Source: Candidatus Rokuibacteriota bacterium (GTDB lineage Bacteria > Methylomirabilota > Methylomirabilia > Rokubacteriales > CSP1-6). From it: a stretch of DNA of 64,000 bases. Location: assembly GCA_003220435.1 (NCBI GenBank), contig QHSL01000071.1, forward strand, positions 4,980 through 68,979, in the 5' to 3' direction. A model generated the notes under the pieces. That model worked only from the letters and a program-made list of their open reading frames with translations. It did not search any database and was not told the DNA's origin. The translations under genes were made by a program, and so were the position numbers. Each line of letters begins with the position of its first letter. Position 1 is the first letter of the stretch. Shown in pieces: positions 1 to 64,000 of this stretch.

Positions 1-1310
1 GGGCGGATCGGGAACTTCGAGTCGTCGCTGAGGCTCGACGCCGATTCGCCGTCGCCTGTGCCGGTCTCGCCGTGGCACTGGGCACACTTGGCCTTCTGGT
101 AGAGATCCTTGCCGCGCGTGATCAGATCGGGCGTGGCCGTCGGCGGCTCGCCGATCACCACGGGCGGCTCCGGCTTGTCGTCCTTCCACCGGCTCGAGAA
201 CGTCTTGATGTACACGATGACGGCCATCCGCTCCTTGTCGGGGATCTCGTGCCACGTGGGCATCGCGGTCCAGCGAACACCGCGCGTCACCGTGCGATAG
301 AGATCGCCGTCGGTCGGCAGCGACCCCGAGGGCGTCGTCCTGAACTTGAACACGCCGAGCGTGAAGTCGCGGGGACGCGGTGAGAGGAAGGTCGCCGCCG
401 GGCCGTTGCCGTCGCCCTTGGGTCCGTGGCAGCCGACGCAGCGGGCCTGATAGACGCTTCGGCCGAGCTCCACCAGATCCACGCTGGCCGGGATCGTCAT
501 GACCGACACGCTGACCGTCTGCGGCTCGAAGACCTCGCGCCACGCGCCGCGATTCGTGCCGAGCTTCTGGATGTACTTCACCAGCCCGACCAGCTCGGCC
601 GACGGCAGCACGAGCGTGACCGCGCTCAGCGCGGGCGGCCGGTCGCCGAAGCCCTTGAGGTCGATCACGGGCGTACCGGCGAGCGGCCACCGGCCGTCGG
701 ACGGCGGCGGCACGAACGTCACGCCGCTCGCATTGGGATAGAGGGGAATCGGCGTCTCCGCCTTCATCGTGAAGTAGGCGCGGAGCGCCAGCGACGGGGC
801 GAGCGCCAGGCCGTCCTCGGCCTTCGTCACGGGAACGCGGACCTGGGCGTAGAGCCACTTGAAGCTCGGCATCACGGAGTCGGGGACCACGAGGCGAGGG
901 TCCCAGTGATGGGCGTAGTGCCAGTCGTCGCCGTACTTGAGCCCGACGCGCGTCAGGTCGGGGCCGATGCGGCGCGTCGACAGCATGTGCGGAAGATCGA
1001 AGGCGTACTCGCCGGCTTCCGACACTGGACCCCATCGAAGCTCCTCGCCGGCCACCGGCCGCACATACTGGCTGTGGCAGTACCAGCAGCCCTCGCGGAT
1101 GTAGACGGCGCGGCCCACGCGCTCGAGCGGCGTGTAATCCGTGGCGTCGTGACGGATCCACTTGACGGCGCCGAGGTCGGTCCGCACGGCTCGGCTGACC
1201 TGACGCGAGCGCGACTCCGGGATCATCGCCGGCAGGAAGCCCTGGACGAACATGGCGAGCGTCACGCAGGCGAAGCCGGCGCCCAACGCCAGAGAGCCGA
1301 CCGACCTCAT
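1..1310 (-). CDS. ccoO: cbb3-type cytochrome c oxidase subunit II fused to additional c-type cytochrome domains (3' end outside window)
   Basis: Not in the ORF track because it runs off the edge. Manual translation from ATG at 1310 (ATGA overlap with ccoN stop) gives MRSVGSLALG...GRAVYIREGCWYCHSQYVRP...STRRIGPDLTRVG...WHYAHHWDPRLVVPDSVMPSF (CcoO signature). Two further CxxCH motifs follow: CVGCH (426-440) and CAQCH (72-86). Confidence 0.88.
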   Translation of the reverse strand, partial: MRSVGSLALGAGFACVTLAMFVQGFLPAMIPESRSRQVSRAVRTDLGAVKWIRHDATDYTPLERVGRAVYIREGCWYCHSQYVRPVAGEELRWGPVSEAGEYAFDLPHMLSTRRIGPDLTRVGLKYGDDWHYAHHWDPRLVVPDSVMPSFKWLYAQVRVPVTKAEDGLALAPSLALRAYFTMKAETPIPLYPNASGVTFVPPPSDGRWPLAGTPVIDLKGFGDRPPALSAVTLVLPSAELVGLVKYIQKLGTNRGAWREVFEPQTVSVSVMTIPASVDLVELGRSVYQARCVGCHGPKGDGNGPAATFLSPRPRDFTLGVFKFRTTPSGSLPTDGDLYRTVTRGVRWTAMPTWHEIPDKERMAVIVYIKTFSSRWKDDKPEPPVVIGEPPTATPDLITRGKDLYQKAKCAQCHGETGTGDGESASSLSDDSKFPIR

Positions 1311-2671
1311 CGCGCCCGGCTCTCCGTCGGGCTCGTGGCCAGCGACGTCTTCATGAGGGTGTAGACGAGCAGCGAGATCCCGACGTCCATCGAGATGCCG
1401 GTGAACGTGCGCAGCCACCAGTACGGCCGGATCGCATTGACGGAATGGACCCACTCCGTGCCGGCCATCAGCATGAAGCCCTGCTGGAGGCCCTGGGCTG
1501 CCAGCAGCACGCCCATGGTCGAGATGCCCAGCGTCACCAGCCAGAAGCCCCAGTTCCCGACGCGGAAGCTCCACAGCGGCGCGTCATCGGCCAGGCGCGG
1601 CCAGACGTAGAGCGTGCCGCCGATCGCCCACACCACGAACGTGCCGAACACCGTGAGGTGCGAGTGCGAGATGACGAAGTCGGTGAAGTGCGTCGGCTGC
1701 TGGATCGAGCGCAGCGCTTCGACCGAGCCCTGGAAGCAGCCGACCAGGTAGATCACCGATCCCACGATGAGGAACTTGGCCGGTAGGTTCCGCGGGAACT
1801 CCTGCCAGCGGCCGATCATGGTCCCGAAGAAGTTCTGGAGCACCGTCCAGACCGGGATGATCAGCATCATCGAGGAGACGATCGCGATCGTCTCGGCCCA
1901 GTCGGCGATCGGCGAGTAGAGATAGTGGTGGATGCCCACGAACGGGTAGAAGAACGCGAGCGACCAGAAGCCGATCAGCGACAGCTTGTGGCTGTAGATC
2001 GGGTTCCGCACGGCCGCTGGCAGGAAGTAGTAGATGAGGACGTAGCCCGCCGGCGTGATCCAGAGGCCGACCACGTAGTGGATGAAGAGGCCGTGCCACG
2101 CCGCGTTGTTGATGCCGGGGATGTGATAGGGGCCGAGGATCAGCAGCACGAGGTTCACGTCGGTCCACACGAACGCGGCGATGAGGTACCAGAGCGACAC
2201 GTAGAGGGGTCGCTCTCGCCGGGATCGGATCGTCATCAGGAACTGGACGGTGAGCTGAAGGAGCGCCAGGAGCGTCACGATGACGTTGACGAGCGGCAAC
2301 TCGCCCGCCTCCCAGCCGCGATTCCAGCCGAGCGCCAAGAGTATGACGACGACCGCCAGGTTCAGGTTCCACACCCACAGGAGCGCGTAGCTCCAGCGCT
2401 CCTGCCAGATGCGGACGCCGGTGAGCCGCGGGACGACGTAGTGGCAGAGCCCGATGAAGAGCGTCGAGAAGCCGCCCCAGATCACGCCGTTGACGTGGAT
2501 CGGGCGGAGGCGTCCGAACGTGAGCCACGCGGTGTCGCCCAGGAACTCGGGATAGTTGAACTTGGTCGAGACGAGCACGCCGATGGACGGAAACAGCAGC
2601 AGCCAGGCCAGCCCCGACACCAGCCACTTGCGGACCAGGTCCGCGTTGATCAGGTCGTCGTTCTGCGTCAC
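1307..2671 (-). CDS. ccoN: cbb3-type (C-family) cytochrome c oxidase subunit I
   Basis: Motifs LTFGRLRPIHVNGVIW, HYVVGLW, FWSLAFFYPFVGIHHY (helix-7 Tyr plus His pair) and TDFVISHSH. Start placed at GTG 2671 because a TATCCT -10 lies 6 nt upstream; the ORF-track extension to 2842 overlaps the next gene. Confidence 0.9.
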   Translation of the reverse strand: MTQNDDLINADLVRKWLVSGLAWLLLFPSIGVLVSTKFNYPEFLGDTAWLTFGRLRPIHVNGVIWGGFSTLFIGLCHYVVPRLTGVRIWQERWSYALLWVWNLNLAVVVILLALGWNRGWEAGELPLVNVIVTLLALLQLTVQFLMTIRSRRERPLYVSLWYLIAAFVWTDVNLVLLILGPYHIPGINNAAWHGLFIHYVVGLWITPAGYVLIYYFLPAAVRNPIYSHKLSLIGFWSLAFFYPFVGIHHYLYSPIADWAETIAIVSSMMLIIPVWTVLQNFFGTMIGRWQEFPRNLPAKFLIVGSVIYLVGCFQGSVEALRSIQQPTHFTDFVISHSHLTVFGTFVVWAIGGTLYVWPRLADDAPLWSFRVGNWGFWLVTLGISTMGVLLAAQGLQQGFMLMAGTEWVHSVNAIRPYWWLRTFTGISMDVGISLLVYTLMKTSLATSPTESRAR

Positions 2672-2729
2672 GGAGCGAGGATAGCGCGCCTCCTGCGCTC
2701 CACCGCCATTCTCCGATAGAATCGTCGCC

Positions 2730-3644
2730 GTGCGAGCGGAGCACGTCGTCATGGCGGGTGCGGTCCTGGCCCTGCTCGTTCTGGTGATGCTACCGCTGGC
2801 TTTCCTGGTCTGGGGCAGTGTGACCACCGGCGACGGCGTCACCCTCGCTCACTTCCGCGACGCGCTCAGCAGCCGGCTCTACCTGACCGCCCTCCGCAAT
2901 TCGCTCGTCCTGGGCCTCTGGACGGCGGTGTTGAGTATCGCCATCGGCCTGCCGCTTGCCTGGGTCGTGAGCCGGACGAACGCGCCGGCCCGGCGGTTCG
3001 TCCACCTGTCGGCGGTCGTGTCCTACCTCACGCCGCCGTTCCTGACGGATCGCGTTCGTGAACCTGTTCAGCCCGAACGCGGGCCTGGTCAACCGCTTCG
3101 TCCGCGACGTGCTCGGGCTGGACGCGCTGACCTTCAACGTCTTCTCGATGGCCGGCCTCGTCCTCGTCACCGTGCCCCACACGTTCCCGTTCGTGTACCT
3201 GCTCACGGCGAGCGCCCTCGAGTCGGTCGACGCGTCCATGGAGGAGTCTACGTCCCGCTCGGGGTGCGCTCGGCCAACGCGGCGTTCCGCCAGATCGACC
3301 CGTCCCTGGAGGAGACCGCGCGGGTGACCGGCGCCGGGTGGCTGCGCACCTTCACGGCCGTCACGCTGCCGCTGGCGCGCCCGGGGCTCTTCGCCGGGTG
3401 GCTCCTCGTCTTCGTGCCGGCGCTCCAGGAGCTCTCCGCCTCGATCCTCCTCTTCAGCTCGGGCTCGATCACCCTCGCGGTCGCCGTCTACAACCTCTAC
3501 GAGACCGGGGCGCTGGAGCCAGTGGCTGCTCTGGCCATCGTCACGATGCTGATCATCACCGCGGCGATCGCGCTCGCCGGCCGGCTCGGGCGGGGCTCGG
3601 CAAGTGTCCCGCGGCGGGGGACCGGTCTAGAATCAGCCCAATGA
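2730..3644 (+). pseudogene. Fe3+/polyamine-type ABC transporter permease (FbpB-like), frameshifted and internally deleted
   Basis: The N-terminal TM segment reads to YLTPPFLT (~3047). The homologous sequence then continues in another frame (IAFVNLFSPNAG...ALESVDASMEE, to ~3247) and jumps directly to the second EAA loop (VYVPLGVRSANAAFRQIDPSLEETARVTGA). The middle of the two-domain permease is missing. Confidence 0.75.
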
Positions 3645-3656
3645 AGACACTCTGAA

Positions 3657-4541
3657 GTGAACATCCGCGCGCTGCGCCCCTCCGATCGTCGCTGGGTCGC
3701 CGACGTGTTGACCGAGCACTTCGGCTCACCGCGAATCGTGTCCCGCGGTGTGCTGCACGACGGGCTTGTCCTGCCGGGGCTCGTGGCCGAGCAGGACAGC
3801 GCGCCGGTGGGGCTTCTGTTGCACCGCCTGGATCCCGATCAATGCGAGATCGTCGCGCTCATCGCCGTGCGTCGGCGCGAAGGAGTCGGCCGCCGCTTGA
3901 TCGAAGCCGTGAGCGCGCTCGCGATCTCGGCCGGGAGCAACCGCCTCTGGCTCGCCACCACCAACGCCAATCGCGGCGCGCTCGAGTTCTATCGAGCGGT
4001 CGGCTGGAGCCAGGTGGCGGTTCACCGCGGGGCGATCCGCGAGGCGCGCCGTCTCAAACCCGAGATTCCACTCCATGACGCCGAGGGGATTCCAATCGAG
4101 GACGAGATCGAGCTCGAGCTCCGGCTGAAGCGGCGGTCGGACGCGGCGTTGCTCGAGTGCGTCACGTTCATGCTGGTGAGGAACCGGCACGTCCTGGCGG
4201 AGAAGCGAAAGCTGACCAAGCGCCTGGCTCCGGGAGCCATCGCGCTGCCCGGCGGGCACGTCGACGCGGGCGAGAGCCTCGAGCACGCGCTGCGCCGCGA
4301 GCTCGACGAAGAGCTCGGGATCGTCGCCGAGCGCGTCCGCTACGTGTGCACGCTGCTGCATCTGGCCGAGGAGTTCCGCCGGCTGCACTACTACGCGGTG
4401 GAGAGCTGGCGGGGTGAAATCCTGAACCAGGAGGCGGACGAGCTCGTCTGGGTCCCGCTCGACGAGCCGCGTCTGCTCGATTTCGACGTGGACAGGACGG
4501 CGGTCAGGGAGTACCTGCGTGTCTACTCAGAGGGAACCTGA
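3657..4541 (+). CDS. GNAT acetyltransferase - Nudix hydrolase fusion
   Basis: N-half has the GNAT motif RRREGVGRRLI...TTNANRGALEFYRAVGW. C-half has the Nudix box LPGGHVDAGESLEHALRRELDEELGI. Confidence 0.85.
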   Translation: MNIRALRPSDRRWVADVLTEHFGSPRIVSRGVLHDGLVLPGLVAEQDSAPVGLLLHRLDPDQCEIVALIAVRRREGVGRRLIEAVSALAISAGSNRLWLATTNANRGALEFYRAVGWSQVAVHRGAIREARRLKPEIPLHDAEGIPIEDEIELELRLKRRSDAALLECVTFMLVRNRHVLAEKRKLTKRLAPGAIALPGGHVDAGESLEHALRRELDEELGIVAERVRYVCTLLHLAEEFRRLHYYAVESWRGEILNQEADELVWVPLDEPRLLDFDVDRTAVREYLRVYSEGT

Positions 4542-4547
4542 CGACCG

Positions 4548-5630
4548 ATGGCGGGGATCCGGATCGAGCGGGTGACGAAGCGCTTCGGCGCCGTCGCGGC
4601 CGTGCGCGATCTGAGCCTGGAGATCCACGACCACGAGTTCGTCACGCTCCTGGGCCCGAGCGGCTGCGGCAAGACCACGCTATTGAGAATGATCGCCGGC
4701 TTCGCGGCGCCCGACGAGGGCGCGATCCGAGTGGACGGCGTCGTCCTCTCGACACCTGCGAGCGTCATCCCTCCCGAGCGGCGCGGGATGGGTATGGTCT
4801 TCCAGAACTACGCCGTCTGGCCCCACAAGACCGTGTTCCAGAACGTCGCCTTCGGCCTCGAGGTGCGCAGGGTGGGCCGGACCGAGACGCGGTCGCGGGT
4901 GACGCGCGTGCTCGAGCTCGTCAACCTCGCGGGGCTGGAAGGACGCTTTCCGGGCCAGTTGAGCGGCGGCCAGCAGCAACAGGTGGCCCTGGCGCGGAGC
5001 CTGGTCGTGGAGCCGGGGATCCTGCTCCTCGACGAGCCGCTCTCGAACCTCGACGCGAAGCTCCGCGAGCGCATGCGCTGGGAGCTGAAGGAGCTGCAGC
5101 GGAGGACCGGCATCACGTTCGTCTACGTCACCCACGACCAGTCCGAGGCGATGGCGCTTTCCGACCGCATCGCCGTGATGCACCAGGGCGAGATCATGCA
5201 GCTCGGCGCCCCGCGCGTGGTCTACACGCGGCCCGCCAACCGCACCGTCGCTGACTTCATGGGCCTGGTCAACCTGATCCCGGCCAACGTCATCCGCGCC
5301 GCCGGCGACGAGAGCCTCGTGTCGGTTGGCGGCACGCATCCGGTCCCCGTCGCGCTCCCGGCGAGCGCGGCCGCCGGCCAGGCCGTGCACGTGGCGATCC
5401 GGCCGGAGAGCCTGAGGTTGATCCCGTCGGCGTCCACGCCGGACGTTCAGGGGACGGTGCCGGCCAAGGTGGCGGAGGTGATGTTCCTCGGCAACATCGT
5501 GGATTGTCACGTGACGCTCGACGACGGCACGCGCGTCTGCGTTCAGGCCGACCCGGGCGTCGTGCTCGAGGTGGGGCAGCCGGTCGGCGTACACTTCGAC
5601 AGCCGTTCCAGCAGCGTGTTCGCGACCTGA
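4548..5630 (+). CDS. ABC transporter ATP-binding protein (PotA/FbpC type, TOBE C-terminus)
   Basis: Walker A GPSGCGKT, signature LSGGQQQ(Q)VALAR, Walker B LLLDEPLSNLD, H-loop VTHDQ. Confidence 0.92.
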   Translation: MAGIRIERVTKRFGAVAAVRDLSLEIHDHEFVTLLGPSGCGKTTLLRMIAGFAAPDEGAIRVDGVVLSTPASVIPPERRGMGMVFQNYAVWPHKTVFQNVAFGLEVRRVGRTETRSRVTRVLELVNLAGLEGRFPGQLSGGQQQQVALARSLVVEPGILLLDEPLSNLDAKLRERMRWELKELQRRTGITFVYVTHDQSEAMALSDRIAVMHQGEIMQLGAPRVVYTRPANRTVADFMGLVNLIPANVIRAAGDESLVSVGGTHPVPVALPASAAAGQAVHVAIRPESLRLIPSASTPDVQGTVPAKVAEVMFLGNIVDCHVTLDDGTRVCVQADPGVVLEVGQPVGVHFDSRSSSVFAT

Positions 5631-5687
5631 GACGCGAGGCGAGCCGAGCGCCCGTCTTGTGGCAGAATCCGGCTAGGGGAGGCGACC

Positions 5688-6671
5688 ATGGCGGTGCAGA
5701 CGACGCGGACGACGCGGACGGCCCACGAGATGGAAGAGTATTGCGCACGGTTGAGGGCGGCCGGGCTCGACGCCCCGTGGTCTCGGCCGGGGCCACTGAT
5801 TCCGCCCAAGCCAACCGCGACCCAGCCGCGCCACTGGCGGTGGCGCGACATCGAGCCGCTGCTGCGTGAGAGCAGCGAGTTCCTGAGCCCTCACCGCGGC
5901 GCCGAGCGGCGGGTGCTCCGGCTCCACAACCCGGGCGTCCCCGAGCGCACCGTGGCCCACAGCCTCGTCCTCGCGATCCAGTACCTGCTTCCGGGCGAAG
6001 TCGCGCCCGCGCATCGCCACTCGCCGACCGCGGTCAGGTTCATGCTCCACGGTGAAGGCGCCTTCACGACCGTCGACGGCCAGAAGTGCGCCATGAAGCC
6101 GGGGGATCTCGTGCTCACGCCGGGCATGGCGTGGCACGACCACGGCAACGAGGGCGGCGCGCCCGTCTACTGGATGGACATCCTCGACTGGCAGATCGTG
6201 CGCTTCCTCGAGAACCTGACGTTCGAGCCCTATCCCGACGACCAGCAGCCGGCGCTGCGGAGCCCCGGGCGCGACATCTATTTCCCGTGGAGCGAGACGT
6301 ACGCGGCGCTGCTCCGGCGCGCCGAGCAGGCGCCCGATCCCTACGACGATGTCCTGCTCGAGTACCTCGATCCGGCGAGCAACTCGTCGCTCCGTCCGAC
6401 TGTCGCGTGCTACCTCCAGCTCCTCCGTCCTGGGGTGCGCACTCGTGCCCATCGCGAGACGAGCTGCGCGGTCTATCGCGTGGTGCGGGGCCGGGGCGCC
6501 ACGACCGTCGACGACCAGACCTTTGAGTGGGAGCCGGGAGACTTCTTCGTGATCCCGCCGCGGGCGCGCCACGCCCACGCGAATGCCGGGGCCGAGCCCG
6601 CGGTGCTCTTCACCGCGCAGGACGTCCCGCTGCTCAAGCTGCTCAGGCTCTATCAGATGGAGCCGGCGTAG
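5688..6671 (+). CDS. Gentisate 1,2-dioxygenase-like bicupin
   Basis: AERRVLRLHNPG, QYLLPGEVAPAHRHSPTAVRF, WHDHGNEG and WMDILD; second cupin AHRET...HAHAN. GGGAGG RBS upstream. Confidence 0.82.
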   Translation: MAVQTTRTTRTAHEMEEYCARLRAAGLDAPWSRPGPLIPPKPTATQPRHWRWRDIEPLLRESSEFLSPHRGAERRVLRLHNPGVPERTVAHSLVLAIQYLLPGEVAPAHRHSPTAVRFMLHGEGAFTTVDGQKCAMKPGDLVLTPGMAWHDHGNEGGAPVYWMDILDWQIVRFLENLTFEPYPDDQQPALRSPGRDIYFPWSETYAALLRRAEQAPDPYDDVLLEYLDPASNSSLRPTVACYLQLLRPGVRTRAHRETSCAVYRVVRGRGATTVDDQTFEWEPGDFFVIPPRARHAHANAGAEPAVLFTAQDVPLLKLLRLYQMEPA

Positions 6672-6683
6672 AGGAGGACTTCC

Positions 6684-7907
6684 ATGGCACGCGCGGGTTA
6701 CCGGATATTCGATGCCGACACCCACATCATCGAGGCTGCGGAACCGATCGAGGCCTATCTCTCGGCCGGTGACAAGGCCAAGCTGGCTTCCCTCGGACCT
6801 CTGATCGGGCGGGTCCCGGGCAAAGGCGGGGTGTCCCGGTATCGCGTCGGCAAGCGCCCCGAGCTCAATCGCCTCCTCGGATCTCGCGACAGCGTGCCTC
6901 CGGCCGACTCGATCGCCCGCGGCCTCAAGGACGGCGGGACGCCGTGGGACGTTCGATGGCAGGGGCCGCCGTTCCCCGACGACCGCGTGAACTTCGACTC
7001 GCACGCACGCATCAGGGACATGGACATCGAGGGCGTCGACGTGAACATGGTCCTGCCGTCGGGAGGGCTCGCGGCGTTCAGCGGCCTCGATGACGTCGGG
7101 GTCGAGATGATGATGTACCAGGCGTATCACCGCTTCCTCAAGGAATACTGCACGCCGTACCCGGACCGGCTCACGAGCGTCCTCCACGTGACGGTCCGCG
7201 ACGTTCCCGGATCCGTCGCCGAGATCCGCCGCTGCGGCAAGGAGACGTGGCCGGTCGGCGTCTTCCCGGTGTGCCCGCCCGGGATGACCCTCGACGATCC
7301 TGACTGGAATCCCATCTGGGCCGCGGCGCAGGAACACGACCTCACCGTGGTGATCCATTCCTTCACGATGTCGATCCCGTATCCGCCGGGCATGTGGGAC
7401 AACTGGAACAACATGTTCCTGGTGCGCTCCGCCAGCCACGTGTGGAACGCCCAGCGCAACATGGCCGCGCTCATCGGCTCCGGCGTGTTCGACCGGTTTC
7501 CCGAGCTCCGCTTGACCTCGCTGGAGTGCGGTCACGGGTGGCTCGCGTTCTGGGCTTCGCGACTCGACGAGCAGGCCGAGATGAGCCAGCACGCGCTGCC
7601 GCGCCTCAAGCGGAAGCCGAGCGAGTACATCCGCGGGCCACAATATTTCCAGAGCATCCAGCTGCACGAGGGCGAGCTGTCGCTGCGCCAGGCCATCGAG
7701 GCCATCGGCGAGGACACGCTGATGTTCGCGACGGACTACCCGCACTCGGAGAGCTGGTTCCCGAAGTCGGTCGACGCGGTGCTGAAGTGGACGACGATTC
7801 CGGAGAGCGCCCGGCGCAAGCTCCTGTGGGAGAACGCCGTCCACTGCTACCGGCGCTATAGCGGCTACAAGTCTGCGGTCGTCGAGCCGGCAACCGCGGC
7901 TCGCTGA
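6684..7907 (+). CDS. Amidohydrolase_2 family protein (decarboxylase/hydratase-like TIM barrel)
   Basis: DADTH, RIRDMDIEGVD, VIH, GVFDRFPELR..LECG.GW, KRKPSEY, MFATDYPHSE. Confidence 0.88.
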   Translation: MARAGYRIFDADTHIIEAAEPIEAYLSAGDKAKLASLGPLIGRVPGKGGVSRYRVGKRPELNRLLGSRDSVPPADSIARGLKDGGTPWDVRWQGPPFPDDRVNFDSHARIRDMDIEGVDVNMVLPSGGLAAFSGLDDVGVEMMMYQAYHRFLKEYCTPYPDRLTSVLHVTVRDVPGSVAEIRRCGKETWPVGVFPVCPPGMTLDDPDWNPIWAAAQEHDLTVVIHSFTMSIPYPPGMWDNWNNMFLVRSASHVWNAQRNMAALIGSGVFDRFPELRLTSLECGHGWLAFWASRLDEQAEMSQHALPRLKRKPSEYIRGPQYFQSIQLHEGELSLRQAIEAIGEDTLMFATDYPHSESWFPKSVDAVLKWTTIPESARRKLLWENAVHCYRRYSGYKSAVVEPATAAR

Positions 7908-7962
7908 CCGGCGGATCCAGGACCGGCGACTTCGGAGACCGGGGGGCCCGGAGACCGTCCCG

Positions 7963-8043
7963 CTACTTGGCGGTGATCCAGCCCGCGATACGCTCGACCA
8001 CCTGACGCTCGATCCCGTTGTAGCCGTGATACGCGAAGGCCTC
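7963..8043 (-). pseudogene. Orphan C-terminal 26 codons of a deleted gene (alpha/beta-hydrolase-like tail)
   Basis: The minus strand reads EAFAYHGYNGIERQVVERIAGWITAK* with typical codon usage. It has no start and begins inside the stop codon of the dehydrogenase. The family assignment is from recall of similar His-containing hydrolase tails. Confidence 0.5.
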
Positions 8044-9106
8044 AGACACGAATGACGACCTTCAGGGCGTTGTCGGTCCGCGCCGTGTAGGCGTGGAACG
8101 CGTCGTTGATCTCGTCGAGCCTGAAGTGGTGGGTGATGATCGGGTCGGCCAGGATCTTGCCCGCGCTCATGAGCGCGAGCGAGCGCCCGCAGTTCATCCC
8201 GCCTTCGCCGCGCGCCGCGTAGATGCGCACGTTCGAGCGCACGGCCAGGTTCATGTCGACCTGGATGGGGCCCGTGTACCAGGCGACCACGCCGATGCGG
8301 CCTCCGCGCTTGACGTTCTCCAGCGCCTCCTGCATCGACGTGGGCCCGCCCGCGCACTCCAGCACCGCGTCGGCACCGTGGCCCCCGGTGATCTGGCGCA
8401 CGCGCTCGGCGAGGTTCTCGTTGCGCACGTTGATCGTGACGTCGGCGCCCAGCGTTTTACCGACGGCCAGGCGCGAGTCGCGGGTCCCGGTCAAGATCAC
8501 ACGCGCGGCGCCGAGGGCCTTGCAGAGCTGGACGGCGATGAGCCCGATGGGGCCGGGGCCCTGCACGAGCACGGTCTCGCCGGCGACGTAGCCGCCCATC
8601 AGGTCGATCGCCCAGAGGGGCGAGGCCGCCGTGGTCACCATGCACGCCTGCTCGAAGGTCAGGTTGTCGGGCAACCGATAGAGGGTGTTGATGTGGTTCA
8701 CGGCGTACTCGGCGAAGCCGCCGTCGCAGGTGAGGCCCTTGGCGCGATGGCCCTTCGAGACGTCGCCGTAGTTCAGGCACGACGTGTACCAGCCCTTGAT
8801 GCAGTTCTCGCATCGCTCGCAGCCCTTGTGCACCTCGACCGCGACGCGGTCGCCCACCTGGAACTCGTCGACGCCGGGCCCGAGCGCGGCCACCGTGCCC
8901 GCGTACTCGTGACCCATCACGAACTGGCCGGCGGGCTGGCCCTGGAGCGTGCGGTGGAGCACCTTCACGTCGGTGCCGCAGATCGACGCGACCTCGACCT
9001 TCAGTCTCACTTCGCCCGGGCCCGGCTCGGGCCGGGGCCAGGGCTGGACGCGCATGTCGTCGGCTCCGTGCAGGACGACGGCTTTCATGTCGGCGGACGT
9101 CGGCAT
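8042..9106 (-). CDS. Zn-dependent alcohol/threonine dehydrogenase-like MDR enzyme
   Basis: ICGTD, GHEYAG, structural Zn CERCENC...C, GPGPIG NAD-binding motif. Confidence 0.9.
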   Translation of the reverse strand: MPTSADMKAVVLHGADDMRVQPWPRPEPGPGEVRLKVEVASICGTDVKVLHRTLQGQPAGQFVMGHEYAGTVAALGPGVDEFQVGDRVAVEVHKGCERCENCIKGWYTSCLNYGDVSKGHRAKGLTCDGGFAEYAVNHINTLYRLPDNLTFEQACMVTTAASPLWAIDLMGGYVAGETVLVQGPGPIGLIAVQLCKALGAARVILTGTRDSRLAVGKTLGADVTINVRNENLAERVRQITGGHGADAVLECAGGPTSMQEALENVKRGGRIGVVAWYTGPIQVDMNLAVRSNVRIYAARGEGGMNCGRSLALMSAGKILADPIITHHFRLDEINDAFHAYTARTDNALKVVIRV

Positions 9107-9156
9107 GGGGAACCTCCCGCCTGGACGGTATCATAGGGCCCGCGAGGACAAAGCCC

Positions 9157-10074
9157 ATGACCGCGGAACCCAGCATCGTTGGACGCGAGCACTGGACCCA
9201 CAAGGCCGACATCCGGCTCTTCCTCTGGGAAAAGGCGGCGGGTGCTTCGGCGGGGCCGCGCGGCACCGTCCTCTTCGTCCACGGCTCGTCGATGGCCTCG
9301 ACGCCCACCTTCGATCTTCAGGTGCCCGGGCGAACGGATTCCTCCGCGATGGATCACTTCGCGCGGCTCGGATACGACACGTGGTGCGTGGACATGGAGG
9401 GCTACGGCCGCTCCGACAAGCATCGCGCGATCAACTCGGACATCGCCACCGGGGCCGACGATCTCGAGGCGGCGACGGACTACATTCGCTCGGTTCGCGG
9501 AGTCGAATCGTTCCTGACGTACGGCATCTCGTCCGGCGCGCTGCGCGCGGCCCTCTTCGCCCAGCGGCATCCCGAGCGCGTGCGGCGCCTGGCGCTCGAC
9601 GCGTTCGTGTGGACGGGGCAGGGAAGCCCCACGCTGGCCGAGCGCACGAAGCGCCTGCCCGAATACCGGAGCAAGCACCGCCGCCCGATCGACCGCGCCT
9701 TCGTGCGCAGCATCTTCACGCGCGATCATCCGGGGACGGCCGACGACGAGACCGTTGCGGCCTTCGCCGACGCGATCCTGGCCCTGGACGACTCCGTGCC
9801 AACCGGCACCTACGTGGACATGTGCGCGCACCTTCCGCTCGTGGACCCGGCCCGCATCACCGCGCCGACGATCATCATGCGCGTCCAGTACGACTGCATC
9901 GCGAGCTTCGAAGACCTCGTCGAGTTTTTCAGGCTGCTTCCGAACCCGGACAAGCAGTTCGCCGTCATGCCCGGGATCGCCCACGCGAGCTTCCAGCAGA
10001 AGAACTACCGGATCCCGTACCACATCCTGCACAGCTTCTTCAGCCAGCCCGCCCCGATCTACCGGGGGGACTGA
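9157..10074 (+). CDS. Alpha/beta fold hydrolase
   Basis: FVHGSS, DMEGYGRSD, nucleophile elbow GISSG, C-terminal GIAH. Confidence 0.85.
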   Translation: MTAEPSIVGREHWTHKADIRLFLWEKAAGASAGPRGTVLFVHGSSMASTPTFDLQVPGRTDSSAMDHFARLGYDTWCVDMEGYGRSDKHRAINSDIATGADDLEAATDYIRSVRGVESFLTYGISSGALRAALFAQRHPERVRRLALDAFVWTGQGSPTLAERTKRLPEYRSKHRRPIDRAFVRSIFTRDHPGTADDETVAAFADAILALDDSVPTGTYVDMCAHLPLVDPARITAPTIIMRVQYDCIASFEDLVEFFRLLPNPDKQFAVMPGIAHASFQQKNYRIPYHILHSFFSQPAPIYRGD

Positions 10075-10094
10075 GCGATACGAGGGAGGACCGA

Positions 10095-10300
10095 GTGACT
10101 CGGACGCTGACGATTGCCTGCGTCGCCCTGCTCCTGCTGGCCGCCACCGCGAGCGCCCAGACGACGCCGTTCACGCCCGATCCCGTCGATCTCGCCGCCG
10201 CCAAGAAGGAGGGCGGCGTCACCTGGTACACCTCGACTACGACCAGATCGAGAAGGATGCCAAGAGCCTCAAGGCCCGGTTCAACGAGATCTTCCAGTAG
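10095..10300 (+). pseudogene. ABC transporter substrate-binding protein remnant (N- and C-termini joined by a large deletion)
   Basis: GGAGG RBS, then GTG start, a signal peptide and AAAKKEGGVTWYTST (typical SBP N-terminus). At CTCGAC (10232-10237) it switches frame to DYDQIEKDAKSLKARFNEIFQ* (typical SBP C-terminus). Confidence 0.75.
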
Positions 10301-10302
10301 GG

Positions 10303-10330
10303 GAGAGGGGCGACGGGCGCCGCCCCTCTC
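10303..10330. terminator. Hairpin between convergent genes, probable bidirectional terminator
   Basis: GAGAGGGGCG-N8-CGCCCCTCTC perfect 10-bp stem; no U-tract. Confidence 0.55.
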
Positions 10331-10336
10331 GTCACC

Positions 10337-11296
10337 TCAGCGAATCGCGATCGGCGCCACGCTCGCGCCCGTGAACCCCTGCAGCTTCAGCGGCTGCATC
10401 ACGAAGGCGAACTCGTGTACGCGCTTGGCCACGAGCTCGTCGAGCTTCAGGTTCTCGAGCAGGTGGATCCCGTTGACCACCAGCATGATCTGGTGGACCG
10501 GCAGCGAGACCTCCTTGTCCGGGTTCGGATTGACTTCGACCGGCACGTTGTCGGCGCCGACCAGCATCGGATCCTGCTTGGCGATCCACTCGGCCGCCGG
10601 CGCGCCGATGCCCGGGCCGCTTCGCATGTAGCGGGCGTTGTCCTTGCCCCACAGCTTGCCCCAGCCCGTGTGGATGATGACCGCGTCGCCGGGCTGAAGT
10701 TTCTGGTTCTGTCGCTGCAGCGCCGCTTCGAGATCGGCCACCGTGATCTCATAGGTATCGCCCAGCATGTCGACGCCCTTCAGGCCGGCGACGTCGATCA
10801 GCACTCCGCGCGTGATCAACGAGCCCACCTTCTCGATGCCGACTTTGGTGAAACCGGTGCGCGTCGAGATCTCGTCGAGCTTGTAACAATTGTAGACCTT
10901 GTCCTCGATGGTCTGATGGGCGAAGCCGTCGAGCTGAGTGCCCACCTGACCGATCTCGCTGAACAGCACTTCCTCGTTGCTCCCGCGGCGGTTGGACTGC
11001 GGGTTCATGAAGGTGCGCTTGACGTGGACGTCGAAGCGCCGGGTCGCCGACATCGGCATCGTCGCCGAGAGGACGTGGCCGAGCTCGACGACTTCCCCGG
11101 TGCGCACGAGCTTCATCGCCTTGAGCACCGAGTCGGGCTTCATGTGGTTGGCCGATCCGCGCTCGTCGCCGGCGCCCCACTTCGAGGGACACCGCTGGCT
11201 CTCGGCAGGCGGCCGCCAGCTCGGGCCCTGAGCCGCCGCCGTCGAAAGACCGAGCGCCGCCGCGATCACCGCCAGACCGATGACGATACGTCGCAT
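10337..11296 (-). CDS. Secreted cyclase-family (kynurenine formamidase-like) metallohydrolase
   Basis: Signal peptide, WGAGDERGSAN, GQVGTQLDGFAH, TRGVLID, GDAVIIHTGW, GIHLLENL, GASVAPIA. Confidence 0.85.
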   Translation of the reverse strand: MRRIVIGLAVIAAALGLSTAAAQGPSWRPPAESQRCPSKWGAGDERGSANHMKPDSVLKAMKLVRTGEVVELGHVLSATMPMSATRRFDVHVKRTFMNPQSNRRGSNEEVLFSEIGQVGTQLDGFAHQTIEDKVYNCYKLDEISTRTGFTKVGIEKVGSLITRGVLIDVAGLKGVDMLGDTYEITVADLEAALQRQNQKLQPGDAVIIHTGWGKLWGKDNARYMRSGPGIGAPAAEWIAKQDPMLVGADNVPVEVNPNPDKEVSLPVHQIMLVVNGIHLLENLKLDELVAKRVHEFAFVMQPLKLQGFTGASVAPIAIR

Positions 11297-11321
11297 ACCC
11301 GCCTCCTTTGGTGGTTGGACG

Positions 11322-12077
11322 TCAGGCGATTTTGATGATTCCGGGCTCCACCTGCTTGAACCGGTCGGCCACCTGCGGATCGTGGCCGGCGACCACGAGC
11401 TTGGTCGAGCCGGCGAGCGCGTCGATCGTCTCGAAGGCCGTCAGCATCTCCGGCAGGCTCGTGATGATCTGCACGGGCTGGCGCGTCTCGACGTTGTGAT
11501 AGAAGTGCGACGCATCGGAGGTGAGCACGACGGGCCCACGTTTCGTTTCGACCGTGACGATCTGCAAGCCCGCGGTGTGGCCGCCGACCCGGTGGACGCG
11601 GATGCCCGGCCACACCTGCTGGTCGCCCTCGACGATCCGGATCTTGTTCGCATAGTTCAGCGTCACCAGATGCGCCAGAGCGTCGACGTTGGCCGAGCCG
11701 CGAAAGGCCGGTGTCCGCCCGAACGGCCCCGTCCAGAACGCGACCTCGGCGCCCTGGATCCAGAACTCGGCGTTCGGGAACAGGCTGTGGCCGGCCCAGT
11801 GGTCGTAGTGCAGATGCGTGATCAGCGAGATCGGCACGTCGGCGGCCTTGACGCCGGCGCGCTCGACCATCGCCGCCGGGCTCACGTAGTTGCGGATCCC
11901 GCGGGCGCGCGCGTCGTCGTCGAGGAATCCGGTGTCGACCAGGAGCGGGTGCGGTCCACCGAGAATCAGCCACACGAAGTAGTCGAGCGTGAGCTTCTCG
12001 TGCGAAGACTCGCGATAGAAGAACTGGCATTTCGTCGTATCCCGCTCCGCGTACTTGAGCGCCAGGATCTCGTACAT
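11322..12077 (-). CDS. N-acyl homoserine lactonase-family MBL-fold hydrolase
   Basis: LVDTG, THLHYDHW, GGHTAGLQ, LTSDASH, AGHDP. Confidence 0.85.
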   Translation of the reverse strand: MYEILALKYAERDTTKCQFFYRESSHEKLTLDYFVWLILGGPHPLLVDTGFLDDDARARGIRNYVSPAAMVERAGVKAADVPISLITHLHYDHWAGHSLFPNAEFWIQGAEVAFWTGPFGRTPAFRGSANVDALAHLVTLNYANKIRIVEGDQQVWPGIRVHRVGGHTAGLQIVTVETKRGPVVLTSDASHFYHNVETRQPVQIITSLPEMLTAFETIDALAGSTKLVVAGHDPQVADRFKQVEPGIIKIA

Positions 12078-12121
12078 GAAGTGACCTCCCGGCCGGGAAC
12101 TGTACTATGATCGCCCGACAT

Positions 12122-13102
12122 ATGACCAGCCGTGAGCGGGTCATGGCGGCGCTGCGGGGCGAGCGGGTGGACCGCGTGCCGGTGAGTCTCTGGCTGCACA
12201 ACTTCGCCACCGAGAATTCGGCCGAGACGCTCGCCGCCGAGACCCTGCGGCTGGCTCGCCGCTTCGAGTGGGACTTCCTGAAGCCACAGAGCCGGGCCCA
12301 GTGCTTCGCCCAGATGTGGGGGCTTCGCTATGCGCCGTCGCACGAGCGGGCCACACCGTACACCGTGACCCACGCGCCGCTGGCGACCGCGGCGGATCTG
12401 AAGCGGCTCGAGCCCACCGATGCACGATCCGGCGCGCTCGGCGAGCAGCTCCGGGCGCTCGAGATCATCCGCAAGGCCGTCGGGCCGGACACGCCGATCA
12501 TCTGGACCGTGTTCTCGCCGCTGATGGTCCTGCCGTTTCTGCTGCCCGGCGGACGCGCCCAGGCGGTGTCGCTGATGCGCGCGGATCCAACGGCGGCGGA
12601 CCACGCGCTGGACGCGATGGCGGTGACGCTCGCGGCCTACGCGCGCGGCGCCATCGCATCGGGCGCCGACGGCCTCTTCTACGCCACGAACATGGCGACC
12701 CGCGAGCTGTCGACCGTCCAAGAGTGCCGCCGCTTCCAGCGGCCGTACGATCTGCGGATTCTGCACGAGGTGGAACGCGCCCCCTTCAACCTGCTTCACG
12801 TCTGCGGCGCGGGCGTGCTCTTCGACGAGTTCGTCGACTATCCGGCGACGGCGTTCAGCTGGGCCACGGTGGCCAGCAACCCTTCGCTGAGCGAAGTCCA
12901 TCGGCGCACCGGCCGCGCTGTGGTCGGCGGGTTGCCGGCCAAACCCGAGATCGCGAGCCTGTCGCCGAAGGAGATCGAGGCCCGCGGCCGTCGCGCGAGC
13001 GCCGAGATGAGTGGGCGCTATCTCCTGCTCGGTCCCGACTGCTCGATCAACCCCGACACACCCGACGACGTGATGGACGCGGCCATCGCCGCGACCCGCT
13101 GA
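12122..13102 (+). CDS. Uroporphyrinogen decarboxylase-family protein
   Basis: MTSRERVMAALRGERVDRVPV, TVFSPL, GADGLF, LLHVCG, LLGPDCS. Alternative start at 12107. Confidence 0.8.
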   Translation: MTSRERVMAALRGERVDRVPVSLWLHNFATENSAETLAAETLRLARRFEWDFLKPQSRAQCFAQMWGLRYAPSHERATPYTVTHAPLATAADLKRLEPTDARSGALGEQLRALEIIRKAVGPDTPIIWTVFSPLMVLPFLLPGGRAQAVSLMRADPTAADHALDAMAVTLAAYARGAIASGADGLFYATNMATRELSTVQECRRFQRPYDLRILHEVERAPFNLLHVCGAGVLFDEFVDYPATAFSWATVASNPSLSEVHRRTGRAVVGGLPAKPEIASLSPKEIEARGRRASAEMSGRYLLLGPDCSINPDTPDDVMDAAIAATR

Positions 13103-14305
13103 CTACATCGTCGGCGAGCTGAACTCCCCGCCGAGCACGACCAGCCCCCACGGCCACGCCTGCGCGTCCCAGCTGAAGCCGATGTGGGCGGCGAGCGCGT
13201 GCTGGTCGCGGAAGAGGCGCTGGATCGGGTAGCGGTCGTAGATGCCGTTGGCGCCGGCGAGCGCGTGGAGCGTGTCGACGGTCTCGGTGCAGAGCTCCAT
13301 CGCGTAGGCCACGTTGCGCTTGAAGCGCAGCTTCTCCTCGATCGTCGGCGCGCGGTGGGACTTCGCGATCCGCTCGGCCTCCAGGCAATCCGACCTGATG
13401 ATCAGGCGCGCCGCGTCCACCTTCGCGCCGGCGGCGGCCACGCGGAGCTGCACCGCCTGAAAGTCGCGCATGCGCATCGCCGTGTAGTTCGTGGATCGCT
13501 CGCGGATGGCCTCGATGGTGAGCTCGAGCGCGGCCTGGGCGTTGCCGACGCCGGCGCCCGCCAGGCAGTGCGAGCCGAGGGCCGCGAGCGGCACGCGAAA
13601 CATCGGGTTGTCGGTGACGCGCGCGCCCGGGAACTCGCCGCCGCCGCGTATCAGGTACATGGAGAGCGCGCGGTGCTCGGGGACGAAGACGTCGGTGGCC
13701 CGCACCGATTTGGAGCCGGTGCTGCGCATGCCGAGCACGTTCCAGTCGTCGACGACCTCGTATTCACCCCGCGGGACCAGGCACATGCGGTGATCGACGA
13801 CGCGATCGCCGTCGCGGACGATCACCGCCAGCATGTTCCAATCGGACGGGTCGACGCCGCTCGAGAAGTTCCAGAAGCCGCTGATGACGAAGCCGCCCTC
13901 CACGCGCCGCCCGCGGCCCTGGGGAAAGGCGATGCCCGAGGCGATCACCGCGTCGGGGTTCTTGCTCCACACCTCTTCCTGGGCGCGCTCGTCGTAGAGC
14001 GCCAGCATCCAGTGGTGGACACCCAGGTTCGCGACGTTCCATCCGGTCGAGGCGCAGCCCCGGGCGATCTCGGCCGGAACGTCGAACAGCGCGACGAACT
14101 CGAGCTCCATGCCGCCCCAGCGCCGGGGTTGGTGGAACCGGAGCAGGCCGGTGCGGTGGAGGTCCTCGATCGTCTCCCGGGGCATCTCGCGCCCGACCTC
14201 GGCGGCCGCGGCGCGCTCGCGCAGGACGGGTACCAGCGCCCGGGCCCGACGCATCGCCTCGTCGTAGTCGACGTGGGCGAAGCTCGCGCCGGGGCGTTCG
14301 CTCAC
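13103..14305 (-). CDS. Acyl-CoA dehydrogenase-fold flavin-dependent monooxygenase (HsaA/C2-type oxygenase component)
   Basis: QPRRWGG, IARGCASTGW, SGFWNFSSG.D, DDWNVLGMRSTGS, PIQRLFRD.H...AH. Confidence 0.85.
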   Translation of the reverse strand: MSERPGASFAHVDYDEAMRRARALVPVLRERAAAAEVGREMPRETIEDLHRTGLLRFHQPRRWGGMELEFVALFDVPAEIARGCASTGWNVANLGVHHWMLALYDERAQEEVWSKNPDAVIASGIAFPQGRGRRVEGGFVISGFWNFSSGVDPSDWNMLAVIVRDGDRVVDHRMCLVPRGEYEVVDDWNVLGMRSTGSKSVRATDVFVPEHRALSMYLIRGGGEFPGARVTDNPMFRVPLAALGSHCLAGAGVGNAQAALELTIEAIRERSTNYTAMRMRDFQAVQLRVAAAGAKVDAARLIIRSDCLEAERIAKSHRAPTIEEKLRFKRNVAYAMELCTETVDTLHALAGANGIYDRYPIQRLFRDQHALAAHIGFSWDAQAWPWGLVVLGGEFSSPTM

Positions 14306-14775
14306 CCGCGCATCCCGGCGGCCTGGGGCATGTTCGAATAGTCCTCGCCGCCCCAGTCCTTCACGTCCTTGAGCCCGAAGAAGTTCAGCTCGATCGTGAG
14401 GCCGTTCGGGTCCTTGATGAAGATCTGGTACAGGTCGAACTCCGGCAGCGAGCGCGGCTGGAAGTCGATCCCGCGGGCCCGCAGGCGGCGGATGAAGTCG
14501 CCCGGCTCGCTCGCCAGGAACGCGATGTGGTCGACGACGCCGGCGTGGTCCGTCGCCGCGTTCTTCGGCGTGCCCAGGTAGTACATATCCGCGTTGTCGA
14601 TGCCATCCGGCCCCATGTGCACCTGGATCTTGCCGTTCACGCCGAGCCAGTAGCCCGGAAACGGGAAGCTCGGGCGCGGCATGACTTGGAAGCCGAGCAC
14701 CTCGCAGTAGAAGTTCTTGGTCTGCTCGAGGTTGTTCGCGCGGATGAAGTAGTGGTTGAGCTCCGTCAGCGGCAT
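14302..14775 (-). CDS. VOC/glyoxalase family protein
   Basis: LNHYFIR...FYCEVLG, FPFPGYWL, VDHIAF, QIFIKDPNGLTIELNF. ATGA-type overlap with the monooxygenase. Confidence 0.85.
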   Translation of the reverse strand: MPLTELNHYFIRANNLEQTKNFYCEVLGFQVMPRPSFPFPGYWLGVNGKIQVHMGPDGIDNADMYYLGTPKNAATDHAGVVDHIAFLASEPGDFIRRLRARGIDFQPRSLPEFDLYQIFIKDPNGLTIELNFFGLKDVKDWGGEDYSNMPQAAGMRG

Positions 14776-14894
14776 GGCATCCTCCCCGGCGCGCGCGCCG
14801 TCTTTCCGCGATGGTACTTGAAAATCCTTCGGCTCCGCAAAGTGTGGACCGGAGCCGTCATCCGCCGTATCCTCCCGGGCGGGAGGAGAAACTC

Positions 14895-15398
14895 ATGGAC
14901 CCGAACGTCAAGAAGACCACGCTGCGAATGATTCCCTACGGCCTCTACGTCCTGACCTCGGGGCATGCGGATGGCCGCGTCGCGGCCGGCACCGTCAACT
15001 GGGTGACCCAGGTCGCGTTCGAGCCGCCGCTGGTCGTCGTCGGCGTGAAGACCGATTCCCACAACCATCCGCTCATCAAGGAAACCAAGGCCTTCGCCCT
15101 CAACGTCCTCGGCAAGGGCCAGCAGGCGCTCGCCTACACGTTCTTCAAGCCCGCTGAGAAGAAGGGCGACACGATCTCCGGCGAGCCATTCCGTCCGGGC
15201 AAGACCGGGGCGCCGATCCTGGCCAGCACGCCCGCGTTCATCGAGTGCACGCTCGAGACGACGGTCGAGATGGGCGATCACTCGATCTTCGTGGGCAAGG
15301 TGGTCGAGGTCGGGCTCAGCAAGACGCCGGACGGACGGGCCGACGACGCCACGCTGTGGCTGAAGGAGCTCGGCGACAAGGTCTTCTACGGCGGCTAG
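14895..15398 (+). CDS. Flavin reductase (HpaC/RutF-like)
   Basis: IPYGLYVLT, NWVTQVAFEPPLV, TGAPIL, GDHSIFVGKV. GGAGG RBS before ATG 14895. Confidence 0.88.
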   Translation: MDPNVKKTTLRMIPYGLYVLTSGHADGRVAAGTVNWVTQVAFEPPLVVVGVKTDSHNHPLIKETKAFALNVLGKGQQALAYTFFKPAEKKGDTISGEPFRPGKTGAPILASTPAFIECTLETTVEMGDHSIFVGKVVEVGLSKTPDGRADDATLWLKELGDKVFYGG

Positions 15399-15413
15399 GC
15401 ACCGCCGTCCAGG

Positions 15414-16106
15414 CTAGCGTCGCGCGCGTACCGTCGCCGGACCCCAGTAGGACGACTGGCCGGCGGTGGTCAGCTCCTGAACAACGTAGTAGTACTCCGT
15501 GCCGGGAACGACGGCCGCGTCGACGAACGTGTAGAGGTGGTCGTCGGTTGGGGCCCCGGGAATCAGGGCGTCGTTGACCTGGACGAAGTCGGTGCCCCAG
15601 CCGACGCTCCGCAGAATATGAAAGCCGGCCCGATCGCTCCGGGCGTCGACCTTCCATCCCACGACCACCCGCCCGCGCTCGGCAGTCGCGCCGACGAACC
15701 GGGCGGGCGCCGTCCCGGATGAGTTCACGATCACCGTTCCGACCATGCCGAACGACCGGTGCGGGATGCAGTGGTAGGGGAACTCTCCCGGCGCGGTGAA
15801 CGTGAACTCGAACGACTCCCCCGGCCCGAGCCACTGCGAGGGAAAGGTGCCGGAGTTGAAGCCGGACCGACGAGCGAGCGGACTGTCGGCGGTCGCGGTA
15901 TGGGGCTGGGTCGACGAGATATTGGTCCACCGGACCGTGTCGCCCGCCACGATCGTGATCTGGGCGGGGAAAAAGGTCAGGCTGTTCGTCATCTCCACTT
16001 GCCAGGTCGTCTGGGCGCTGGCGACATTCGGGCCGACGAGACCAAGGAGCATGGCGGCCACGACCGTCGCCCCCGTTCGCAACCCCCGCGAGCGCGACCG
16101 GCTCAT
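15414..16106 (-). CDS. Secreted plastocyanin/azurin-type cupredoxin with C-terminal Fn3/Ig-like domain
   Basis: Signal peptide; type-1 Cu ligands H (PHTAT) and YHCIPHRSFGM; C-terminal W...GFHILRS...YTFVD...PGTEYYY beta-sandwich. The upstream part of the 836-aa ORF is a shadow frame. Confidence 0.8.
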   Translation of the reverse strand: MSRSRSRGLRTGATVVAAMLLGLVGPNVASAQTTWQVEMTNSLTFFPAQITIVAGDTVRWTNISSTQPHTATADSPLARRSGFNSGTFPSQWLGPGESFEFTFTAPGEFPYHCIPHRSFGMVGTVIVNSSGTAPARFVGATAERGRVVVGWKVDARSDRAGFHILRSVGWGTDFVQVNDALIPGAPTDDHLYTFVDAAVVPGTEYYYVVQELTTAGQSSYWGPATVRARR

Positions 16107-16108
16107 CG

Positions 16109-17551
16109 TCACCGGCCGATGCTCTTGTGCAGCTCCGCCAGCGGCACGATCCGGCCGTGCAGCGGCAAGATCTGATCGACGGCCAGCGTGAGCCGCGTGA
16201 TGTTGTCCGCCAGGCTTACCCAGGTCGGGTTCACGCCCGTCGGTGCGGGCGCGTTCGGCGCCGGCGGCGTGTACACGTCCGCCTCGATCAGGAGCCTCTC
16301 CTTGGGGAGATGCACCATGACGAGCCCGGCATGGTGGACGTTGTCGGTGATCTGGTGGATGTCCACCGTGCGGGTCCCGTCCGTCAGGGCACGGCGAGCC
16401 CCCGTGCCTTCGACCGTGCCCTTCTTGCCCGACTTCGCCAGCCGGTCGGGATTCACGGTGGACGGCGCGGACAGCGTCTTCTCGAGGAACGCCTTGTTCG
16501 CGTCGTGGGCGATGACCGTCACGCCCTCCGCCGCGATGGCCCTGAGCCCGCCGGAGTGATCGAAGTGGTGGTGGCTGGCGATCACGTACTTGAGCGGTTT
16601 GCTCGAGAGCTTCTTGACCTCCCCGAGCACGGCCGCAGCCCGGTCGTCGTTGATCGGGCTTTCGACGAGGATGACGTGATCCTTCATCTCGATCACCACG
16701 CTGTGGTGGGTGCCTCCCGTCACGTACCAGACCCCGTCGGCCACCATCTGGCTCGTCACGCGGGCGTAGGGGCTCGGCGTGTTGAGAATCGGCTCGGGGA
16801 TCGTGATGTTCACGGCCGTGTTGGGCTGCACGTCGCTCACCGTCAGGTCGAGCGCGGAGTGCCCGCCGATCGTCTGCCGGATCTTCATCGGGAACTTCAC
16901 GCCGCCGAAATCCTTGTACTCCGAGTAGCGGATCTCGACCGGCATGTCGCCGAGCACGGCGTTCGGGACGACCGCGTCGATTCGCTCGACCAGGTTCTGG
17001 CCGTCGACGGTCACCCGGACCCGGAAGCGTCCGGGCACGGTGAACGAGATCGTGTTGCCCTGGACCGTCGCGTTGCTCGCGCTCGCCATCTTGATAACGC
17101 CGTGGGGTGTGGTCCACAGCTGGAGTTGCCGATCGAGGAGCGCGACGGGCGCCGGCGCGGCGGTTTCGCCGACCACGTTCCAGGCAAAGTCGCCGCGCGT
17201 CACGAATTCCTGGCGCTGCTCGCCGCCGGGCGCCAGTCCGCCGGCTCCGCCCCCGCGCTGCGGATTTTCGCCCAGCGTCCGCACCAGCAGGTCCCGGATA
17301 GAGGCGGTCTCGTAGCTCACGGTGCGCGTGTAGCTCTTGGCGACGAACCGGGGCCACGGAAGGTCCGGCGCATAGTTCTGGCCGACCTGAAAGTTCACGC
17401 CGTTGCCGGAGTACTGGATCGACTTGACGCTGCCCGCGCCCATCGCCTTGGCAACGGCGTCGAGGGCCACGCGGCTGTCTTGCGCGTCGCCGGCCAGGGG
17501 TGAAAGGGTCACGAGGATGGCCATCAGGATCATGGTGAGGAGTCGGCGCAT
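16109..17551 (-). CDS. Secreted MBL-fold metallo-hydrolase with N-terminal beta-rich domain
   Basis: Signal peptide, SHHHFDHSGG, LPLHG. GGAGG RBS. Confidence 0.85.
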   Translation of the reverse strand: MRRLLTMILMAILVTLSPLAGDAQDSRVALDAVAKAMGAGSVKSIQYSGNGVNFQVGQNYAPDLPWPRFVAKSYTRTVSYETASIRDLLVRTLGENPQRGGGAGGLAPGGEQRQEFVTRGDFAWNVVGETAAPAPVALLDRQLQLWTTPHGVIKMASASNATVQGNTISFTVPGRFRVRVTVDGQNLVERIDAVVPNAVLGDMPVEIRYSEYKDFGGVKFPMKIRQTIGGHSALDLTVSDVQPNTAVNITIPEPILNTPSPYARVTSQMVADGVWYVTGGTHHSVVIEMKDHVILVESPINDDRAAAVLGEVKKLSSKPLKYVIASHHHFDHSGGLRAIAAEGVTVIAHDANKAFLEKTLSAPSTVNPDRLAKSGKKGTVEGTGARRALTDGTRTVDIHQITDNVHHAGLVMVHLPKERLLIEADVYTPPAPNAPAPTGVNPTWVSLADNITRLTLAVDQILPLHGRIVPLAELHKSIGR

Positions 17552-17586
17552 TGGGACCTCCTGGACGGTCGGCTCGGGCGGTCGGG

Positions 17587-17615
17587 ATGCTAGCAGCGGT
17601 CGTGGCTGGCGTCAA
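17587..17615 (-). promoter_or_regulatory. Sigma70-type promoter for the MBL hydrolase-cupredoxin unit
   Basis: Minus strand TTGACG-N17-TAGCAT with an extended -10 TG. Confidence 0.6.
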
Positions 17616-17676
17616 ACGCCCGAAGCGCGTAGAGTCCCTGCGAGGTTCATCTCGATCGCAGAGAAAGGAGCACACC

Positions 17677-18009
17677 GTGAGCACCCAGCCAGCCCCATCC
17701 ACGGCCCGTGAGGTGGTGCGCCCGGTCGCGCCGAAGCTGATCGACCTGAGCGAAAAGGTCCTGTTCGGCGACGTCTGGGAGCGCCCGGGACTGTCCAAGC
17801 GCGACCGGAGCCTGATCACGGTCGCCGCGCTGACCGCCATGTACCGCACCGACCAGCTGGCCGGCCACCTCGAGCGCGCGCTGGCCAACGGCGTCACCCG
17901 CGAGGAGATCGGCGAGCTCATCACGCATCTGGCGTTCTACGCCGGCTGGCCCAACGCGATGACCGCGGGCTCGATCGCGCGACGGGTCTTCGACGCGAGG
18001 AAGCCATGA
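17677..18009 (+). CDS. Carboxymuconolactone decarboxylase (AhpD-like) family protein
   Basis: VLFGDVWERPGLSKRDRSLITVAAL...HLERALANGVTREEIGELITHLAFYAGWP. AAAGGAG RBS before GTG 17677. Confidence 0.88.
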   Translation: MSTQPAPSTAREVVRPVAPKLIDLSEKVLFGDVWERPGLSKRDRSLITVAALTAMYRTDQLAGHLERALANGVTREEIGELITHLAFYAGWPNAMTAGSIARRVFDARKP

Positions 18010-18947
18010 AGATCGGCTTCATCGGGCTCGGCACCATGGGGCGCCACATGGCGTCCAACTTGATGAAGGGCGGCCACCAGCTCGTGGTCAACGACGTGCG
18101 GCGCGAAGCGGCGGCGCCCCACGTGCAGGCGGGCGCCGTGTGGGCCGACACGCCCCGCGCGGTGGCCGAGGCGACCGACGTCGTGTTCACGTCACTGCCT
18201 GGCCCGCCGGAGGTGGAGTCGGTCGCGCTCGGCGAGCAGGGCCTCGGCGCCGGGCTCGCGGCCGGCAAGACGTACTTCGACCTCTCGACCAACTCCCCGG
18301 CGCTCGTGCGGAAGATCCACGAGGTGTTCAAACGCCGCGGCATCCACATGCTCGACGCGCCGGTGAGCGGCGGCCCGCGGGGCGCCGAGAGCCGGAAGCT
18401 CGCGCTCTGGGTCGGCGGCGACGAGGAGATCTTCAACAAGCACCGGCCGGTGCTCGACGCGATCGGCGATCAGCCGTACTACGTCGGGCCGATCGGCGCC
18501 GGGTCGGTGGCGAAGCTCGTCCACAACTGCGCGGGCTACATCGTGCAGACCGCGCTGGCCGAGGTCTTCACGATGGGCGTCAAGGCCGGCGTCGATCCGC
18601 TGGCGCTGTGGAAGGCGGTGCGCCAGGGGGCGGGCGGCCGGCGCCGCACGTTCGACGGCCTGGTCGATCAGTTCCTGCCGAGCAAGTTCGAGCCGCCGGC
18701 GTTCGCGCTTCGCCTGGCCCACAAGGACGTGACGCTGGCGACCGCGCTCGGCCGCGAGCACAAGGTGCCCATGCGGCTCGCCAACATCACGCTCGAGGAG
18801 ATGACCGAAGCCATGAACCGCGGGTGGGCCGAGCGCGACTCCCGGGTCGCGATGCTCCTGCAGGAGGAGCGGGCGGGCGTGGAGATCCGCGTGGCCGAAA
18901 AGCTGCTGCGGGAGGTGCTGGACGCCGACCGCGGCGGAGCCCGCTGA
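18006..18947 (+). CDS. 3-hydroxyisobutyrate dehydrogenase / tartronate semialdehyde reductase family
   Basis: IGFIGLGTMG, DAPVSGG, GAGSVAKLVHN, FALRLAHKD. Confidence 0.9.
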   Translation: MKIGFIGLGTMGRHMASNLMKGGHQLVVNDVRREAAAPHVQAGAVWADTPRAVAEATDVVFTSLPGPPEVESVALGEQGLGAGLAAGKTYFDLSTNSPALVRKIHEVFKRRGIHMLDAPVSGGPRGAESRKLALWVGGDEEIFNKHRPVLDAIGDQPYYVGPIGAGSVAKLVHNCAGYIVQTALAEVFTMGVKAGVDPLALWKAVRQGAGGRRRTFDGLVDQFLPSKFEPPAFALRLAHKDVTLATALGREHKVPMRLANITLEEMTEAMNRGWAERDSRVAMLLQEERAGVEIRVAEKLLREVLDADRGGAR

Positions 18948-18968
18948 GGCGGAAGGCGTGCCGCCGCG

Positions 18969-20636
18969 TCAGAACGCGTCGGGCTCGGCGGCGATCCGCT
19001 CGAGCTCGGCGCGGGTGTAGGCGCCGAGGCTCCGGAAGTTCAGCTCCGTGTAGTTCTTGATCCAGCGCATCGCGATCCTGGTCGCCTTGCGATAGCGCTC
19101 GTGCGTCTCGCCGCCCTGGCGGCGGGCGACGATGTCGGCGAGCTCTTCGTTCAGCAGCCGCCTCACCAGTACCTCGTCGTGGTCCGCGCCGCTCTTGGCG
19201 TCGCGCGCGTGGTGGAGGATGCGCTGAGCGATCTGGGCGACCGACATGCGGCCCGTCGCCAGGTCCTCCATCAACGCGGGATGAATGCCGGGCTTGCCCT
19301 CGAGGCTGTCGATGCCCTTGGCGCCGCGCCCGGCGAGCCAGCCCTCGACGTACTCGATCAGCATTCGCGCGTTGCGCCGGGTGCCCTCGACCGTGATCGG
19401 GCCCGCGGGCACGTTGATGACGATCGGATAGTTGTCGGGGTTCGCCATCTGCGCCGTCGGCTTCCAGCCCGCTCCGATCAGCGTCTTGAACGGATCGCCC
19501 GCCACCTTCATGTGGAAGATGTGGGCGACCCAGGCGCGGATGAAGCCCTGCTCGGCCTCCCACTGCTTGTCGGCGCGGATCGCCTCGGCGGCGGCCCGGT
19601 TGACGTCGGGGTCCGGGTTCGGGAGTGCGGTCGCCATGCCGCCGATCGGCACCGCGCCCCGCTTCAGGCTGATCGCCACCAGCCGCCGGAAGATGTTGGC
19701 CAGGAACGGCGTCGTCTTGATGTCCACGCCGAACCGGTCCGGCCACACCTGAGCCGGGTCGGTCATGACGAACTCGAAGATCGAGGCCTTGAGATCCCAG
19801 CGGGCGGCGTTGAGCCCCGCCGCGTAGGGACCGAGCTCGTAGAGCATCTCCTCCATCTCGTAGACACACGGCAGCGACTCGACGAGCACGACGGCGCGGA
19901 TCGTCGCCGGCTCCAGAAACGGCAGGTGCCGGCGGCTCAGGTCGAACAGGTCGCGATACCAGCGCGCCTCGGCAGCGGCCTCCAGCTTCGGCAGATAGAA
20001 GTAGATGCCCTGGCCACGGTCGGCCTGGGCGCGGCCGGCGTAGAAGAGCGTCAGCGCGGTGCCGAGGAGCGCCGCGTTGACGGGCTGGCCATCGATGGCG
20101 ACGTCGGGCTCGTCGAGGTGGAGGCCGCGCTCGCGGTGCATGAAGAACGGCAGCTCGCCGTCGGCGATCGCGTAGGTGCGGCTCCGCTGGGAGTCCACGA
20201 AGGTCAGCTCGCGGTTCACCGCGGCCAGCCGGTTGTGGGCGGCGCGGACGGTGTCGACGAGGCGATGCCCGCCGGAGTCCTCGTCGTCGTCCAGATCGCC
20301 GGCCGCGCGCTCGCCCTCGGGGCCGGGGTTGAGCGCGTTGATGAACATCGACGTGATCGAGCAGGGGCCCGAGATCTCGATGCCGGGCTTCTTGAGATCG
20401 TCCGGCACCGGCGGGACCCGCCACGTACCGGAATTGGCCTCGCTCGGGGGCGGGTGAGTGGGCAGCGTCTGCTGCTTCAGCGCGCGCTCCAGCACCGCGA
20501 GCCGCCGCTTCCGCAAATCGCGTGCGGTGCGATCGAGACGGTCGTGGAGTCGCGTCAGGTACTCGCAGAACGGGGGTGTGAAGAGCGCGGCCGCCCCTTC
20601 CACCGGGGCGAATTCGACTCGAGTCGGCATGCGCAT
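18969..20636 (-). CDS. aceB: Malate synthase A-like enzyme (divergent)
   Basis: IEISGP, INALN, RGLHLDE, YFYLPKLE, VESLP, GLNAARWD, IGGMA, WVAH, LMEDLAT. Start is 20636 or 20630. Confidence 0.8.
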   Translation of the reverse strand: MRMPTRVEFAPVEGAAALFTPPFCEYLTRLHDRLDRTARDLRKRRLAVLERALKQQTLPTHPPPSEANSGTWRVPPVPDDLKKPGIEISGPCSITSMFINALNPGPEGERAAGDLDDDEDSGGHRLVDTVRAAHNRLAAVNRELTFVDSQRSRTYAIADGELPFFMHRERGLHLDEPDVAIDGQPVNAALLGTALTLFYAGRAQADRGQGIYFYLPKLEAAAEARWYRDLFDLSRRHLPFLEPATIRAVVLVESLPCVYEMEEMLYELGPYAAGLNAARWDLKASIFEFVMTDPAQVWPDRFGVDIKTTPFLANIFRRLVAISLKRGAVPIGGMATALPNPDPDVNRAAAEAIRADKQWEAEQGFIRAWVAHIFHMKVAGDPFKTLIGAGWKPTAQMANPDNYPIVINVPAGPITVEGTRRNARMLIEYVEGWLAGRGAKGIDSLEGKPGIHPALMEDLATGRMSVAQIAQRILHHARDAKSGADHDEVLVRRLLNEELADIVARRQGGETHERYRKATRIAMRWIKNYTELNFRSLGAYTRAELERIAAEPDAF

Positions 20637-20639
20637 GTC

Positions 20640-20669
20640 ACGTTTGCATGGCGTGCGCGCGGCTGTCAA
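20640..20669 (-). promoter_or_regulatory. Possible sigma70 promoter for malate synthase
   Basis: Minus strand perfect TTGACA, 18-nt spacer, TG-c-AAACGT. Confidence 0.4.
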
Positions 20670-20716
20670 TGGCAGAATGCCGACGTTCGACGCCGATGAG
20701 CCGACGATTCCGTGGG

Positions 20717-21103
20717 ATGGGGAAGGGCCGCAAGACCCGTCGCGCCCTCGAGCGTGGCGGCGCCGGTCCGGCACAGCAGATCAACGAGGCGGTGGCGGAC
20801 TGGCCGAGCGTGCGCATCACGCCCATGTTCGGGCGTTGGGGCTATTTCGTCGGCGAGACGCTCTTCGCCTGTTTTCCCCTGCGCCAGAAGGAGCGCGATC
20901 TCTGGGTCCGGTTGACCCCGGACGATCAGCGCCGCGCGCTCGTCGACACGCGAATTCGCCCGCACCGGCGCTTCTCGCGCCGGGGGTGGGTCGAGCTCGA
21001 CGTCGAGGGCGCCGAGGATCTGGGCCGCGCCGTCCGCTGGCTCCGGCGGGCGTACGCCGCGGCCACGCGCCGGCCGCCCGACGCGACGGCCGCCGACCGC
21101 TAG
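20717..21103 (+). CDS. TfoX-N/YjbR-like small protein
   Basis: PMFGRWGYFVG..LFA...GWVEL...WLRRAY pattern; start uncertain. Confidence 0.6.
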   Translation: MGKGRKTRRALERGGAGPAQQINEAVADWPSVRITPMFGRWGYFVGETLFACFPLRQKERDLWVRLTPDDQRRALVDTRIRPHRRFSRRGWVELDVEGAEDLGRAVRWLRRAYAAATRRPPDATAADR

Positions 21104-22482
21104 GAGGTCGTTGACGCCGGCAACGCCGCCGCCTCCGCGCGCGCCAGCGCCTCGATCCGATCGATCTTCACCAGCGGAACCAGGACCCAGGCGAGCGCCG
21201 TCATCGCAGCCCCGATGTAGACCAGCGGCGTGTAGCCGACCGCGTCGTAGAGGCGGGCGCCCACGTTCTGCGAGAGCTGCTGCCCGATGTTAAAGACCGA
21301 CATGAGGGCGGCGAAGAACGTCGCCTCGACGTGGCGCGGGCAGGCCTTCGCGGCGAGGTCGAGGAACGCGAGCTGGGTGATCATGCCGATGGCGCCCCAG
21401 GTGGTGTCGATGATCAGGGCAGAGGTCGCGTCGCGGTAGGCGAGGTAGGCCAGCGTCCCGGCGACGCCCGCGGCGATCGAGAGGTTGACGATGTGTTTGA
21501 GTCGCATGCGCCGCGAGAGCGGCGCGTAGACGGCGGCGCCGACCACGCCGGCCACGGCGGCCAGCGCCGCCAGCCGGCCGATGAACTGCTGGCTGAAGCC
21601 CAGCGTGTCGGTCTGATAATAGAGGAAGGCCGGGCCGAACGACGGGCTGAACCAGAAGAAGAAGATGAACCCCGCCACGATCCACACCTCCCGTCCGCCC
21701 GCCGCCGCGCGGATCGCCTTCCACGTCTCCACGAACGCCGCCCGGTCGAAGCGAGCCGGCGCCTCGTGGACGAAGGACGCGCCCATGCCCAGGGAAATGA
21801 GCGGGAAGCACGCCGCCAGCAGCAGGGCGGCGCCCAGGCTGCGGGTCTCCGCGAGGTGGCCGCCGAGCTCACCCACCGCCACCGACGCGAGCGTGATGCA
21901 CGCCCACTGGACCGACTGGAACGCGCCCGTCAGACCGCGGGGCCGGCCGTTCTCGACCATCATCGCGTCCGTCAACACATCGGTGAACGCCAGACCGAGC
22001 GCCATCAGCGTGAAGAGCCAGACGCCCTCGACGAGCGTGAAGCTGACGGGCCCGCCCAGGACGAGCGCGAGCGGCTTCCCGCCGATCTCGGTCCAGGGGA
22101 CGGACACTCGAAATTCCCCCAGGGGGAGGGTGAACGTCGTGATCTGCCCGTCGACGATCCAACCGCCCCAGGCCAGCGCGAGACCGGCGACGCCCGCCAG
22201 CGTTGAGGTGATCAGGAAGTAGCTCTGCCGCCGCCGTCCGAAGAGCGGCACGAAGTCCGACAGGAGCCCGTACACGGGCTTGATGACCCAGGGGATCAGC
22301 GTGATCAGGAAGAAGTCGGCGGCCTGGCCCGCGCTGAGGCCGCGGTCCTTGAGGATGATCGTGATCGCCTGATTGGGCAGGTACCACATGCCCTGCGCGA
22401 AGTAGACGACGCCGAACAGGAGGGCGAGGCGCTTGGCGTCGGCGGTCTTGAACGGGTTGAGCCGTGCCAGCAGGGCCAGCAT
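21100..22482 (-). CDS. MFS transporter, folate-biopterin (BT1) family
   Basis: VYFAQG, PWVIKPVYGLLSDFVPLFGRRRQSY, FTDVLTDAMMVE, CP..VEATFFAALMSVFN. Confidence 0.88.
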   Translation of the reverse strand: MLALLARLNPFKTADAKRLALLFGVVYFAQGMWYLPNQAITIILKDRGLSAGQAADFFLITLIPWVIKPVYGLLSDFVPLFGRRRQSYFLITSTLAGVAGLALAWGGWIVDGQITTFTLPLGEFRVSVPWTEIGGKPLALVLGGPVSFTLVEGVWLFTLMALGLAFTDVLTDAMMVENGRPRGLTGAFQSVQWACITLASVAVGELGGHLAETRSLGAALLLAACFPLISLGMGASFVHEAPARFDRAAFVETWKAIRAAAGGREVWIVAGFIFFFWFSPSFGPAFLYYQTDTLGFSQQFIGRLAALAAVAGVVGAAVYAPLSRRMRLKHIVNLSIAAGVAGTLAYLAYRDATSALIIDTTWGAIGMITQLAFLDLAAKACPRHVEATFFAALMSVFNIGQQLSQNVGARLYDAVGYTPLVYIGAAMTALAWVLVPLVKIDRIEALARAEAAALPASTTS

Positions 22483-22512
22483 GCGCGGTCATGATACCTT
22501 TGTTCGCGGTCC

Positions 22513-24552
22513 ATGTTGTCGGTTTGTCCTCACGATTGTCCCTCGTGCTGCAGCCTCGTCGTCACCGTCGAGGCCGGCCGGCTCACGTCGGTCACCGGCA
22601 ACCCCGAGCACCCGTTCACCCGCGGCGTGATCTGCGGCAAGGTGCGCGAGTACGCCGAGCGCGTCCATTCGCCGCTGCGCGTCTTGACGCCGCTGCGCCG
22701 CGTCGGGCCGAAGGGGGCCGGCGAGTTCGCGGCGATCTCGTGGGGCGAGGCGGTCGACACGATCGCCGCCCGGTGGCGGGACATCATCGCGACCGACAGC
22801 GCCGAGGCGCTCCTGCCGTTCTCGTACGCGGGCTCGATGGGCCAGGTCCAGTACTTCGCGGGTCATCCGCTCTTCCACGCGCTCGGCGCGAGCCGTCTCG
22901 ATCGCTCGATCTGCATCTCGACTGCGTACGCGGGCTGGCGGGCGACGGTCGGTGCGGTCACCGGCAACGACTCCGAGCAGATGGTCGGCGCGGAGCTCGT
23001 GATCCTGTGGGGCGTCAACGCGTCGTACTCGACCATCAACGTCATGACGCTCGTCAAGGAGGCCCGAGCCCGCGGGGCGTACGTCGTGGCGATCGACCCC
23101 TACCGGACGCCCACCGCTCAGCAGGCGGACGAGCACCTGATGGTCCGTCCCGGCACCGACGCGGCGCTGGCCCTGGCGATCATGCACGTGCTGGTCGCCG
23201 AAGGGACGGTCGACCGCGATTACATCGCGCGTGCAACGCTCGGCTTCGAGCGGCTCGCCGAGCACCTGGCGGCCTACGCACCGGCGGCGGTCGCGCCGAT
23301 CGTGGGGCTGGACGCCGACGTGATCGTGCGGCTGGCGCGCCGCTACGGCCAAACGAAACGGACGTTCATCCGGATCGGCATCGGCATCTCGCGCCACGAC
23401 AACGGCGCGATGACCTGCCGGACGCTCGCGTGCCTGCCCGCCCTCACCGGCGCCTACGCGGATCCGCACGGCGGCGCCCTGCTCTCCACCGGCGGCGCGT
23501 ACGGCTTCGACTACTCAGTGCTCGAGCGCCCCGACCTCATGCCGTCGCCGGCGCCGCGCACGATCAACATGATCCAGCTGGGACGGGCCCTGACCGATCC
23601 GGGGATGGCTCCGCCCGTGCGCGGGCTCTACGTCTACAGCTCGAACCCCGCGGCGGTGTGTCCGAACCAGACACTCGTTCTAAAAGGGCTCGCCCGGGAG
23701 GACCTGTTCACGGTGGTTCACGAGCAGGTGATGACGGATACCGCGCACTACGCCGACGTCGTGCTCCCGGCGACGACCTCGATGGAGCACCTCGACCTCT
23801 ATCGCTCGTTCGGCCAGCTGACATTGCAGCTCGCGCAGCCCGTCCTGCCGCCGCAGGGCGAGGCCAAGTCGAACTGGGAGACGTGCGGGCTCCTGGCTCG
23901 TGCGATGGGCGTCGCGCAGGCGCACTACGCCAAGGGCGACGAAGGGCTCATCCGAGAGTTCCTGGCGAAGGGCGACGCGAGCGTGCGGTCCATCACGTGG
24001 GAGCAGCTGGCGCGCGACGGCTGGGCGCGGGTCGCGCTGCCGCGCCCCTACCGGCCGTTCGCCGACGGCGCGCCGACGCCGTCAGGGAAGGTCGAGTTCT
24101 ATTCGGCGTGGCTGGAGCGCCACGGTCTGCCGGCGCTGCCGACGTACGTGCCGCTGGCGGAGGGTCCGGCCCGCCGCGACCTCACGGCGCGGTTCCCGCT
24201 CCAGTGCATCGTGCCCCCGAACCGCTTCTTCCTGAACTCCTCGTTCAGCCAGTCGGCGCTGCTGCGGCGGCGTCAGGGAACGGCGACCGCGATGCTCGCC
24301 CCGCCCGACGCCGCCGCGCGCGGTATCGGCGAGGGCGACACCGTGCTGGTCGAGAGCGCACGTGGCTCGGCACGCTTCGTCGCGCGAATCACCGACGCGA
24401 CACGACCGGGCGTGGTGGTCATCGAGGGGATCTGGTGGCATCGCTTCCAGCCCGGCGGCCGCGGCGTCAACGTGCTCACGAGCGACCGCGTCGCCGACCT
24501 GGGCGGCGGGCCCGTGTTCCACTCCAACCTCGTCGAAATTCGCAAAGCCTAG
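22513..24552 (+). CDS. Molybdopterin (bis-MGD) oxidoreductase, YoaE-like
   Basis: CPHDCPSCC...C Fe-S motif, SYAGSMG, SIC, IDPYRT, RPGTDAALA, TDTAHYADVVLPATT, FLNSSF. Confidence 0.9.
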   Translation: MLSVCPHDCPSCCSLVVTVEAGRLTSVTGNPEHPFTRGVICGKVREYAERVHSPLRVLTPLRRVGPKGAGEFAAISWGEAVDTIAARWRDIIATDSAEALLPFSYAGSMGQVQYFAGHPLFHALGASRLDRSICISTAYAGWRATVGAVTGNDSEQMVGAELVILWGVNASYSTINVMTLVKEARARGAYVVAIDPYRTPTAQQADEHLMVRPGTDAALALAIMHVLVAEGTVDRDYIARATLGFERLAEHLAAYAPAAVAPIVGLDADVIVRLARRYGQTKRTFIRIGIGISRHDNGAMTCRTLACLPALTGAYADPHGGALLSTGGAYGFDYSVLERPDLMPSPAPRTINMIQLGRALTDPGMAPPVRGLYVYSSNPAAVCPNQTLVLKGLAREDLFTVVHEQVMTDTAHYADVVLPATTSMEHLDLYRSFGQLTLQLAQPVLPPQGEAKSNWETCGLLARAMGVAQAHYAKGDEGLIREFLAKGDASVRSITWEQLARDGWARVALPRPYRPFADGAPTPSGKVEFYSAWLERHGLPALPTYVPLAEGPARRDLTARFPLQCIVPPNRFFLNSSFSQSALLRRRQGTATAMLAPPDAAARGIGEGDTVLVESARGSARFVARITDATRPGVVVIEGIWWHRFQPGGRGVNVLTSDRVADLGGGPVFHSNLVEIRKA

Positions 24553-24556
24553 CTTC

Positions 24557-24721
24557 GACGTCGCCGGCGTGCCGACGGCGGGGAAGGGGTCGCGCGACCA
24601 CGCGGCGCGCGTCCGCATGCCCCGGGGTGGCTGGGCTCCATCATGCGCTTCGCGTCCGTCACTGCTTGGAGGGAACGGGTCTCGTCGACCCCTTCCCCGC
24701 CATCGGCACGCCGGCGACGTC
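24557..24721. repeat. 36-bp inverted repeat (1 mismatch) with ~93-bp spacer; MITE/REP-like
   Basis: GACGTCGCCGGCGTGCCGA(C/T)GGCGGGGAAGGGGTCG at 24557-24592 and its reverse complement at 24686-24721, between convergent genes. Confidence 0.85.
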
Positions 24722-24742
24722 AGCCGGGCGTCTGCATCGGTG

Positions 24743-27517
24743 TTAGCGGTCGAGGTCGCGGGTGGCGGGCTCGAGTAGAGGCGGCTCGGCGCCGAAGCGG
24801 GGTGCGGGCGCCGGGGCCCGGCGCGCCATCGTCTGGAGAAGGACGGGGAGGACGATCAGCGACGCCAGGAGGCTCGTGGCGGTGCCGAGCGTCAGCAGGA
24901 GGCCGAGGCCGAAGATGCCGCGGTGATCGGCGACCATGAGGCTGCCGAACCCGGCGATCGTGGTGAGACCGTTGACCAGCACCGCGGTCATCGTCGAGCG
25001 CGCGATCAGCGGCCCGCCGTGGTCGCGGCCCTCCATGAAGCGCATCACGATGTTCAGGCCGTACTCCGCCGCCGCGCCCAGGATCAGCGGGAGCCCGAAG
25101 ACGTTGCCCATGTTGAACTTGAGATCGAAGAAGTACATGAGCCCGAAGGCCCACATCATGCCCAGGCCGAGCGGCAGGAGGGCCAGCAGCGTCTCGCGGA
25201 TCCGGCGCAGCGTGAGCGCCGTCGCGATCGTGACGAGCAGGATCGCGTAGATCGTGCCCTGCTGATAGGCGCGCTCCATCAGATGCAGCGCCTCGTACGT
25301 GATGACGGGCGTTCCGGTCACGTCGGGGTCGACCGATCGGAGCTCGCTGATGAAGCGGCGGGAGCCCTTGCGGTCCCAGATGTCCACCGCCGGGTGGATC
25401 TGCAGGAGAAACCGTCCGCCGTCGCTCACGAACTTGGCCCGGAACTCCGCGGGGACGTCGGCGAGCCCGATCGGTCGGGGCGCGAGGTTCGACTGCAGCC
25501 GCTGGAAGCTCCGCACGAAGTCGCGGTAGACCTGGTTCTGGAGATGGGTGAGCGCTGGCTCGCTCACCTGCGGATCCGCCTGGCGGAGCTTCAGGACGAG
25601 CCGCATGATGTCCTCGGCCACCAGCCGGAGCTTGGCCTGGACTTCGCCCTCCGGCGCCTCGTTGGCGGCGATGGTGAAGCGACGCTTGAGCATCTCGAGC
25701 GCGGCGATGAGCCTCGGCAGGTCCACCGACGTCGGGCGTCCCACCCGGACGGACCCGACCAGCGGCGCGAAGTCCCCGATGATCTTCAGCTTGGCGAGCT
25801 GGTCGTCCGGGATGAGCAGCAGCACCGAGTCCACTTCGGAGACGCTGCCCAGCGCGCGGAAGGCGGCTTGCTTGCGCTGGAGCTCCTCGAGCGAGTCGGC
25901 GCTGGCGAGCGCGGTGAACCCGGAGCGCCCCGCCGTCGCGAGGATGCGCTTCTCCCACACGACGGACTCCGTGCCGAACGCCTGGAGGTTGAGCAGGTTG
26001 TAGTCGAACTGGACGTACCGGAGCCCCCACGCCGAGACCGCGGTCAGCGCGACCGCCATGAGCGCCACCGTCTTCGGGTAGGCGACCAGCCGTTCCACGA
26101 ACGGCACGTGGATGCGCTCCAGCGCGAGCGCGCGTGGGATCGCGCCGACCGGCCGGGTCGCGTGTCGCCGATCGACCAGGACGAGCATCGCCGGGAAGAC
26201 CGTCATCATCGCCAGCCACGCGAACATGATCGCGGTTCCCGCGATGAATCCGAGCTCGCGCACGCCGCGGAAATCCGTGAGCCACAGCACGTAGAACGTG
26301 CCGGCGGCCGTCACCGCGCCCAGCAGCATGCCGGGCCCGCTGCGGGCGGCGGTGATCTCGATCGCCTCGCGGAGGTTCCGGCCGAGGAAGAGCTCCTCTT
26401 CATAGCGAAAGAGAAAGTAGATGCCGTAGTCGATCCCGATCCCGATCACGATCGAGATGAACATCACCGAGAACAGCGAGAGGTGCCCGATGACGAGGGT
26501 CGCGACGCCGATCGACCAGCAGAGGCTCGCGACCAGCACGAGGAGCATCAGCAAAGGCTTGCCGACCCTCAAGAACGCGACAAGCAGAAGGACCAGCGTG
26601 AGCGCGAACGCGATGATGGTCGCCCGCTCGCTGTCGCGGAACGCCGCGACCATCTCGTCGTTCTGGAGCGCGGGTTTGCCGGTCACGCCGACCTGCACGT
26701 CGGGGAAGTCACGCTTCAGCGACGCGATCACCGCCCGGACGCCCTCGATGGCGCGCTGGTCGCCGGTGAAGCTCCCGCGCTCGGTCTCGGGCTCGGCCAG
26801 GATGAAGAGCAGCCGCTGGTCCTCCGACAGGAAATAGCCGGCGCCGGGGCTCTCGGCGCCCTCGACCGCGAAGAGGGTGCCGAACGGGGAGCGGTACGGC
26901 GCCGGCCGATCGAGGCGCGACGCGATCTGGGCCACCAGGTCCTGCACGAACTTGAGATCGGAGGCGCCCTTGCCTTCGGAGAGCCCGAGGTCGATGAAAT
27001 TGGCGACGAAGGCGTTGGCGATCTGGGTCGCCATGCCGTCGGCGAGCTGATCGAGAGTCGGGCGGGCCGCGAACGCCTCCATGAACTCCTGATAGTCGAA
27101 GATCGCCTCGCGGATCTTGGCGAGCCGCTCCTTCGGGAGGTAGAGGAGGCCCCGGCCCTCGAACAGCTTGGGGTCGATGCGATAGGAGATCCGTGTCAGC
27201 GGAACGCCGCTGGCGTACAGGCGGCGGACGAGACGCGTCGCGTAGACCGTCGCTTCGGTCAGGGAGGGCGCCTCGACCACGATCGCGATGCTGTCGAGGT
27301 CACCGAACTCACTGTCGTACTGGGTGTAGCGCTCGACGTACGGACGGCCGGGCGGCAGCAGCGCACGAGTGGAAGTCGAGAAGGTGAGGGTGGTCAGCGC
27401 GTAGACGAGCGAGGCCCCGGCGAGGGCCAACGCGACGGCCACGGTGAGGGCGGGGCGCGCACAGGCGAGCCGCACCAGCCACCGCAGCGGTCGCCCGATC
27501 CGTGTCGCGAGCGACAC
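24743..27517 (-). CDS. hpnN: Hopanoid transporter, MMPL/RND family
   Basis: Two TM bundles with GIGIDYGI and GAAAEYG motifs, GVTGKP..DE, FDYNLLNLQ..GTESV.WE, TGTPV. Located in the shc cluster. Confidence 0.85.
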   Translation of the reverse strand: MSLATRIGRPLRWLVRLACARPALTVAVALALAGASLVYALTTLTFSTSTRALLPPGRPYVERYTQYDSEFGDLDSIAIVVEAPSLTEATVYATRLVRRLYASGVPLTRISYRIDPKLFEGRGLLYLPKERLAKIREAIFDYQEFMEAFAARPTLDQLADGMATQIANAFVANFIDLGLSEGKGASDLKFVQDLVAQIASRLDRPAPYRSPFGTLFAVEGAESPGAGYFLSEDQRLLFILAEPETERGSFTGDQRAIEGVRAVIASLKRDFPDVQVGVTGKPALQNDEMVAAFRDSERATIIAFALTLVLLLVAFLRVGKPLLMLLVLVASLCWSIGVATLVIGHLSLFSVMFISIVIGIGIDYGIYFLFRYEEELFLGRNLREAIEITAARSGPGMLLGAVTAAGTFYVLWLTDFRGVRELGFIAGTAIMFAWLAMMTVFPAMLVLVDRRHATRPVGAIPRALALERIHVPFVERLVAYPKTVALMAVALTAVSAWGLRYVQFDYNLLNLQAFGTESVVWEKRILATAGRSGFTALASADSLEELQRKQAAFRALGSVSEVDSVLLLIPDDQLAKLKIIGDFAPLVGSVRVGRPTSVDLPRLIAALEMLKRRFTIAANEAPEGEVQAKLRLVAEDIMRLVLKLRQADPQVSEPALTHLQNQVYRDFVRSFQRLQSNLAPRPIGLADVPAEFRAKFVSDGGRFLLQIHPAVDIWDRKGSRRFISELRSVDPDVTGTPVITYEALHLMERAYQQGTIYAILLVTIATALTLRRIRETLLALLPLGLGMMWAFGLMYFFDLKFNMGNVFGLPLILGAAAEYGLNIVMRFMEGRDHGGPLIARSTMTAVLVNGLTTIAGFGSLMVADHRGIFGLGLLLTLGTATSLLASLIVLPVLLQTMARRAPAPAPRFGAEPPLLEPATRDLDR

Positions 27518-28591
27518 CTACTCGTCGCCGGCGATGAACCGCTCGAGCCGCCCGCGAGCGGTCTCGTCCGTCCACTGCTCCGGCGGCGATTTCATCAGAT
27601 ACGCCGACGGAGCGAGGAGGGCGCCCTTGATCCCGCGGTCGAGCGCGATCCGGCAGGCACGGATCGCGTCGATGACGACGCCGGCGGAGTTGGGGGAGTC
27701 CCAGACCTCGAGCTTGAGCTCGACGTTGATCGGCTGGTCGCCGAAGCCGCTGCCCTCGAGGCGGATGTGCGCCCACTTGCGGTCGGCCAGCCAGGGCACG
27801 TAGTCGCTGGGGCCGATGTGAACCGCCTCGGTCGGCAACTCGTGGCTGAGCTGGGATCGTACGGCGTCCGTCTTGGAGATCTTTTTCGACACGAGCCGGT
27901 CGCGCTCGAGCATGTTGTAGAAGTCGGTGTTGCCGCCGAAGTTGAGCTGGCTCGTCCGGTCGAGGCGCACCCCGCGGTTCATGAAGAGGTTCGTGAGCAC
28001 GCGATGGATGATGGTGGCGCCGACCTGCGACTTGACGTCGTCGCCGACCAGCGGCAACCCGCGTTCCTCGAAGCGGCGGCGCCAGTAGGCCTCGCGCGCG
28101 ATGAACACCGGGATGCAGTTGACGAACGCGCAGCCGGCGTCCAGCACCTGCTCGACGTACCACTTCGTCGCCATCTCGCTGCCCACCGGCAGGAAGTTGA
28201 CGACGACGTTGGTGGCGGTGTCCTTCAGGATCCCGGAGATGTCGGCGGTGGCGCCCGGCGCCTTTTTGATCATCTGCGCCAGGTAGTGGCCGAGGCCGTC
28301 GTGCGTCATCCCGCGGTGCACCGGCACACCGAGCGGCTTCACCGCGGCGAAGCGCACGGTGTTGTTCGGCTCCTGGAAGATCGCCTCCGAGAGATCGCGC
28401 CCGACCTTGCGCTCGTCGATGTCGAACGCCGCCGAGAACTCGATGTCGCGGACGTGGTAGCCACCGAGCCGCGTGTGCATGAGGCCGGGGATGAACCGGT
28501 CGTCGGGGGCGTCGCGATAGTAATGGACGCCCTGGACGAGCGCCGACGCGCAGTTCCCAACGCCAATGATGGCGACTCTTACGGGTTCCAC
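27518..28591 (-). CDS. ino1: myo-inositol-1-phosphate (inositol-3-phosphate) synthase
   Basis: [55 protein letters not shown]. Confidence 0.95.
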
Positions 28592-28675
28592 GGACTCCTC
28601 CCTGGAACGGTGTTCACTTGGACACCAATCTGTGCAGTCGCGTCAGTCTAACACACGCGTCGACGCGGCCTTGCG

Positions 28676-29842
28676 TCACGCGCGCAGCGCGCGACGGAAC
28701 CGGTCCCGGATGACGGCCGGCGGGTGAGGGATTCGCGGGACCGTCGCCTCTACCGCGGTGACCTTGACGAGGATGAAGTGCGGTCCGCGCGTGCCGAGCG
28801 CCGATCGCAGCGCCGCGGCGATCGCGGGCGGCGTCGTCACCGCCGTCGCCGTGCGATAGCCGGCGCCGCGCGCGAGCCGATCGAGCCGCACCTCGCGGGA
28901 CGGCGAGGCTTGGCCGCCGGTCGAGCCGTAGACCTCGTTGTCGAACACCAGGTGGACGAAGTTCTGCGGCCCGAGGCTGCCGACCATGGCCAGCGTCCCC
29001 AGGCCCATCAAGAGGTTGCCGTCGCCGTCGAAGACGACGCTCGCGCGCGCCGGCCGGACCAGCGCGAGCCCGAGCCCGATCGCGGCCGCCAGCCCCATCG
29101 AGCCGATCATGTAGAAGTTCTGCGGCCGGTCCGCCGTCGCGAAGGACTCACGGCACACGTACCCGTTGGCGTGGATCACCGGCGCGTCGCCGAGCTCCTT
29201 GACGGCGACCGCGAGCGCCTCCTGGCGGGAGATCACTCCGTGCAGGATCTCTGGATCGGAGCCGGCGGCCCCGGTCCGGCGGTTCTCCGCCGCATCACGG
29301 TCGGCCCGGCGCGCGCTCGCGGCACCGTCCGCCACGACACCGTCGGACGCTCCGGTCGCGACGACGCCCGGCGGAACGAGGATCGCGACCGGCGCTTCAC
29401 GCGCGTCCATCTCTCGGCGCGCCCAGGCCAGCAGCTCGTCCGCCGAGTCCGATCCGAGGATCCGGTGGGGAATGCGCAGGAGATCGAGGAGGCTCGGCGA
29501 GATCTCGCCCATCAGGAGGTGCTCGGGCGCGTCCTGGCCGGCGAAGCCCCGCCATGTGACGATCAGCAGCGCCGGGAACCCGTACATGAGCGACAGCGAC
29601 GCGAGCGCGTTGAGGCTCGTGCCGAGCCCCGAGTTCTGCATCACTACGACCGGGCGGCGCCCGCCGAGCCAGGCGCCGGCCGCGAGCCCGACCGCGGCGT
29701 CCTCGCGCACCGCCGCGACGTAGGGGTCGCGCCGGCGGCGCTCCAGCGCCGTGATGAGGGTCTCGACGAGCGAGCAGGGGACGCCGGTGAAGAAGTCGAA
29801 GCCGTGTCGGTCGAGAAGGGCTGCGAGCTCGGCGCCGGACAC
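28676..29842 (-). CDS. ThDP-dependent phosphonopyruvate/sulfopyruvate decarboxylase (single-chain alpha+beta)
   Basis: FTGVPCS, RED.AVG..AGA, MQNSGLG..LN, APEH..MG; C-half NFYMIGSMG, DGDGNLLM, DNEVYGSTGGQ. Confidence 0.88.
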   Translation of the reverse strand: MSGAELAALLDRHGFDFFTGVPCSLVETLITALERRRRDPYVAAVREDAAVGLAAGAWLGGRRPVVVMQNSGLGTSLNALASLSLMYGFPALLIVTWRGFAGQDAPEHLLMGEISPSLLDLLRIPHRILGSDSADELLAWARREMDAREAPVAILVPPGVVATGASDGVVADGAASARRADRDAAENRRTGAAGSDPEILHGVISRQEALAVAVKELGDAPVIHANGYVCRESFATADRPQNFYMIGSMGLAAAIGLGLALVRPARASVVFDGDGNLLMGLGTLAMVGSLGPQNFVHLVFDNEVYGSTGGQASPSREVRLDRLARGAGYRTATAVTTPPAIAAALRSALGTRGPHFILVKVTAVEATVPRIPHPPAVIRDRFRRALRA

Positions 29843-29852
29843 TACTCCGGGC

Positions 29853-30494
29853 TCACCGCCGCGAGGTCCGCCGGTGCTTCTCCTCCTCGAGGAACTCCTC
29901 CTGCTTCGTCTTCATCTTCTTCACCAGCTCCTGGTACGACGAGGTCGTGATGATCTTGTTGAACTGGGTCCGGTAGTTCGCGATGAGGCTGACGCCCTCG
30001 ATGACGACGTCGTAGACGAGCCACTTGTCGCCCTTGCGGAGCATCCGGTAGTCGATGGGGATGTCGGTCCCCTGCTTGGTCACGAGGCGGGTGCGGACGA
30101 TGGCGTTCTCGATCTCGATGGACTCGCCCGTGAACTGGATCCGCTCACCGCCGTAGAGCTCGATCTTCGAGATGTACGAGCGCTCCAGGAGGTCCGAGAA
30201 GAGCTGGACGAACTCCTCGCGCTCGGTGGGCGTCCGGGTCGACCAGTGCCGGGCGAGCGAGCGCTTCGCGGTCTCCGAGAAGTCGAAGATGTCGTTGGCG
30301 ACCTGCCGCACCGCCGTCCGCCGATCCTTCTGCTTGCCCTCTTTCTTCAGCTCCGGATCCTCGAGGATCTTGAGGACCCGATCGATCTGGGACTTGAGCT
30401 GATCGGTCGGGGCGCCGGCCCACACCGGGCTCGGGCCGATCACGATGGGCAGGACGAGCGTGATGAGCGCGAGGGCGCGGCCGACGTGAGCCAT
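29853..30494 (-). CDS. mlaC: MlaC/Ttg2D (HpnM-like) lipid-binding periplasmic protein
   Basis: Signal peptide, FDFSETAKRSL..HW, IDYRM, W.VYDVVIEGVSLIANYRTQF. Confidence 0.9.
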   Translation of the reverse strand: MAHVGRALALITLVLPIVIGPSPVWAGAPTDQLKSQIDRVLKILEDPELKKEGKQKDRRTAVRQVANDIFDFSETAKRSLARHWSTRTPTEREEFVQLFSDLLERSYISKIELYGGERIQFTGESIEIENAIVRTRLVTKQGTDIPIDYRMLRKGDKWLVYDVVIEGVSLIANYRTQFNKIITTSSYQELVKKMKTKQEEFLEEEKHRRTSRR

Positions 30495-30504
30495 CGACGA
30501 CCTC

Positions 30505-30945
30505 CTAGATCTTGCCGAAGATGTACTTCGACAGCAGCTCTTCGAAATCCACCGGGGCTTCGACTTCGCGGATCTTGCCGTTGGGGCCGATGATCTTCTC
30601 GGACCCGCCCGGGCTGATGCGTACGTACCGCTCGCCGATGAGCCCCTTGGTCTTGATCGACGCGATCGAATCCTCCTGGAGCTTGACGCCGGACTGCAGC
30701 CGGACCGTGACCCGCGCCTGATAGTCGACCAGGCCGATTTTCTCGACCCGCCCGATCTCGACGCCCGCGATCTCCACGCTGGAGCCGGCCTTCAACCCCC
30801 CGACCGACGGGAAGTCGACGGTGACCACGTAGCCCCGGCCGCCCAGGAACGACACCCGGCCGAGCTGGACCGAAAGATACCCCATCGCCAGGATGCCAAG
30901 GAAGACGAAGATCCCCACCGCGATGTTCACGCGCGTGCGCTCCAT
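30505..30945 (-). CDS. mlaD: MlaD MCE-domain protein
   Basis: VGIFV, GGLKAGSSVEIAGVEIGRV, SIKTKGLIGERYVRISPGG. Confidence 0.92.
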   Translation of the reverse strand: MERTRVNIAVGIFVFLGILAMGYLSVQLGRVSFLGGRGYVVTVDFPSVGGLKAGSSVEIAGVEIGRVEKIGLVDYQARVTVRLQSGVKLQEDSIASIKTKGLIGERYVRISPGGSEKIIGPNGKIREVEAPVDFEELLSKYIFGKI

Positions 30946-30961
30946 CAGTCTCCCTCCGCCA

Positions 30962-31705
30962 TCAGTGTCCCTCCGAATTGTCGGGCTCGCCACGGATGAA
31001 CTGGCGCACGACCCGGTTGGCCGAGGCCTGGATCGCCGCCGGCGGCCCCACCTCCACGATGCGACCCTCGTGCAGCATGGCCACCGTGTCGGCGATCTCG
31101 AAGATCTCGGGGATCTCGTGGCTCACCATGAGCGCGGTGAACCGGAACCGGCGATGGAGATCGAGAATCAGATGATGGATGGTGTTGACGAGCACCGGGT
31201 CGAGGCCCGTCGTCGGCTCGTCGAAGAAGATGATCTCCGGCTCGGTCACCAGCGCCCGCGCGATCGCCACGCGCTTGCGCATGCCGCCGGAAATCTCGGC
31301 CGGGAACTTCGCGCCCACGCCCTCGAGCCCCACCTGGCCCAGCGCGGCCTCGACGCGCTTGGCGATCTCGTCGGTCGGCATCCGGAGCTTCTCGCGGAGC
31401 GGGAACGCGACGTTGTCGGCGCAGGACATCGAGTCGAACAGCGCCCCGCCCTGGAACACGACGCCGTAGCGCCGCCGAATCCCGTCGAGCGCGCGCCCCG
31501 TCAGGTGCGTGATCTCGACACCGTCCACGAGGACGCGGCCGGCGTCCGGGCGCAAGAGGCCGATGAGGTGCTTGAGGAAGACCGACTTGCCGCCGCCGCT
31601 GCGGCCGATGATGACCGTGATCGAGCCGGTGGCCACCTCGAGGTCGAGGTCGCGCAGCACCGGCTGCCGGCCGAACGACTTCCGCAGGCCTTCGACTTTG
31701 ATCAC
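30962..31705 (-). CDS. mlaF: MlaF ABC ATPase
   Basis: GRSGGGKS, FQGGALFDSM, ISGGMRKRVAIARA, DEPTTGLDP. Start is GTG 31705; the upstream ORF extension is repeat sequence. Confidence 0.92.
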   Translation of the reverse strand: MIKVEGLRKSFGRQPVLRDLDLEVATGSITVIIGRSGGGKSVFLKHLIGLLRPDAGRVLVDGVEITHLTGRALDGIRRRYGVVFQGGALFDSMSCADNVAFPLREKLRMPTDEIAKRVEAALGQVGLEGVGAKFPAEISGGMRKRVAIARALVTEPEIIFFDEPTTGLDPVLVNTIHHLILDLHRRFRFTALMVSHEIPEIFEIADTVAMLHEGRIVEVGPPAAIQASANRVVRQFIRGEPDNSEGH

Positions 31706-31793
31706 AGGCTCGCCTCGCCTCCGGCTGCGGCTCGCACAACCATCATCACAGGCTCGCCTCGCCTCCGGCTGCGGCTCGCACAACCATCATCAC
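31701..31793. repeat. Perfect 44-bp tandem duplication (2 copies plus ATCAC) at the mlaE/mlaF junction
   Basis: ATCACAGGCTCGCCTCGCCTCCGGCTGCGGCTCGCACAACCATC at 31701-31744 and 31745-31788, then ATCAC at 31789-31793. Confidence 0.95.
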
Positions 31794-32587
31794 TAGGGGA
31801 GGATCGAGCCCATGAAGTAGTCCCAGACGAGGATCAGCACCGACGAGAGGACGACCGCCTGGGTCGTCGCGCGCGCCACTCCCTCGGCGCCGTGGCCCAC
31901 GTTGAAGCCCTTGTACGTGCAGACCCACGTCACGACGACGCCGAACGAGACGGACTTCCAGAACCCGGTCATGATGTCCTTCATATCCACGAACGTCTGC
32001 ATCTCGCCGAAGTACGTGCCCGGCGAGAGGCCGAGCAGCTCGACCCCCACCAGGTACCCGCCGAAGATCCCGACGACGTCGAAGATCGCGGTCATCAGCG
32101 GGAACGTCACCAGGCCGGCCAGGATCGAAGGCGCGACCAGGTAGCGCATCGGGTTCAGCGCCATGACGGTCAGCGCGTCGATCTGCTCGGTGATGCGCAT
32201 GATGCCGATCTCGGCGGTGAGCGCCGAGCCCGCGCGGCCGGTGACCATGAGCGCGGCCAGCACCGGGCCGAGCTCGCGGATCAACGACAGCGCGACGGCT
32301 GGCCCCAGGAACGCCTCGGAGCCGAACCGGACGAGCGTCAGGTAGACCTGCAGCCCAAGCACCATCCCGGTGAACGCGCCGGTGAGGAGGATGATCAGGA
32401 GCGATCGGTAGCCGATGTAGTTGATGCGATCGACGAACGCGCGGACTTTGAACGGCGGCGTCGCGATCGCGATCAGCGCTTCGACGAAGAAGGTCCCGAA
32501 CCGGCCGAGCGAATCGACGGCAGAGATGGTCCAGCCACCGACGGCGTCGAACGGGCGCAGCGCCGGTGAGAGCGACCGATCAGCCAT
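31793..32587 (-). CDS. mlaE: MlaE permease
   Basis: IRELGPVLAALMVTGRAGS, EIGIMRITEQIDAL, GAEGVARATTQAVV. Confidence 0.93.
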   Translation of the reverse strand: MADRSLSPALRPFDAVGGWTISAVDSLGRFGTFFVEALIAIATPPFKVRAFVDRINYIGYRSLLIILLTGAFTGMVLGLQVYLTLVRFGSEAFLGPAVALSLIRELGPVLAALMVTGRAGSALTAEIGIMRITEQIDALTVMALNPMRYLVAPSILAGLVTFPLMTAIFDVVGIFGGYLVGVELLGLSPGTYFGEMQTFVDMKDIMTGFWKSVSFGVVVTWVCTYKGFNVGHGAEGVARATTQAVVLSSVLILVWDYFMGSILP

Positions 32588-34481
32588 GCGCGCGGCGGTA
32601 GATTCCCAGCGCCCAGAGCGGGAAGTACTTCGCGTACAGATGGTACTTCAGATAGAACACGCGCGGGAACCCGGTGCCGTTCCAGAGCGCGTCCTCCCAC
32701 GAGCCGTCGGGGTGCTGCGTTCTGAGCAGATACTCAACGCCGCGCGCCACGGTGGTTCCGGATGTGCGCCCGGCCGCGAAGAGGCCGAGCAGCGCCCAGG
32801 CGGTCTGGCTCGGCGTCGACTCGCCGGCGCCGGCGAACGCGTAGTCATCGTAACTCTCGCAGGTCTCGCCCCAGCCGCCGTCCTTGTTCTGATGGCGCTC
32901 GAGCCAGCGGACCGCGCGCTGCACGTACTCGTGACGGGGGTCCTCGCCGATGGCCGCCAGCCCGCGCAGCACGGACCACGTGCCGTAGACGTAGTTCACG
33001 CCCCAGCGTCCGTACCACGGCCCGTCGTGGCGCTGCGTGTTGCGCAGGAACTGGATCGCGCGCTGGACCGGCTCCAGGTCCTTGCTGTGGCCGAGCGTAC
33101 CCAGCAGCTCGAGCCCGCGTCCGGTCAGGTCCTCGGTCGACGGATCGAGCAGAGCGCCGTGATCGGCGAACGGGATGTGGTTGAGGTAGAGACGATTGTT
33201 GTCGGCGTCGAACGAGGCCCACCCGCCGTCCTGCCCCTGCATGCCGAGGAACCAGCCGAGGCCGCGCTCCTTGGCCGCCTGCGCGGTGGTGTCGTCGAGC
33301 CCGCGAATCTTCTCGAGCGCCATCACCACCATGGCGGTGTCGTCGAGGTCCGGATAGAAGTCGTTGCCGTACTGGAACGCCCACCCGCCCGGCTGCACGT
33401 GCGGCCGCTTCACCTGCCAGTCGCCGGGCACCAGTACCTGCCGGTCGATCATCCACTCGCCGGCGCGCTGCAGCTCGCGATGGTCTGGTGGGAGCCCGCT
33501 CTCGATCAGTGCGTTGACCGCGAGGGCGGTGTCCCACACCGGCGACGGGCAGGGTTGATAGTGGAGCTCGTCGCCGTTCTCGACCGCGAGCGCCTCGATC
33601 TCCTTGAGCTGCCCCGACACGAGCGGGTGATCGTCCGGGTAGCCGAGCAGCCGCATGGCGAGGATCGAGTTGGCCATCGCGGGATAGATCCCGCCCAGGC
33701 CACCCGGGACCGCGAGTCGCTCCTCGAGCCACACCCGCGCCGCCTCGATCGCGCGCTTGCGCAGCGGGCGCACCGAGAAGCGCTCCCAGATCTTGAGCCC
33801 GTCGTCCACCGCGATGAAGAAGCTCTTCCAGAAGAGTCCCCGCCAGGTGAAGGGCTCGGGCACGCGCGGGAAGCGGAGGCTCGTCCGCTCACGCGGCTGC
33901 GGCCACAGCTCGTCGAGGGCCAGGCGCGGCGGCAGCCACTTCACCGGCTTGCGGTCCATGAGGATGAGCAGCGGCACCACCACCGTGCGCGACCAGTACG
34001 AGATCTCGTAGATGTTGAACAGGAAGAACGGCGCCGGCAGCAGCATGATCTCCGCCGGCATCGTCGGCACGCCGTTCCAGTCGTACTCGCCGAACAGCGC
34101 CAGCTGGATCTTGGTGAAGACGTCGGCTTTCGCCGGCCCGCCCATCTCGCGGATCCGCTCTCGGGCCGCCGTCATCGCCGGGTCGCTGACGGTCACCCCG
34201 GCCAGCTTCATGGCGAAATACGCCTTGATCGTCGCCGACAGGTTGGCCGGGCCGGCCTCGAAGAGGTTCCAGCCGCCGTCGGGAAGCTGCCGCCTTCGCA
34301 AGTACCGGACGGCCCGCACCTCGCGGTCGTGGTTGACCCGGTCGAGCAGATGGCCGAGGAGCAGGAACTCGGAAGTGATCGTCGTGTTGGCTTCGAGCTG
34401 GCCAACCCAGTGGCCGTCAGGGGCCTGGAGGCCGAGCAGATGCACCTGGGCGCGCGCGATCGCGTCGTGCAGGTCCCTCAC
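32580..34481 (-). CDS. shc: Squalene-hopene cyclase
   Basis: DxDD motif YPDLDDTA, multiple QxxDGxW repeats, WYGRWGVNY.YGT, TGFPRVFYLKYH. Confidence 0.97.
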   Translation of the reverse strand: MRDLHDAIARAQVHLLGLQAPDGHWVGQLEANTTITSEFLLLGHLLDRVNHDREVRAVRYLRRRQLPDGGWNLFEAGPANLSATIKAYFAMKLAGVTVSDPAMTAARERIREMGGPAKADVFTKIQLALFGEYDWNGVPTMPAEIMLLPAPFFLFNIYEISYWSRTVVVPLLILMDRKPVKWLPPRLALDELWPQPRERTSLRFPRVPEPFTWRGLFWKSFFIAVDDGLKIWERFSVRPLRKRAIEAARVWLEERLAVPGGLGGIYPAMANSILAMRLLGYPDDHPLVSGQLKEIEALAVENGDELHYQPCPSPVWDTALAVNALIESGLPPDHRELQRAGEWMIDRQVLVPGDWQVKRPHVQPGGWAFQYGNDFYPDLDDTAMVVMALEKIRGLDDTTAQAAKERGLGWFLGMQGQDGGWASFDADNNRLYLNHIPFADHGALLDPSTEDLTGRGLELLGTLGHSKDLEPVQRAIQFLRNTQRHDGPWYGRWGVNYVYGTWSVLRGLAAIGEDPRHEYVQRAVRWLERHQNKDGGWGETCESYDDYAFAGAGESTPSQTAWALLGLFAAGRTSGTTVARGVEYLLRTQHPDGSWEDALWNGTGFPRVFYLKYHLYAKYFPLWALGIYRRAHG

Positions 34482-34525
34482 GGCCGTGATGGTAACATGC
34501 GGACTCGACGACGGAAACTTAACGA

Positions 34526-35266
34526 ATGGATCTTGTCGTCGGCACGCTGGCGCTGCGCCCGTATGTATTCGTGTTTCTGGCGCTGTTCCTGCTGGCGGGG
34601 GCGGTCGATCTCGGCTGGCGGCGCACCCTGGGGTTCGGCGGCTGTGTCTGGCCGGTGGCCTGGCTCTCGGAATTCTCGTCGACGCGGACCGGCGTCCCGT
34701 TCGGGTATTACCAGTACACCGGGCTGACGTGCGGCCGCGAGCTCTATATCGCCGACATTCCCTTCGTCGACGCCCTGTCCTTCACCTTCCTCGCTTACGC
34801 GGCGTTCTGCCTCGCGCGCGCCGCGCTCGCCGGCCGCGAGCCGATCGGGTGGACGACGGCGATCGTCGCCGGTGTGCTGATGATGGCGCTCGACGTCGTG
34901 ATCGACCCCCTCGCGGTGCGCGGCGACCGGTGGTTCCTCGGGCGATTGTTCGCGTACGCGACCCCTGGCATCTACTTCGGGGTGCCGCTCTCGAACTTCC
35001 TCGGGTGGGTCATCGTCGGTGCCGTCGGGGTCGGCGTGTATCTTTTTCTCGCGCCGGATGGGGGTGGGCGGAGGGTCTGGCCAGGAGTGGCGTTATACTA
35101 CGGCGTGCTCGGCTTCAACCTCGGCGTTACGATGTGGATCGGTGAGTGGTTCATGGCCGCAGGGGGCGCGGTGCTTCACCTCGCGATTGCCGCGGCCATC
35201 TGGCGCATCCAACGAACAGTGGTGACGCAAGGAAGTCCGGAGAACCGAGGAGCTCAACGCGCATGA
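34526..35266 (+). CDS. CruF-like (carotenoid 1,2-hydratase / DUF422) membrane protein
   Basis: E..S..TG.PFGYY.Y, M..LD.VIDP, YFGVPLSNF.GW motifs with multiple TM helices. Confidence 0.8.
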   Translation: MDLVVGTLALRPYVFVFLALFLLAGAVDLGWRRTLGFGGCVWPVAWLSEFSSTRTGVPFGYYQYTGLTCGRELYIADIPFVDALSFTFLAYAAFCLARAALAGREPIGWTTAIVAGVLMMALDVVIDPLAVRGDRWFLGRLFAYATPGIYFGVPLSNFLGWVIVGAVGVGVYLFLAPDGGGRRVWPGVALYYGVLGFNLGVTMWIGEWFMAAGGAVLHLAIAAAIWRIQRTVVTQGSPENRGAQRA

Positions 35267-36285
35267 GTGTTCCGCTGTCTCAGATGTGGGCGGTCGCGTC
35301 CTACGTCCTCCGTCAGAAGCTGGCCGGTCGCGAGCGATACCCGCTGGTGCTCATGCTCGAGCCGCTCTTCCGGTGCAACCTCGCCTGCGCCGGCTGCGGC
35401 AAGATTCAGTACCCGGCGCAGATTCTCAGGAAGCACCTGACGGTCGAGCAGTGCCTGGCGGCGGTCGACGAGTGCGGCGCGCCGGTCGTGTCGATTCCCG
35501 GCGGCGAGCCGCTCATGTACCCGCACATCGGGCCCCTGGTGAAGGCGCTGGTGGCTCGCCGGAAGTACGTCTACCTGTGCACCAACGCCATCCTCTTGAA
35601 GGAGAAGCTGGAGGCCGGCCTCTTCGAGCCCTCCAAGTACTTCTCGCTCAGCATCCACCTCGACGGCCTCCAGGAGGCACACGACGAGGCGGTGTGCCGC
35701 GACGGGGTCTACGTCGACGCGGTCGAGGGGATCAAGGCGGCGCTCAGTCGCGGCTTCCGGGTGACCACGAACTCGACGCTCTTCGACGGCGCCAACGCGC
35801 TCCGGATGCGCGAGTTCTTCGACACGATGATGGATCTGGGTGTGGAAGGCATGATGATCTCCCCCGGCTACAGCTACTCCAAGGCGCCGGACCAGGAGCA
35901 CTTCCTCCGGACCCAGCGCGCCCACGACCTGTTCTCCACGCTGCTGTCGAACCCGAAGCGTCGGTGGAAGTTCAACCAGTCGCCGCTGTTCCTGCAGTTC
36001 CTCATGGGCAAGCGCGACTTCGAGTGCACCCCCTGGGGCAACCCGACCTACAACGTGTTCGGCTGGCAGCGCCCCTGCTACCTGCTGCAGGAGGGCTATG
36101 CCGCGACGTTCAGGGAGCTGATGGAGACCACCCGCTGGGAGAATTACGGGCGGCGGAGCGGCAACGAGAAGTGTCGCGACTGCATGGTGCACTGCGGGTA
36201 CGAGCCCTCGGCGGTCCACCACACGTTCGCCTCGTGGCGCGGCTTCCGCGACACCGTGCAGGCCACCGTCACCGGACGGTACTGA
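35263..36285 (+). CDS. hpnH: Adenosyl-hopene transferase, radical SAM
   Basis: YPLVLMLEPLFRCNLACAGCGKI, CTPWGNPTYNVFGWQRPCYL, CRDCMVHCGYE. ATGA overlap with the cruF-like gene. Confidence 0.96.
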   Translation: MSVPLSQMWAVASYVLRQKLAGRERYPLVLMLEPLFRCNLACAGCGKIQYPAQILRKHLTVEQCLAAVDECGAPVVSIPGGEPLMYPHIGPLVKALVARRKYVYLCTNAILLKEKLEAGLFEPSKYFSLSIHLDGLQEAHDEAVCRDGVYVDAVEGIKAALSRGFRVTTNSTLFDGANALRMREFFDTMMDLGVEGMMISPGYSYSKAPDQEHFLRTQRAHDLFSTLLSNPKRRWKFNQSPLFLQFLMGKRDFECTPWGNPTYNVFGWQRPCYLLQEGYAATFRELMETTRWENYGRRSGNEKCRDCMVHCGYEPSAVHHTFASWRGFRDTVQATVTGRY

Positions 36286-36301
36286 CGCCGGAGGTCAGGG
36301 C

Positions 36302-36616
36302 GTGCTCCTCGACGAGGTCATCGACAAAGCGTTCGACTACCGTGGCAACGTCACCGTGGTGAAGACCGACGGGTCCGAGACGGTCGGGTACCTCTTCAAT
36401 CGCAACCGCGACGCCGCGGCGCCCTTCGTGCAGATGTTCGACCTGGACGGCGCCGGCCCGATCTCCATCCCGTACTCCGACATCCGCACGATCCGGTTTA
36501 CCGGGCGCGACGCCGCGGCCGGCAACTCCTACGCCGCGTGGCTTCGCGCCAAGGAAGCGAAGGCCGCGCAGCACCCCGAGAAGGGTTCCGACCCTACGCC
36601 GTCCAGGGGCGCGTGA
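36302..36616 (+). CDS. Conserved hypothetical protein (small beta-barrel-like, AFDYRG motif)
   Basis: Good codon usage; fills the gap between hpnH and hpnG with a GTGA overlap. Confidence 0.7.
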   Translation: MLLDEVIDKAFDYRGNVTVVKTDGSETVGYLFNRNRDAAAPFVQMFDLDGAGPISIPYSDIRTIRFTGRDAAAGNSYAAWLRAKEAKAAQHPEKGSDPTPSRGA

Positions 36617-37287
36617 CACGCGTCCTGGTCGTGACCGCGGTCGAGCTCGAAACCCGCGCTTTGGCCCGACATCTCGGCCTCGGCCGCGTCGGCAGCCCTG
36701 ACTGGTCCCACTTCCAGGGCGGCGCCCTCGAGCTGATGTGCGCGGGCCCGCGCGCCGCCCACCTGGCGTCCCGCGCGGCCGGAATCGCGCCGGGCACGCT
36801 CGTGATCTCGGCGGGCGTCTGCGGCGCGCTCTCGCCCGACCTCGCCGAAGGCGACCTGGTCGTGCCGGAGGCCGTCGTGCGTTCGGCGGCCGAGCGCCGC
36901 GCGACGGCCGCGCTGCCCCCTCTGCGGCGCGCCGGAACGCTCGTCACGGTGGACGCCGTCGTGACGACGCCGGAGGCGAAGACGCGGCTCTGGATCGAGA
37001 CCGGGGCGCTCGCCTGCGACATGGAGTCCGCGCCGATTCTCGAGTGGGCCGCGGCCCGGGGGCTCGCCGGGGGTGTCGTCCGCGCGGTCTCCGATTCGGC
37101 GAGTCGGGGCGTCCCCGCCGACCTGGCCGCGGTGGTGGAGCCCGACGGGCGGGTGAGGACCACGCGGGCGGTGCGCGTCGTCCTGTCCCGCCCGCGCGCG
37201 ATCGCCGACGCGATGGCGCTGCGAAGCGGAACCACCGTCGCGCTGAAATCCGTCGCCGCCGCCCTGGCCAGGCTCGCCCGTGGCTGA
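36613..37287 (+). CDS. hpnG: Adenosylhopane nucleosidase / purine phosphorylase fold
   Basis: VISAGVCGALSPDL..GDLV, GALACDMES, VRAVSD. Located just downstream of hpnH. Confidence 0.8.
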   Translation: MTRVLVVTAVELETRALARHLGLGRVGSPDWSHFQGGALELMCAGPRAAHLASRAAGIAPGTLVISAGVCGALSPDLAEGDLVVPEAVVRSAAERRATAALPPLRRAGTLVTVDAVVTTPEAKTRLWIETGALACDMESAPILEWAAARGLAGGVVRAVSDSASRGVPADLAAVVEPDGRVRTTRAVRVVLSRPRAIADAMALRSGTTVALKSVAAALARLARG

Positions 37288-38287
37288 CACGCTCGTCACC
37301 GGCGGAACCGGCTTCGTGGGCGCCAACGTCGTCCGCGAGCTGCTGCGCGAAGGCGCCCTGGTCCGTGTGCTGGCGCGGCCGCGCGGCGATCGGCGGGCGA
37401 TCGCCGGGCTGGCGATCGAAGTGTGCGAGGGCGATCTCGGCGATCCCGCGTCGCTCCGGCGCGCCGTCCAGGGCGTGCGCACCGTGTTTCACGTCGCGGC
37501 CGATTACCGGCTGTGGGCGCGCCACCCGGACGAGCTCCACCGGGTCAACGTCGAAGGCACCCGCGCCATGCTCCAGGCCGCCGGCGACGCGGGTGCGCGC
37601 CGCGTGGTGTATACGTCGACCGTCGGCGCGCTGGGAATCCCGAGCGACGGCGCCCCGGGAACCGAGACGACGCCCGTCACGCTCGCGGACATGGTGGGGC
37701 CGTACAAGACCTCCAAGTTCCTCGCCGAGCAGGTCGCGCTCGGCTTCGCACTGAAGGGGCTTCCCCTCGTGATCGTGAATCCGTCGGCGCCGATCGGGCC
37801 GTGGGACGTGAAGCCGACGCCGACCGGGCAGATGATCGTCAACTTCCTCCAGGGGAAGATGTTCGCCACGCTCGACACCGGGCTCAACCTGATCCACGTG
37901 CGCGACGTCGCCCGCGGCCATCTGCTCGCGGCCGAGCGCGGCCGTGTCGGCGAGAAGTACATCCTCGGCAACCAGGACCTCACGCTCGCCCAGATCGGCG
38001 GGCTGCTGGCCGAAACCACCGGGGGCCGCGCGCCGCGCCTCCGGATCCCCTACGCGGTGGCGTGGCTCGCCGCCGGGTGTATGGAGGCGGCGGCGCGCGT
38101 CACCGGCGGCCCGCCGCGGGTGTCGCTGACCGCGGTGCGCATGGCGCGGAAGCACATGTACTTCAGCGCCGCCAAGGCCGTGCGCGAGCTCGGTCTCCCG
38201 CAGACCGATGTGCGCGAGGCGTTGCGCGACGCGACCGACTGGTTCGTCGAGCGCGGCTACGTGGCGCGCGCCCGGAAGACCGCGTGA
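37280..38287 (+). CDS. hpnA: Hopanoid-associated NAD-dependent epimerase/dehydratase
   Basis: VTGGTGFVG, FHVAADYRLW, YKTSK, GPWDVKPTPTG, DTGLN. Confidence 0.92.
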   Translation: MADTLVTGGTGFVGANVVRELLREGALVRVLARPRGDRRAIAGLAIEVCEGDLGDPASLRRAVQGVRTVFHVAADYRLWARHPDELHRVNVEGTRAMLQAAGDAGARRVVYTSTVGALGIPSDGAPGTETTPVTLADMVGPYKTSKFLAEQVALGFALKGLPLVIVNPSAPIGPWDVKPTPTGQMIVNFLQGKMFATLDTGLNLIHVRDVARGHLLAAERGRVGEKYILGNQDLTLAQIGGLLAETTGGRAPRLRIPYAVAWLAAGCMEAAARVTGGPPRVSLTAVRMARKHMYFSAAKAVRELGLPQTDVREALRDATDWFVERGYVARARKTA

Positions 38288-39168
38288 TCGGACACCTCAC
38301 CGCGCGGCTGACGCGCAAGAGCCGCTCGAACTTCTACTACGCGTTTCTCGCGCTGCCCAAGGTCCGCCGGGACGCGCTGTACGCCGTGTACGCCTTCTGC
38401 CGCACCGTGGACGACGTGGCCGATCTCGCGGGCGAGCGCGGCGCCGATGCCGCCGAGCAGCGGCAGGAGCTCGCCCGCTGGCGCCGGGACGTGGCCCTGT
38501 GCTTCGAGCACGAGGGCGTCCCCATGCATCCCATCGCGCGTGCCCTCCGCGACGCCGTGCGCGCCTTCGCGATTCCCCGCGACGCGCTCCTGGCGATCAT
38601 CGACGGGGTCGAGATGGACCTCGATCGGGTCAGGTACGAGACGGCGGCCGACCTCTATCCGTATTGCTACCGGGTCGCCTCCGCGGTCGGTCTCTGCTGC
38701 ATCGAGATCTTCGGCTACACGGATCCGCGCGCACGCGACTACGCCGTGAAGCTCGGCACCGCGCTCCAGATCACGAACATCATCCGGGACGTCGGCGCCG
38801 ACGCCCGCGCCGGGCGCGTGTACGTGCCGCAGGACGACATGAGGCGGTTCGGCGTGACCGAGGACGATCTGCGCGCCGGGCGGCACAGCGAGCAGTTCGT
38901 CCGGCTGATGAGCCATCAAGCCGATCGGGCGCGTCAGTTCTACCGGGCCGCTCGCGAGAGCTTTCCCACCGTGGACGCGCGCTCGCTGGTGCCGGCGGAG
39001 ATCATGGGGCGGATCTACCTGGCCCTGCTCGAGGAGATCGAGGCGCGCCGGTTCCAGGTCTTCGGCGATCGCATCACCCTGCCGGCCACGCGCAAGGTCG
39101 CGATCGCGTTTCGCTGCTGGGCGGCGGCGCGCCTCGGCCACGCCGCCGTCAGTGTGTGGGCGGCGTGA
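38284..39168 (+). CDS. hpnD: Presqualene diphosphate synthase (squalene/phytoene synthase family)
   Basis: SNFYYAF, YAFCRTVDDVAD, YCYRVASAVG, LQITNIIRDV..D...GRVY.P. Start is GTG 38284. Confidence 0.88.
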   Translation: MIGHLTARLTRKSRSNFYYAFLALPKVRRDALYAVYAFCRTVDDVADLAGERGADAAEQRQELARWRRDVALCFEHEGVPMHPIARALRDAVRAFAIPRDALLAIIDGVEMDLDRVRYETAADLYPYCYRVASAVGLCCIEIFGYTDPRARDYAVKLGTALQITNIIRDVGADARAGRVYVPQDDMRRFGVTEDDLRAGRHSEQFVRLMSHQADRARQFYRAARESFPTVDARSLVPAEIMGRIYLALLEEIEARRFQVFGDRITLPATRKVAIAFRCWAAARLGHAAVSVWAA

Positions 39169-40175
39169 AGGCCGCCGTCTACCGCGGCGGCGGCCGGCTC
39201 GTCGCCGAGGACTGGCCGACGCCCACGATCGGCGACGGCGAGATCCTCCTGCGCCTGAAGGGCTGCGGCCTCTGCGGCTCCGACATCGCGAAGATCGCCG
39301 ACCCCGCGACGCGCGTGCCCGCGATCTTCGGCCACGAGGTCGTGGGCGAGGTGACGGCCCTCGGCGCCGGCGTGACCGGCTACGCCGTCGGTGACCGGGT
39401 GGTGGCGGCGCACCACGTGCCGTGCGGCGGCTGCCACTACTGCCGGCGCGGCAGCGAGTCCATGTGCGCGGCGTTCCGGACGTCGAACCTCGACCCGGGC
39501 GGGTTCGCGGAGTACGTGCGCGTCCCGGCACCCAACGTGCTTCACGCAACGTTCCGCGTCCCGCCGCACGTCGGGGACGAGGCGGCGTCGTTCGTCGAGC
39601 CGCTGGGCTGCTGCCTGCGCGCGGTGCGACGGGCGCGCGTCGATCCGGGCGACACGGCCGTCGTCGTGGGTCTGGGCTCGATCGGCTGCCTCTTCGTCCA
39701 GCTCCTCACGCGCGCCGGTGCGGCCGTCGTCGGCTGCGACCCGCTCGCGGACCGCGCCGAGCTCGCCGTCCGGCTCGGCGCCGCAGTCGCCGGCCCGCCC
39801 GACGCGGCGCGGCGGGCCCAGCACGAGCTGAGCGGAGGCCGCGGGGCCGATCTGGTCGTCGTCACCGGCGGCGGCGCCGACGTGCTGCCGTGGGCGGCCG
39901 AGAGCCTTCGTGACGGGGGCACCGTCCACTACTTCGCAGGCGGCGGCGGCGCCGCGCTCCCGCTGCGGCTCGAAGCGCTGTATCACCGTGAGCTCACGAT
40001 CACGGCGACCTACTCGTCGTCCCCGGCCGACCTGGCGGAGGCGTTCCGCCTCATCGAGACCGGCGCGGTCGACGTCGGCCGCCTCTTCACGCACCGTGTG
40101 CCGCTCGAGCGCCTCGCCAGCGGCGTCGACCTGATGCGACGGCGCGAGGCGCTCAAGGTGTACGTCACACCGTGA
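39165..40175 (+). CDS. Zn-dependent polyol/alcohol dehydrogenase (MDR) 1
   Basis: LCGSD, GHEVVG, CGGCHYC...C, EPLGC, GLGSIG. GTGA overlap with hpnD. Confidence 0.88.
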   Translation: MKAAVYRGGGRLVAEDWPTPTIGDGEILLRLKGCGLCGSDIAKIADPATRVPAIFGHEVVGEVTALGAGVTGYAVGDRVVAAHHVPCGGCHYCRRGSESMCAAFRTSNLDPGGFAEYVRVPAPNVLHATFRVPPHVGDEAASFVEPLGCCLRAVRRARVDPGDTAVVVGLGSIGCLFVQLLTRAGAAVVGCDPLADRAELAVRLGAAVAGPPDAARRAQHELSGGRGADLVVVTGGGADVLPWAAESLRDGGTVHYFAGGGGAALPLRLEALYHRELTITATYSSSPADLAEAFRLIETGAVDVGRLFTHRVPLERLASGVDLMRRREALKVYVTP

Positions 40176-41194
40176 GGGCGATGGTCTTCCACGGCCCGGG
40201 CGATCTGCGCCGAGAGGAGCTCCCGGTGCCCGCGCCGGCGCCGGGCGAGATCGTCCTGCGTATCGACGCCGCGCTGACGTGCGGCACCGACGTGAAGACG
40301 CTCCGGCGCGGGCACCCGGTGATGATCCCGAAGGTGCCGACCGTGTTCGGCCACGAGTTCGCGGGCACCGTGACCGCCGTGGGCTCGGGCGTCGCCCAGT
40401 TCCGCGAGGGCGATCGGGTGGTCGCGGCCAACTCGGCGCCGTGCGGCGGCTGCCCGTCGTGTGTCGCCGGGCGGCCCAACCTCTGCGAAGATTTGTTGTT
40501 CGTCAACGGCGCGTACGGGGAGTTCATCGCGCTGCCGCCCCGCCTCGTCGCGCGCAACGTCGTGCCGCTGGGGCCATCGCTCCCGGCCTCGCGCGCGGCC
40601 TTTGCCGAGCCGCTGGCGTGCGCGCTGCTGGCGGTCGAGCGCGCCCGGATCGAGGCGGGCCAGACCGTGGTCGTGCTCGGCCACGGTCCGCTCGGCTGCC
40701 TGCTCGGTATGCTCGCGGCGTCGCGCCAGGCGCGGGTCGTCATGGTCGGCAAGGCCGGATGGCGATTCGATCGACTGCGGAGGCTCGAGTTCGCGCGCTG
40801 GCTGGACGCCACCGCCGGCAACGTCGTCGAGGCCGTGCGCGCCGCCAACGGTGGGCGGGGTGCCGACGTGGTGGTGGACGCCACCGGGCGGCCGGAGGTG
40901 TGGGAGCAGGCCGTGGATGCGGTGGGACGCGGAGGCACCGTGGTATTCTTCGGCGGCTGCGCGCCCGGAACGTCGATCCGCCTCGATACGCGGCGGACGC
41001 ATTACGAGGAGCTGACGCTCCTCGGCGCCTTCCACCACACGCCGGCGACGATCCGGCGAGCGGTCGATGCGCTGGCGTCGGGCGTGCTGGTGCCGGACGA
41101 GCTCATCAGCCACCGGATGGCGCTCGAGGAGGTCGGGCGGGCGCTGGAGCTCATGGCGAAAGGAGAGGCCCTCAAGGTGCTGATCGAATCGTGA
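40172..41194 (+). CDS. Zn-dependent polyol/alcohol dehydrogenase (MDR) 2
   Basis: TCGTD, GHEFAG, CGGCPSC...C, EPLAC, GHGPLG. GTGA overlap. Confidence 0.88.
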   Translation: MRAMVFHGPGDLRREELPVPAPAPGEIVLRIDAALTCGTDVKTLRRGHPVMIPKVPTVFGHEFAGTVTAVGSGVAQFREGDRVVAANSAPCGGCPSCVAGRPNLCEDLLFVNGAYGEFIALPPRLVARNVVPLGPSLPASRAAFAEPLACALLAVERARIEAGQTVVVLGHGPLGCLLGMLAASRQARVVMVGKAGWRFDRLRRLEFARWLDATAGNVVEAVRAANGGRGADVVVDATGRPEVWEQAVDAVGRGGTVVFFGGCAPGTSIRLDTRRTHYEELTLLGAFHHTPATIRRAVDALASGVLVPDELISHRMALEEVGRALELMAKGEALKVLIES

Positions 41195-41796
41195 TCCCTC
41201 GATCCTGTCTCGTCGTGATCGCGACGGTACTGATCCTCGCTACCCTCGCCCCGCCGGCCGCCTCATTCGACTCCGCCACGGTGTTCGCGAAGGGCACGTA
41301 CGTGATCTCGGCGGAAGGCGTCTACGGCCAGCAGGTCAACCTCGAGAGCGTGGCCCACCAGAGCGACATCGACTTCTGGGGCCTCGGCCTCCGCGCGTCG
41401 ATCCTGCCGTTAGGGCCCACCGGCCCCGGCGTCGTCAGGGGCTCGCTCGAGGTGGGCCTGGAGCCGTACTACCAGCACTACGTCGACCCACAGTCCGCGT
41501 TCTGGGCCGGGCTCAGTCTCGTGCTCCGGTACCATCTCCTGTCCCTCGGGCGCTTCGTTCCTTACGCAGAGGTGGCCGGCGGCGCGGGCGCCACCGACCT
41601 GAAGGTGAAGGAGATCGCCTCCGACTTCTCGTTCGTAGTCTGGGGCGGCGTCGGCGCGTCGCTGTTCGTCACCGACCATACGGCGATCTACGCCGGTTAC
41701 CGGCTCGAGCACAACTCCAACGGCAACATCGAGCAGCCGAACCGAGGCTTCGAGTCGCACATCGGTGTGCTCGGCGTGTCATACTATTTCCGATGA
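41191..41796 (+). CDS. PagL-like / acyloxyacyl hydrolase outer-membrane beta-barrel
   Basis: Signal peptide, amphipathic beta strands, YRLEHNSNG...PNRG (H-x-S-N catalytic region), terminal VSYYFR. Confidence 0.75.
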   Translation: MIPRSCLVVIATVLILATLAPPAASFDSATVFAKGTYVISAEGVYGQQVNLESVAHQSDIDFWGLGLRASILPLGPTGPGVVRGSLEVGLEPYYQHYVDPQSAFWAGLSLVLRYHLLSLGRFVPYAEVAGGAGATDLKVKEIASDFSFVVWGGVGASLFVTDHTAIYAGYRLEHNSNGNIEQPNRGFESHIGVLGVSYYFR

Positions 41797-41825
41797 CGCT
41801 GTCGCCCGACGAGGAGCCACCAGCG

Positions 41826-42818
41826 ATGAAAGCCCCTATCTCCGAAATATTGTTAGCCGGCCCGCGCGGCTTCTGCGCGGGCGTCGAGCGGGCGATCGAC
41901 ATCGTCGAGCTGGCGCTGTCGGTGTGCCGGCCGCCCGTCTACGTCCGCCGCGAGATCGTCCACAACCGCCTTGTCGTCGAGACGCTCCGGACGCAGGGCG
42001 CGATCTTCGTGGACGAGCTGGACGAGGTGCCGGACAACGCCACCGTGATCTTCAGCGCCCACGGGATCTCGCCGGAGGTCCGCAACGAGGCGGCTCGGCG
42101 CGGCCTCCGCGTGATCGACGCGACGTGCCCGCTGGTGACCAAGGTCCATCTCGAGGCGATCCGCTACGCGCGCGAGGGCTACTCGATCGTGCTCATCGGC
42201 CACGAGGATCACGACGAGGTCATCGGCACGCTCGGCGAGGCGCCGGACCGCATCTTCGTCATCTGCGACGTGGACGAGGTCGCGAAGCTCGAGGTCCCGA
42301 ACCCGAGCAAGATCGCCTATCTCACGCAGACCACGCTCTCGGTGGACGACACCCGCGACGTGATCGATGCCCTGCGCCGCAAGTTCCCGAAGATCGTCGG
42401 CCCGTCGCGCAACGACATCTGCTACGCGACCCAGAACCGCCAGGCCGCGGTGAAGCGCCTGGCCAACGACGTCGACGTCCTGCTGGTGATCGGCTCGGCC
42501 AACAGCTCCAACGCGATCCGGCTCGTGGAGGTGGCCCAGACCGCGGGCACCGCGGCTTACCTGATCAACGACGTCGGCGACATCCGGGGCGAGTGGCTCG
42601 ACAGCGCCCATCGCGTCGGCATCACCGCCGGCGCCTCGACGCCGGAGATCCTCGTGACGCAGACGGTGGAAGCGTTGCGGCAGCAGGGGGTCGCGGTGCG
42701 CGAAGTCCACGTGGTCGAGGAGGACGTCCGGTTCGCGCTCCCGCAGGAGCTCGCGCGCATGGCCGAGGAGCGCGGGATGACCCTGCCGGCGCGGACGGCG
42801 ATGCGCCAGACTATTTAG
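41826..42818 (+). CDS. ispH: 4-hydroxy-3-methylbut-2-enyl diphosphate reductase
   Basis: PRGFCAGV, IVHN, SAHG, DATCPLV, TQTT, ICYATQNRQ, NSSN, TAGASTP. Alternative start at 41793. Confidence 0.96.
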   Translation: MKAPISEILLAGPRGFCAGVERAIDIVELALSVCRPPVYVRREIVHNRLVVETLRTQGAIFVDELDEVPDNATVIFSAHGISPEVRNEAARRGLRVIDATCPLVTKVHLEAIRYAREGYSIVLIGHEDHDEVIGTLGEAPDRIFVICDVDEVAKLEVPNPSKIAYLTQTTLSVDDTRDVIDALRRKFPKIVGPSRNDICYATQNRQAAVKRLANDVDVLLVIGSANSSNAIRLVEVAQTAGTAAYLINDVGDIRGEWLDSAHRVGITAGASTPEILVTQTVEALRQQGVAVREVHVVEEDVRFALPQELARMAEERGMTLPARTAMRQTI

Positions 42819-42820
42819 AT

Positions 42821-42958
42821 GGGGGGCCTCGACGGGCCCCCCAAGCCCCCCGTGCTCGGACGCGCCGCGGCGGAGCCGTGGCGCGCCTCGATGTCGCGTC
42901 TCGTGCTGGCGGGCCTCGAAGGGCCCCAAGCCCTCCGCGCTCGGTAGCGCCAGGGCGG
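42821..42958. repeat. Two diverged REP-like palindromic units
   Basis: GGGGGGCCTCGACGGGCCCCCCAAGCCCCCCGTGCTCGG.. (42821) and GGCGGGCCTCGAAGGGCCCCAAGCCCTCCGCGCTCGG.. (42908). Each starts with a GGGCC-N-GGCCC hairpin; the second is truncated by the Uma2 stop. Confidence 0.75.
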
Positions 42959-42959
42959 G

Positions 42960-43523
42960 TCAGCCGAGCAGGTCGTCTACCCCTACCATGACGTCCGGGA
43001 ACGCGAGGCTGGCGAGCGGCTCGCCACGGACGAGGGTGCGGACGGCGCGGTAGCGGCGGCCCGCCGGCTCGCGGTGCACCTCGAGCCGCTGGCTCACGAG
43101 GTCGCACATCCAGGTCTCCCGCACCCCGGCCCGTGCATAGAGCGGAATCCGCACCCGGCGCTCCAGCCGCACGCTCGTGTCCGCAACTTCGATGAGGAGC
43201 AGCACGTCCGCCGCGGCCGGGTGGGACGTCGTGTAGAAATCGTCGCGCGGACGCAGCAGCATCACATCGGGCTGCAGCTCGGAGTCCTCCTTCGGGAACC
43301 GCACCGGGTTCTGGACGCGCACGATCGCCCGCTCGCCGAGACGCGAGGTCCACAGCCGGGTGAGCCGATCGACCGTGCCGGCGTGACGCGCTCCGATCGG
43401 TTCCCGCACGACGATGTGACCGGCGATCAGCTCGAGCCGCTCGTCGTCGGCGAGAATGCCGGTCTCGCCCATCCGCTGATATTCGTCCACGGTGAATCGC
43501 CGCCGTTGAAGAACCTCGCTCAT
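42960..43523 (-). CDS. Uma2 family (putative restriction endonuclease-fold) protein
   Basis: RRFTVDEYQRM.E.GI, ELIAG, QNP, QPD, LLIEVADTS, PLYARAGV.E.W. Confidence 0.88.
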   Translation of the reverse strand: MSEVLQRRRFTVDEYQRMGETGILADDERLELIAGHIVVREPIGARHAGTVDRLTRLWTSRLGERAIVRVQNPVRFPKEDSELQPDVMLLRPRDDFYTTSHPAAADVLLLIEVADTSVRLERRVRIPLYARAGVRETWMCDLVSQRLEVHREPAGRRYRAVRTLVRGEPLASLAFPDVMVGVDDLLG

Positions 43524-43642
43524 CGACTACGCCTCCGCGCACATTCTACGCTGCGGCGCGGGGCGATCAGTGTGTCGATTCGGAGACGTAAGACGGGCGT
43601 CAGCCGGTGGAACGGATCGCAGCGGTGGCCGGCGAGACGTCG

Positions 43643-44260
43643 TCAAGCGTGATTCTTCACCGCGTGATAGCCCCGCCACATCTCTCGAAGGTTGCCGTAA
43701 AGCCACAAACCGGGAACGGTCGGGAGGAGGGCGGCGACCAGCAACTCCTTCGCGAGCACCAGACCCGTGCCGACGAACACCAGAAAGAAAGCGACGAGCG
43801 CGGTGACGATGCCCAGCACCATCATCCGTTCGCCTCGCGTCGCGGTGCCGCGGACAAGCGATTCCATCGAGATGTAGGCATGCCTGGCGCGGAGCATCTT
43901 GACCTTCGAGGCGCCGGTGGGCGACGGGGCACTCGGCCACGCGCCCAGCACCTGGGGTACGGTGACGACCTTGCCCTCGCGACGATCGGGCGAACCGCGT
44001 CGAAGGGTGTAGATGGTCATTGCGATCAGATCCGTCACCAGCACGGTCACGGCGAGAATCAGAATGGCCCAACCGACTGCGGCAGCGATCTCGACCGCGC
44101 GACCGTAGCCAGGGGATGCCGAGATCGCCTGCTGCAGAAGGGCGCCCGCGACGAGCACCACCAGAGTAAGCACCCAGAACACGAACAGGCGCCCTGCGCG
44201 CCGGAAGAAAAACACGAGGAACGCGACGACGGCAAGAGCCCAGAGCGCGACCCAGGCCAT
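43643..44260 (-). CDS. Hypothetical integral membrane protein (~5 TM)
   Basis: Hydrophobic helices, GGAGG RBS, co-directional in the operon. Confidence 0.7.
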   Translation of the reverse strand: MAWVALWALAVVAFLVFFFRRAGRLFVFWVLTLVVLVAGALLQQAISASPGYGRAVEIAAAVGWAILILAVTVLVTDLIAMTIYTLRRGSPDRREGKVVTVPQVLGAWPSAPSPTGASKVKMLRARHAYISMESLVRGTATRGERMMVLGIVTALVAFFLVFVGTGLVLAKELLVAALLPTVPGLWLYGNLREMWRGYHAVKNHA

Positions 44261-44275
44261 CGGGTTGCCTCCCCC

Positions 44276-44827
44276 TTACGCGCGAAGGAGCGCGTCGGTG
44301 AGCCGGACGATCGCGTAGACCATCGTGGCCGCGAGCAAGAGCTTCACTGACGAGGGCCGGAACAGCACCATGAGCAGAGAGAACATGCCGAAGATCGTCA
44401 TCGTCCCACCGACGGTGATCACGAGCTTTCGCCGCATGTCCCCGTCGCTCCACAGCGTCCCAGAGCGCCAGGCGTCCTTCAGCTCGCGCAGCGGCCACTC
44501 CATCGGCGGATCGATCTGCCGGCCCCGGCGCCAGCCCTTGAACCACGCGGTGGAAGCGATCGGGCCGGGGCTCAGGATCTGCGTGCGTGCCGAGAGTCGG
44601 TCGAGCTCCGAATCCGACATCGGGCGGCCGTACTCGGCGCCAACGATCACCGCGCCGCCGAGGAGAACGAGGAACCCCACGACCGACACCCCCAGAGTGA
44701 GCGGGAACAGCCAGGGGCGGCTCTGGTCGATCCAGTAGGCGAACGTCTTGACGAGAGGTATCTCGCCGACTGCAATCAGCGCGACGATTCCCCCGAGCAG
44801 CTTCGCCCACTCGAGCGCGGTGTTCAT
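44276..44827 (-). CDS. Hypothetical integral membrane protein (~4 TM)
   Basis: Two TM pairs flanking a Trp-rich soluble loop; starts 10 bp after the OmpA gene. Confidence 0.7.
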   Translation of the reverse strand: MNTALEWAKLLGGIVALIAVGEIPLVKTFAYWIDQSRPWLFPLTLGVSVVGFLVLLGGAVIVGAEYGRPMSDSELDRLSARTQILSPGPIASTAWFKGWRRGRQIDPPMEWPLRELKDAWRSGTLWSDGDMRRKLVITVGGTMTIFGMFSLLMVLFRPSSVKLLLAATMVYAIVRLTDALLRA

Positions 44828-44836
44828 GGCCGCGCG

Positions 44837-45418
44837 CTATTTCTTGACGACGATCTCGACCCGTCGATTCTTCTGTCGCCCCTCCGGATCGTCGGAGCCG
44901 TCGGGTCGGGTGTTCGAGACGACCGGCTTCTTCGCGCCGAGACCGTGAGTGGCGAACTTGATGTCGTTGAGCCCTTCCCGGCTCACCAGCCAGTCACGGA
45001 CGGAGCCGGCCCGCCGCTCCGAGAGCTTCTGGTTATAGGCGTCCGTCCCCTTGGCGTCGGTGTGGCCCTCGACCTCGACGGTCCCCTTGGCTTTCTCCCG
45101 GATGAGCGCCGCCGCCTTCTTGAGCACTTGCTGGGCTTCCGGCTTGATGTCCGCCTTGTCGAAGTCGAAGAGCACGTCCGCGGCCAGCTCGATACGGATC
45201 TCGACGGCGGTTTCTTTGACGTGCAGGTCCTGGATCGTGCCGGCGAGATCCTCGACTCGGCTGACCAGCGTACGGACGTCGGCTTGGACCTTGGACCGGT
45301 CGACCCGAGTGTCCTCGGTGATCGCGCCTTTCGAGTCGGCGGCGCTCGTCGCGCCCGGCGACCACCCCAGCAACGACGCGAGCACCAGCGGCGCGAGCGC
45401 GCTCCAGGGGCGGCTCAT
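44837..45418 (-). CDS. OmpA-family peptidoglycan-binding protein
   Basis: DVLFDFDKADI, VEGHTD, YNQKLSERRA.SV, NRRVEI. Signal peptide from ATG 45418. Confidence 0.9.
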   Translation of the reverse strand: MSRPWSALAPLVLASLLGWSPGATSAADSKGAITEDTRVDRSKVQADVRTLVSRVEDLAGTIQDLHVKETAVEIRIELAADVLFDFDKADIKPEAQQVLKKAAALIREKAKGTVEVEGHTDAKGTDAYNQKLSERRAGSVRDWLVSREGLNDIKFATHGLGAKKPVVSNTRPDGSDDPEGRQKNRRVEIVVKK

Positions 45419-46014
45419 CGCGAGAGCGGCAGCTTCTCGAAGGGTGCGACGTCGGGCACCACGAGATTGACGACAGCCACGCTGTCCGGCGGAGCGGGGA
45501 ACTTGAACCAAACCACCGCCCGGCTGGCCGGCCCGACGGGAACGGGGTCGACGCCGAAGCCGGTTTCGGTTCCCATCTTGCCGCGCGCCACCGGCGCCGC
45601 GATCCACGCGCCCTGGCTGTCCTTCAACACGTGGTACTTCTTCTTCTCGGTCTCCGAGATGAAGTACACGTCGTCCAGCGCGAACGGCTTCAGCGCCACC
45701 TTCTCCTTGCCGTTGTTCCGGTAGGCGAGCGTGACGGTGAGTATCCCTTCCTGGATGTTCGCCTTGACCAGATCGACTTCGACGTCTCCGACCATGGCCA
45801 TCTGGGTCTGGATCGCTCTCGCGCCCGATGGCGCCGGCGCCGCCGCGGTCGCCGGCGCAGCCTGAGGCGCCGGCCCGGGGGTGGCCGGCGGCGCGGCCGC
45901 GGCCGGCGGAGGCGCGGGCGCCTTCGCAACTTCGTTCTGGTTGCAGCCCATGAGCATCATTCCGGTCGCCAACATCAACACCCCGGCTCCCAGACAGAAA
46001 TCTATCCTCAGCAT
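45415..46014 (-). CDS. Hypothetical lipoprotein, Pro/Ala linker plus Ig-like domain (OmpA partner)
   Basis: Lipobox LMGC, PA-rich linker, KKYHVLKD...WFKFPAPP..V.PF. ATGA overlap with the OmpA gene. Confidence 0.75.
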   Translation of the reverse strand: MLRIDFCLGAGVLMLATGMMLMGCNQNEVAKAPAPPPAAAAPPATPGPAPQAAPATAAAPAPSGARAIQTQMAMVGDVEVDLVKANIQEGILTVTLAYRNNGKEKVALKPFALDDVYFISETEKKKYHVLKDSQGAWIAAPVARGKMGTETGFGVDPVPVGPASRAVVWFKFPAPPDSVAVVNLVVPDVAPFEKLPLSR

Positions 46015-46058
46015 GTCCCTCGTCCTCCATTTTCCTCCGCGGCGAATTGCCGCGGCTC

Positions 46059-47177
46059 TCATCTGCTCGCCGCCTGCATGGACGCCGGGCAGTTCGGGAT
46101 GTAGCCGTCGGTCCCGCCGAACTGCCGACTCCAGCGATGCTCGGGGTTCAGGGCACCCGAGGTCTTCGCGAAGAAGTTCTGGTTTTTCGCCATCAGCTCG
46201 AACACCGGCTTGAGCGGGGCGAGCTCCTTGGCCAGGGTCTTCTGACCGAGCACTCCGGCCGACCTGACGAGCTTGTCGAAGCCGTTGGCGAGCTTCTCCG
46301 AGCTGCATCCGGCGCCGTTGATCTCGTCCACAGCGTCGCGGAAGTCGCTGAGCGCGTTCAGGCTCCCGAGCAGCTCCTGACAGGTGTTTCCGGCCTTGAT
46401 GACGCTCCCGAGGACGCTCGACAGCTGCTTGAACCCCGTGAGCGTGTCTTCGAACGCCGAGCGCAGGGCCTCGTCCCGTGCCGCCTTATTCCGGGACACC
46501 TGGGCCAGGAACTGAGTCACGTTCACCGCGCGGTCGGCGCCGAGCTTCATCTGCGTCAGCATGGTCGTGTCCGGACACAGCCGATGCTGCCCGGCTGCCG
46601 CCTGACTGGGCGCCGGGCATCTCAGCGTGCCGGCAAGGTAGCCGAGATTGGCCATCACGCGCTCGATCGCGGAGGCGTCGTCACAGCGCTCCCTCTCTCC
46701 TGGACGCGGCGGGTAGTTCGTGATCGCGAAGGCGCAGCTCGTCGTGTCGGGGAACAGCGACCGGTCGCTCACGGTCTTCAGGCCGAAGCGATCGCGGTGG
46801 ATCTGGCCGATCAGCGGGATCGTGAGCTTGTATGCGCCGTACTGCGGGGCGACGTTGAACCGACAGGCCAGCTCCTTGTTGGAGAGTCGACCGAAGAGCG
46901 GGTCGAAATCGGCCGTGAACTTTGCGAGGGACCCGCGGTCCGGTGAACCGCCGGCGAGGATCAACTGCTGGAGCGCGGCGATCGTTCGGCAGGCGCTCGA
47001 GACTTCACATTTCTGGTCCGTCGCCACCTGGGCCACTTGCCAGGGGCGTCCGAGCTGAGCCAGAGCGCCCGCGAGTGAGCACGCCTGGCCGAGCCCGGCG
47101 CCTTGCTGGGCGAGTGCCGGGCCATTCATGAGGACGATCATCGGGAGCCCGAGCAGAAGCACCACACGTCTCGTCAT
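46059..47177 (-). CDS. Hypothetical secreted Cys-rich protein
   Basis: Signal peptide (ALA-QQ), about a dozen Cys, GGAGGGAG RBS. Confidence 0.72.
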   Translation of the reverse strand: MTRRVVLLLGLPMIVLMNGPALAQQGAGLGQACSLAGALAQLGRPWQVAQVATDQKCEVSSACRTIAALQQLILAGGSPDRGSLAKFTADFDPLFGRLSNKELACRFNVAPQYGAYKLTIPLIGQIHRDRFGLKTVSDRSLFPDTTSCAFAITNYPPRPGERERCDDASAIERVMANLGYLAGTLRCPAPSQAAAGQHRLCPDTTMLTQMKLGADRAVNVTQFLAQVSRNKAARDEALRSAFEDTLTGFKQLSSVLGSVIKAGNTCQELLGSLNALSDFRDAVDEINGAGCSSEKLANGFDKLVRSAGVLGQKTLAKELAPLKPVFELMAKNQNFFAKTSGALNPEHRWSRQFGGTDGYIPNCPASMQAASR

Positions 47178-47205
47178 GTCTCCCTCCAGCGTCGCAGTGC
47201 TGCGT

Positions 47206-49068
47206 TCACTTCGGACACGGCGCGCTCGCCGCGCCCGGCTTGCCCGGTTGGGCGGCGGCCAGCGCGCCCACTGGAAACGATCCGAGCTTCTGTCTCACGA
47301 CCTGGCTCTGGCCCTTGACGGTGGCGTTCTTCACGGCCGAGTCCGCGCCCGGCAGCTCCGGGCGCAGGAACTCGACGAGGTACCGGAGATTGATCCCGCC
47401 GTACACGTCGGCCGAGAGCCCCGCGGCGGCGGCGGTGGCGCTGGCCGGGCGCGTGCTGATGCAGTCGGCGCGAGCGGCGCCTCGAAAGTCGGCGGTCACG
47501 TACACTTCAGGCCCGACCCGGGCCGCCAGCGCGCCGAGATTGACGTCCAGTCGAAGCGCCGGGAATACCGAGGGCGTGATCGTCACGCGGCCCTGCGCAC
47601 TCAACTGAAGCTCGTGGGTGGATGGGCGAGATCCCGGCACCACCGTCGGCTCGCCGTTCTGCCGGCAGCCGTGGCCGTCGCACGTGAAGTTCAGCGGAAT
47701 CGCCTGCTCGTCCTCCATCCGCAGCCGGGCATCCAGCAGGCCGACCGCGTCGATCGCCACCTGGCCTTCGTACTCGAGGCCGATGTCGAACTCGACGGGA
47801 ACCTCGCCGACCATGATCACGATCGGCGGCACGATCTGAACGGGCGCCGCCGGGAACGGCATCGGGATGCTCTTGTGGAAGGCGCCCCTCGCGTGCAGCT
47901 CCAGATCCACGGCGCTTCCCACGGTCAGCGTCCCGTTGATGGAAACGCTCTTCGGGCGCACCCAGGCCGGGAACGCCGTGACGACGAACGCGCACGGGAT
48001 GACGAACGCCGCGATCTCGACGTCCGCTTTCAGATCGATCCGACGCAATGCGATCCGGGCGCGGCCGGAAACCCGCCCGTCCTTGCCCGAAAGGTCGATG
48101 GGAAGATCCGCTGACACGCTGAGACCCGAGACGCTGACTCGCCGGGGGCCGCTGGCAAGCGTCTGGTCGGCGAAGCACTTGAGCGCCAGGTCCTCTGTCA
48201 TCTTCAGATCTCGGCCGACCTCGCGCGCGAGGTGCTTCCACTCGTCGTCGGCCTGGCGGCGCAGGGCGTCGGCCTGCTTGGCGACTTCGCCCTCGGCGTG
48301 CTTGACGGCTTCGTCGGCGCAGTGCACGGAGATGCTGTGACACCCACTGTGGCTTCCGCCGCCTCCCTTGTGCTTCAGACTCTCGGGGACGGTGTGCGTC
48401 TTGGCCCACGCCTCGACGAGCTTGCGGTTGACGACGTAGTGCGCGACCTCGTCCGGCCGGAGCGTCCGGGCGTGGGCCAGAAGAAATTGCTTCGCCGTGT
48501 CGGGCAGCCCCTGGGCCCCTTCGATACCCTTGACGCCACGCAGGTGGAGCACCTCGATGTCGGTGGGCTTGCCGTCGATCGTGGTGGTCAGGCGCCGTGA
48601 CTCCCAGTGAGTCTCCCGGCGCAGGACAGTGCGCGCCGGCGGGCCGGCGAGAATCGAAATCTTCGGCAGGGCGACGCCCGGCCCCCCCGCGGCGGCGTTC
48701 GCGGGAGGGCCACCGGAGAGCCCGGGCCTGGACGTCTTCGGGAGGGCGGACGACGAGGCGCTCAGGATCGTGCAGCAGACGGCGCCGCCTATGGAGACTT
48801 GCTTGCTGTCGAAGTTCGCCGAGACGGGCTGGCCCACCTTGAGCGTGAACAGCAGCAGAGAGTCCTTCACCGCGAACTGAAAGGCCCGCCCGGTCGCCGA
48901 CTCGTGCGCGGTGACGACTGCCGCACCAGTGTCGATGCTCGTGATCCGGCAGCAAGACTCGGCCGCCGTCGCGCCGGGCGCCGACCCCACGAACAGCAGA
49001 GCGCAGAGCGCCAGGAGTGCCGAGGAGAGCGCCGCGGTCGTCGCGCCCGGACGAGCCCGTCTGGTCAT
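47206..49068 (-). CDS. Hypothetical secreted multidomain protein
   Basis: Signal peptide, N-terminal beta domain bounded by CC...CC, helical middle, long beta-rich C-terminal half. Confidence 0.72.
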   Translation of the reverse strand: MTRRARPGATTAALSSALLALCALLFVGSAPGATAAESCCRITSIDTGAAVVTAHESATGRAFQFAVKDSLLLFTLKVGQPVSANFDSKQVSIGGAVCCTILSASSSALPKTSRPGLSGGPPANAAAGGPGVALPKISILAGPPARTVLRRETHWESRRLTTTIDGKPTDIEVLHLRGVKGIEGAQGLPDTAKQFLLAHARTLRPDEVAHYVVNRKLVEAWAKTHTVPESLKHKGGGGSHSGCHSISVHCADEAVKHAEGEVAKQADALRRQADDEWKHLAREVGRDLKMTEDLALKCFADQTLASGPRRVSVSGLSVSADLPIDLSGKDGRVSGRARIALRRIDLKADVEIAAFVIPCAFVVTAFPAWVRPKSVSINGTLTVGSAVDLELHARGAFHKSIPMPFPAAPVQIVPPIVIMVGEVPVEFDIGLEYEGQVAIDAVGLLDARLRMEDEQAIPLNFTCDGHGCRQNGEPTVVPGSRPSTHELQLSAQGRVTITPSVFPALRLDVNLGALAARVGPEVYVTADFRGAARADCISTRPASATAAAAGLSADVYGGINLRYLVEFLRPELPGADSAVKNATVKGQSQVVRQKLGSFPVGALAAAQPGKPGAASAPCPK

Positions 49069-49090
49069 CGATTGGTCCCCATCGCTCCGG

Positions 49091-49954
49091 CTAGCGGGCC
49101 GCGTGGGACTTTTGCCGGGCGGCGATGAGCTTCAGGACGGTCTCGCGCTTCATGCTGTAGTCCTTCGGCATGTTGAAGCCAACGCGGTCGACGAACTTCA
49201 CGCCGGCGGCGGCGACCTGCACGACGTACTGGTCGACTAGCTCCGGCGGGAACCCGGCCTGCTGGATCTGCGCCTTCAGCTGGTTGACCTGCTCGACGCA
49301 CTTCTGCGAGAGGCCCTGAAGCTCCTTGTGCAGCGCCGCCGCGGCGCGGTCGTCGAGGATCTTCTTCGGGTCGGTCGTTTTGGATTGTGCTCCGGTCGGC
49401 GCGCCGGCGCCCGCCGATGCCGTCGCGCTCGTGGCCTGATTCGATGCGTTCAGGATCGCCTGCTCGCACTCCTTGATCGTTCGCTTGAGCTCGGTGGAAA
49501 CGCTCGGCGGCAGCGAGAACTGGGGGCGGCCGCCACCCGGGAGGTTGGCGCCGAGCAGCGCGGCCGCGGCCGCGGTGTTGAAGCTGTTGTTGAAGTGGTT
49601 CTGCCCCGCGGTGATGTACTGGGCGCACACCAGCGACGGGTTGCCGAGGGTCCAGCTCAGGAAGTCGTACAGCTCGCCCTCGGCGCGGCTGGTGTCGGCT
49701 GCGTTCGTCAGCTCGGCGATCTTCCAGTGGGTCTTCGCGTAGCCCACCGTGTCCCGCGCGATCTTCCGCTGCACCTTCGTGTCGCCCTGGGCGCACTCGG
49801 CGGAGCGCCCGGGATGAGTCGCCGCGTTCTCGGCGCCCTTGACCGCCCCCTCGGCGCTCTTCTCGGCTTTCTTGAAGATGTCGTCGGCGAAGGACGGCCC
49901 GCACGTGAGCATCGTGAGAACGGAAAGCGTCGTCACCACCACGGTTCGATACAT
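49091..49954 (-). CDS. Hypothetical secreted helical protein
   Basis: Signal peptide (SFA-DD), AAGGGAGG RBS, helical pattern with spaced Cys. Confidence 0.72.
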   Translation of the reverse strand: MYRTVVVTTLSVLTMLTCGPSFADDIFKKAEKSAEGAVKGAENAATHPGRSAECAQGDTKVQRKIARDTVGYAKTHWKIAELTNAADTSRAEGELYDFLSWTLGNPSLVCAQYITAGQNHFNNSFNTAAAAALLGANLPGGGRPQFSLPPSVSTELKRTIKECEQAILNASNQATSATASAGAGAPTGAQSKTTDPKKILDDRAAAALHKELQGLSQKCVEQVNQLKAQIQQAGFPPELVDQYVVQVAAAGVKFVDRVGFNMPKDYSMKRETVLKLIAARQKSHAAR

Positions 49955-49997
49955 GGCACCCTCCCTTTAGGAATCTCGAACCACCTGTTTTGGATCG

Positions 49998-50192
49998 CTA
50001 CCTCTTGCTCGTGAACCCCGCGCTTCGCGACACCTCGCCGGTGCCGCCCGGCGTCAACCTGGAGGCGCCGGCATCGCCAGAGCTCGGCGCGCGCATCGCG
50101 TGTCGCATGACGGCGGCGAGCGCCCTCACGACGAGCCAGAACATCGCGTAGAGAGTGAACATCGTCGTCACGATCGCCAGCCCTCGGCCCAT
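49998..50192 (-). CDS. Small single-TM hypothetical protein
   Basis: GAGGAGG RBS and an N-terminal hydrophobic helix; fills an operon gap. Confidence 0.5.
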   Translation of the reverse strand: MGRGLAIVTTMFTLYAMFWLVVRALAAVMRHAMRAPSSGDAGASRLTPGGTGEVSRSAGFTSKR

Positions 50193-50218
50193 GCGCGTCC
50201 CTCCTCGCCGAATGCGCC

Positions 50219-51454
50219 CTACCGGCGCTGGAGCTGCCGGATGGCCGCCTGGATCTGCCCCGCGTCGTCCGAGTTCGGCGCGAGCGTCACGTAGCGGGTG
50301 AGCGCATCGACGGCCTTCGCGCTCTCGCCCTGGCGGCTATAGGCGAGGCCGAGCTCCCGGTACGCGGGGGCGTACGATGGATTGGCCGCGGTCGCGCTGA
50401 CGAGGTGCGCGATGGCCCCGTCGAGTGCTTCGCGGCCCGTGCCCGTGTCCAGCGTGATCTTGCCGAGGTAGTAGTGAGGCCGGGGATCCGCGGCATCCGC
50501 GCGGGCCGCCTTCTCGAACATCGCCCGCGCTCCGTCGAGCCGCCGCTGGTTGTAGTCGATTATGCCGAGGGCGACGACGATGGATCGGGTGCGCTGCCGA
50601 AACTCGTCCGTATCGACGACGGGCGAGCGGCCCGAGGTCGAGTCGGCATACTTGTCCTTGACGAGCTGGGTCGTGCGCTCGATTCGCGCCGTGTTGGTCG
50701 GATGGTTCTCCCAGAAGAAGTTCTTGAGCGCCGAGGAGTCCCCGTATTCCTTGAGCAGCACACCGAAGGTGCGAGGGGCCTCGCGCGGGTCGTAGCCGGC
50801 GCGGGTCATGTACTCGAGACCGACCTCGTCCGCCTCGGTTTCCAGGCCACGGCCGTGACCGTTGACCGCCGCGTTCATCGAGTAGTCGTAGGCCTTCTGG
50901 AGCGCCTCGGCCGGCAGCCGCGCGGAGGACGTGGCCTTGGCGCCCAGCTGCCCGATGACCTGCAGCCCGTAGGCCGCCTCGATCCCTCGCGGCACGTGGC
51001 GCTCGGTCACGTGCGCGATCTCGTGGGCGAGCACCATCGCGAGCTGCGCCTCGTTGTCGACGCGGCCCAGGAGGCCGGCGTGCACGTAGAGCAGGCCACC
51101 GCCGAAGGTGAACGCGTTGATGCTCCCGTTCTTGACGATCCGCACCCGGTAAGCGAAGGGCCGGGGCCTGGCGACCGCGACGAGGCGCTGCGCGATGCCG
51201 CCGACGTAGCCCTCGAGCAGCACGTCGTTCCACATCTCGTTCTCGGCCTCGAACTTCTTGGCGCTCTCCAGCGCCATTTGCTGCTCTTCACGGTCGCCGA
51301 GGCTGGGTCGTTCGACGACGGCTCTGGTGAGCGTCTCGAGCGTGGAGCCGGCGCTGCCCTTCAGCATCGCGACCTGCTCCGCGCACGCGGTCATCAGGAT
51401 CAGCGAACACGTGCAGCCCACCGCCAGCGCGACACATTGCCTGAGCGCAAACAT
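50219..51454 (-). CDS. M48 family metallopeptidase lipoprotein with C-terminal TPRs (BepA/YfgC-like)
   Basis: INAF..GGG, LAHEIAHV (HExxH), E.EAD..G, AGYDP, NHP...RI, TPR tail. GGAGG RBS before ATG 51454; lipobox-like MTAC. Confidence 0.9.
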   Translation of the reverse strand: MFALRQCVALAVGCTCSLILMTACAEQVAMLKGSAGSTLETLTRAVVERPSLGDREEQQMALESAKKFEAENEMWNDVLLEGYVGGIAQRLVAVARPRPFAYRVRIVKNGSINAFTFGGGLLYVHAGLLGRVDNEAQLAMVLAHEIAHVTERHVPRGIEAAYGLQVIGQLGAKATSSARLPAEALQKAYDYSMNAAVNGHGRGLETEADEVGLEYMTRAGYDPREAPRTFGVLLKEYGDSSALKNFFWENHPTNTARIERTTQLVKDKYADSTSGRSPVVDTDEFRQRTRSIVVALGIIDYNQRRLDGARAMFEKAARADAADPRPHYYLGKITLDTGTGREALDGAIAHLVSATAANPSYAPAYRELGLAYSRQGESAKAVDALTRYVTLAPNSDDAGQIQAAIRQLQRR

Positions 51455-51468
51455 CTCGGCCTCCCGAC

Positions 51469-52947
51469 CTACTGGTCGTTCTCGAGCGACTGATCGCCGC
51501 GGTCCTCGCCAATCTTTCGCGGAGGCGCGGCCTTGTGGGTCGCCTGTGAGTCCTTGGCGCCCGGCAGGGGGGCGCTCCCTTTTCGCAGCGTGAACGTGAT
51601 GGGCGCGATCGGGTTCTGCTGCAGCCCGACGGTCTTCGTCTCCCCGCGAAATCCGCGCGCGGTCGCCGTCACCTCGTGTTGACCCGGCTTCACGTTCTCC
51701 AGCTTGAAGACGCCGAGGTGGTCGGCTTCCGTGGTGGTCTCGCCGATGGCGACCTTCGCGCCCTGAACCGGCCGGCCGCTCTGGTCGACCACGCGACCGG
51801 TCAGCGTCAGGAGCGGGCCCTTCGTCGGCGTGGTCTTCTTGGCGTCCCACCATTGCCCGGGGATAGATCCGGACGGCGGCGTCTTCGGTCCCGCGCCCTT
51901 GGACGTTTGCCACCAGGGAGGCTGATCGCCGCCCGAGCCCGGCTTGGTCGGCGGGGCGCCTGAAGCCGTCGTACCGGTCGTGGCCGCTCCAGGCTTCGGC
52001 GCTGTCGTCGTGGTCGCCGTCGTGACAGGGACGGCGGCCGACGTCGTCGCGCTCGGTCGTGCCGTCTGCGATGAGACCGGGGTGGCGGGCGTTGCGGGCG
52101 CGGTGTCCTGAGACGTCGGAGCGCCTGGCGGCGACGTCGGACCGTCAGAGGGTGCCGTTGCCGAGGGCATCATGCTGCTGGTGGATCCGGAGGAGCTGCC
52201 AGATGAGTCGGACCCACGCGCGGACTGGTCCTTCTTACGCCCGAGCGAATCCGCGAGCTTCGTGACGGCGTCGAGGATGCCGGCCATTGGCGACGCAGTC
52301 GCCGCACCGCCGTCGGCCGGCGCCGCGGTTCCGCTCGCGCTCTGGTCAGGGACGACCCCCTCGCGCACGCGCGGCTCGGCTGGGAGAGGCGGACTGGACG
52401 CCGCGGGGCTGTCGATCGAAGGCCCGGGCTGCGCCGGGGAGCCGTCGAGCTGGTCGGCCAGCATCGCGATCTCTCGATCGAGCTCCCCCGTGTAGCAAGC
52501 GCCCTTCTTGATCACCGCATCCCGTCTGGTCAAGGTCGATTTCAGCTGACCCACGACGGGCGCCACCGAGGCGTCGCGCGGCTCGTCCAACCTCGCTCGC
52601 AGCTGGCTGAAGCGATCGTCCTGTCCGGGTACCGGGCAGAGCACGACGGCGTCGTCCTCGCTCGCGACGGTACCCGGGGCGAGGCGGACGAGGGCCTTGC
52701 CCTCGCGAACATCCGTGACGACGCCCTGCCCGGTCTCGCGGCGCTCGCCGTCGCCGTGCACGAAGCCGAGCCTGGTCCCGCGCTGCGCGCCCTCGATCTC
52801 GCGCAGATCCACGACGACACCCTCCGGACGAACGGCGAGCACCACACCCTCCTGCGCGGCAACCGGCGCGGGCGCGCAGAGGGCGAGGATGCCCGAGACG
52901 ATCCAGGCCAGGACCGTTGACGGCAGCTTCTGTGCCATGGCGCTCAC
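51469..52947 (-). CDS. Secreted protein: N-terminal beta-barrel (FlgT-C-like), long Pro/Ser/Thr linker, C-terminal carboxypeptidase-regulatory-like domain
   Basis: Signal peptide; LTGRVVDQSGRPVQGAKV...G.F.L.NV.PG.HEVTA..RGF; low-complexity linker with two WW motifs. Confidence 0.75.
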   Translation of the reverse strand: MSAMAQKLPSTVLAWIVSGILALCAPAPVAAQEGVVLAVRPEGVVVDLREIEGAQRGTRLGFVHGDGERRETGQGVVTDVREGKALVRLAPGTVASEDDAVVLCPVPGQDDRFSQLRARLDEPRDASVAPVVGQLKSTLTRRDAVIKKGACYTGELDREIAMLADQLDGSPAQPGPSIDSPAASSPPLPAEPRVREGVVPDQSASGTAAPADGGAATASPMAGILDAVTKLADSLGRKKDQSARGSDSSGSSSGSTSSMMPSATAPSDGPTSPPGAPTSQDTAPATPATPVSSQTARPSATTSAAVPVTTATTTTAPKPGAATTGTTASGAPPTKPGSGGDQPPWWQTSKGAGPKTPPSGSIPGQWWDAKKTTPTKGPLLTLTGRVVDQSGRPVQGAKVAIGETTTEADHLGVFKLENVKPGQHEVTATARGFRGETKTVGLQQNPIAPITFTLRKGSAPLPGAKDSQATHKAAPPRKIGEDRGDQSLENDQ

Positions 52948-53921
52948 CCGCGCTGGATTTCCAGCGGCATCAGCGTGTCGACGAGCGAGGCGCCGCCGTC
53001 AGCGTGGACGAGCTGGCCCGTGATCCAGCCGGCATCGGGAGAGCACAGCAGCGCCAACGCGTTGCCGATGTCGGCCGGCGTGCCCATGCGGCCCATCGGG
53101 GTCCAGCCGGCGGCGTGCCAATCGCGGCCGATCTTCTGCGCCTCGGTCGGCAGGCCGTTGAAGACGCTGTCGTCGGTGAGCCCGGGGCTGAGCGAGTTCA
53201 CTGTGATCCCGCGCGGCGCGAGCGCGACGGCGAAGTAGCGCACGAGCGACTCCATCGCCGCTTTCGCCGCGCCCATCGCGACCCACGGCTGCCAGGTGCC
53301 CTTCTGGGCGCCGGGCGCGTAGGTGACAGCGACGATCCGGCCGCCGGCGGCCATCATCGGCGCCGCCTGCTGGACGCCGACCAGGAACGCCTTGGCCTGT
53401 GAGTCGATCGCCTGGTCCCAGGCCTCGAGTGAGATCTCCATCGGCTTCTGGTAGAACTGCGCCAGCTCCGGCCGGGCATTCGCCACGAAGATGTCGAGTG
53501 TCCCGAACTGCTGCTTGACCTGGCCGAGCATCCGCCTCACATCGTCCACGCGGGAGACGTCGGCCTGTACCAGAAAACCGTCCGCGCCATGCTTGCGCAC
53601 GCGCTCGAGCGTTTCCTTGGCGGCGACCTCGTTGACGTAGTAGTGGATGGCGACCCGGGCGCCGGCCTCCGCCAGCTTCAGCGCGATGCCCCGCCCGATG
53701 CCCCGCGATCCCCCGGTGACCAGCGCGTGCTTGCCCTTCAGTGACATGAGTTCCTCCCTGGCGATGGCCGCCGCGATCACCGCGGCGACGTCCTCGGCCC
53801 CCTCGATCGGCTCCTTCTGCCCCGTCCTCACTCGCTCGACCACGCCGCGGAACCCGCCCTCGCCCTTCGGGAACATCCGCACGATGAAGGTCAAGGGGCG
53901 ATCCGCGCCGCGCTGCTCCAT
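52944..53921 (-). CDS. SDR oxidoreductase (FabL/enoyl-reductase-like) with an in-frame ~58-aa N-terminal unknown domain
   Basis: The SDR begins MSLKGKHALVTGGSRGIG at ATG 53747, which has its own GGAGG RBS. The upstream in-frame segment is MEQRG...TFIVRMFPKGEGGFRGVVERVRTGQKEPIEG...; the active-site region is W..MGAAK. Confidence 0.85.
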   Translation of the reverse strand: MEQRGADRPLTFIVRMFPKGEGGFRGVVERVRTGQKEPIEGAEDVAAVIAAAIAREELMSLKGKHALVTGGSRGIGRGIALKLAEAGARVAIHYYVNEVAAKETLERVRKHGADGFLVQADVSRVDDVRRMLGQVKQQFGTLDIFVANARPELAQFYQKPMEISLEAWDQAIDSQAKAFLVGVQQAAPMMAAGGRIVAVTYAPGAQKGTWQPWVAMGAAKAAMESLVRYFAVALAPRGITVNSLSPGLTDDSVFNGLPTEAQKIGRDWHAAGWTPMGRMGTPADIGNALALLCSPDAGWITGQLVHADGGASLVDTLMPLEIQRG

Positions 53922-53965
53922 GCGAGCGTTTTCGCATCCGGGGCGTTCAAGATCCGTAGAGGTGA

Positions 53966-53996
53966 GCGTCAAAAGTCGCGTCAAAAGTGCTATGGT
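53966..53996. promoter_or_regulatory. Direct-repeat operator (GCGTCAAAAGT x2, 12-bp period) in the divergent promoter; candidate SARP/AfsR-type binding site
   Basis: Perfect 11-mers at 53966-53976 and 53978-53988, with a degenerate copy GCGTTCAAGAT at ~53943. An extended -10 TGcTATGGT (53988-53996) points at the regulators. Confidence 0.65.
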
Positions 53997-54013
53997 CGTG
54001 AGCCACCGGCCTC

Positions 54014-57000
54014 ATGGCGAAGCTCAACCTCGCGCTCCTCGGCGGCTTCCAGGCCCGGCTCGAGGCCGGTGCCGCCCTCGTTCTGCCCACCCGCAAGTCC
54101 CAGGCGCTGCTCGCCTATCTCGCGCTGCCGTCCGGGCAGTCGCATCCCCGCGACAAGCTGGCGGCGTTGCTCTGGGGCGGCATCCGCGAGGAGTCGGCGC
54201 GGGCGAGCCTCCGGCAGGCGCTGTTCTCCCTGCGCCGCGCGCTCGGCGAGGATGCGTCCGCCGTGCTGCGACAGGAGGGCGACCTGGTGGCGTTGAACCC
54301 GGTCGCGGTCGAGGTGGACGTTGCGAACTTCGAGAGCGCGGTGGCCCTCGAAACGACGGAATCGCTGGTCCGAGCGGTGGATCTGTATTGCGGCGATCTG
54401 CTGGCAGGTCTCGGTGTCGACGAGACGCCATTCGAGGAGTGGCTCATCGGGGAGCGCGAACGGCTGCGCGAGCTGGCGCTCGAGGCGCTAGCGAAGCTAC
54501 TGGCAAGCCAGCGGCGCGCAGGCGCGACGGCCGCTGCAGTCGGGACGGCGCTGCGCCTGCTGACGCTCGACCCCTTGCAGGAAGCCGTGCACCGCACGCT
54601 GATGCGGCTGTACGCCGACCTCGGACGACGTGGTGCCGCGCTCCGCCAGTACCAGCAGTGCGTCACGGTGCTTCAGCGGGAGCTCGGGACGGCGCCAGAG
54701 GCGGAGACGAAGCAGTTGTATCAGGAGATCCTGCAACGGCGTCCCTCCGTTGCCATCGTCGAAACGATGGAGGACGTCCGCATCGACGAGGCAAGCGCGA
54801 GCCCCGGCATGCTGGTCGGCCGCGACGCCGAGCTCGGCACGCTTCGCGCGTTGCTCGACGAGGCTACGGCGGGGTCTGTGCGCATGGTGGCGCTCGTCGG
54901 CGACGCCGGAATAGGGAAGAGCCGCCTGGCGAACGCGCTCACGGCAGCGGCGCGGGCGAGGCGAGCGCGCGCCATCGTCGGGCGCTGCTACGAGAACGAG
55001 CGCATGCTGCCCTTCGCCCCGTGGATCGACGCGTTCCGCTCTGCGCGTCTGACTCCCGACGATGCGGACCTTCGCGTGCTGGAGCCCGTCTGGCGGGCCG
55101 AGCTGGCACGGCTGCTGCCCGAGCTCGCTCCGCCGGACCTCCTACACTCCGACGACCGCACGCGACTCTTCGAAGCGGTCAGCCGGCTCGTCGAAGCACT
55201 CGCCGTGCGACGCCCGCTCGTGATCCTCCTCGAGGACGTGCACTGGGCCGACGACGCCAGCATGGGATTGCTCGGCTACGTACGACGCCACCTGCACGGC
55301 GCGCGCGTGCTGATCGCGGTCACCGCGAGAGCGGAGGAGCTCGCGGAGACCGCGGTGGTGCGGCAGGCTCTGGAGGATCTTCAAGACCAGCAGCGTCTCG
55401 TGAAGCTGGCGCTTGCGCCATTGGATCGGAAAGACACGCTCGCGCTCGTCCACGCAACGGCTCGCACGGGCAGCGACCCGTCGACGTGGGAGCGACTCGG
55501 CGAGGACATCTGGACCGCGAGCGAGGGCAACCCCTTCATGGTCGTCGAAACCATCCGGGCGCTCGAGCAGGGCGCCGGTGGCGCCGTCCCACACCCACTC
55601 CCGCTCCCCGAGAAGGTGCGGCACGTGATCTCGCGGCGCGTGGAACGGCTGGGACACCACGCGCGCGAGCTCACCGTCGTCGCCGCCGTGATCGGTCGCG
55701 CCTTCGATTTTCCCGTCCTCCAGCAGGCCGCCGGTCTCGGAGAAGCGGACGCCGCGGCCGCGGTCGAGGAGCTGGTGCGCCGACGCGTGCTGCACGGCGT
55801 GGGCGAGCGGTTCGACTTCACGCACGACCGGATCCGCGAAGTCGCGTACGACGCGTTGCTGATGCCACGACGGAGGCTCCTTCACCGCCGCGTCGCGGAG
55901 GCGATCGAGGCCTTCGTCGGGGTCGACCGCGATCCTCATGCGCTCGCGCTCGCTCGGCACTATCGGGAGGCCGGCGTCTGGGACAAGGCGGTGGCGTCCT
56001 TCCGCCAGGCCGGCGCGTACGCCATGGCGCGCGCCGGGTACCGGGAAGCGGTGGCCTGCCTGGAGCTGGCGCTCGAGGCCTTGGGCCACGTTGCGGGCGG
56101 ACGCGAGACGACCGAGATCGCGGTCGACGTCCGTCTGGAGCTGCGAACCGCGCTCTACCCGCTGGGGGAATTCGGACGGACGCTCGCGTACCTGCGCGAG
56201 GCCCAACCGCTGGCCGAACAGCTGCACGACGATCGACGGCTGGGGCGGGTCTCGGCGTACCTGTGCGTCGCGTTGCGACGTCTCGGCGACTTCGAAGGCG
56301 CGATCGAGGCCGGAGAACGGACGCTCTCCCGCGCCGCAGCGATCGACGACCTCCCTCTTCAGGTCGCCACGACGCTCTACCTTGCCCAGGCCCTCTGGTT
56401 CTCCGGCGCCGGTCATCGCGCGGTCGAGGTGTTCCGGAGGAACGTCACCGCGCTCACCAGCGACCAGCTCCGCCAGCGATTCGGGACTCCGGGGTACCCG
56501 GGGGTGTTCTCGATGACGGACATGGCGACCGTCCTCGCGGAGCGAGGAGAGCTCGACGAGGCGAAGAGCATTGGTGCGCAGGGGCTCGCGGTGGCCGAAG
56601 AGCTCGCTCATCCATTCACCACGATCGCCGCGTGCCTTGCGATGGCCAGTGTATCGATCGCCGCCGGTGAGTTCGCGGAGGCTATAACTCGACTCGAACG
56701 GGCGCGGTCCTTGTGCGACGGCGGCGACTTTCCCGTCCAGCGCGTCTCCATGCTGGCGCGACTCGGGTATGCGTACGTCCGGAGTGGACGGCTCGTCGAC
56801 GGCCTCGCGCTGCTGGAGGGGGCCGCCGAGCACGTCGATCGCATCGATGGATTCTGGCGGCCGACGCTGCTCGGCTGGCTCAGCGAAGGGTATCTCCTCG
56901 CCGGGCGCGTAGAGGATGCCGCGCAGGTCGCCGACCGAGCGCAGACGCTCACGCCCGGGAACGCCCCGAACGTTCGGGCGTCGATGCTTCGGCTCGGGGC

Positions 57001-57253
57001 GGAGGTCGCGTCGCACGGCGCCCAGGCAGACGTGGAGCGCGCGGCGGGACTGTATCGTGAGGCCGCTGTGCTCGCCGACGCCCTCGACCTTCGTCTGCTG
57101 CGCGCGCACTGCCATCTCGGACTCGGTCGGCTGTATCGCTCGGCCGGCGATCCGGGAGGGCGCGCGGAACTCTCCGCGGCCGTCGACGCCTTTCGGTCGA
57201 TGGGGGTCGCGTACTGGTTGTCGATCGCGCAATCCGAGCTCTTGAGCGCGTGA
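54014..57253 (+). CDS. AfsR/SARP-like regulator 1: wHTH-BTAD-AAA(STAND)-TPR
   Basis: LLGGF...RKSQALLAYLA...RDKLAALLW; BTAD FEEWL..ERERLR...LDPLQE..HR.LMRLY; Walker A GDAGIGKS; Walker B LEDVHWAD; F.HD.IRE; TPRs. Confidence 0.93.
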   Translation: MAKLNLALLGGFQARLEAGAALVLPTRKSQALLAYLALPSGQSHPRDKLAALLWGGIREESARASLRQALFSLRRALGEDASAVLRQEGDLVALNPVAVEVDVANFESAVALETTESLVRAVDLYCGDLLAGLGVDETPFEEWLIGERERLRELALEALAKLLASQRRAGATAAAVGTALRLLTLDPLQEAVHRTLMRLYADLGRRGAALRQYQQCVTVLQRELGTAPEAETKQLYQEILQRRPSVAIVETMEDVRIDEASASPGMLVGRDAELGTLRALLDEATAGSVRMVALVGDAGIGKSRLANALTAAARARRARAIVGRCYENERMLPFAPWIDAFRSARLTPDDADLRVLEPVWRAELARLLPELAPPDLLHSDDRTRLFEAVSRLVEALAVRRPLVILLEDVHWADDASMGLLGYVRRHLHGARVLIAVTARAEELAETAVVRQALEDLQDQQRLVKLALAPLDRKDTLALVHATARTGSDPSTWERLGEDIWTASEGNPFMVVETIRALEQGAGGAVPHPLPLPEKVRHVISRRVERLGHHARELTVVAAVIGRAFDFPVLQQAAGLGEADAAAAVEELVRRRVLHGVGERFDFTHDRIREVAYDALLMPRRRLLHRRVAEAIEAFVGVDRDPHALALARHYREAGVWDKAVASFRQAGAYAMARAGYREAVACLELALEALGHVAGGRETTEIAVDVRLELRTALYPLGEFGRTLAYLREAQPLAEQLHDDRRLGRVSAYLCVALRRLGDFEGAIEAGERTLSRAAAIDDLPLQVATTLYLAQALWFSGAGHRAVEVFRRNVTALTSDQLRQRFGTPGYPGVFSMTDMATVLAERGELDEAKSIGAQGLAVAEELAHPFTTIAACLAMASVSIAAGEFAEAITRLERARSLCDGGDFPVQRVSMLARLGYAYVRSGRLVDGLALLEGAAEHVDRIDGFWRPTLLGWLSEGYLLAGRVEDAAQVADRAQTLTPGNAPNVRASMLRLGAEVASHGAQADVERAAGLYREAAVLADALDLRLLRAHCHLGLGRLYRSAGDPGGRAELSAAVDAFRSMGVAYWLSIAQSELLSA

Positions 57254-57257
57254 CGGG

Positions 57258-60200
57258 ATGCTGCGTCTTCATCTGACGCTTCTCGGCGGCTTTCAGGCCC
57301 GACGTGGGTCCGGGGACGCCGTTGCCCTGCCCACGCGCAAGGCGCAGGCGCTCCTGGCCTACCTCGCGCTGCCACTCGGCCGAGCCCATCCCCGGGACAA
57401 GCTTGCATCGGTCCTCTGGGGCGGCATCCGCGAGGAATCCGCGCGGGCGAGTCTGCGGCAGGCGTTGTTCTCTCTCCGCCGAGCGCTGGGCGGAGAGGCA
57501 TCCGCCGTGCTGCGACAGGAAGGCGACCTGGTGGCGTTGAGCCCGGCGGCGGTTGAAGTCGACGTCGCCGACTTCGAGCGCGCGGTGGCTACGGGGAGCG
57601 CCGAATCATTGGCGCGGGCGGCGGAGCTGTACCGCGGCGATCTGCTGGCCGGCCTCGGTGTCGACGAGACGCCGTTCGAAGAGTGGCTGCTGGGCGAGCG
57701 CGAGCGGCTGCGCGAGCTGGCGCTGGAAGGGCTGGCGAAGTTGCTGGCCCAGCAGCGCAAGGACGGAATGCTGGAGCCGGCGGTTCAGACAGCGCTGCGG
57801 CTGCTGATGCTAGACCCGCTGCAGGAGCCGGTGCACCGGACGCTGATGCGGCTCTATGCGCAGCTGGAGCGGCGCGGGGCGGCGCTCCGGCAATACCAGC
57901 AGTGCGTGAGCGTGATGCAGCGCGAGCTCGGCGTGGAGCCCCAGGCCGAGACGAAGGCGTTGTACCAGGAGATCCTCCGCGAGCGGCCTCGGCGGGCACG
58001 GCCGGACTCCGCGACGGAGCGCGGGGAGCTGTCGCAAGTGGTCGAGCACGGCGCGCTTGGCGCTACCGCCGAGACCGAGTTGATCGGGCGGACGGCGGAC
58101 GTGGAACAGCTTTGTCGGACCCTCGACGCTGCGATCGCCGGCGCCGGGCGTGTCGTGGCGGTGCTGGGTGAGGGCGGCATCGGCAAGAGTCGTCTGGTCT
58201 CCGAGCTCGGAGGCGTCGCCGCCGGCCGGGGCATGACGGTCCTGCTCGGGCGTTCGTACGAGTCGGAGCAGATCCTGCCGTTCGGGCCATGGGTCGACGC
58301 GATGCGCGCGGGCCGCATCGCGGCCGACGCGGAGCTGCTCGCGCGCCTGGGCCCAACGCTGCGACCGGAGCTGGCGAGGCTGTTGCCCGAGATCGGCGAC
58401 GCTCCGGCCGCGGGTAGCGGGGCGACCGATGCCCGCCTCGTCTTCGAGAGCGTCGCCCAGCTGATCACTCAGCTCGCTGAGCGTCGCCCGGTGCTGGTGG
58501 TGCTCGAGGACCTCCACTGGGCCGACGAGACCAGTGCGCGGCTGCTCGCCTTCGCCGGTCGCCGGCTCGCCGGCAGCCGGGTGGTTCTGATCGCCACCGC
58601 GCGCGAGGAAGAGATGGTCGACGCGCCCGCGCTGCGGCGGGCGATCGACGATCTCCAGCGTGAGGACCGCGTGACGACCCTGGCGTTGCGGCCCCTGTCA
58701 CGCCCGGACACGCTGGCGCTCGTCCGCGCCTTCGCGCGGCTCGGCGACGAGGCGGAGCTCGAACGGGTCGGCGAGCGCGCCTGGGCCGCGAGCGAGGGGA
58801 ACCCCTTCGTCGCGGTCGAGACGGTGCGCGCTCATGCCGACAACGCCTGGGTCGCTCACGAGGGAGGGCTCGCGCTCTCCGAGCGTGTCCGCGAGATCGT
58901 GGGCCGGCGTCTCGAGCGCCTGTCCGAGCGCGGACAGTCGCTTGCCGCCGTGGCGGCGGTGATCGGGCGAGAGTTCGAGTTCACGCTGCTCCAGCGGGCG
59001 GCGGGGCTCGAGGGCGAAGAGGCCGCCGCCGGTGTCGAGGAGCTCGTGCGACGCGGCGTCCTCCAGGGTGTGGGCGAGCGCTTCGACTTCATCCACGACC
59101 GGATTCGCGAGGTTGTCTCGGGTCGCCTCCTGTCGCCGCGCCGGAAGCTGCTCCATCTGCGGGTCGCGGAGGCGCTCGAGGCCGCGCGGTCACACGATCC
59201 AGACGTCGAGATGCTGTCCATCGGCCTTCACTACCGCGACGCCGAGGTCTGGGACAAGGCAGTTACATGTCTCCGGCAAGCGTCGCTCCTCGCGGCCCAG
59301 CGGGCTGCGTACCGCGAAGCCGCGAGCGGCTTCGATCATGCGCTGGCGGCGCTTCGCCGCCTCCCCCAGAGCCGGGAGGGAATGGAGCTGGCATACGAGA
59401 TCAACAGCGAGCTGCGCGGCGCCGCGGTGCCGCCCGGCGATCTGCGAAAGCAGGTCGAAGCGCTGCGAGAGATGGAGACGATCGCGCAGGCGCTGGACGA
59501 CCGTGACCGTCTAAGAGCGGCCTTGAGCGCCAGCATCTACACCCTGGGGGCGCTCGGCGACCACCCGGGCGCCGTGCGCGCCGGCGAGCGTGCGCGGGCC
59601 CTTCGAGCGGAGGCCGGAGATCTCCTCGGTCAGGCCGGATCGGATTCCATGATGAGTCGCGCCTACTACGCCATGGGGCAGTACTCCCGTACGATCGAGG
59701 CGGCGACACGCGCGTACACGGTGCTCACGGGCAAACTGATGTATGAGCGATCCACCCGCCTGGGCCTTCTCCAGTCGATCGCCGCCCGCGTCTGGGCGGC
59801 GATGGCGCTCGCCGAGCGAGGCGATTTCGTCGACGCGAACGCTCGGGTGGATGAAGCGATTCACATCGCCGAGGTCGATCAGGGTACGCACGAGCGCGTC
59901 TGGTCACGCTTCGGCGGCGGTCGCGTGGCCTTCGTCCAGGGCGACCTCGAGCGGGCCGTCGCGCTTCTCGAGCCGATCCTGATTCTGGCCCGCGGGGACC
60001 TTGGCGTCTACGTTTCGCGAATCGCCTCGACGCTCGGCTCAGCCTACCTGTTCCTGGGGCGCACGGCCGAGGCGCTCACCTTACTGGAGCAGGCCGCCGA
60101 TCACGGTCGCGCGATCGGCTTCCTGCACGGTCACTCGCTCGTGCTGGCGCTGCTGGCCGAGGGGTACCTGCGCGCCGGGCGACTCGACGACGCGAGCCGG

Positions 60201-60497
60201 ACCGCCGCAGAGGCGCTCGAGCTCGCCCGAAAGCAAGGTGAGCGCGGCTGGGAGGCGTGGACGCTTCGGCTTCTCGGCGAGCTGGACTGCGAGCGCTCGG
60301 CGGCAGACGCTGCGACTCGCTACGGCGAGGCGCTCGCCCTCGCGGTCGAGCTCGGCATGCGGCCGCTACAGGCGCACTGTCGACGGGGCCTCGCCGGGGT
60401 AATCCAGGCTCGCTCCGAGCTGTCCGCCGCCATCGCCCTCTATCGCGAAATGGGAATGACGTTCTGGCTTCGACGCGCCGAGGTCGATCCCGCGTGA
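57258..60497 (+). CDS. AfsR/SARP-like regulator 2: wHTH-BTAD-AAA(STAND)-TPR
   Basis: Same architecture; Walker A GEGGIGKS, LEDLHWAD. Confidence 0.93.
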   Translation: MLRLHLTLLGGFQARRGSGDAVALPTRKAQALLAYLALPLGRAHPRDKLASVLWGGIREESARASLRQALFSLRRALGGEASAVLRQEGDLVALSPAAVEVDVADFERAVATGSAESLARAAELYRGDLLAGLGVDETPFEEWLLGERERLRELALEGLAKLLAQQRKDGMLEPAVQTALRLLMLDPLQEPVHRTLMRLYAQLERRGAALRQYQQCVSVMQRELGVEPQAETKALYQEILRERPRRARPDSATERGELSQVVEHGALGATAETELIGRTADVEQLCRTLDAAIAGAGRVVAVLGEGGIGKSRLVSELGGVAAGRGMTVLLGRSYESEQILPFGPWVDAMRAGRIAADAELLARLGPTLRPELARLLPEIGDAPAAGSGATDARLVFESVAQLITQLAERRPVLVVLEDLHWADETSARLLAFAGRRLAGSRVVLIATAREEEMVDAPALRRAIDDLQREDRVTTLALRPLSRPDTLALVRAFARLGDEAELERVGERAWAASEGNPFVAVETVRAHADNAWVAHEGGLALSERVREIVGRRLERLSERGQSLAAVAAVIGREFEFTLLQRAAGLEGEEAAAGVEELVRRGVLQGVGERFDFIHDRIREVVSGRLLSPRRKLLHLRVAEALEAARSHDPDVEMLSIGLHYRDAEVWDKAVTCLRQASLLAAQRAAYREAASGFDHALAALRRLPQSREGMELAYEINSELRGAAVPPGDLRKQVEALREMETIAQALDDRDRLRAALSASIYTLGALGDHPGAVRAGERARALRAEAGDLLGQAGSDSMMSRAYYAMGQYSRTIEAATRAYTVLTGKLMYERSTRLGLLQSIAARVWAAMALAERGDFVDANARVDEAIHIAEVDQGTHERVWSRFGGGRVAFVQGDLERAVALLEPILILARGDLGVYVSRIASTLGSAYLFLGRTAEALTLLEQAADHGRAIGFLHGHSLVLALLAEGYLRAGRLDDASRTAAEALELARKQGERGWEAWTLRLLGELDCERSAADAATRYGEALALAVELGMRPLQAHCRRGLAGVIQARSELSAAIALYREMGMTFWLRRAEVDPA

Positions 60498-63400
60498 GCC
60501 GACTCCACCTGACGCTTCTCGGCGGCTTCCAGGCGCGGCTCTCGGCGGAGAACTCCCTCGTCCTGCCGACGCGCAAGGCGCAGGCACTCCTGGCCTATCT
60601 CGCGCTGCCACTCGGCCAGGCTCACCCGCGCGACAAGCTCGCGTCCGTCCTCTGGGGCGGCATCCGCGAGGAATCGGCGCGCGCGAGTCTCCGCCAGGCG
60701 CTGTTCTCTCTCCGGCGTGCGCTCGGCGAGGAAGTCTCCGCCGTGCTGCGCCAGGACGGCGATCTGGTTGCGTTGAACCCGGCGGCGGTCGATGTGGATG
60801 TCGCCGATTTCGAGCGCGCGGTGGCCGCGGGGACGACAGAATCGCTGGCCCGGGCGGCGGAGACGTACCGCGGCGATCTCCTGGCGGGGCTCACCGTCGA
60901 CGAGCCGCCCTTCGAGGAGTGGCTGCTCGGCGAGCGCGAGCGGCTGCGCGAGCTTGCGCTGGAGGGGCTGGCGAAGCTGTTGGGCCAGCAGCGCGGCGCC
61001 GGCCTTCTGGAGACTGCGGTACAGACGGCGCTGAAGCTGCTTGGGCTGGACCCGCTGCAGGAGCCCGTGCACCGCGTGCTGATGCGTCTCTACGCCGACC
61101 TCGGGCGTCGGGCCGCGGCGCTGAGGCAGTACCAGCAGTGTGTGAGCGTGCTCGCGCGCGAGCTCGGCGCCGAGCCCGAACCCCGGACCAAGGCGCTCTA
61201 TCAGGATATTCTGCGTCAGCGGACGACGCGTTCGGCCGCGGCCGAAGCCGTCGCGCCCGCCCGCGCGGCTGGCGCGAGCGAGCACCGTGCGCCGGGGGCG
61301 AGTCACGACACCACGCTGCTCGGGCGAGCCGACGACCTGGACGCGCTACGCCGGGCGCTCCCGCTCGCACTCGGCGCCGACGGTCGGGTGGTGGCCGTGC
61401 TCGGCGAGGCCGGGATCGGCAAGAGCCGGCTGGTCGGCGAGCTCGCCACCGAGGCGGTGCGCCGGGGCGCGATGGTGTTGGTCGGGCGCTCGTACGAATC
61501 CGAGCAGATCCTGCCGTTCGGTCCCTGGGTGGACGCGCTGCGCGCGGGAAGGATCGGGGAGGACGTCGAGCTGCTCGAGCGACTCGGCGCCACGTTGCGC
61601 GCCGAGCTCGCGCGGCTCCTTCCCGAGGCGGGCCAGCCGCCCACAGCCGGTGCAGGCGACGTCCGACCGGTGTTCGAAAGCGTCGCGCAGGTCGTCGGCC
61701 TGCTCGCCGGCCGTCAGTCGCTGTTGATCATCCTCGAGGATGTCCATTGGGCCGACGAGATGAGTGCCCGCCTGTTGGCCTTCGTCGGTCGGCGGCTGGC
61801 CGGGCGACCGGTCTTGCTGTTGGCGACCGCGCGAGAGGAGGAGCTCGCCGATCTCCCCGCGCTTCGCCAGGCGCTGGACGACCTGCGACGGGGTGGACTC
61901 ATCGACACGCTGACGCTGGGGCCACTCTCACACCCCGACACGCTGGCGCTCGTCCGGGCGATCACGCGGAGCGGTGATGAGGCCGCAATCGAGCGGCTCG
62001 GCGAGCAGGCGTGGGCGGCGAGCGAGGGCAACCCGTTCGTTGCGGTGGAGACCGCGCGGGCATATGCGGAGGGCGCGGCGATCGGCGGCGCGCGCGGTGG
62101 GGCGCTTACCGAACGGGTGCGCGACCTCATCGGCCGGCGGCTCGAGCGCCTGTCCGAACGCGGGCACACGCTCGCCGGCGTGGCCGCCGTGATCGGGCGC
62201 GAGTTCGAGTTCACGCTGCTGCATCGGGTTTCCGGGCTCACCGAGGACGATACGGCGGCCGGTGTCGAGGAGATGGTGCGCCGGCGCATCCTCCATGGTC
62301 TGGGCGAGCGCTTCGACTTCACCCACGACCGGATTCGCGACGTCGCCTACGCACGCATCCTGGCGCCCCGCCGCAAGCTGCTCCATCGGCGGATCGCCGA
62401 GACGCTGGAGGCTGCCCGGAAGGATAACCCAAACATCGAGGCGCTGCCGATCGGCCTCCACTACCGTGACGCCGACGTCTGGGACAAGGCCGTCGAACAT
62501 CTGCGGGAGGCCGCGAAGCGAGCGGCGGAGCGAGGGGCGTTTCGCGACTCGGCGAGCTGCTCCGAGCAGGCGCTTGCCGCGCTGCGCCAGCTCCCCGAGA
62601 GCCGAGAGCGGATGGTGCGGATGCACGACGTGATGGGAGGGCTGCGCACGGCGCTGATCCCGCTCGGCGACCTCAAGCGACAGGTGCAGACCCTCGAGGA
62701 GATGATCGCGATCGCTGAGGGGCTCGGCGATCGGGGTCGGCTCGCCAAGATTCTCGGGTCGGCCGGCTACACCCTGGGGGCCCTTGGTGAGCACCAGCGT
62801 GCCATCGAAATTGCCAAGCGCGGCCGGGCGCTCGCCGAGGAGTCCGGCGATCTCCTCACGATCGCGGGGGCCGACGCGATGATGGGCCGCGCCAACTATG
62901 CGCTCGGGAACTATGCAACCACGATCGAGACGGCCAGTCGGGCTTTCGCCGCGGTGGAGGTGGAGTCGGGCTACGATCGCTTCGGTCCCCAGTCGAAGTT
63001 CCAGGCCGTCGGAGCACGCGTGTGGGTGGCGATGTCGCTCGCCGAGCAGGGCCACTTTGCCGCCGCGAACACCCGGAGCGTGGAGGCTGTCGCCATCGCC
63101 GACAGGGCCGAGGCTCCGCATGAGCGCGTCTGGTCGCGCTTCGGCGCCGGTCGAGTCGCGTTCGTCCAGGGGGAGCTCGAGCGGGCGGCCGCGTTCCTGG
63201 AGGCGATCCTGCCCCAGGCGCGCAGCGAGCTGAGTATCTACATCTCACGGATCGCTTCGACGCTCGGCTCGGTGCGCCTGCTCGCGGGACGGACCGCCGA
63301 GGCGCTGCCCCTGCTGGAGCAGGCGGCCGAGCACGGTCAAGCGATCGGCTTCATGCACGGCCACTCGCTCGTGCTGGCGCTGCTGGCCGAGGGCTACCTC

Positions 63401-63742
63401 CGCGCCGGGCGACTAGACGACGCAAGCCGGACCGCCGGCGAGGCGCTCGCGCTGGCACGCAAGCTGGGTGAGCGCGGCTGGGAGGCGTGGACGCTTCGGG
63501 TGCTCGGCGAGCTGGACGCGGAGCGCTCGTCGGCAGACGCCGCGGCTCGCTATGGCGAGGCGCTCGCCCTCGCGGTCGAGCTCGGCATGCGGCCGCTGGA
63601 GGCGCACTGTCGGCGGGGCCTCGCCAGAATTGCCCATGCTCGCTCCGAGCTGTCCGCCGCCGTCGACCTCTACCGCGAAATGGGAATGACGTTCTGGCTT
63701 CGACGCGCCGAGGGCGATCTCGCGGACACTCGCCTCCCGTGA
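60494..63742 (+). CDS. AfsR/SARP-like regulator 3: wHTH-BTAD-AAA(STAND)-TPR
   Basis: Start GTG 60494 (GTGA overlap; VSRLHLTLLGGF matches the paralogs); Walker A GEAGIGKS, LEDVHWAD. Confidence 0.93.
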   Translation: MSRLHLTLLGGFQARLSAENSLVLPTRKAQALLAYLALPLGQAHPRDKLASVLWGGIREESARASLRQALFSLRRALGEEVSAVLRQDGDLVALNPAAVDVDVADFERAVAAGTTESLARAAETYRGDLLAGLTVDEPPFEEWLLGERERLRELALEGLAKLLGQQRGAGLLETAVQTALKLLGLDPLQEPVHRVLMRLYADLGRRAAALRQYQQCVSVLARELGAEPEPRTKALYQDILRQRTTRSAAAEAVAPARAAGASEHRAPGASHDTTLLGRADDLDALRRALPLALGADGRVVAVLGEAGIGKSRLVGELATEAVRRGAMVLVGRSYESEQILPFGPWVDALRAGRIGEDVELLERLGATLRAELARLLPEAGQPPTAGAGDVRPVFESVAQVVGLLAGRQSLLIILEDVHWADEMSARLLAFVGRRLAGRPVLLLATAREEELADLPALRQALDDLRRGGLIDTLTLGPLSHPDTLALVRAITRSGDEAAIERLGEQAWAASEGNPFVAVETARAYAEGAAIGGARGGALTERVRDLIGRRLERLSERGHTLAGVAAVIGREFEFTLLHRVSGLTEDDTAAGVEEMVRRRILHGLGERFDFTHDRIRDVAYARILAPRRKLLHRRIAETLEAARKDNPNIEALPIGLHYRDADVWDKAVEHLREAAKRAAERGAFRDSASCSEQALAALRQLPESRERMVRMHDVMGGLRTALIPLGDLKRQVQTLEEMIAIAEGLGDRGRLAKILGSAGYTLGALGEHQRAIEIAKRGRALAEESGDLLTIAGADAMMGRANYALGNYATTIETASRAFAAVEVESGYDRFGPQSKFQAVGARVWVAMSLAEQGHFAAANTRSVEAVAIADRAEAPHERVWSRFGAGRVAFVQGELERAAAFLEAILPQARSELSIYISRIASTLGSVRLLAGRTAEALPLLEQAAEHGQAIGFMHGHSLVLALLAEGYLRAGRLDDASRTAGEALALARKLGERGWEAWTLRVLGELDAERSSADAAARYGEALALAVELGMRPLEAHCRRGLARIAHARSELSAAVDLYREMGMTFWLRRAEGDLADTRLP

Positions 63743-63785
63743 TCTCGCCACAACGCCAGACGACCGGGACCTGCGCCGCGGGCGG

Positions 63786-64000
63786 TCAGCCGAGCAGGTC
63801 GCGAACCGTAACCGTCAGGTCGGGGAAGGCGAGCGGAGCGAATCGCTCATCAGCAGGCGGAATGGACACGTCGCGATAGCTCGAGGTCCCGGGCCCGCGA
63901 TGGATCTCGACCCGGCTCGCCTCGAGGTCGACCAGCCAAGCCTCTCCCACGCCAGCCCGAGCGTACAGTGGCAACTTGGTCCGGCGGTCGTAGAGCAGCG
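63786..64000 (-). CDS. Uma2 family protein, 3' part (5' end outside window)
   Basis: LLYDRRTKLPLYARAGVGEAWLVDL...LAFPDLTVTVRDLLG*, paralogous to 42960-43523. Confidence 0.85.
   Translation of the reverse strand, partial: LLYDRRTKLPLYARAGVGEAWLVDLEASRVEIHRGPGTSSYRDVSIPPADERFAPLAFPDLTVTVRDLLG

Follow-up and report, generated by a model that had tools for sequence, protein, structure and literature searches.

A predicted AfsR-like SARP/small-domain cassette of uncultured Rokubacteria, with a tripled regulator and an envelope gene cluster placed behind it

The stretch of 64,000 nucleotides analysed here (the window) harbors what is probably, as judged with moderate confidence from its sequence, a conserved two-gene cassette of uncultured Methylomirabilota/Rokubacteria, in which an AfsR-like SARP regulator is paired with a small-domain gene. 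At this locus the regulator is tripled (R1, R2, R3), and genes B to K lie behind the small-domain gene, likely under the same promoter. Comparison with related loci indicates that the locus is two units: the conserved regulator/small-domain cassette, and a separate envelope cluster, B-K, that lies outside it. The features are listed in Table 1.

Table 1. Features of the locus, in window positions.
Feature	Position	Strand	Evidence
Uma2-family gene, flanked by IspH and the cluster	42960..43523	-	PF05685 E 2.3e-27
K, membrane protein, no known family; last of the cluster	43643..44260	-	
J, membrane protein, no known family	44276..44827	-	
I, OmpA-like peptidoglycan-binding protein	44837..45418	-	PF00691 E 1e-22
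H, lipoprotein, Pro/Ala-rich linker, C-terminal domain without family	45415..46014	-	
G, secreted Cys-containing protein, no known family	46059..47177	-	
F, secreted protein, 620 aa	47206..49068	-	
E, secreted protein, no known family	49091..49954	-	
D, putative membrane protein of 64 aa, doubtful as a gene	49998..50192	-	
C, lipoprotein-type M48 metalloprotease, C-terminal TPR, BepA-like	50219..51454	-	
B, signal peptide, Pro/Ser/Thr-rich linker, CarboxypepD_reg	51469..52947	-	
A, small domain fused to SDR	52944..53921	-	
SDR core of A (FabG/FabL-like), fused in frame to the small domain	52944..53747	-	adh_short_C2 E 1.5e-57
Small domain of A, 58 aa, core TFIVR-x6-G-x3-GVVERVRTGxK	53748..53921	-	
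Divergent control region, 92 bp, between A and R1	53922..54013	.	
Candidate -10-like GAAAAC, ~6 nt before the ATG of A	53933..53928	-	read from alignment
Repeat 1, GCGTTCA	53943..53949		
Repeat 2, CCGTAGA	53954..53960		
Repeats 3 and 4, both GCGTCAAAAGT	53966..53976 and 53978..53988		
Candidate extended -10-like TGcTATGGT, facing R1	53988..53996		read from alignment
R1, large SARP regulator (wHTH-BTAD, P-loop NOD, TPR), 1079 aa	54014..57253	+	Pfam, trees
R2, large SARP regulator, 1079 aa; starts 4 bp past R1	57258..60497	+	Pfam
R3, large SARP regulator of 1082 aa; begins with GTG, 4-bp overlap with R2 stop	60494..63742	+	

The three tandem regulators have the wHTH-BTAD-AAA-TPR architecture and the length of about 1080 aa that the earlier note had assigned to them, with Pfam support. 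BTAD scores 87-90 bits (cut-off 22.1) and AAA_16 80-106 bits in R1, R2 and R3, and the C-terminal TPR sensor is matched by TPR_12 at 31.7-67.3 bits. Trans_reg_C is weak in all three (18.6-21.2 bits, below the Pfam cut-off of 26.2), NB-ARC appears in R1 only (20.3 bits, cut-off 23.5) and the TPR_MalT matches of R2 and R3 fall below the cut-off. Their alignment contains a Walker A (GIGKS), LEDxHWAD as a Walker B-like motif, and an 'HD' motif, FDF(T/I)HD, whose His is invariant across the regulator family (93/93) and whose Asp is kept in at least 90%. We infer that FDF(T/I)HD is the positional equivalent of the F/Y-HD (MHD-like) switch motif of AfsR, which is the sole solved relative by sequence (phmmer E 8.5e-8, residues 7-317). 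A classification of R1-R3 as AfsR-like SARP-NOD-TPR proteins is supported at the sequence level; as AfsR orthologues they were rejected, scoring 41 bits against the equivalog cut-off of 1430 (NCBIfam NF053617).

The SARP domains of R1-R3 are 77-89% identical to one another, and the C-terminal TPR part of R1 shares just 20-30% identity with those of R2 and R3, which bears out the earlier proposal of diversified TPR sensors. R2 and R3 share 69% identity and a clade in the tree, and the NOD-TPR part of R1 falls in another clade. This suggests that R2 and R3 are paralogues and that R1 combines a similar SARP domain with a foreign NOD-TPR body. A caveat on the mosaic origin of R1 is that the domain from which it is read keeps 77-80% identity through much of the family. 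R3 is the copy nearest to the single regulators of relatives (54-77% identity to 8 of 9 orthologues, 48% to the ninth, L009); R1 is 41-51% identical to the orthologous regulators.

The small domain has no Pfam match and is predicted to fold as beta-beta-beta-alpha (model pLDDT 88.4). Its family comprises 656 representative clusters at E<=1e-3, mostly free-standing proteins of 50-100 aa, and in 27 of 29 loci (18 free-standing, 11 with SDR; own locus left out) the small domain adjoins and diverges from a SARP N-terminus. Its likeliest role, by analogy with AfsS, is as co-regulator or feedback partner to the SARP. The small N-terminal domain is the most conserved partner, and the earlier note had missed it. 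Ahead of an internal ATG (53747-53745) of the SDR core lies AGGGAGGA. The SDR itself was rejected as a FabL enoyl-ACP reductase (NF005975, 198.3 bits against a cut-off of 328) and is a generic adh_short_C2-type SDR.

The control region contains the perfect direct repeat that had been noted earlier, GCGTCAAAAGT, which is 11 nt long with a 12-bp period. It belongs to an array of four phased repeats, whose sCGT cores are spaced 11, 12 and 12 bp apart, that fills the space between two back-to-back candidate -10 elements. The distance from the end repeat to the candidate -10 is 5-12 bp on the regulator side, two groups of orthologues differing there by 6 bp, and 7-8 bp on the small-gene side; no Shine-Dalgarno site was found ahead of the ATG of A. 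When intergenic regions were shuffled, a CGTYRA pair 11-12 bp apart arose in 1 of 6000 shuffles. The four-sCGT chain is kept in 11 of 12 orthologous regions, the twelfth having three repeats, and the flanking bases have diverged. Judged by this comparison, the repeat box is a phylogenetically conserved operator-like element. The repeats might instead be the site of another OmpR/PhoB-type regulator, such as a PhoP-like response regulator, given that winged-helix regulators in general use direct repeats with an 11-bp period and that AfsR and PhoP have common sites in Streptomyces. However, the array accompanies the regulator gene in every orthologue and is duplicated with it in G021, where the small gene and the regulator lie in tandem rather than divergently and an array stands upstream of each. 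Furthermore, paralogous cassettes carry their own repeat variants (e.g., CGTTAAAAAT and CGTGAAAAAT), and the tandem GCGTCAAAAGT box marks no regulon because it is unique in the 5.4-Mb assembly. A site for such an outside regulator is very improbable, and the adjacent SARPs are the predicted ligands of the array.

On the minus strand, the 11 ORFs from K to A are separated by 15, 9, -4, 44, 28, 22, 43, 26, 14 and -4 bp in order, so that the uninterrupted run with gaps below about 45 bp described earlier stands, the largest being 44 bp. Its domains were recovered in part: SDR, CarboxypepD_reg, M48 with TPR and OmpA are present, but the FlgT-C domain claimed for B is not, Pfam giving no FlgT family at E<=1 and just CarboxypepD_reg-type matches. 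C has the M48 and TPR parts of BepA but was rejected as its equivalog (NF052400, 135.8 bits against a cut-off of 570); likewise, I scores far below the equivalog cut-offs. D has a Shine-Dalgarno site and a GC3 of 0.91, and its only homologue lies in L043, a near-identical copy of the locus. It is doubtful as a gene, since the closest related cluster (L044) has just 62 bp between C and E at this position. E adjoins F in 7 of 10 other F-bearing metagenome loci. F belongs to a rare family (11 homologues in 5.8e9 proteins); in its model (pLDDT 66.7), a small Cys-Cys beta-barrel at the N terminus is followed by a C-terminal part of long beta-strands. The fold search that had been suggested for the proteins at 46059-49954 was run on the model of F and returned no significant match. 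G has weak relatives in L047 and L048, H has homologues in L044 and L002, and J and K have homologues in L044, L045, L048 and L050.

Orthologous loci from other genomes separate the cassette from its cargo. In all nine, a single regulator faces the small-domain-SDR gene alone and none of B-K was found; by synteny, IspH lies directly beside the SDR in relatives, with B-K absent between them. The Uma2-family gene is also missing at the same position in L007, L009 and L010. A shared cargo core (C-E-F and others, C being the M48 protein) is present in other soil contigs, where no regulator was seen. Triple regulator and cargo were found together only in the population of the source organism. Triplication and cargo insertion have been seen in one genome lineage only (n=1).

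These loci bear on the proposal of the earlier note that the three sensors and the 11-gene kit form one dedicated, conserved, undescribed surveillance system. The tight packing of the genes and the divergence of the TPR parts would fit such a system, as would the surface and secreted cargo common in sister cassettes. However, as a conserved unit it is contradicted, because the other orthologous loci have one regulator and no kit; moreover, F recurs in only 1 of 60 related genomes, there merely as a weak 52-residue match. We consider a dedicated system unlikely. The related idea of a response kit rather than a biosynthetic cluster survives in a weaker form, at the level of the family, because paralogous cassettes often precede large surface or secreted proteins, not biosynthetic genes; B-K itself is no part of the conserved cassette. 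The cargo behind free-standing small genes includes RTX/DUF5122 and PKD/He_PIG/Big_9 proteins (1025 and 1220 aa), a protein with a TAT signal and PAP2, and also an enoyl-CoA hydratase and AraC plus an ECF sigma factor.

Whether the cassette reaches beyond gene A is the point on which a second alternative turns: it may control just itself and the small-domain-SDR gene, with B-K a chance insertion neighbour under its own promoter. The absence of B-K from the orthologous loci agrees with this. B-K can have its own promoter, since the core cluster occurs in L047 and L048 with no regulator or small gene found within 2.7 kb upstream; such a promoter may lie inside B or, if D is no gene, in the 264 bp that then separate C from E. 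In contrast, co-transcription of B-K from the SARP-type promoter is likely, as read from the gene layout, because B (GTG start) begins 4 bp inside the SDR stop; B is followed by C after 14 bp. No convincing terminator was found within the minus-strand run, where the sole terminator-like site on this strand is a weak one inside K (44202-44188); 2 sites were counted against 4.5 expected by chance. In addition, a secreted protein directly follows or overlaps the small gene in four paralogous cassettes (L088, L089, L094, L100). We consider a chance neighbour with its own promoter somewhat unlikely.

Under the favoured explanation, in which B-K shares the promoter of the cassette, a signal sensed by the TPR/NOD part would cause SARP domains to bind the repeats side by side. 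Once bound, these domains would switch on the small-protein promoter and probably the regulator promoter as well, in the manner of AfsR at afsS. With R1-R3 in one operon, a single operator could receive as many as three different signals, because R1 has a SARP domain resembling those of R2 and R3 on a foreign NOD-TPR body. Since B-K stands directly behind the small-domain-SDR gene, the cargo would come under the same promoter. A broader reading is offered tentatively: the small protein may serve a large branch of NLR-like SARPs outside the actinobacteria as its obligate partner, whether as co-activator, as ligand mimic or as feedback brake, and this pair, together with the four-repeat operator, may constitute a portable two-gene switch ahead of varying surface/secreted sets in soil bacteria. 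Here, three sensors with one DNA-binding specificity might integrate signals on one promoter driving an envelope kit.

To our knowledge, work on large SARPs has been confined almost entirely to the regulators of antibiotics in Streptomyces, and it has identified neither their signals nor most of their targets. The locus adds a sister branch, from an uncultured phylum of soil bacteria, with a defined candidate operator and a candidate first target gene, which belongs to an unnamed but widespread small-protein family. The cargo of this branch is mostly extracellular, not biosynthetic, and the locus would illustrate the capture of a stand-alone envelope cluster by such a switch. The 92-bp region, one SARP domain and one 58-aa protein make a compact test system for how NLR-like transcription factors switch and for whether AfsS-type small partners are general in the class.

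Among known systems, BepA resembles C in combining M48 with TPR, and the OmpA/Pal anchors resemble I in their OmpA-like domain; unlike in those systems, C and I are embedded among proteins without a family (E, F, G, H, J and K). PolY is a NOD/ATPase-bearing SARP, and both PolY and the SARP-LAL regulators (PimR) join a SARP DNA-binding module to a P-loop ATPase, as R1-R3 do. However, they lie in antibiotic clusters, and SARP-LALs end in a LuxR domain where R1-R3 have TPR. The sites of PimR-type SARP-LALs are described as heptameric direct repeats (PMC5930380).

The closest comparison is AfsR of Streptomyces coelicolor, already described in a preprint as an NLR-related transcription factor (bioRxiv 10.64898/2026.09.02.748808). 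R1-R3 share its SARP-NOD-TPR domain order and its P-loop and have a putative counterpart of its HD motif, and in both cases phased direct repeats lie beside a -10 element (here a candidate). SARP sites are reported to consist of direct repeats with a spacing of 11 or 22 bp, the 3' one lying 8 bp from the -10, and AfsR is reported to bind a 22-bp box that covers -40 to -19 of afsS (PMC10936776); here, in contrast, four repeats follow an 11-12-bp period. In both systems the product of the adjacent target gene (here a predicted one) is a small protein, about 60 aa long, that lacks a DNA-binding domain. AfsS is reported to bind AfsR (PMC10832544) and needs its internal repeats to do so, whereas the small protein here has no internal repeat, only one conserved core in a single beta-beta-beta-alpha domain. 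Furthermore, the small gene diverges from its regulator, unlike afsS, which lies downstream of afsR. The host belongs to Methylomirabilota rather than Actinomycetota, and in place of the antibiotic clusters of AfsR the cargo comprises either an SDR or proteins that are secreted or belong to the surface or envelope.

The window is part of a 92.5-kb contig, one of 147 in an assembly of 5.4 Mb (95.5% complete), and the G+C content of the region is about 70%. An ORF listing and a GC3-based gene call place eleven genes, A-K, on the minus strand with spacings of -4 to 44 bp between neighbors, facing three tandem regulator genes, R1-R3. The earlier note had described this triple of regulators, the eleven-gene run and a perfect direct-repeat box in the 92-bp divergent gap, and all three were confirmed by the ORF listing, Pfam and the sequence of the gap, where GCGTCAAAAGT is present twice, 12 bp apart. 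Since the gene run and the domains are as described and the tandem box is unique in the assembly, that observation is correct; a FlgT-C domain assigned to B was not reproduced in the Pfam search. No further copy of the tandem GCGTCAAAAGT box occurs in the 5.4-Mb assembly, so there is no regulon.

Features of the regulator cassette and its surroundings (positions in the window; roles of B-K products are predictions)
Feature	Position	Strand	Pfam	Description
Hopanoid/isoprenoid block	32580-42818			
First Uma2-family gene	42960-43523			
Run A-K	53921 down to 43643	minus		eleven genes
A		minus	SDR	SDR with 58-aa N-terminal extension
Internal in-frame ATG of A	53747-53745			start of SDR core; AGGGAGGA lies 4 nt before it (53745-53765)
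B		minus	CarboxypepD_reg	
C		minus	M48 + TPR	BepA-like protease
D		minus	no match	
E		minus	no match	secreted Cys-containing protein
F		minus	no match	secreted Cys-containing protein
G		minus	no match	secreted Cys-containing protein
H		minus	no match	lipoprotein
I		minus	OmpA	peptidoglycan anchor
J		minus	no match	membrane protein
K		minus	no match	membrane protein
Divergent gap	53922-54013			repeat-bearing control region
R1	54014-57253	plus	BTAD, AAA_16, TPR; weak OmpR-type winged helix	regulator
R2	57258-60497	plus	as R1	regulator
R3	60494-63742	plus	as R1	regulator
Second Uma2-family gene	63786-64370			extends past the window end

An alignment of 12 divergent regions, from the window and from 11 other genomes, shows conservation of little except the four direct repeats, an extended -10-like TGnTAnGGT ahead of the regulator, and a kAnAAC element. 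The last lies 6-7 nt upstream of the small gene's ATG; this gene has no Shine-Dalgarno site. Four sCGT cores follow each other at steps of 11, 12, and 12 bp in 11 of the 12 regions, the twelfth having three cores. A CGTYRA pair at 11-12-bp spacing is found in 8/12 regions and in 1 of 6000 shuffles. On the small-gene side the repeats keep a constant distance, but toward the regulator -10 two groups of orthologues differ by 6 bp. The putative -10 elements were read solely from the alignment; a simple scan of 42800-54100 returned no sigma-70 promoter. Paralogous cassettes have their own repeat variants (e.g., CGTTAAAAAT, CGTGAAAAAT, CGTTAG). Related genome G021 is a natural experiment: regulator and small-SDR gene lie in tandem (L018, L082; G021:C7) and a full repeat array is found upstream of each, oriented to match that gene. 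The divergent neighbor of the G021 regulator encodes a signal-peptide protein.

The 58-aa N-terminal extension of the SDR encoded by gene A is the most conserved partner of the regulators. This small domain corresponds to no Pfam family and is also free-standing, as proteins of 50-100 aa. A profile search of 1.84 billion representatives returned 656 clusters at E<=1e-3 (280 at E<=1e-10), with lengths of <=110 aa in 144 of the best 150; among 10 sampled clusters, 4 were named, all "hypothetical protein," and 6 had no name. Within the phylum, 44 of 251 genomes searched carry the domain. In 27 of the 29 best loci other than its own, the N-terminus of a SARP regulator is adjacent and divergent to it, the match being only partial in L070. 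The exceptions are L076, with no regulator within 1.5 kb, and L082 (G021), where the regulator lies upstream of the small gene in tandem. The domain is free-standing in 18 of these 29 loci and joined to or followed by an SDR in 11; in G059 (L019) small gene and SDR are separate ORFs. G059 has 8 small-domain matches, at least 6 of them next to SARP regulators, and some cassettes contain two consecutive small-protein genes (L086 87-728, L099 159-1585, oriented). An AlphaFold model built with 124 sequences confidently predicts three strands and a helix (pLDDT 88.4). Fold comparison gave no outstanding match: the top row was 2yzt at Z 5.1, and HicB-N and dsRBD-like rows reached Z 3.6-4.2. A strong Shine-Dalgarno-like AGGGAGGA is located 4 nt before the internal ATG, and therefore the SDR may be translated by itself as well as in the fusion; orthologues retain K-E codons (AAGGAG) at this position.

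R2 and R3 are 69% identical, and R1 is about 50% identical to either. The SARP domains of the three share 77-89% identity; for R1 against R2 and R3 this falls to 20-30% in the distal TPR part. All contain the GIGKS, LEDxHWAD, and FDFxHD motifs, and the histidine of the HD motif is invariant in 93/93 aligned family members. By sequence, AfsR is the only solved relative (E 8.5e-8, residues 7-317). The family is large (of the candidates scored, 1020 clusters reach E<=1e-100) and is already publicly annotated as "DNA-binding SARP family transcriptional activator"; the closest loci belong to Candidatus Rokubacteria/Methylomirabilota MAGs. Full-length homologues abound in the order, with many in each of several genomes, but the matches listed for 60 related genomes include no second tandem triple. 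In a FastTree phylogeny of 93 members R2 and R3 fall into one clade of 11 and R1 into another major clade. The NOD-TPR part of R1 reaches at most 49% identity to any sequence in the set, and its SARP domain groups with those of R2 and R3 (local support 96). This suggests that R1 is a mosaic regulator. The signal is modest, since much of the family shares 77-80% identity in the SARP domain.

A single regulator is divergent to a gene-A homologue (75-86% identity) in 9/9 loci from other genomes, in none of which B-K were found by tblastn. In L007, L009, and L010, gene calls place IspH, the end of a hopanoid/isoprenoid block, directly next to convergent gene A, and beyond the regulator come threonine-synthase-like and EF-G-like genes that this contig shares. 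Relative to these genomes, this one has gained a Uma2 gene and B-K between IspH and A, two extra copies of the regulator, and a second Uma2 gene. The envelope cluster is a putative capture by the cassette in this one strain. The two Uma2-family genes bracket B-K, A, and R1-R3; L003 too carries a Uma2 gene after the regulator, so the pair may not mark an island border. The hopanoid/isoprenoid block adjoins the cassette here and in the relatives. Its members we take to be squalene-hopene cyclase-like, radical-SAM HpnH-like, HpnA-like epimerase, squalene-synthase-like, two alcohol-dehydrogenase-like genes, and IspH, names based on N-terminal sequence motifs recognized by eye.

Within the cargo, F belongs to a rare family: 5.8 billion proteins yield 11 homologues, and as a query it found no relative in the first scan of genome contigs. 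L043 is a nearly identical copy of the locus that covers the first 603 residues of R2 at one end and reaches the start of H at the other. In L045 (358-2031), a 98%-identical population variant, F residues 1-280 run directly into J residues 103-183, followed by K; this deletion takes out the remainder of F, the whole of G, H, and I, and the beginning of J. More distant metagenome contigs repeat the order C(M48)-E-F, in L044 with H, I, J, and K and in L048 with G-like and J-like genes. The contigs of L044 and L051 begin inside C; in L047/L048, neither a SARP gene nor a small gene is present in the 2.7 kb upstream of C. A core of the cluster thus stands alone as a module.

F combines an N-terminal Cys-Cys small barrel with a long-stranded beta region. 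It lies within 46059-49954, the stretch whose proteins the earlier note singled out for structure comparison, and Foldseek gave no PDB match at E<=0.001. Neither F nor E has a named family in the ESM Atlas. The best VIA-align wide row is a ModG-like small barrel (Z 5.9, residues 32-95), and the beta-rich C-terminus yields only rows of Z~5, to outer-membrane barrels and pore forms. With no significant fold match, an outer-membrane barrel or pore-former is therefore a guess. The small barrel recurs in separate neighboring genes of related clusters (L044 4509-5561, L052 3685-3939, L053 587-1570) and so behaves as a mobile module.

In sister cassettes, the genes behind free-standing small genes encode a DUF5122/RTX/CARDB protein followed by an ABC transporter, two PKD/He_PIG/Big_9 proteins (1025 and 1220 aa), a 734-aa Ig-like/hydrolase protein, PAP2-type proteins, a TAT-signal protein, an enoyl-CoA hydratase, and an AraC regulator with an ECF sigma factor. 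Downstream of the small-gene pair in L086 (2532-5666, oriented) is a 1044-aa protein whose N-terminus, by eye, is presumably class III nucleotide cyclase-like, followed by a long C-terminal part. Many but not all cassettes of this small sample have extracellular cargo, and a biosynthetic cluster was seen in none of them. The expectation of surface or secreted rather than biosynthetic cargo is thus borne out in part, the enoyl-CoA hydratase and AraC/ECF sigma cases departing from it. The reading of three sensors and an eleven-gene kit as one surveillance system gains partial support from the extracellular cargo of sister cassettes, but the absence of B-K from 9/9 loci in other genomes speaks against it.

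The anatomy of the cassette, its conservation, the linkage of its parts, and the family sizes are observed directly, and a mechanism can be proposed. R1-R3 would bind the repeats and thereby activate the promoter of the small gene and their own. The three would share one common specificity and sense different signals, and B-K would be transcribed by read-through from gene A. The small domain may affect the regulator in the way that AfsS affects AfsR (PMC10832544).

PMC10936776 describes SARP sites as direct repeats 11 or 22 bp apart beside the -10; at afsS, the box bound by AfsR is 22 bp long and covers -40 to -19. The cassette layout agrees with this rule in repeat spacing and proximity to the -10. 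A preprint (bioRxiv 10.64898/2026.09.02.748808) describes</replace><year></year><why>g, reading notes and a left-out comparison; w</why></edit>
<edit><find>The locus is a variant of the AfsR/afsS kind outside Actinomycetota, in which the small-protein partner family and the conserved four-repeat operator, both predicted from sequence, are newly recognized.</find><replace>The locus is a variant of the AfsR/afsS kind outside Actinomycetota, whose small-protein partner family is newly recognized and whose candidate operator of four repeats is conserved. AfsR as an NLR-related transcription factor and catalogues many AfsR-like regulators with unknown targets, limited to Actinomycetota. A literature search, supplements apart, found no published account of the Rokubacteria/Methylomirabilota cassette. 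The locus is a variant of the AfsR/afsS kind outside Actinomycetota, in which the small-protein partner family and the conserved four-repeat operator, both predicted from sequence, are newly recognized.
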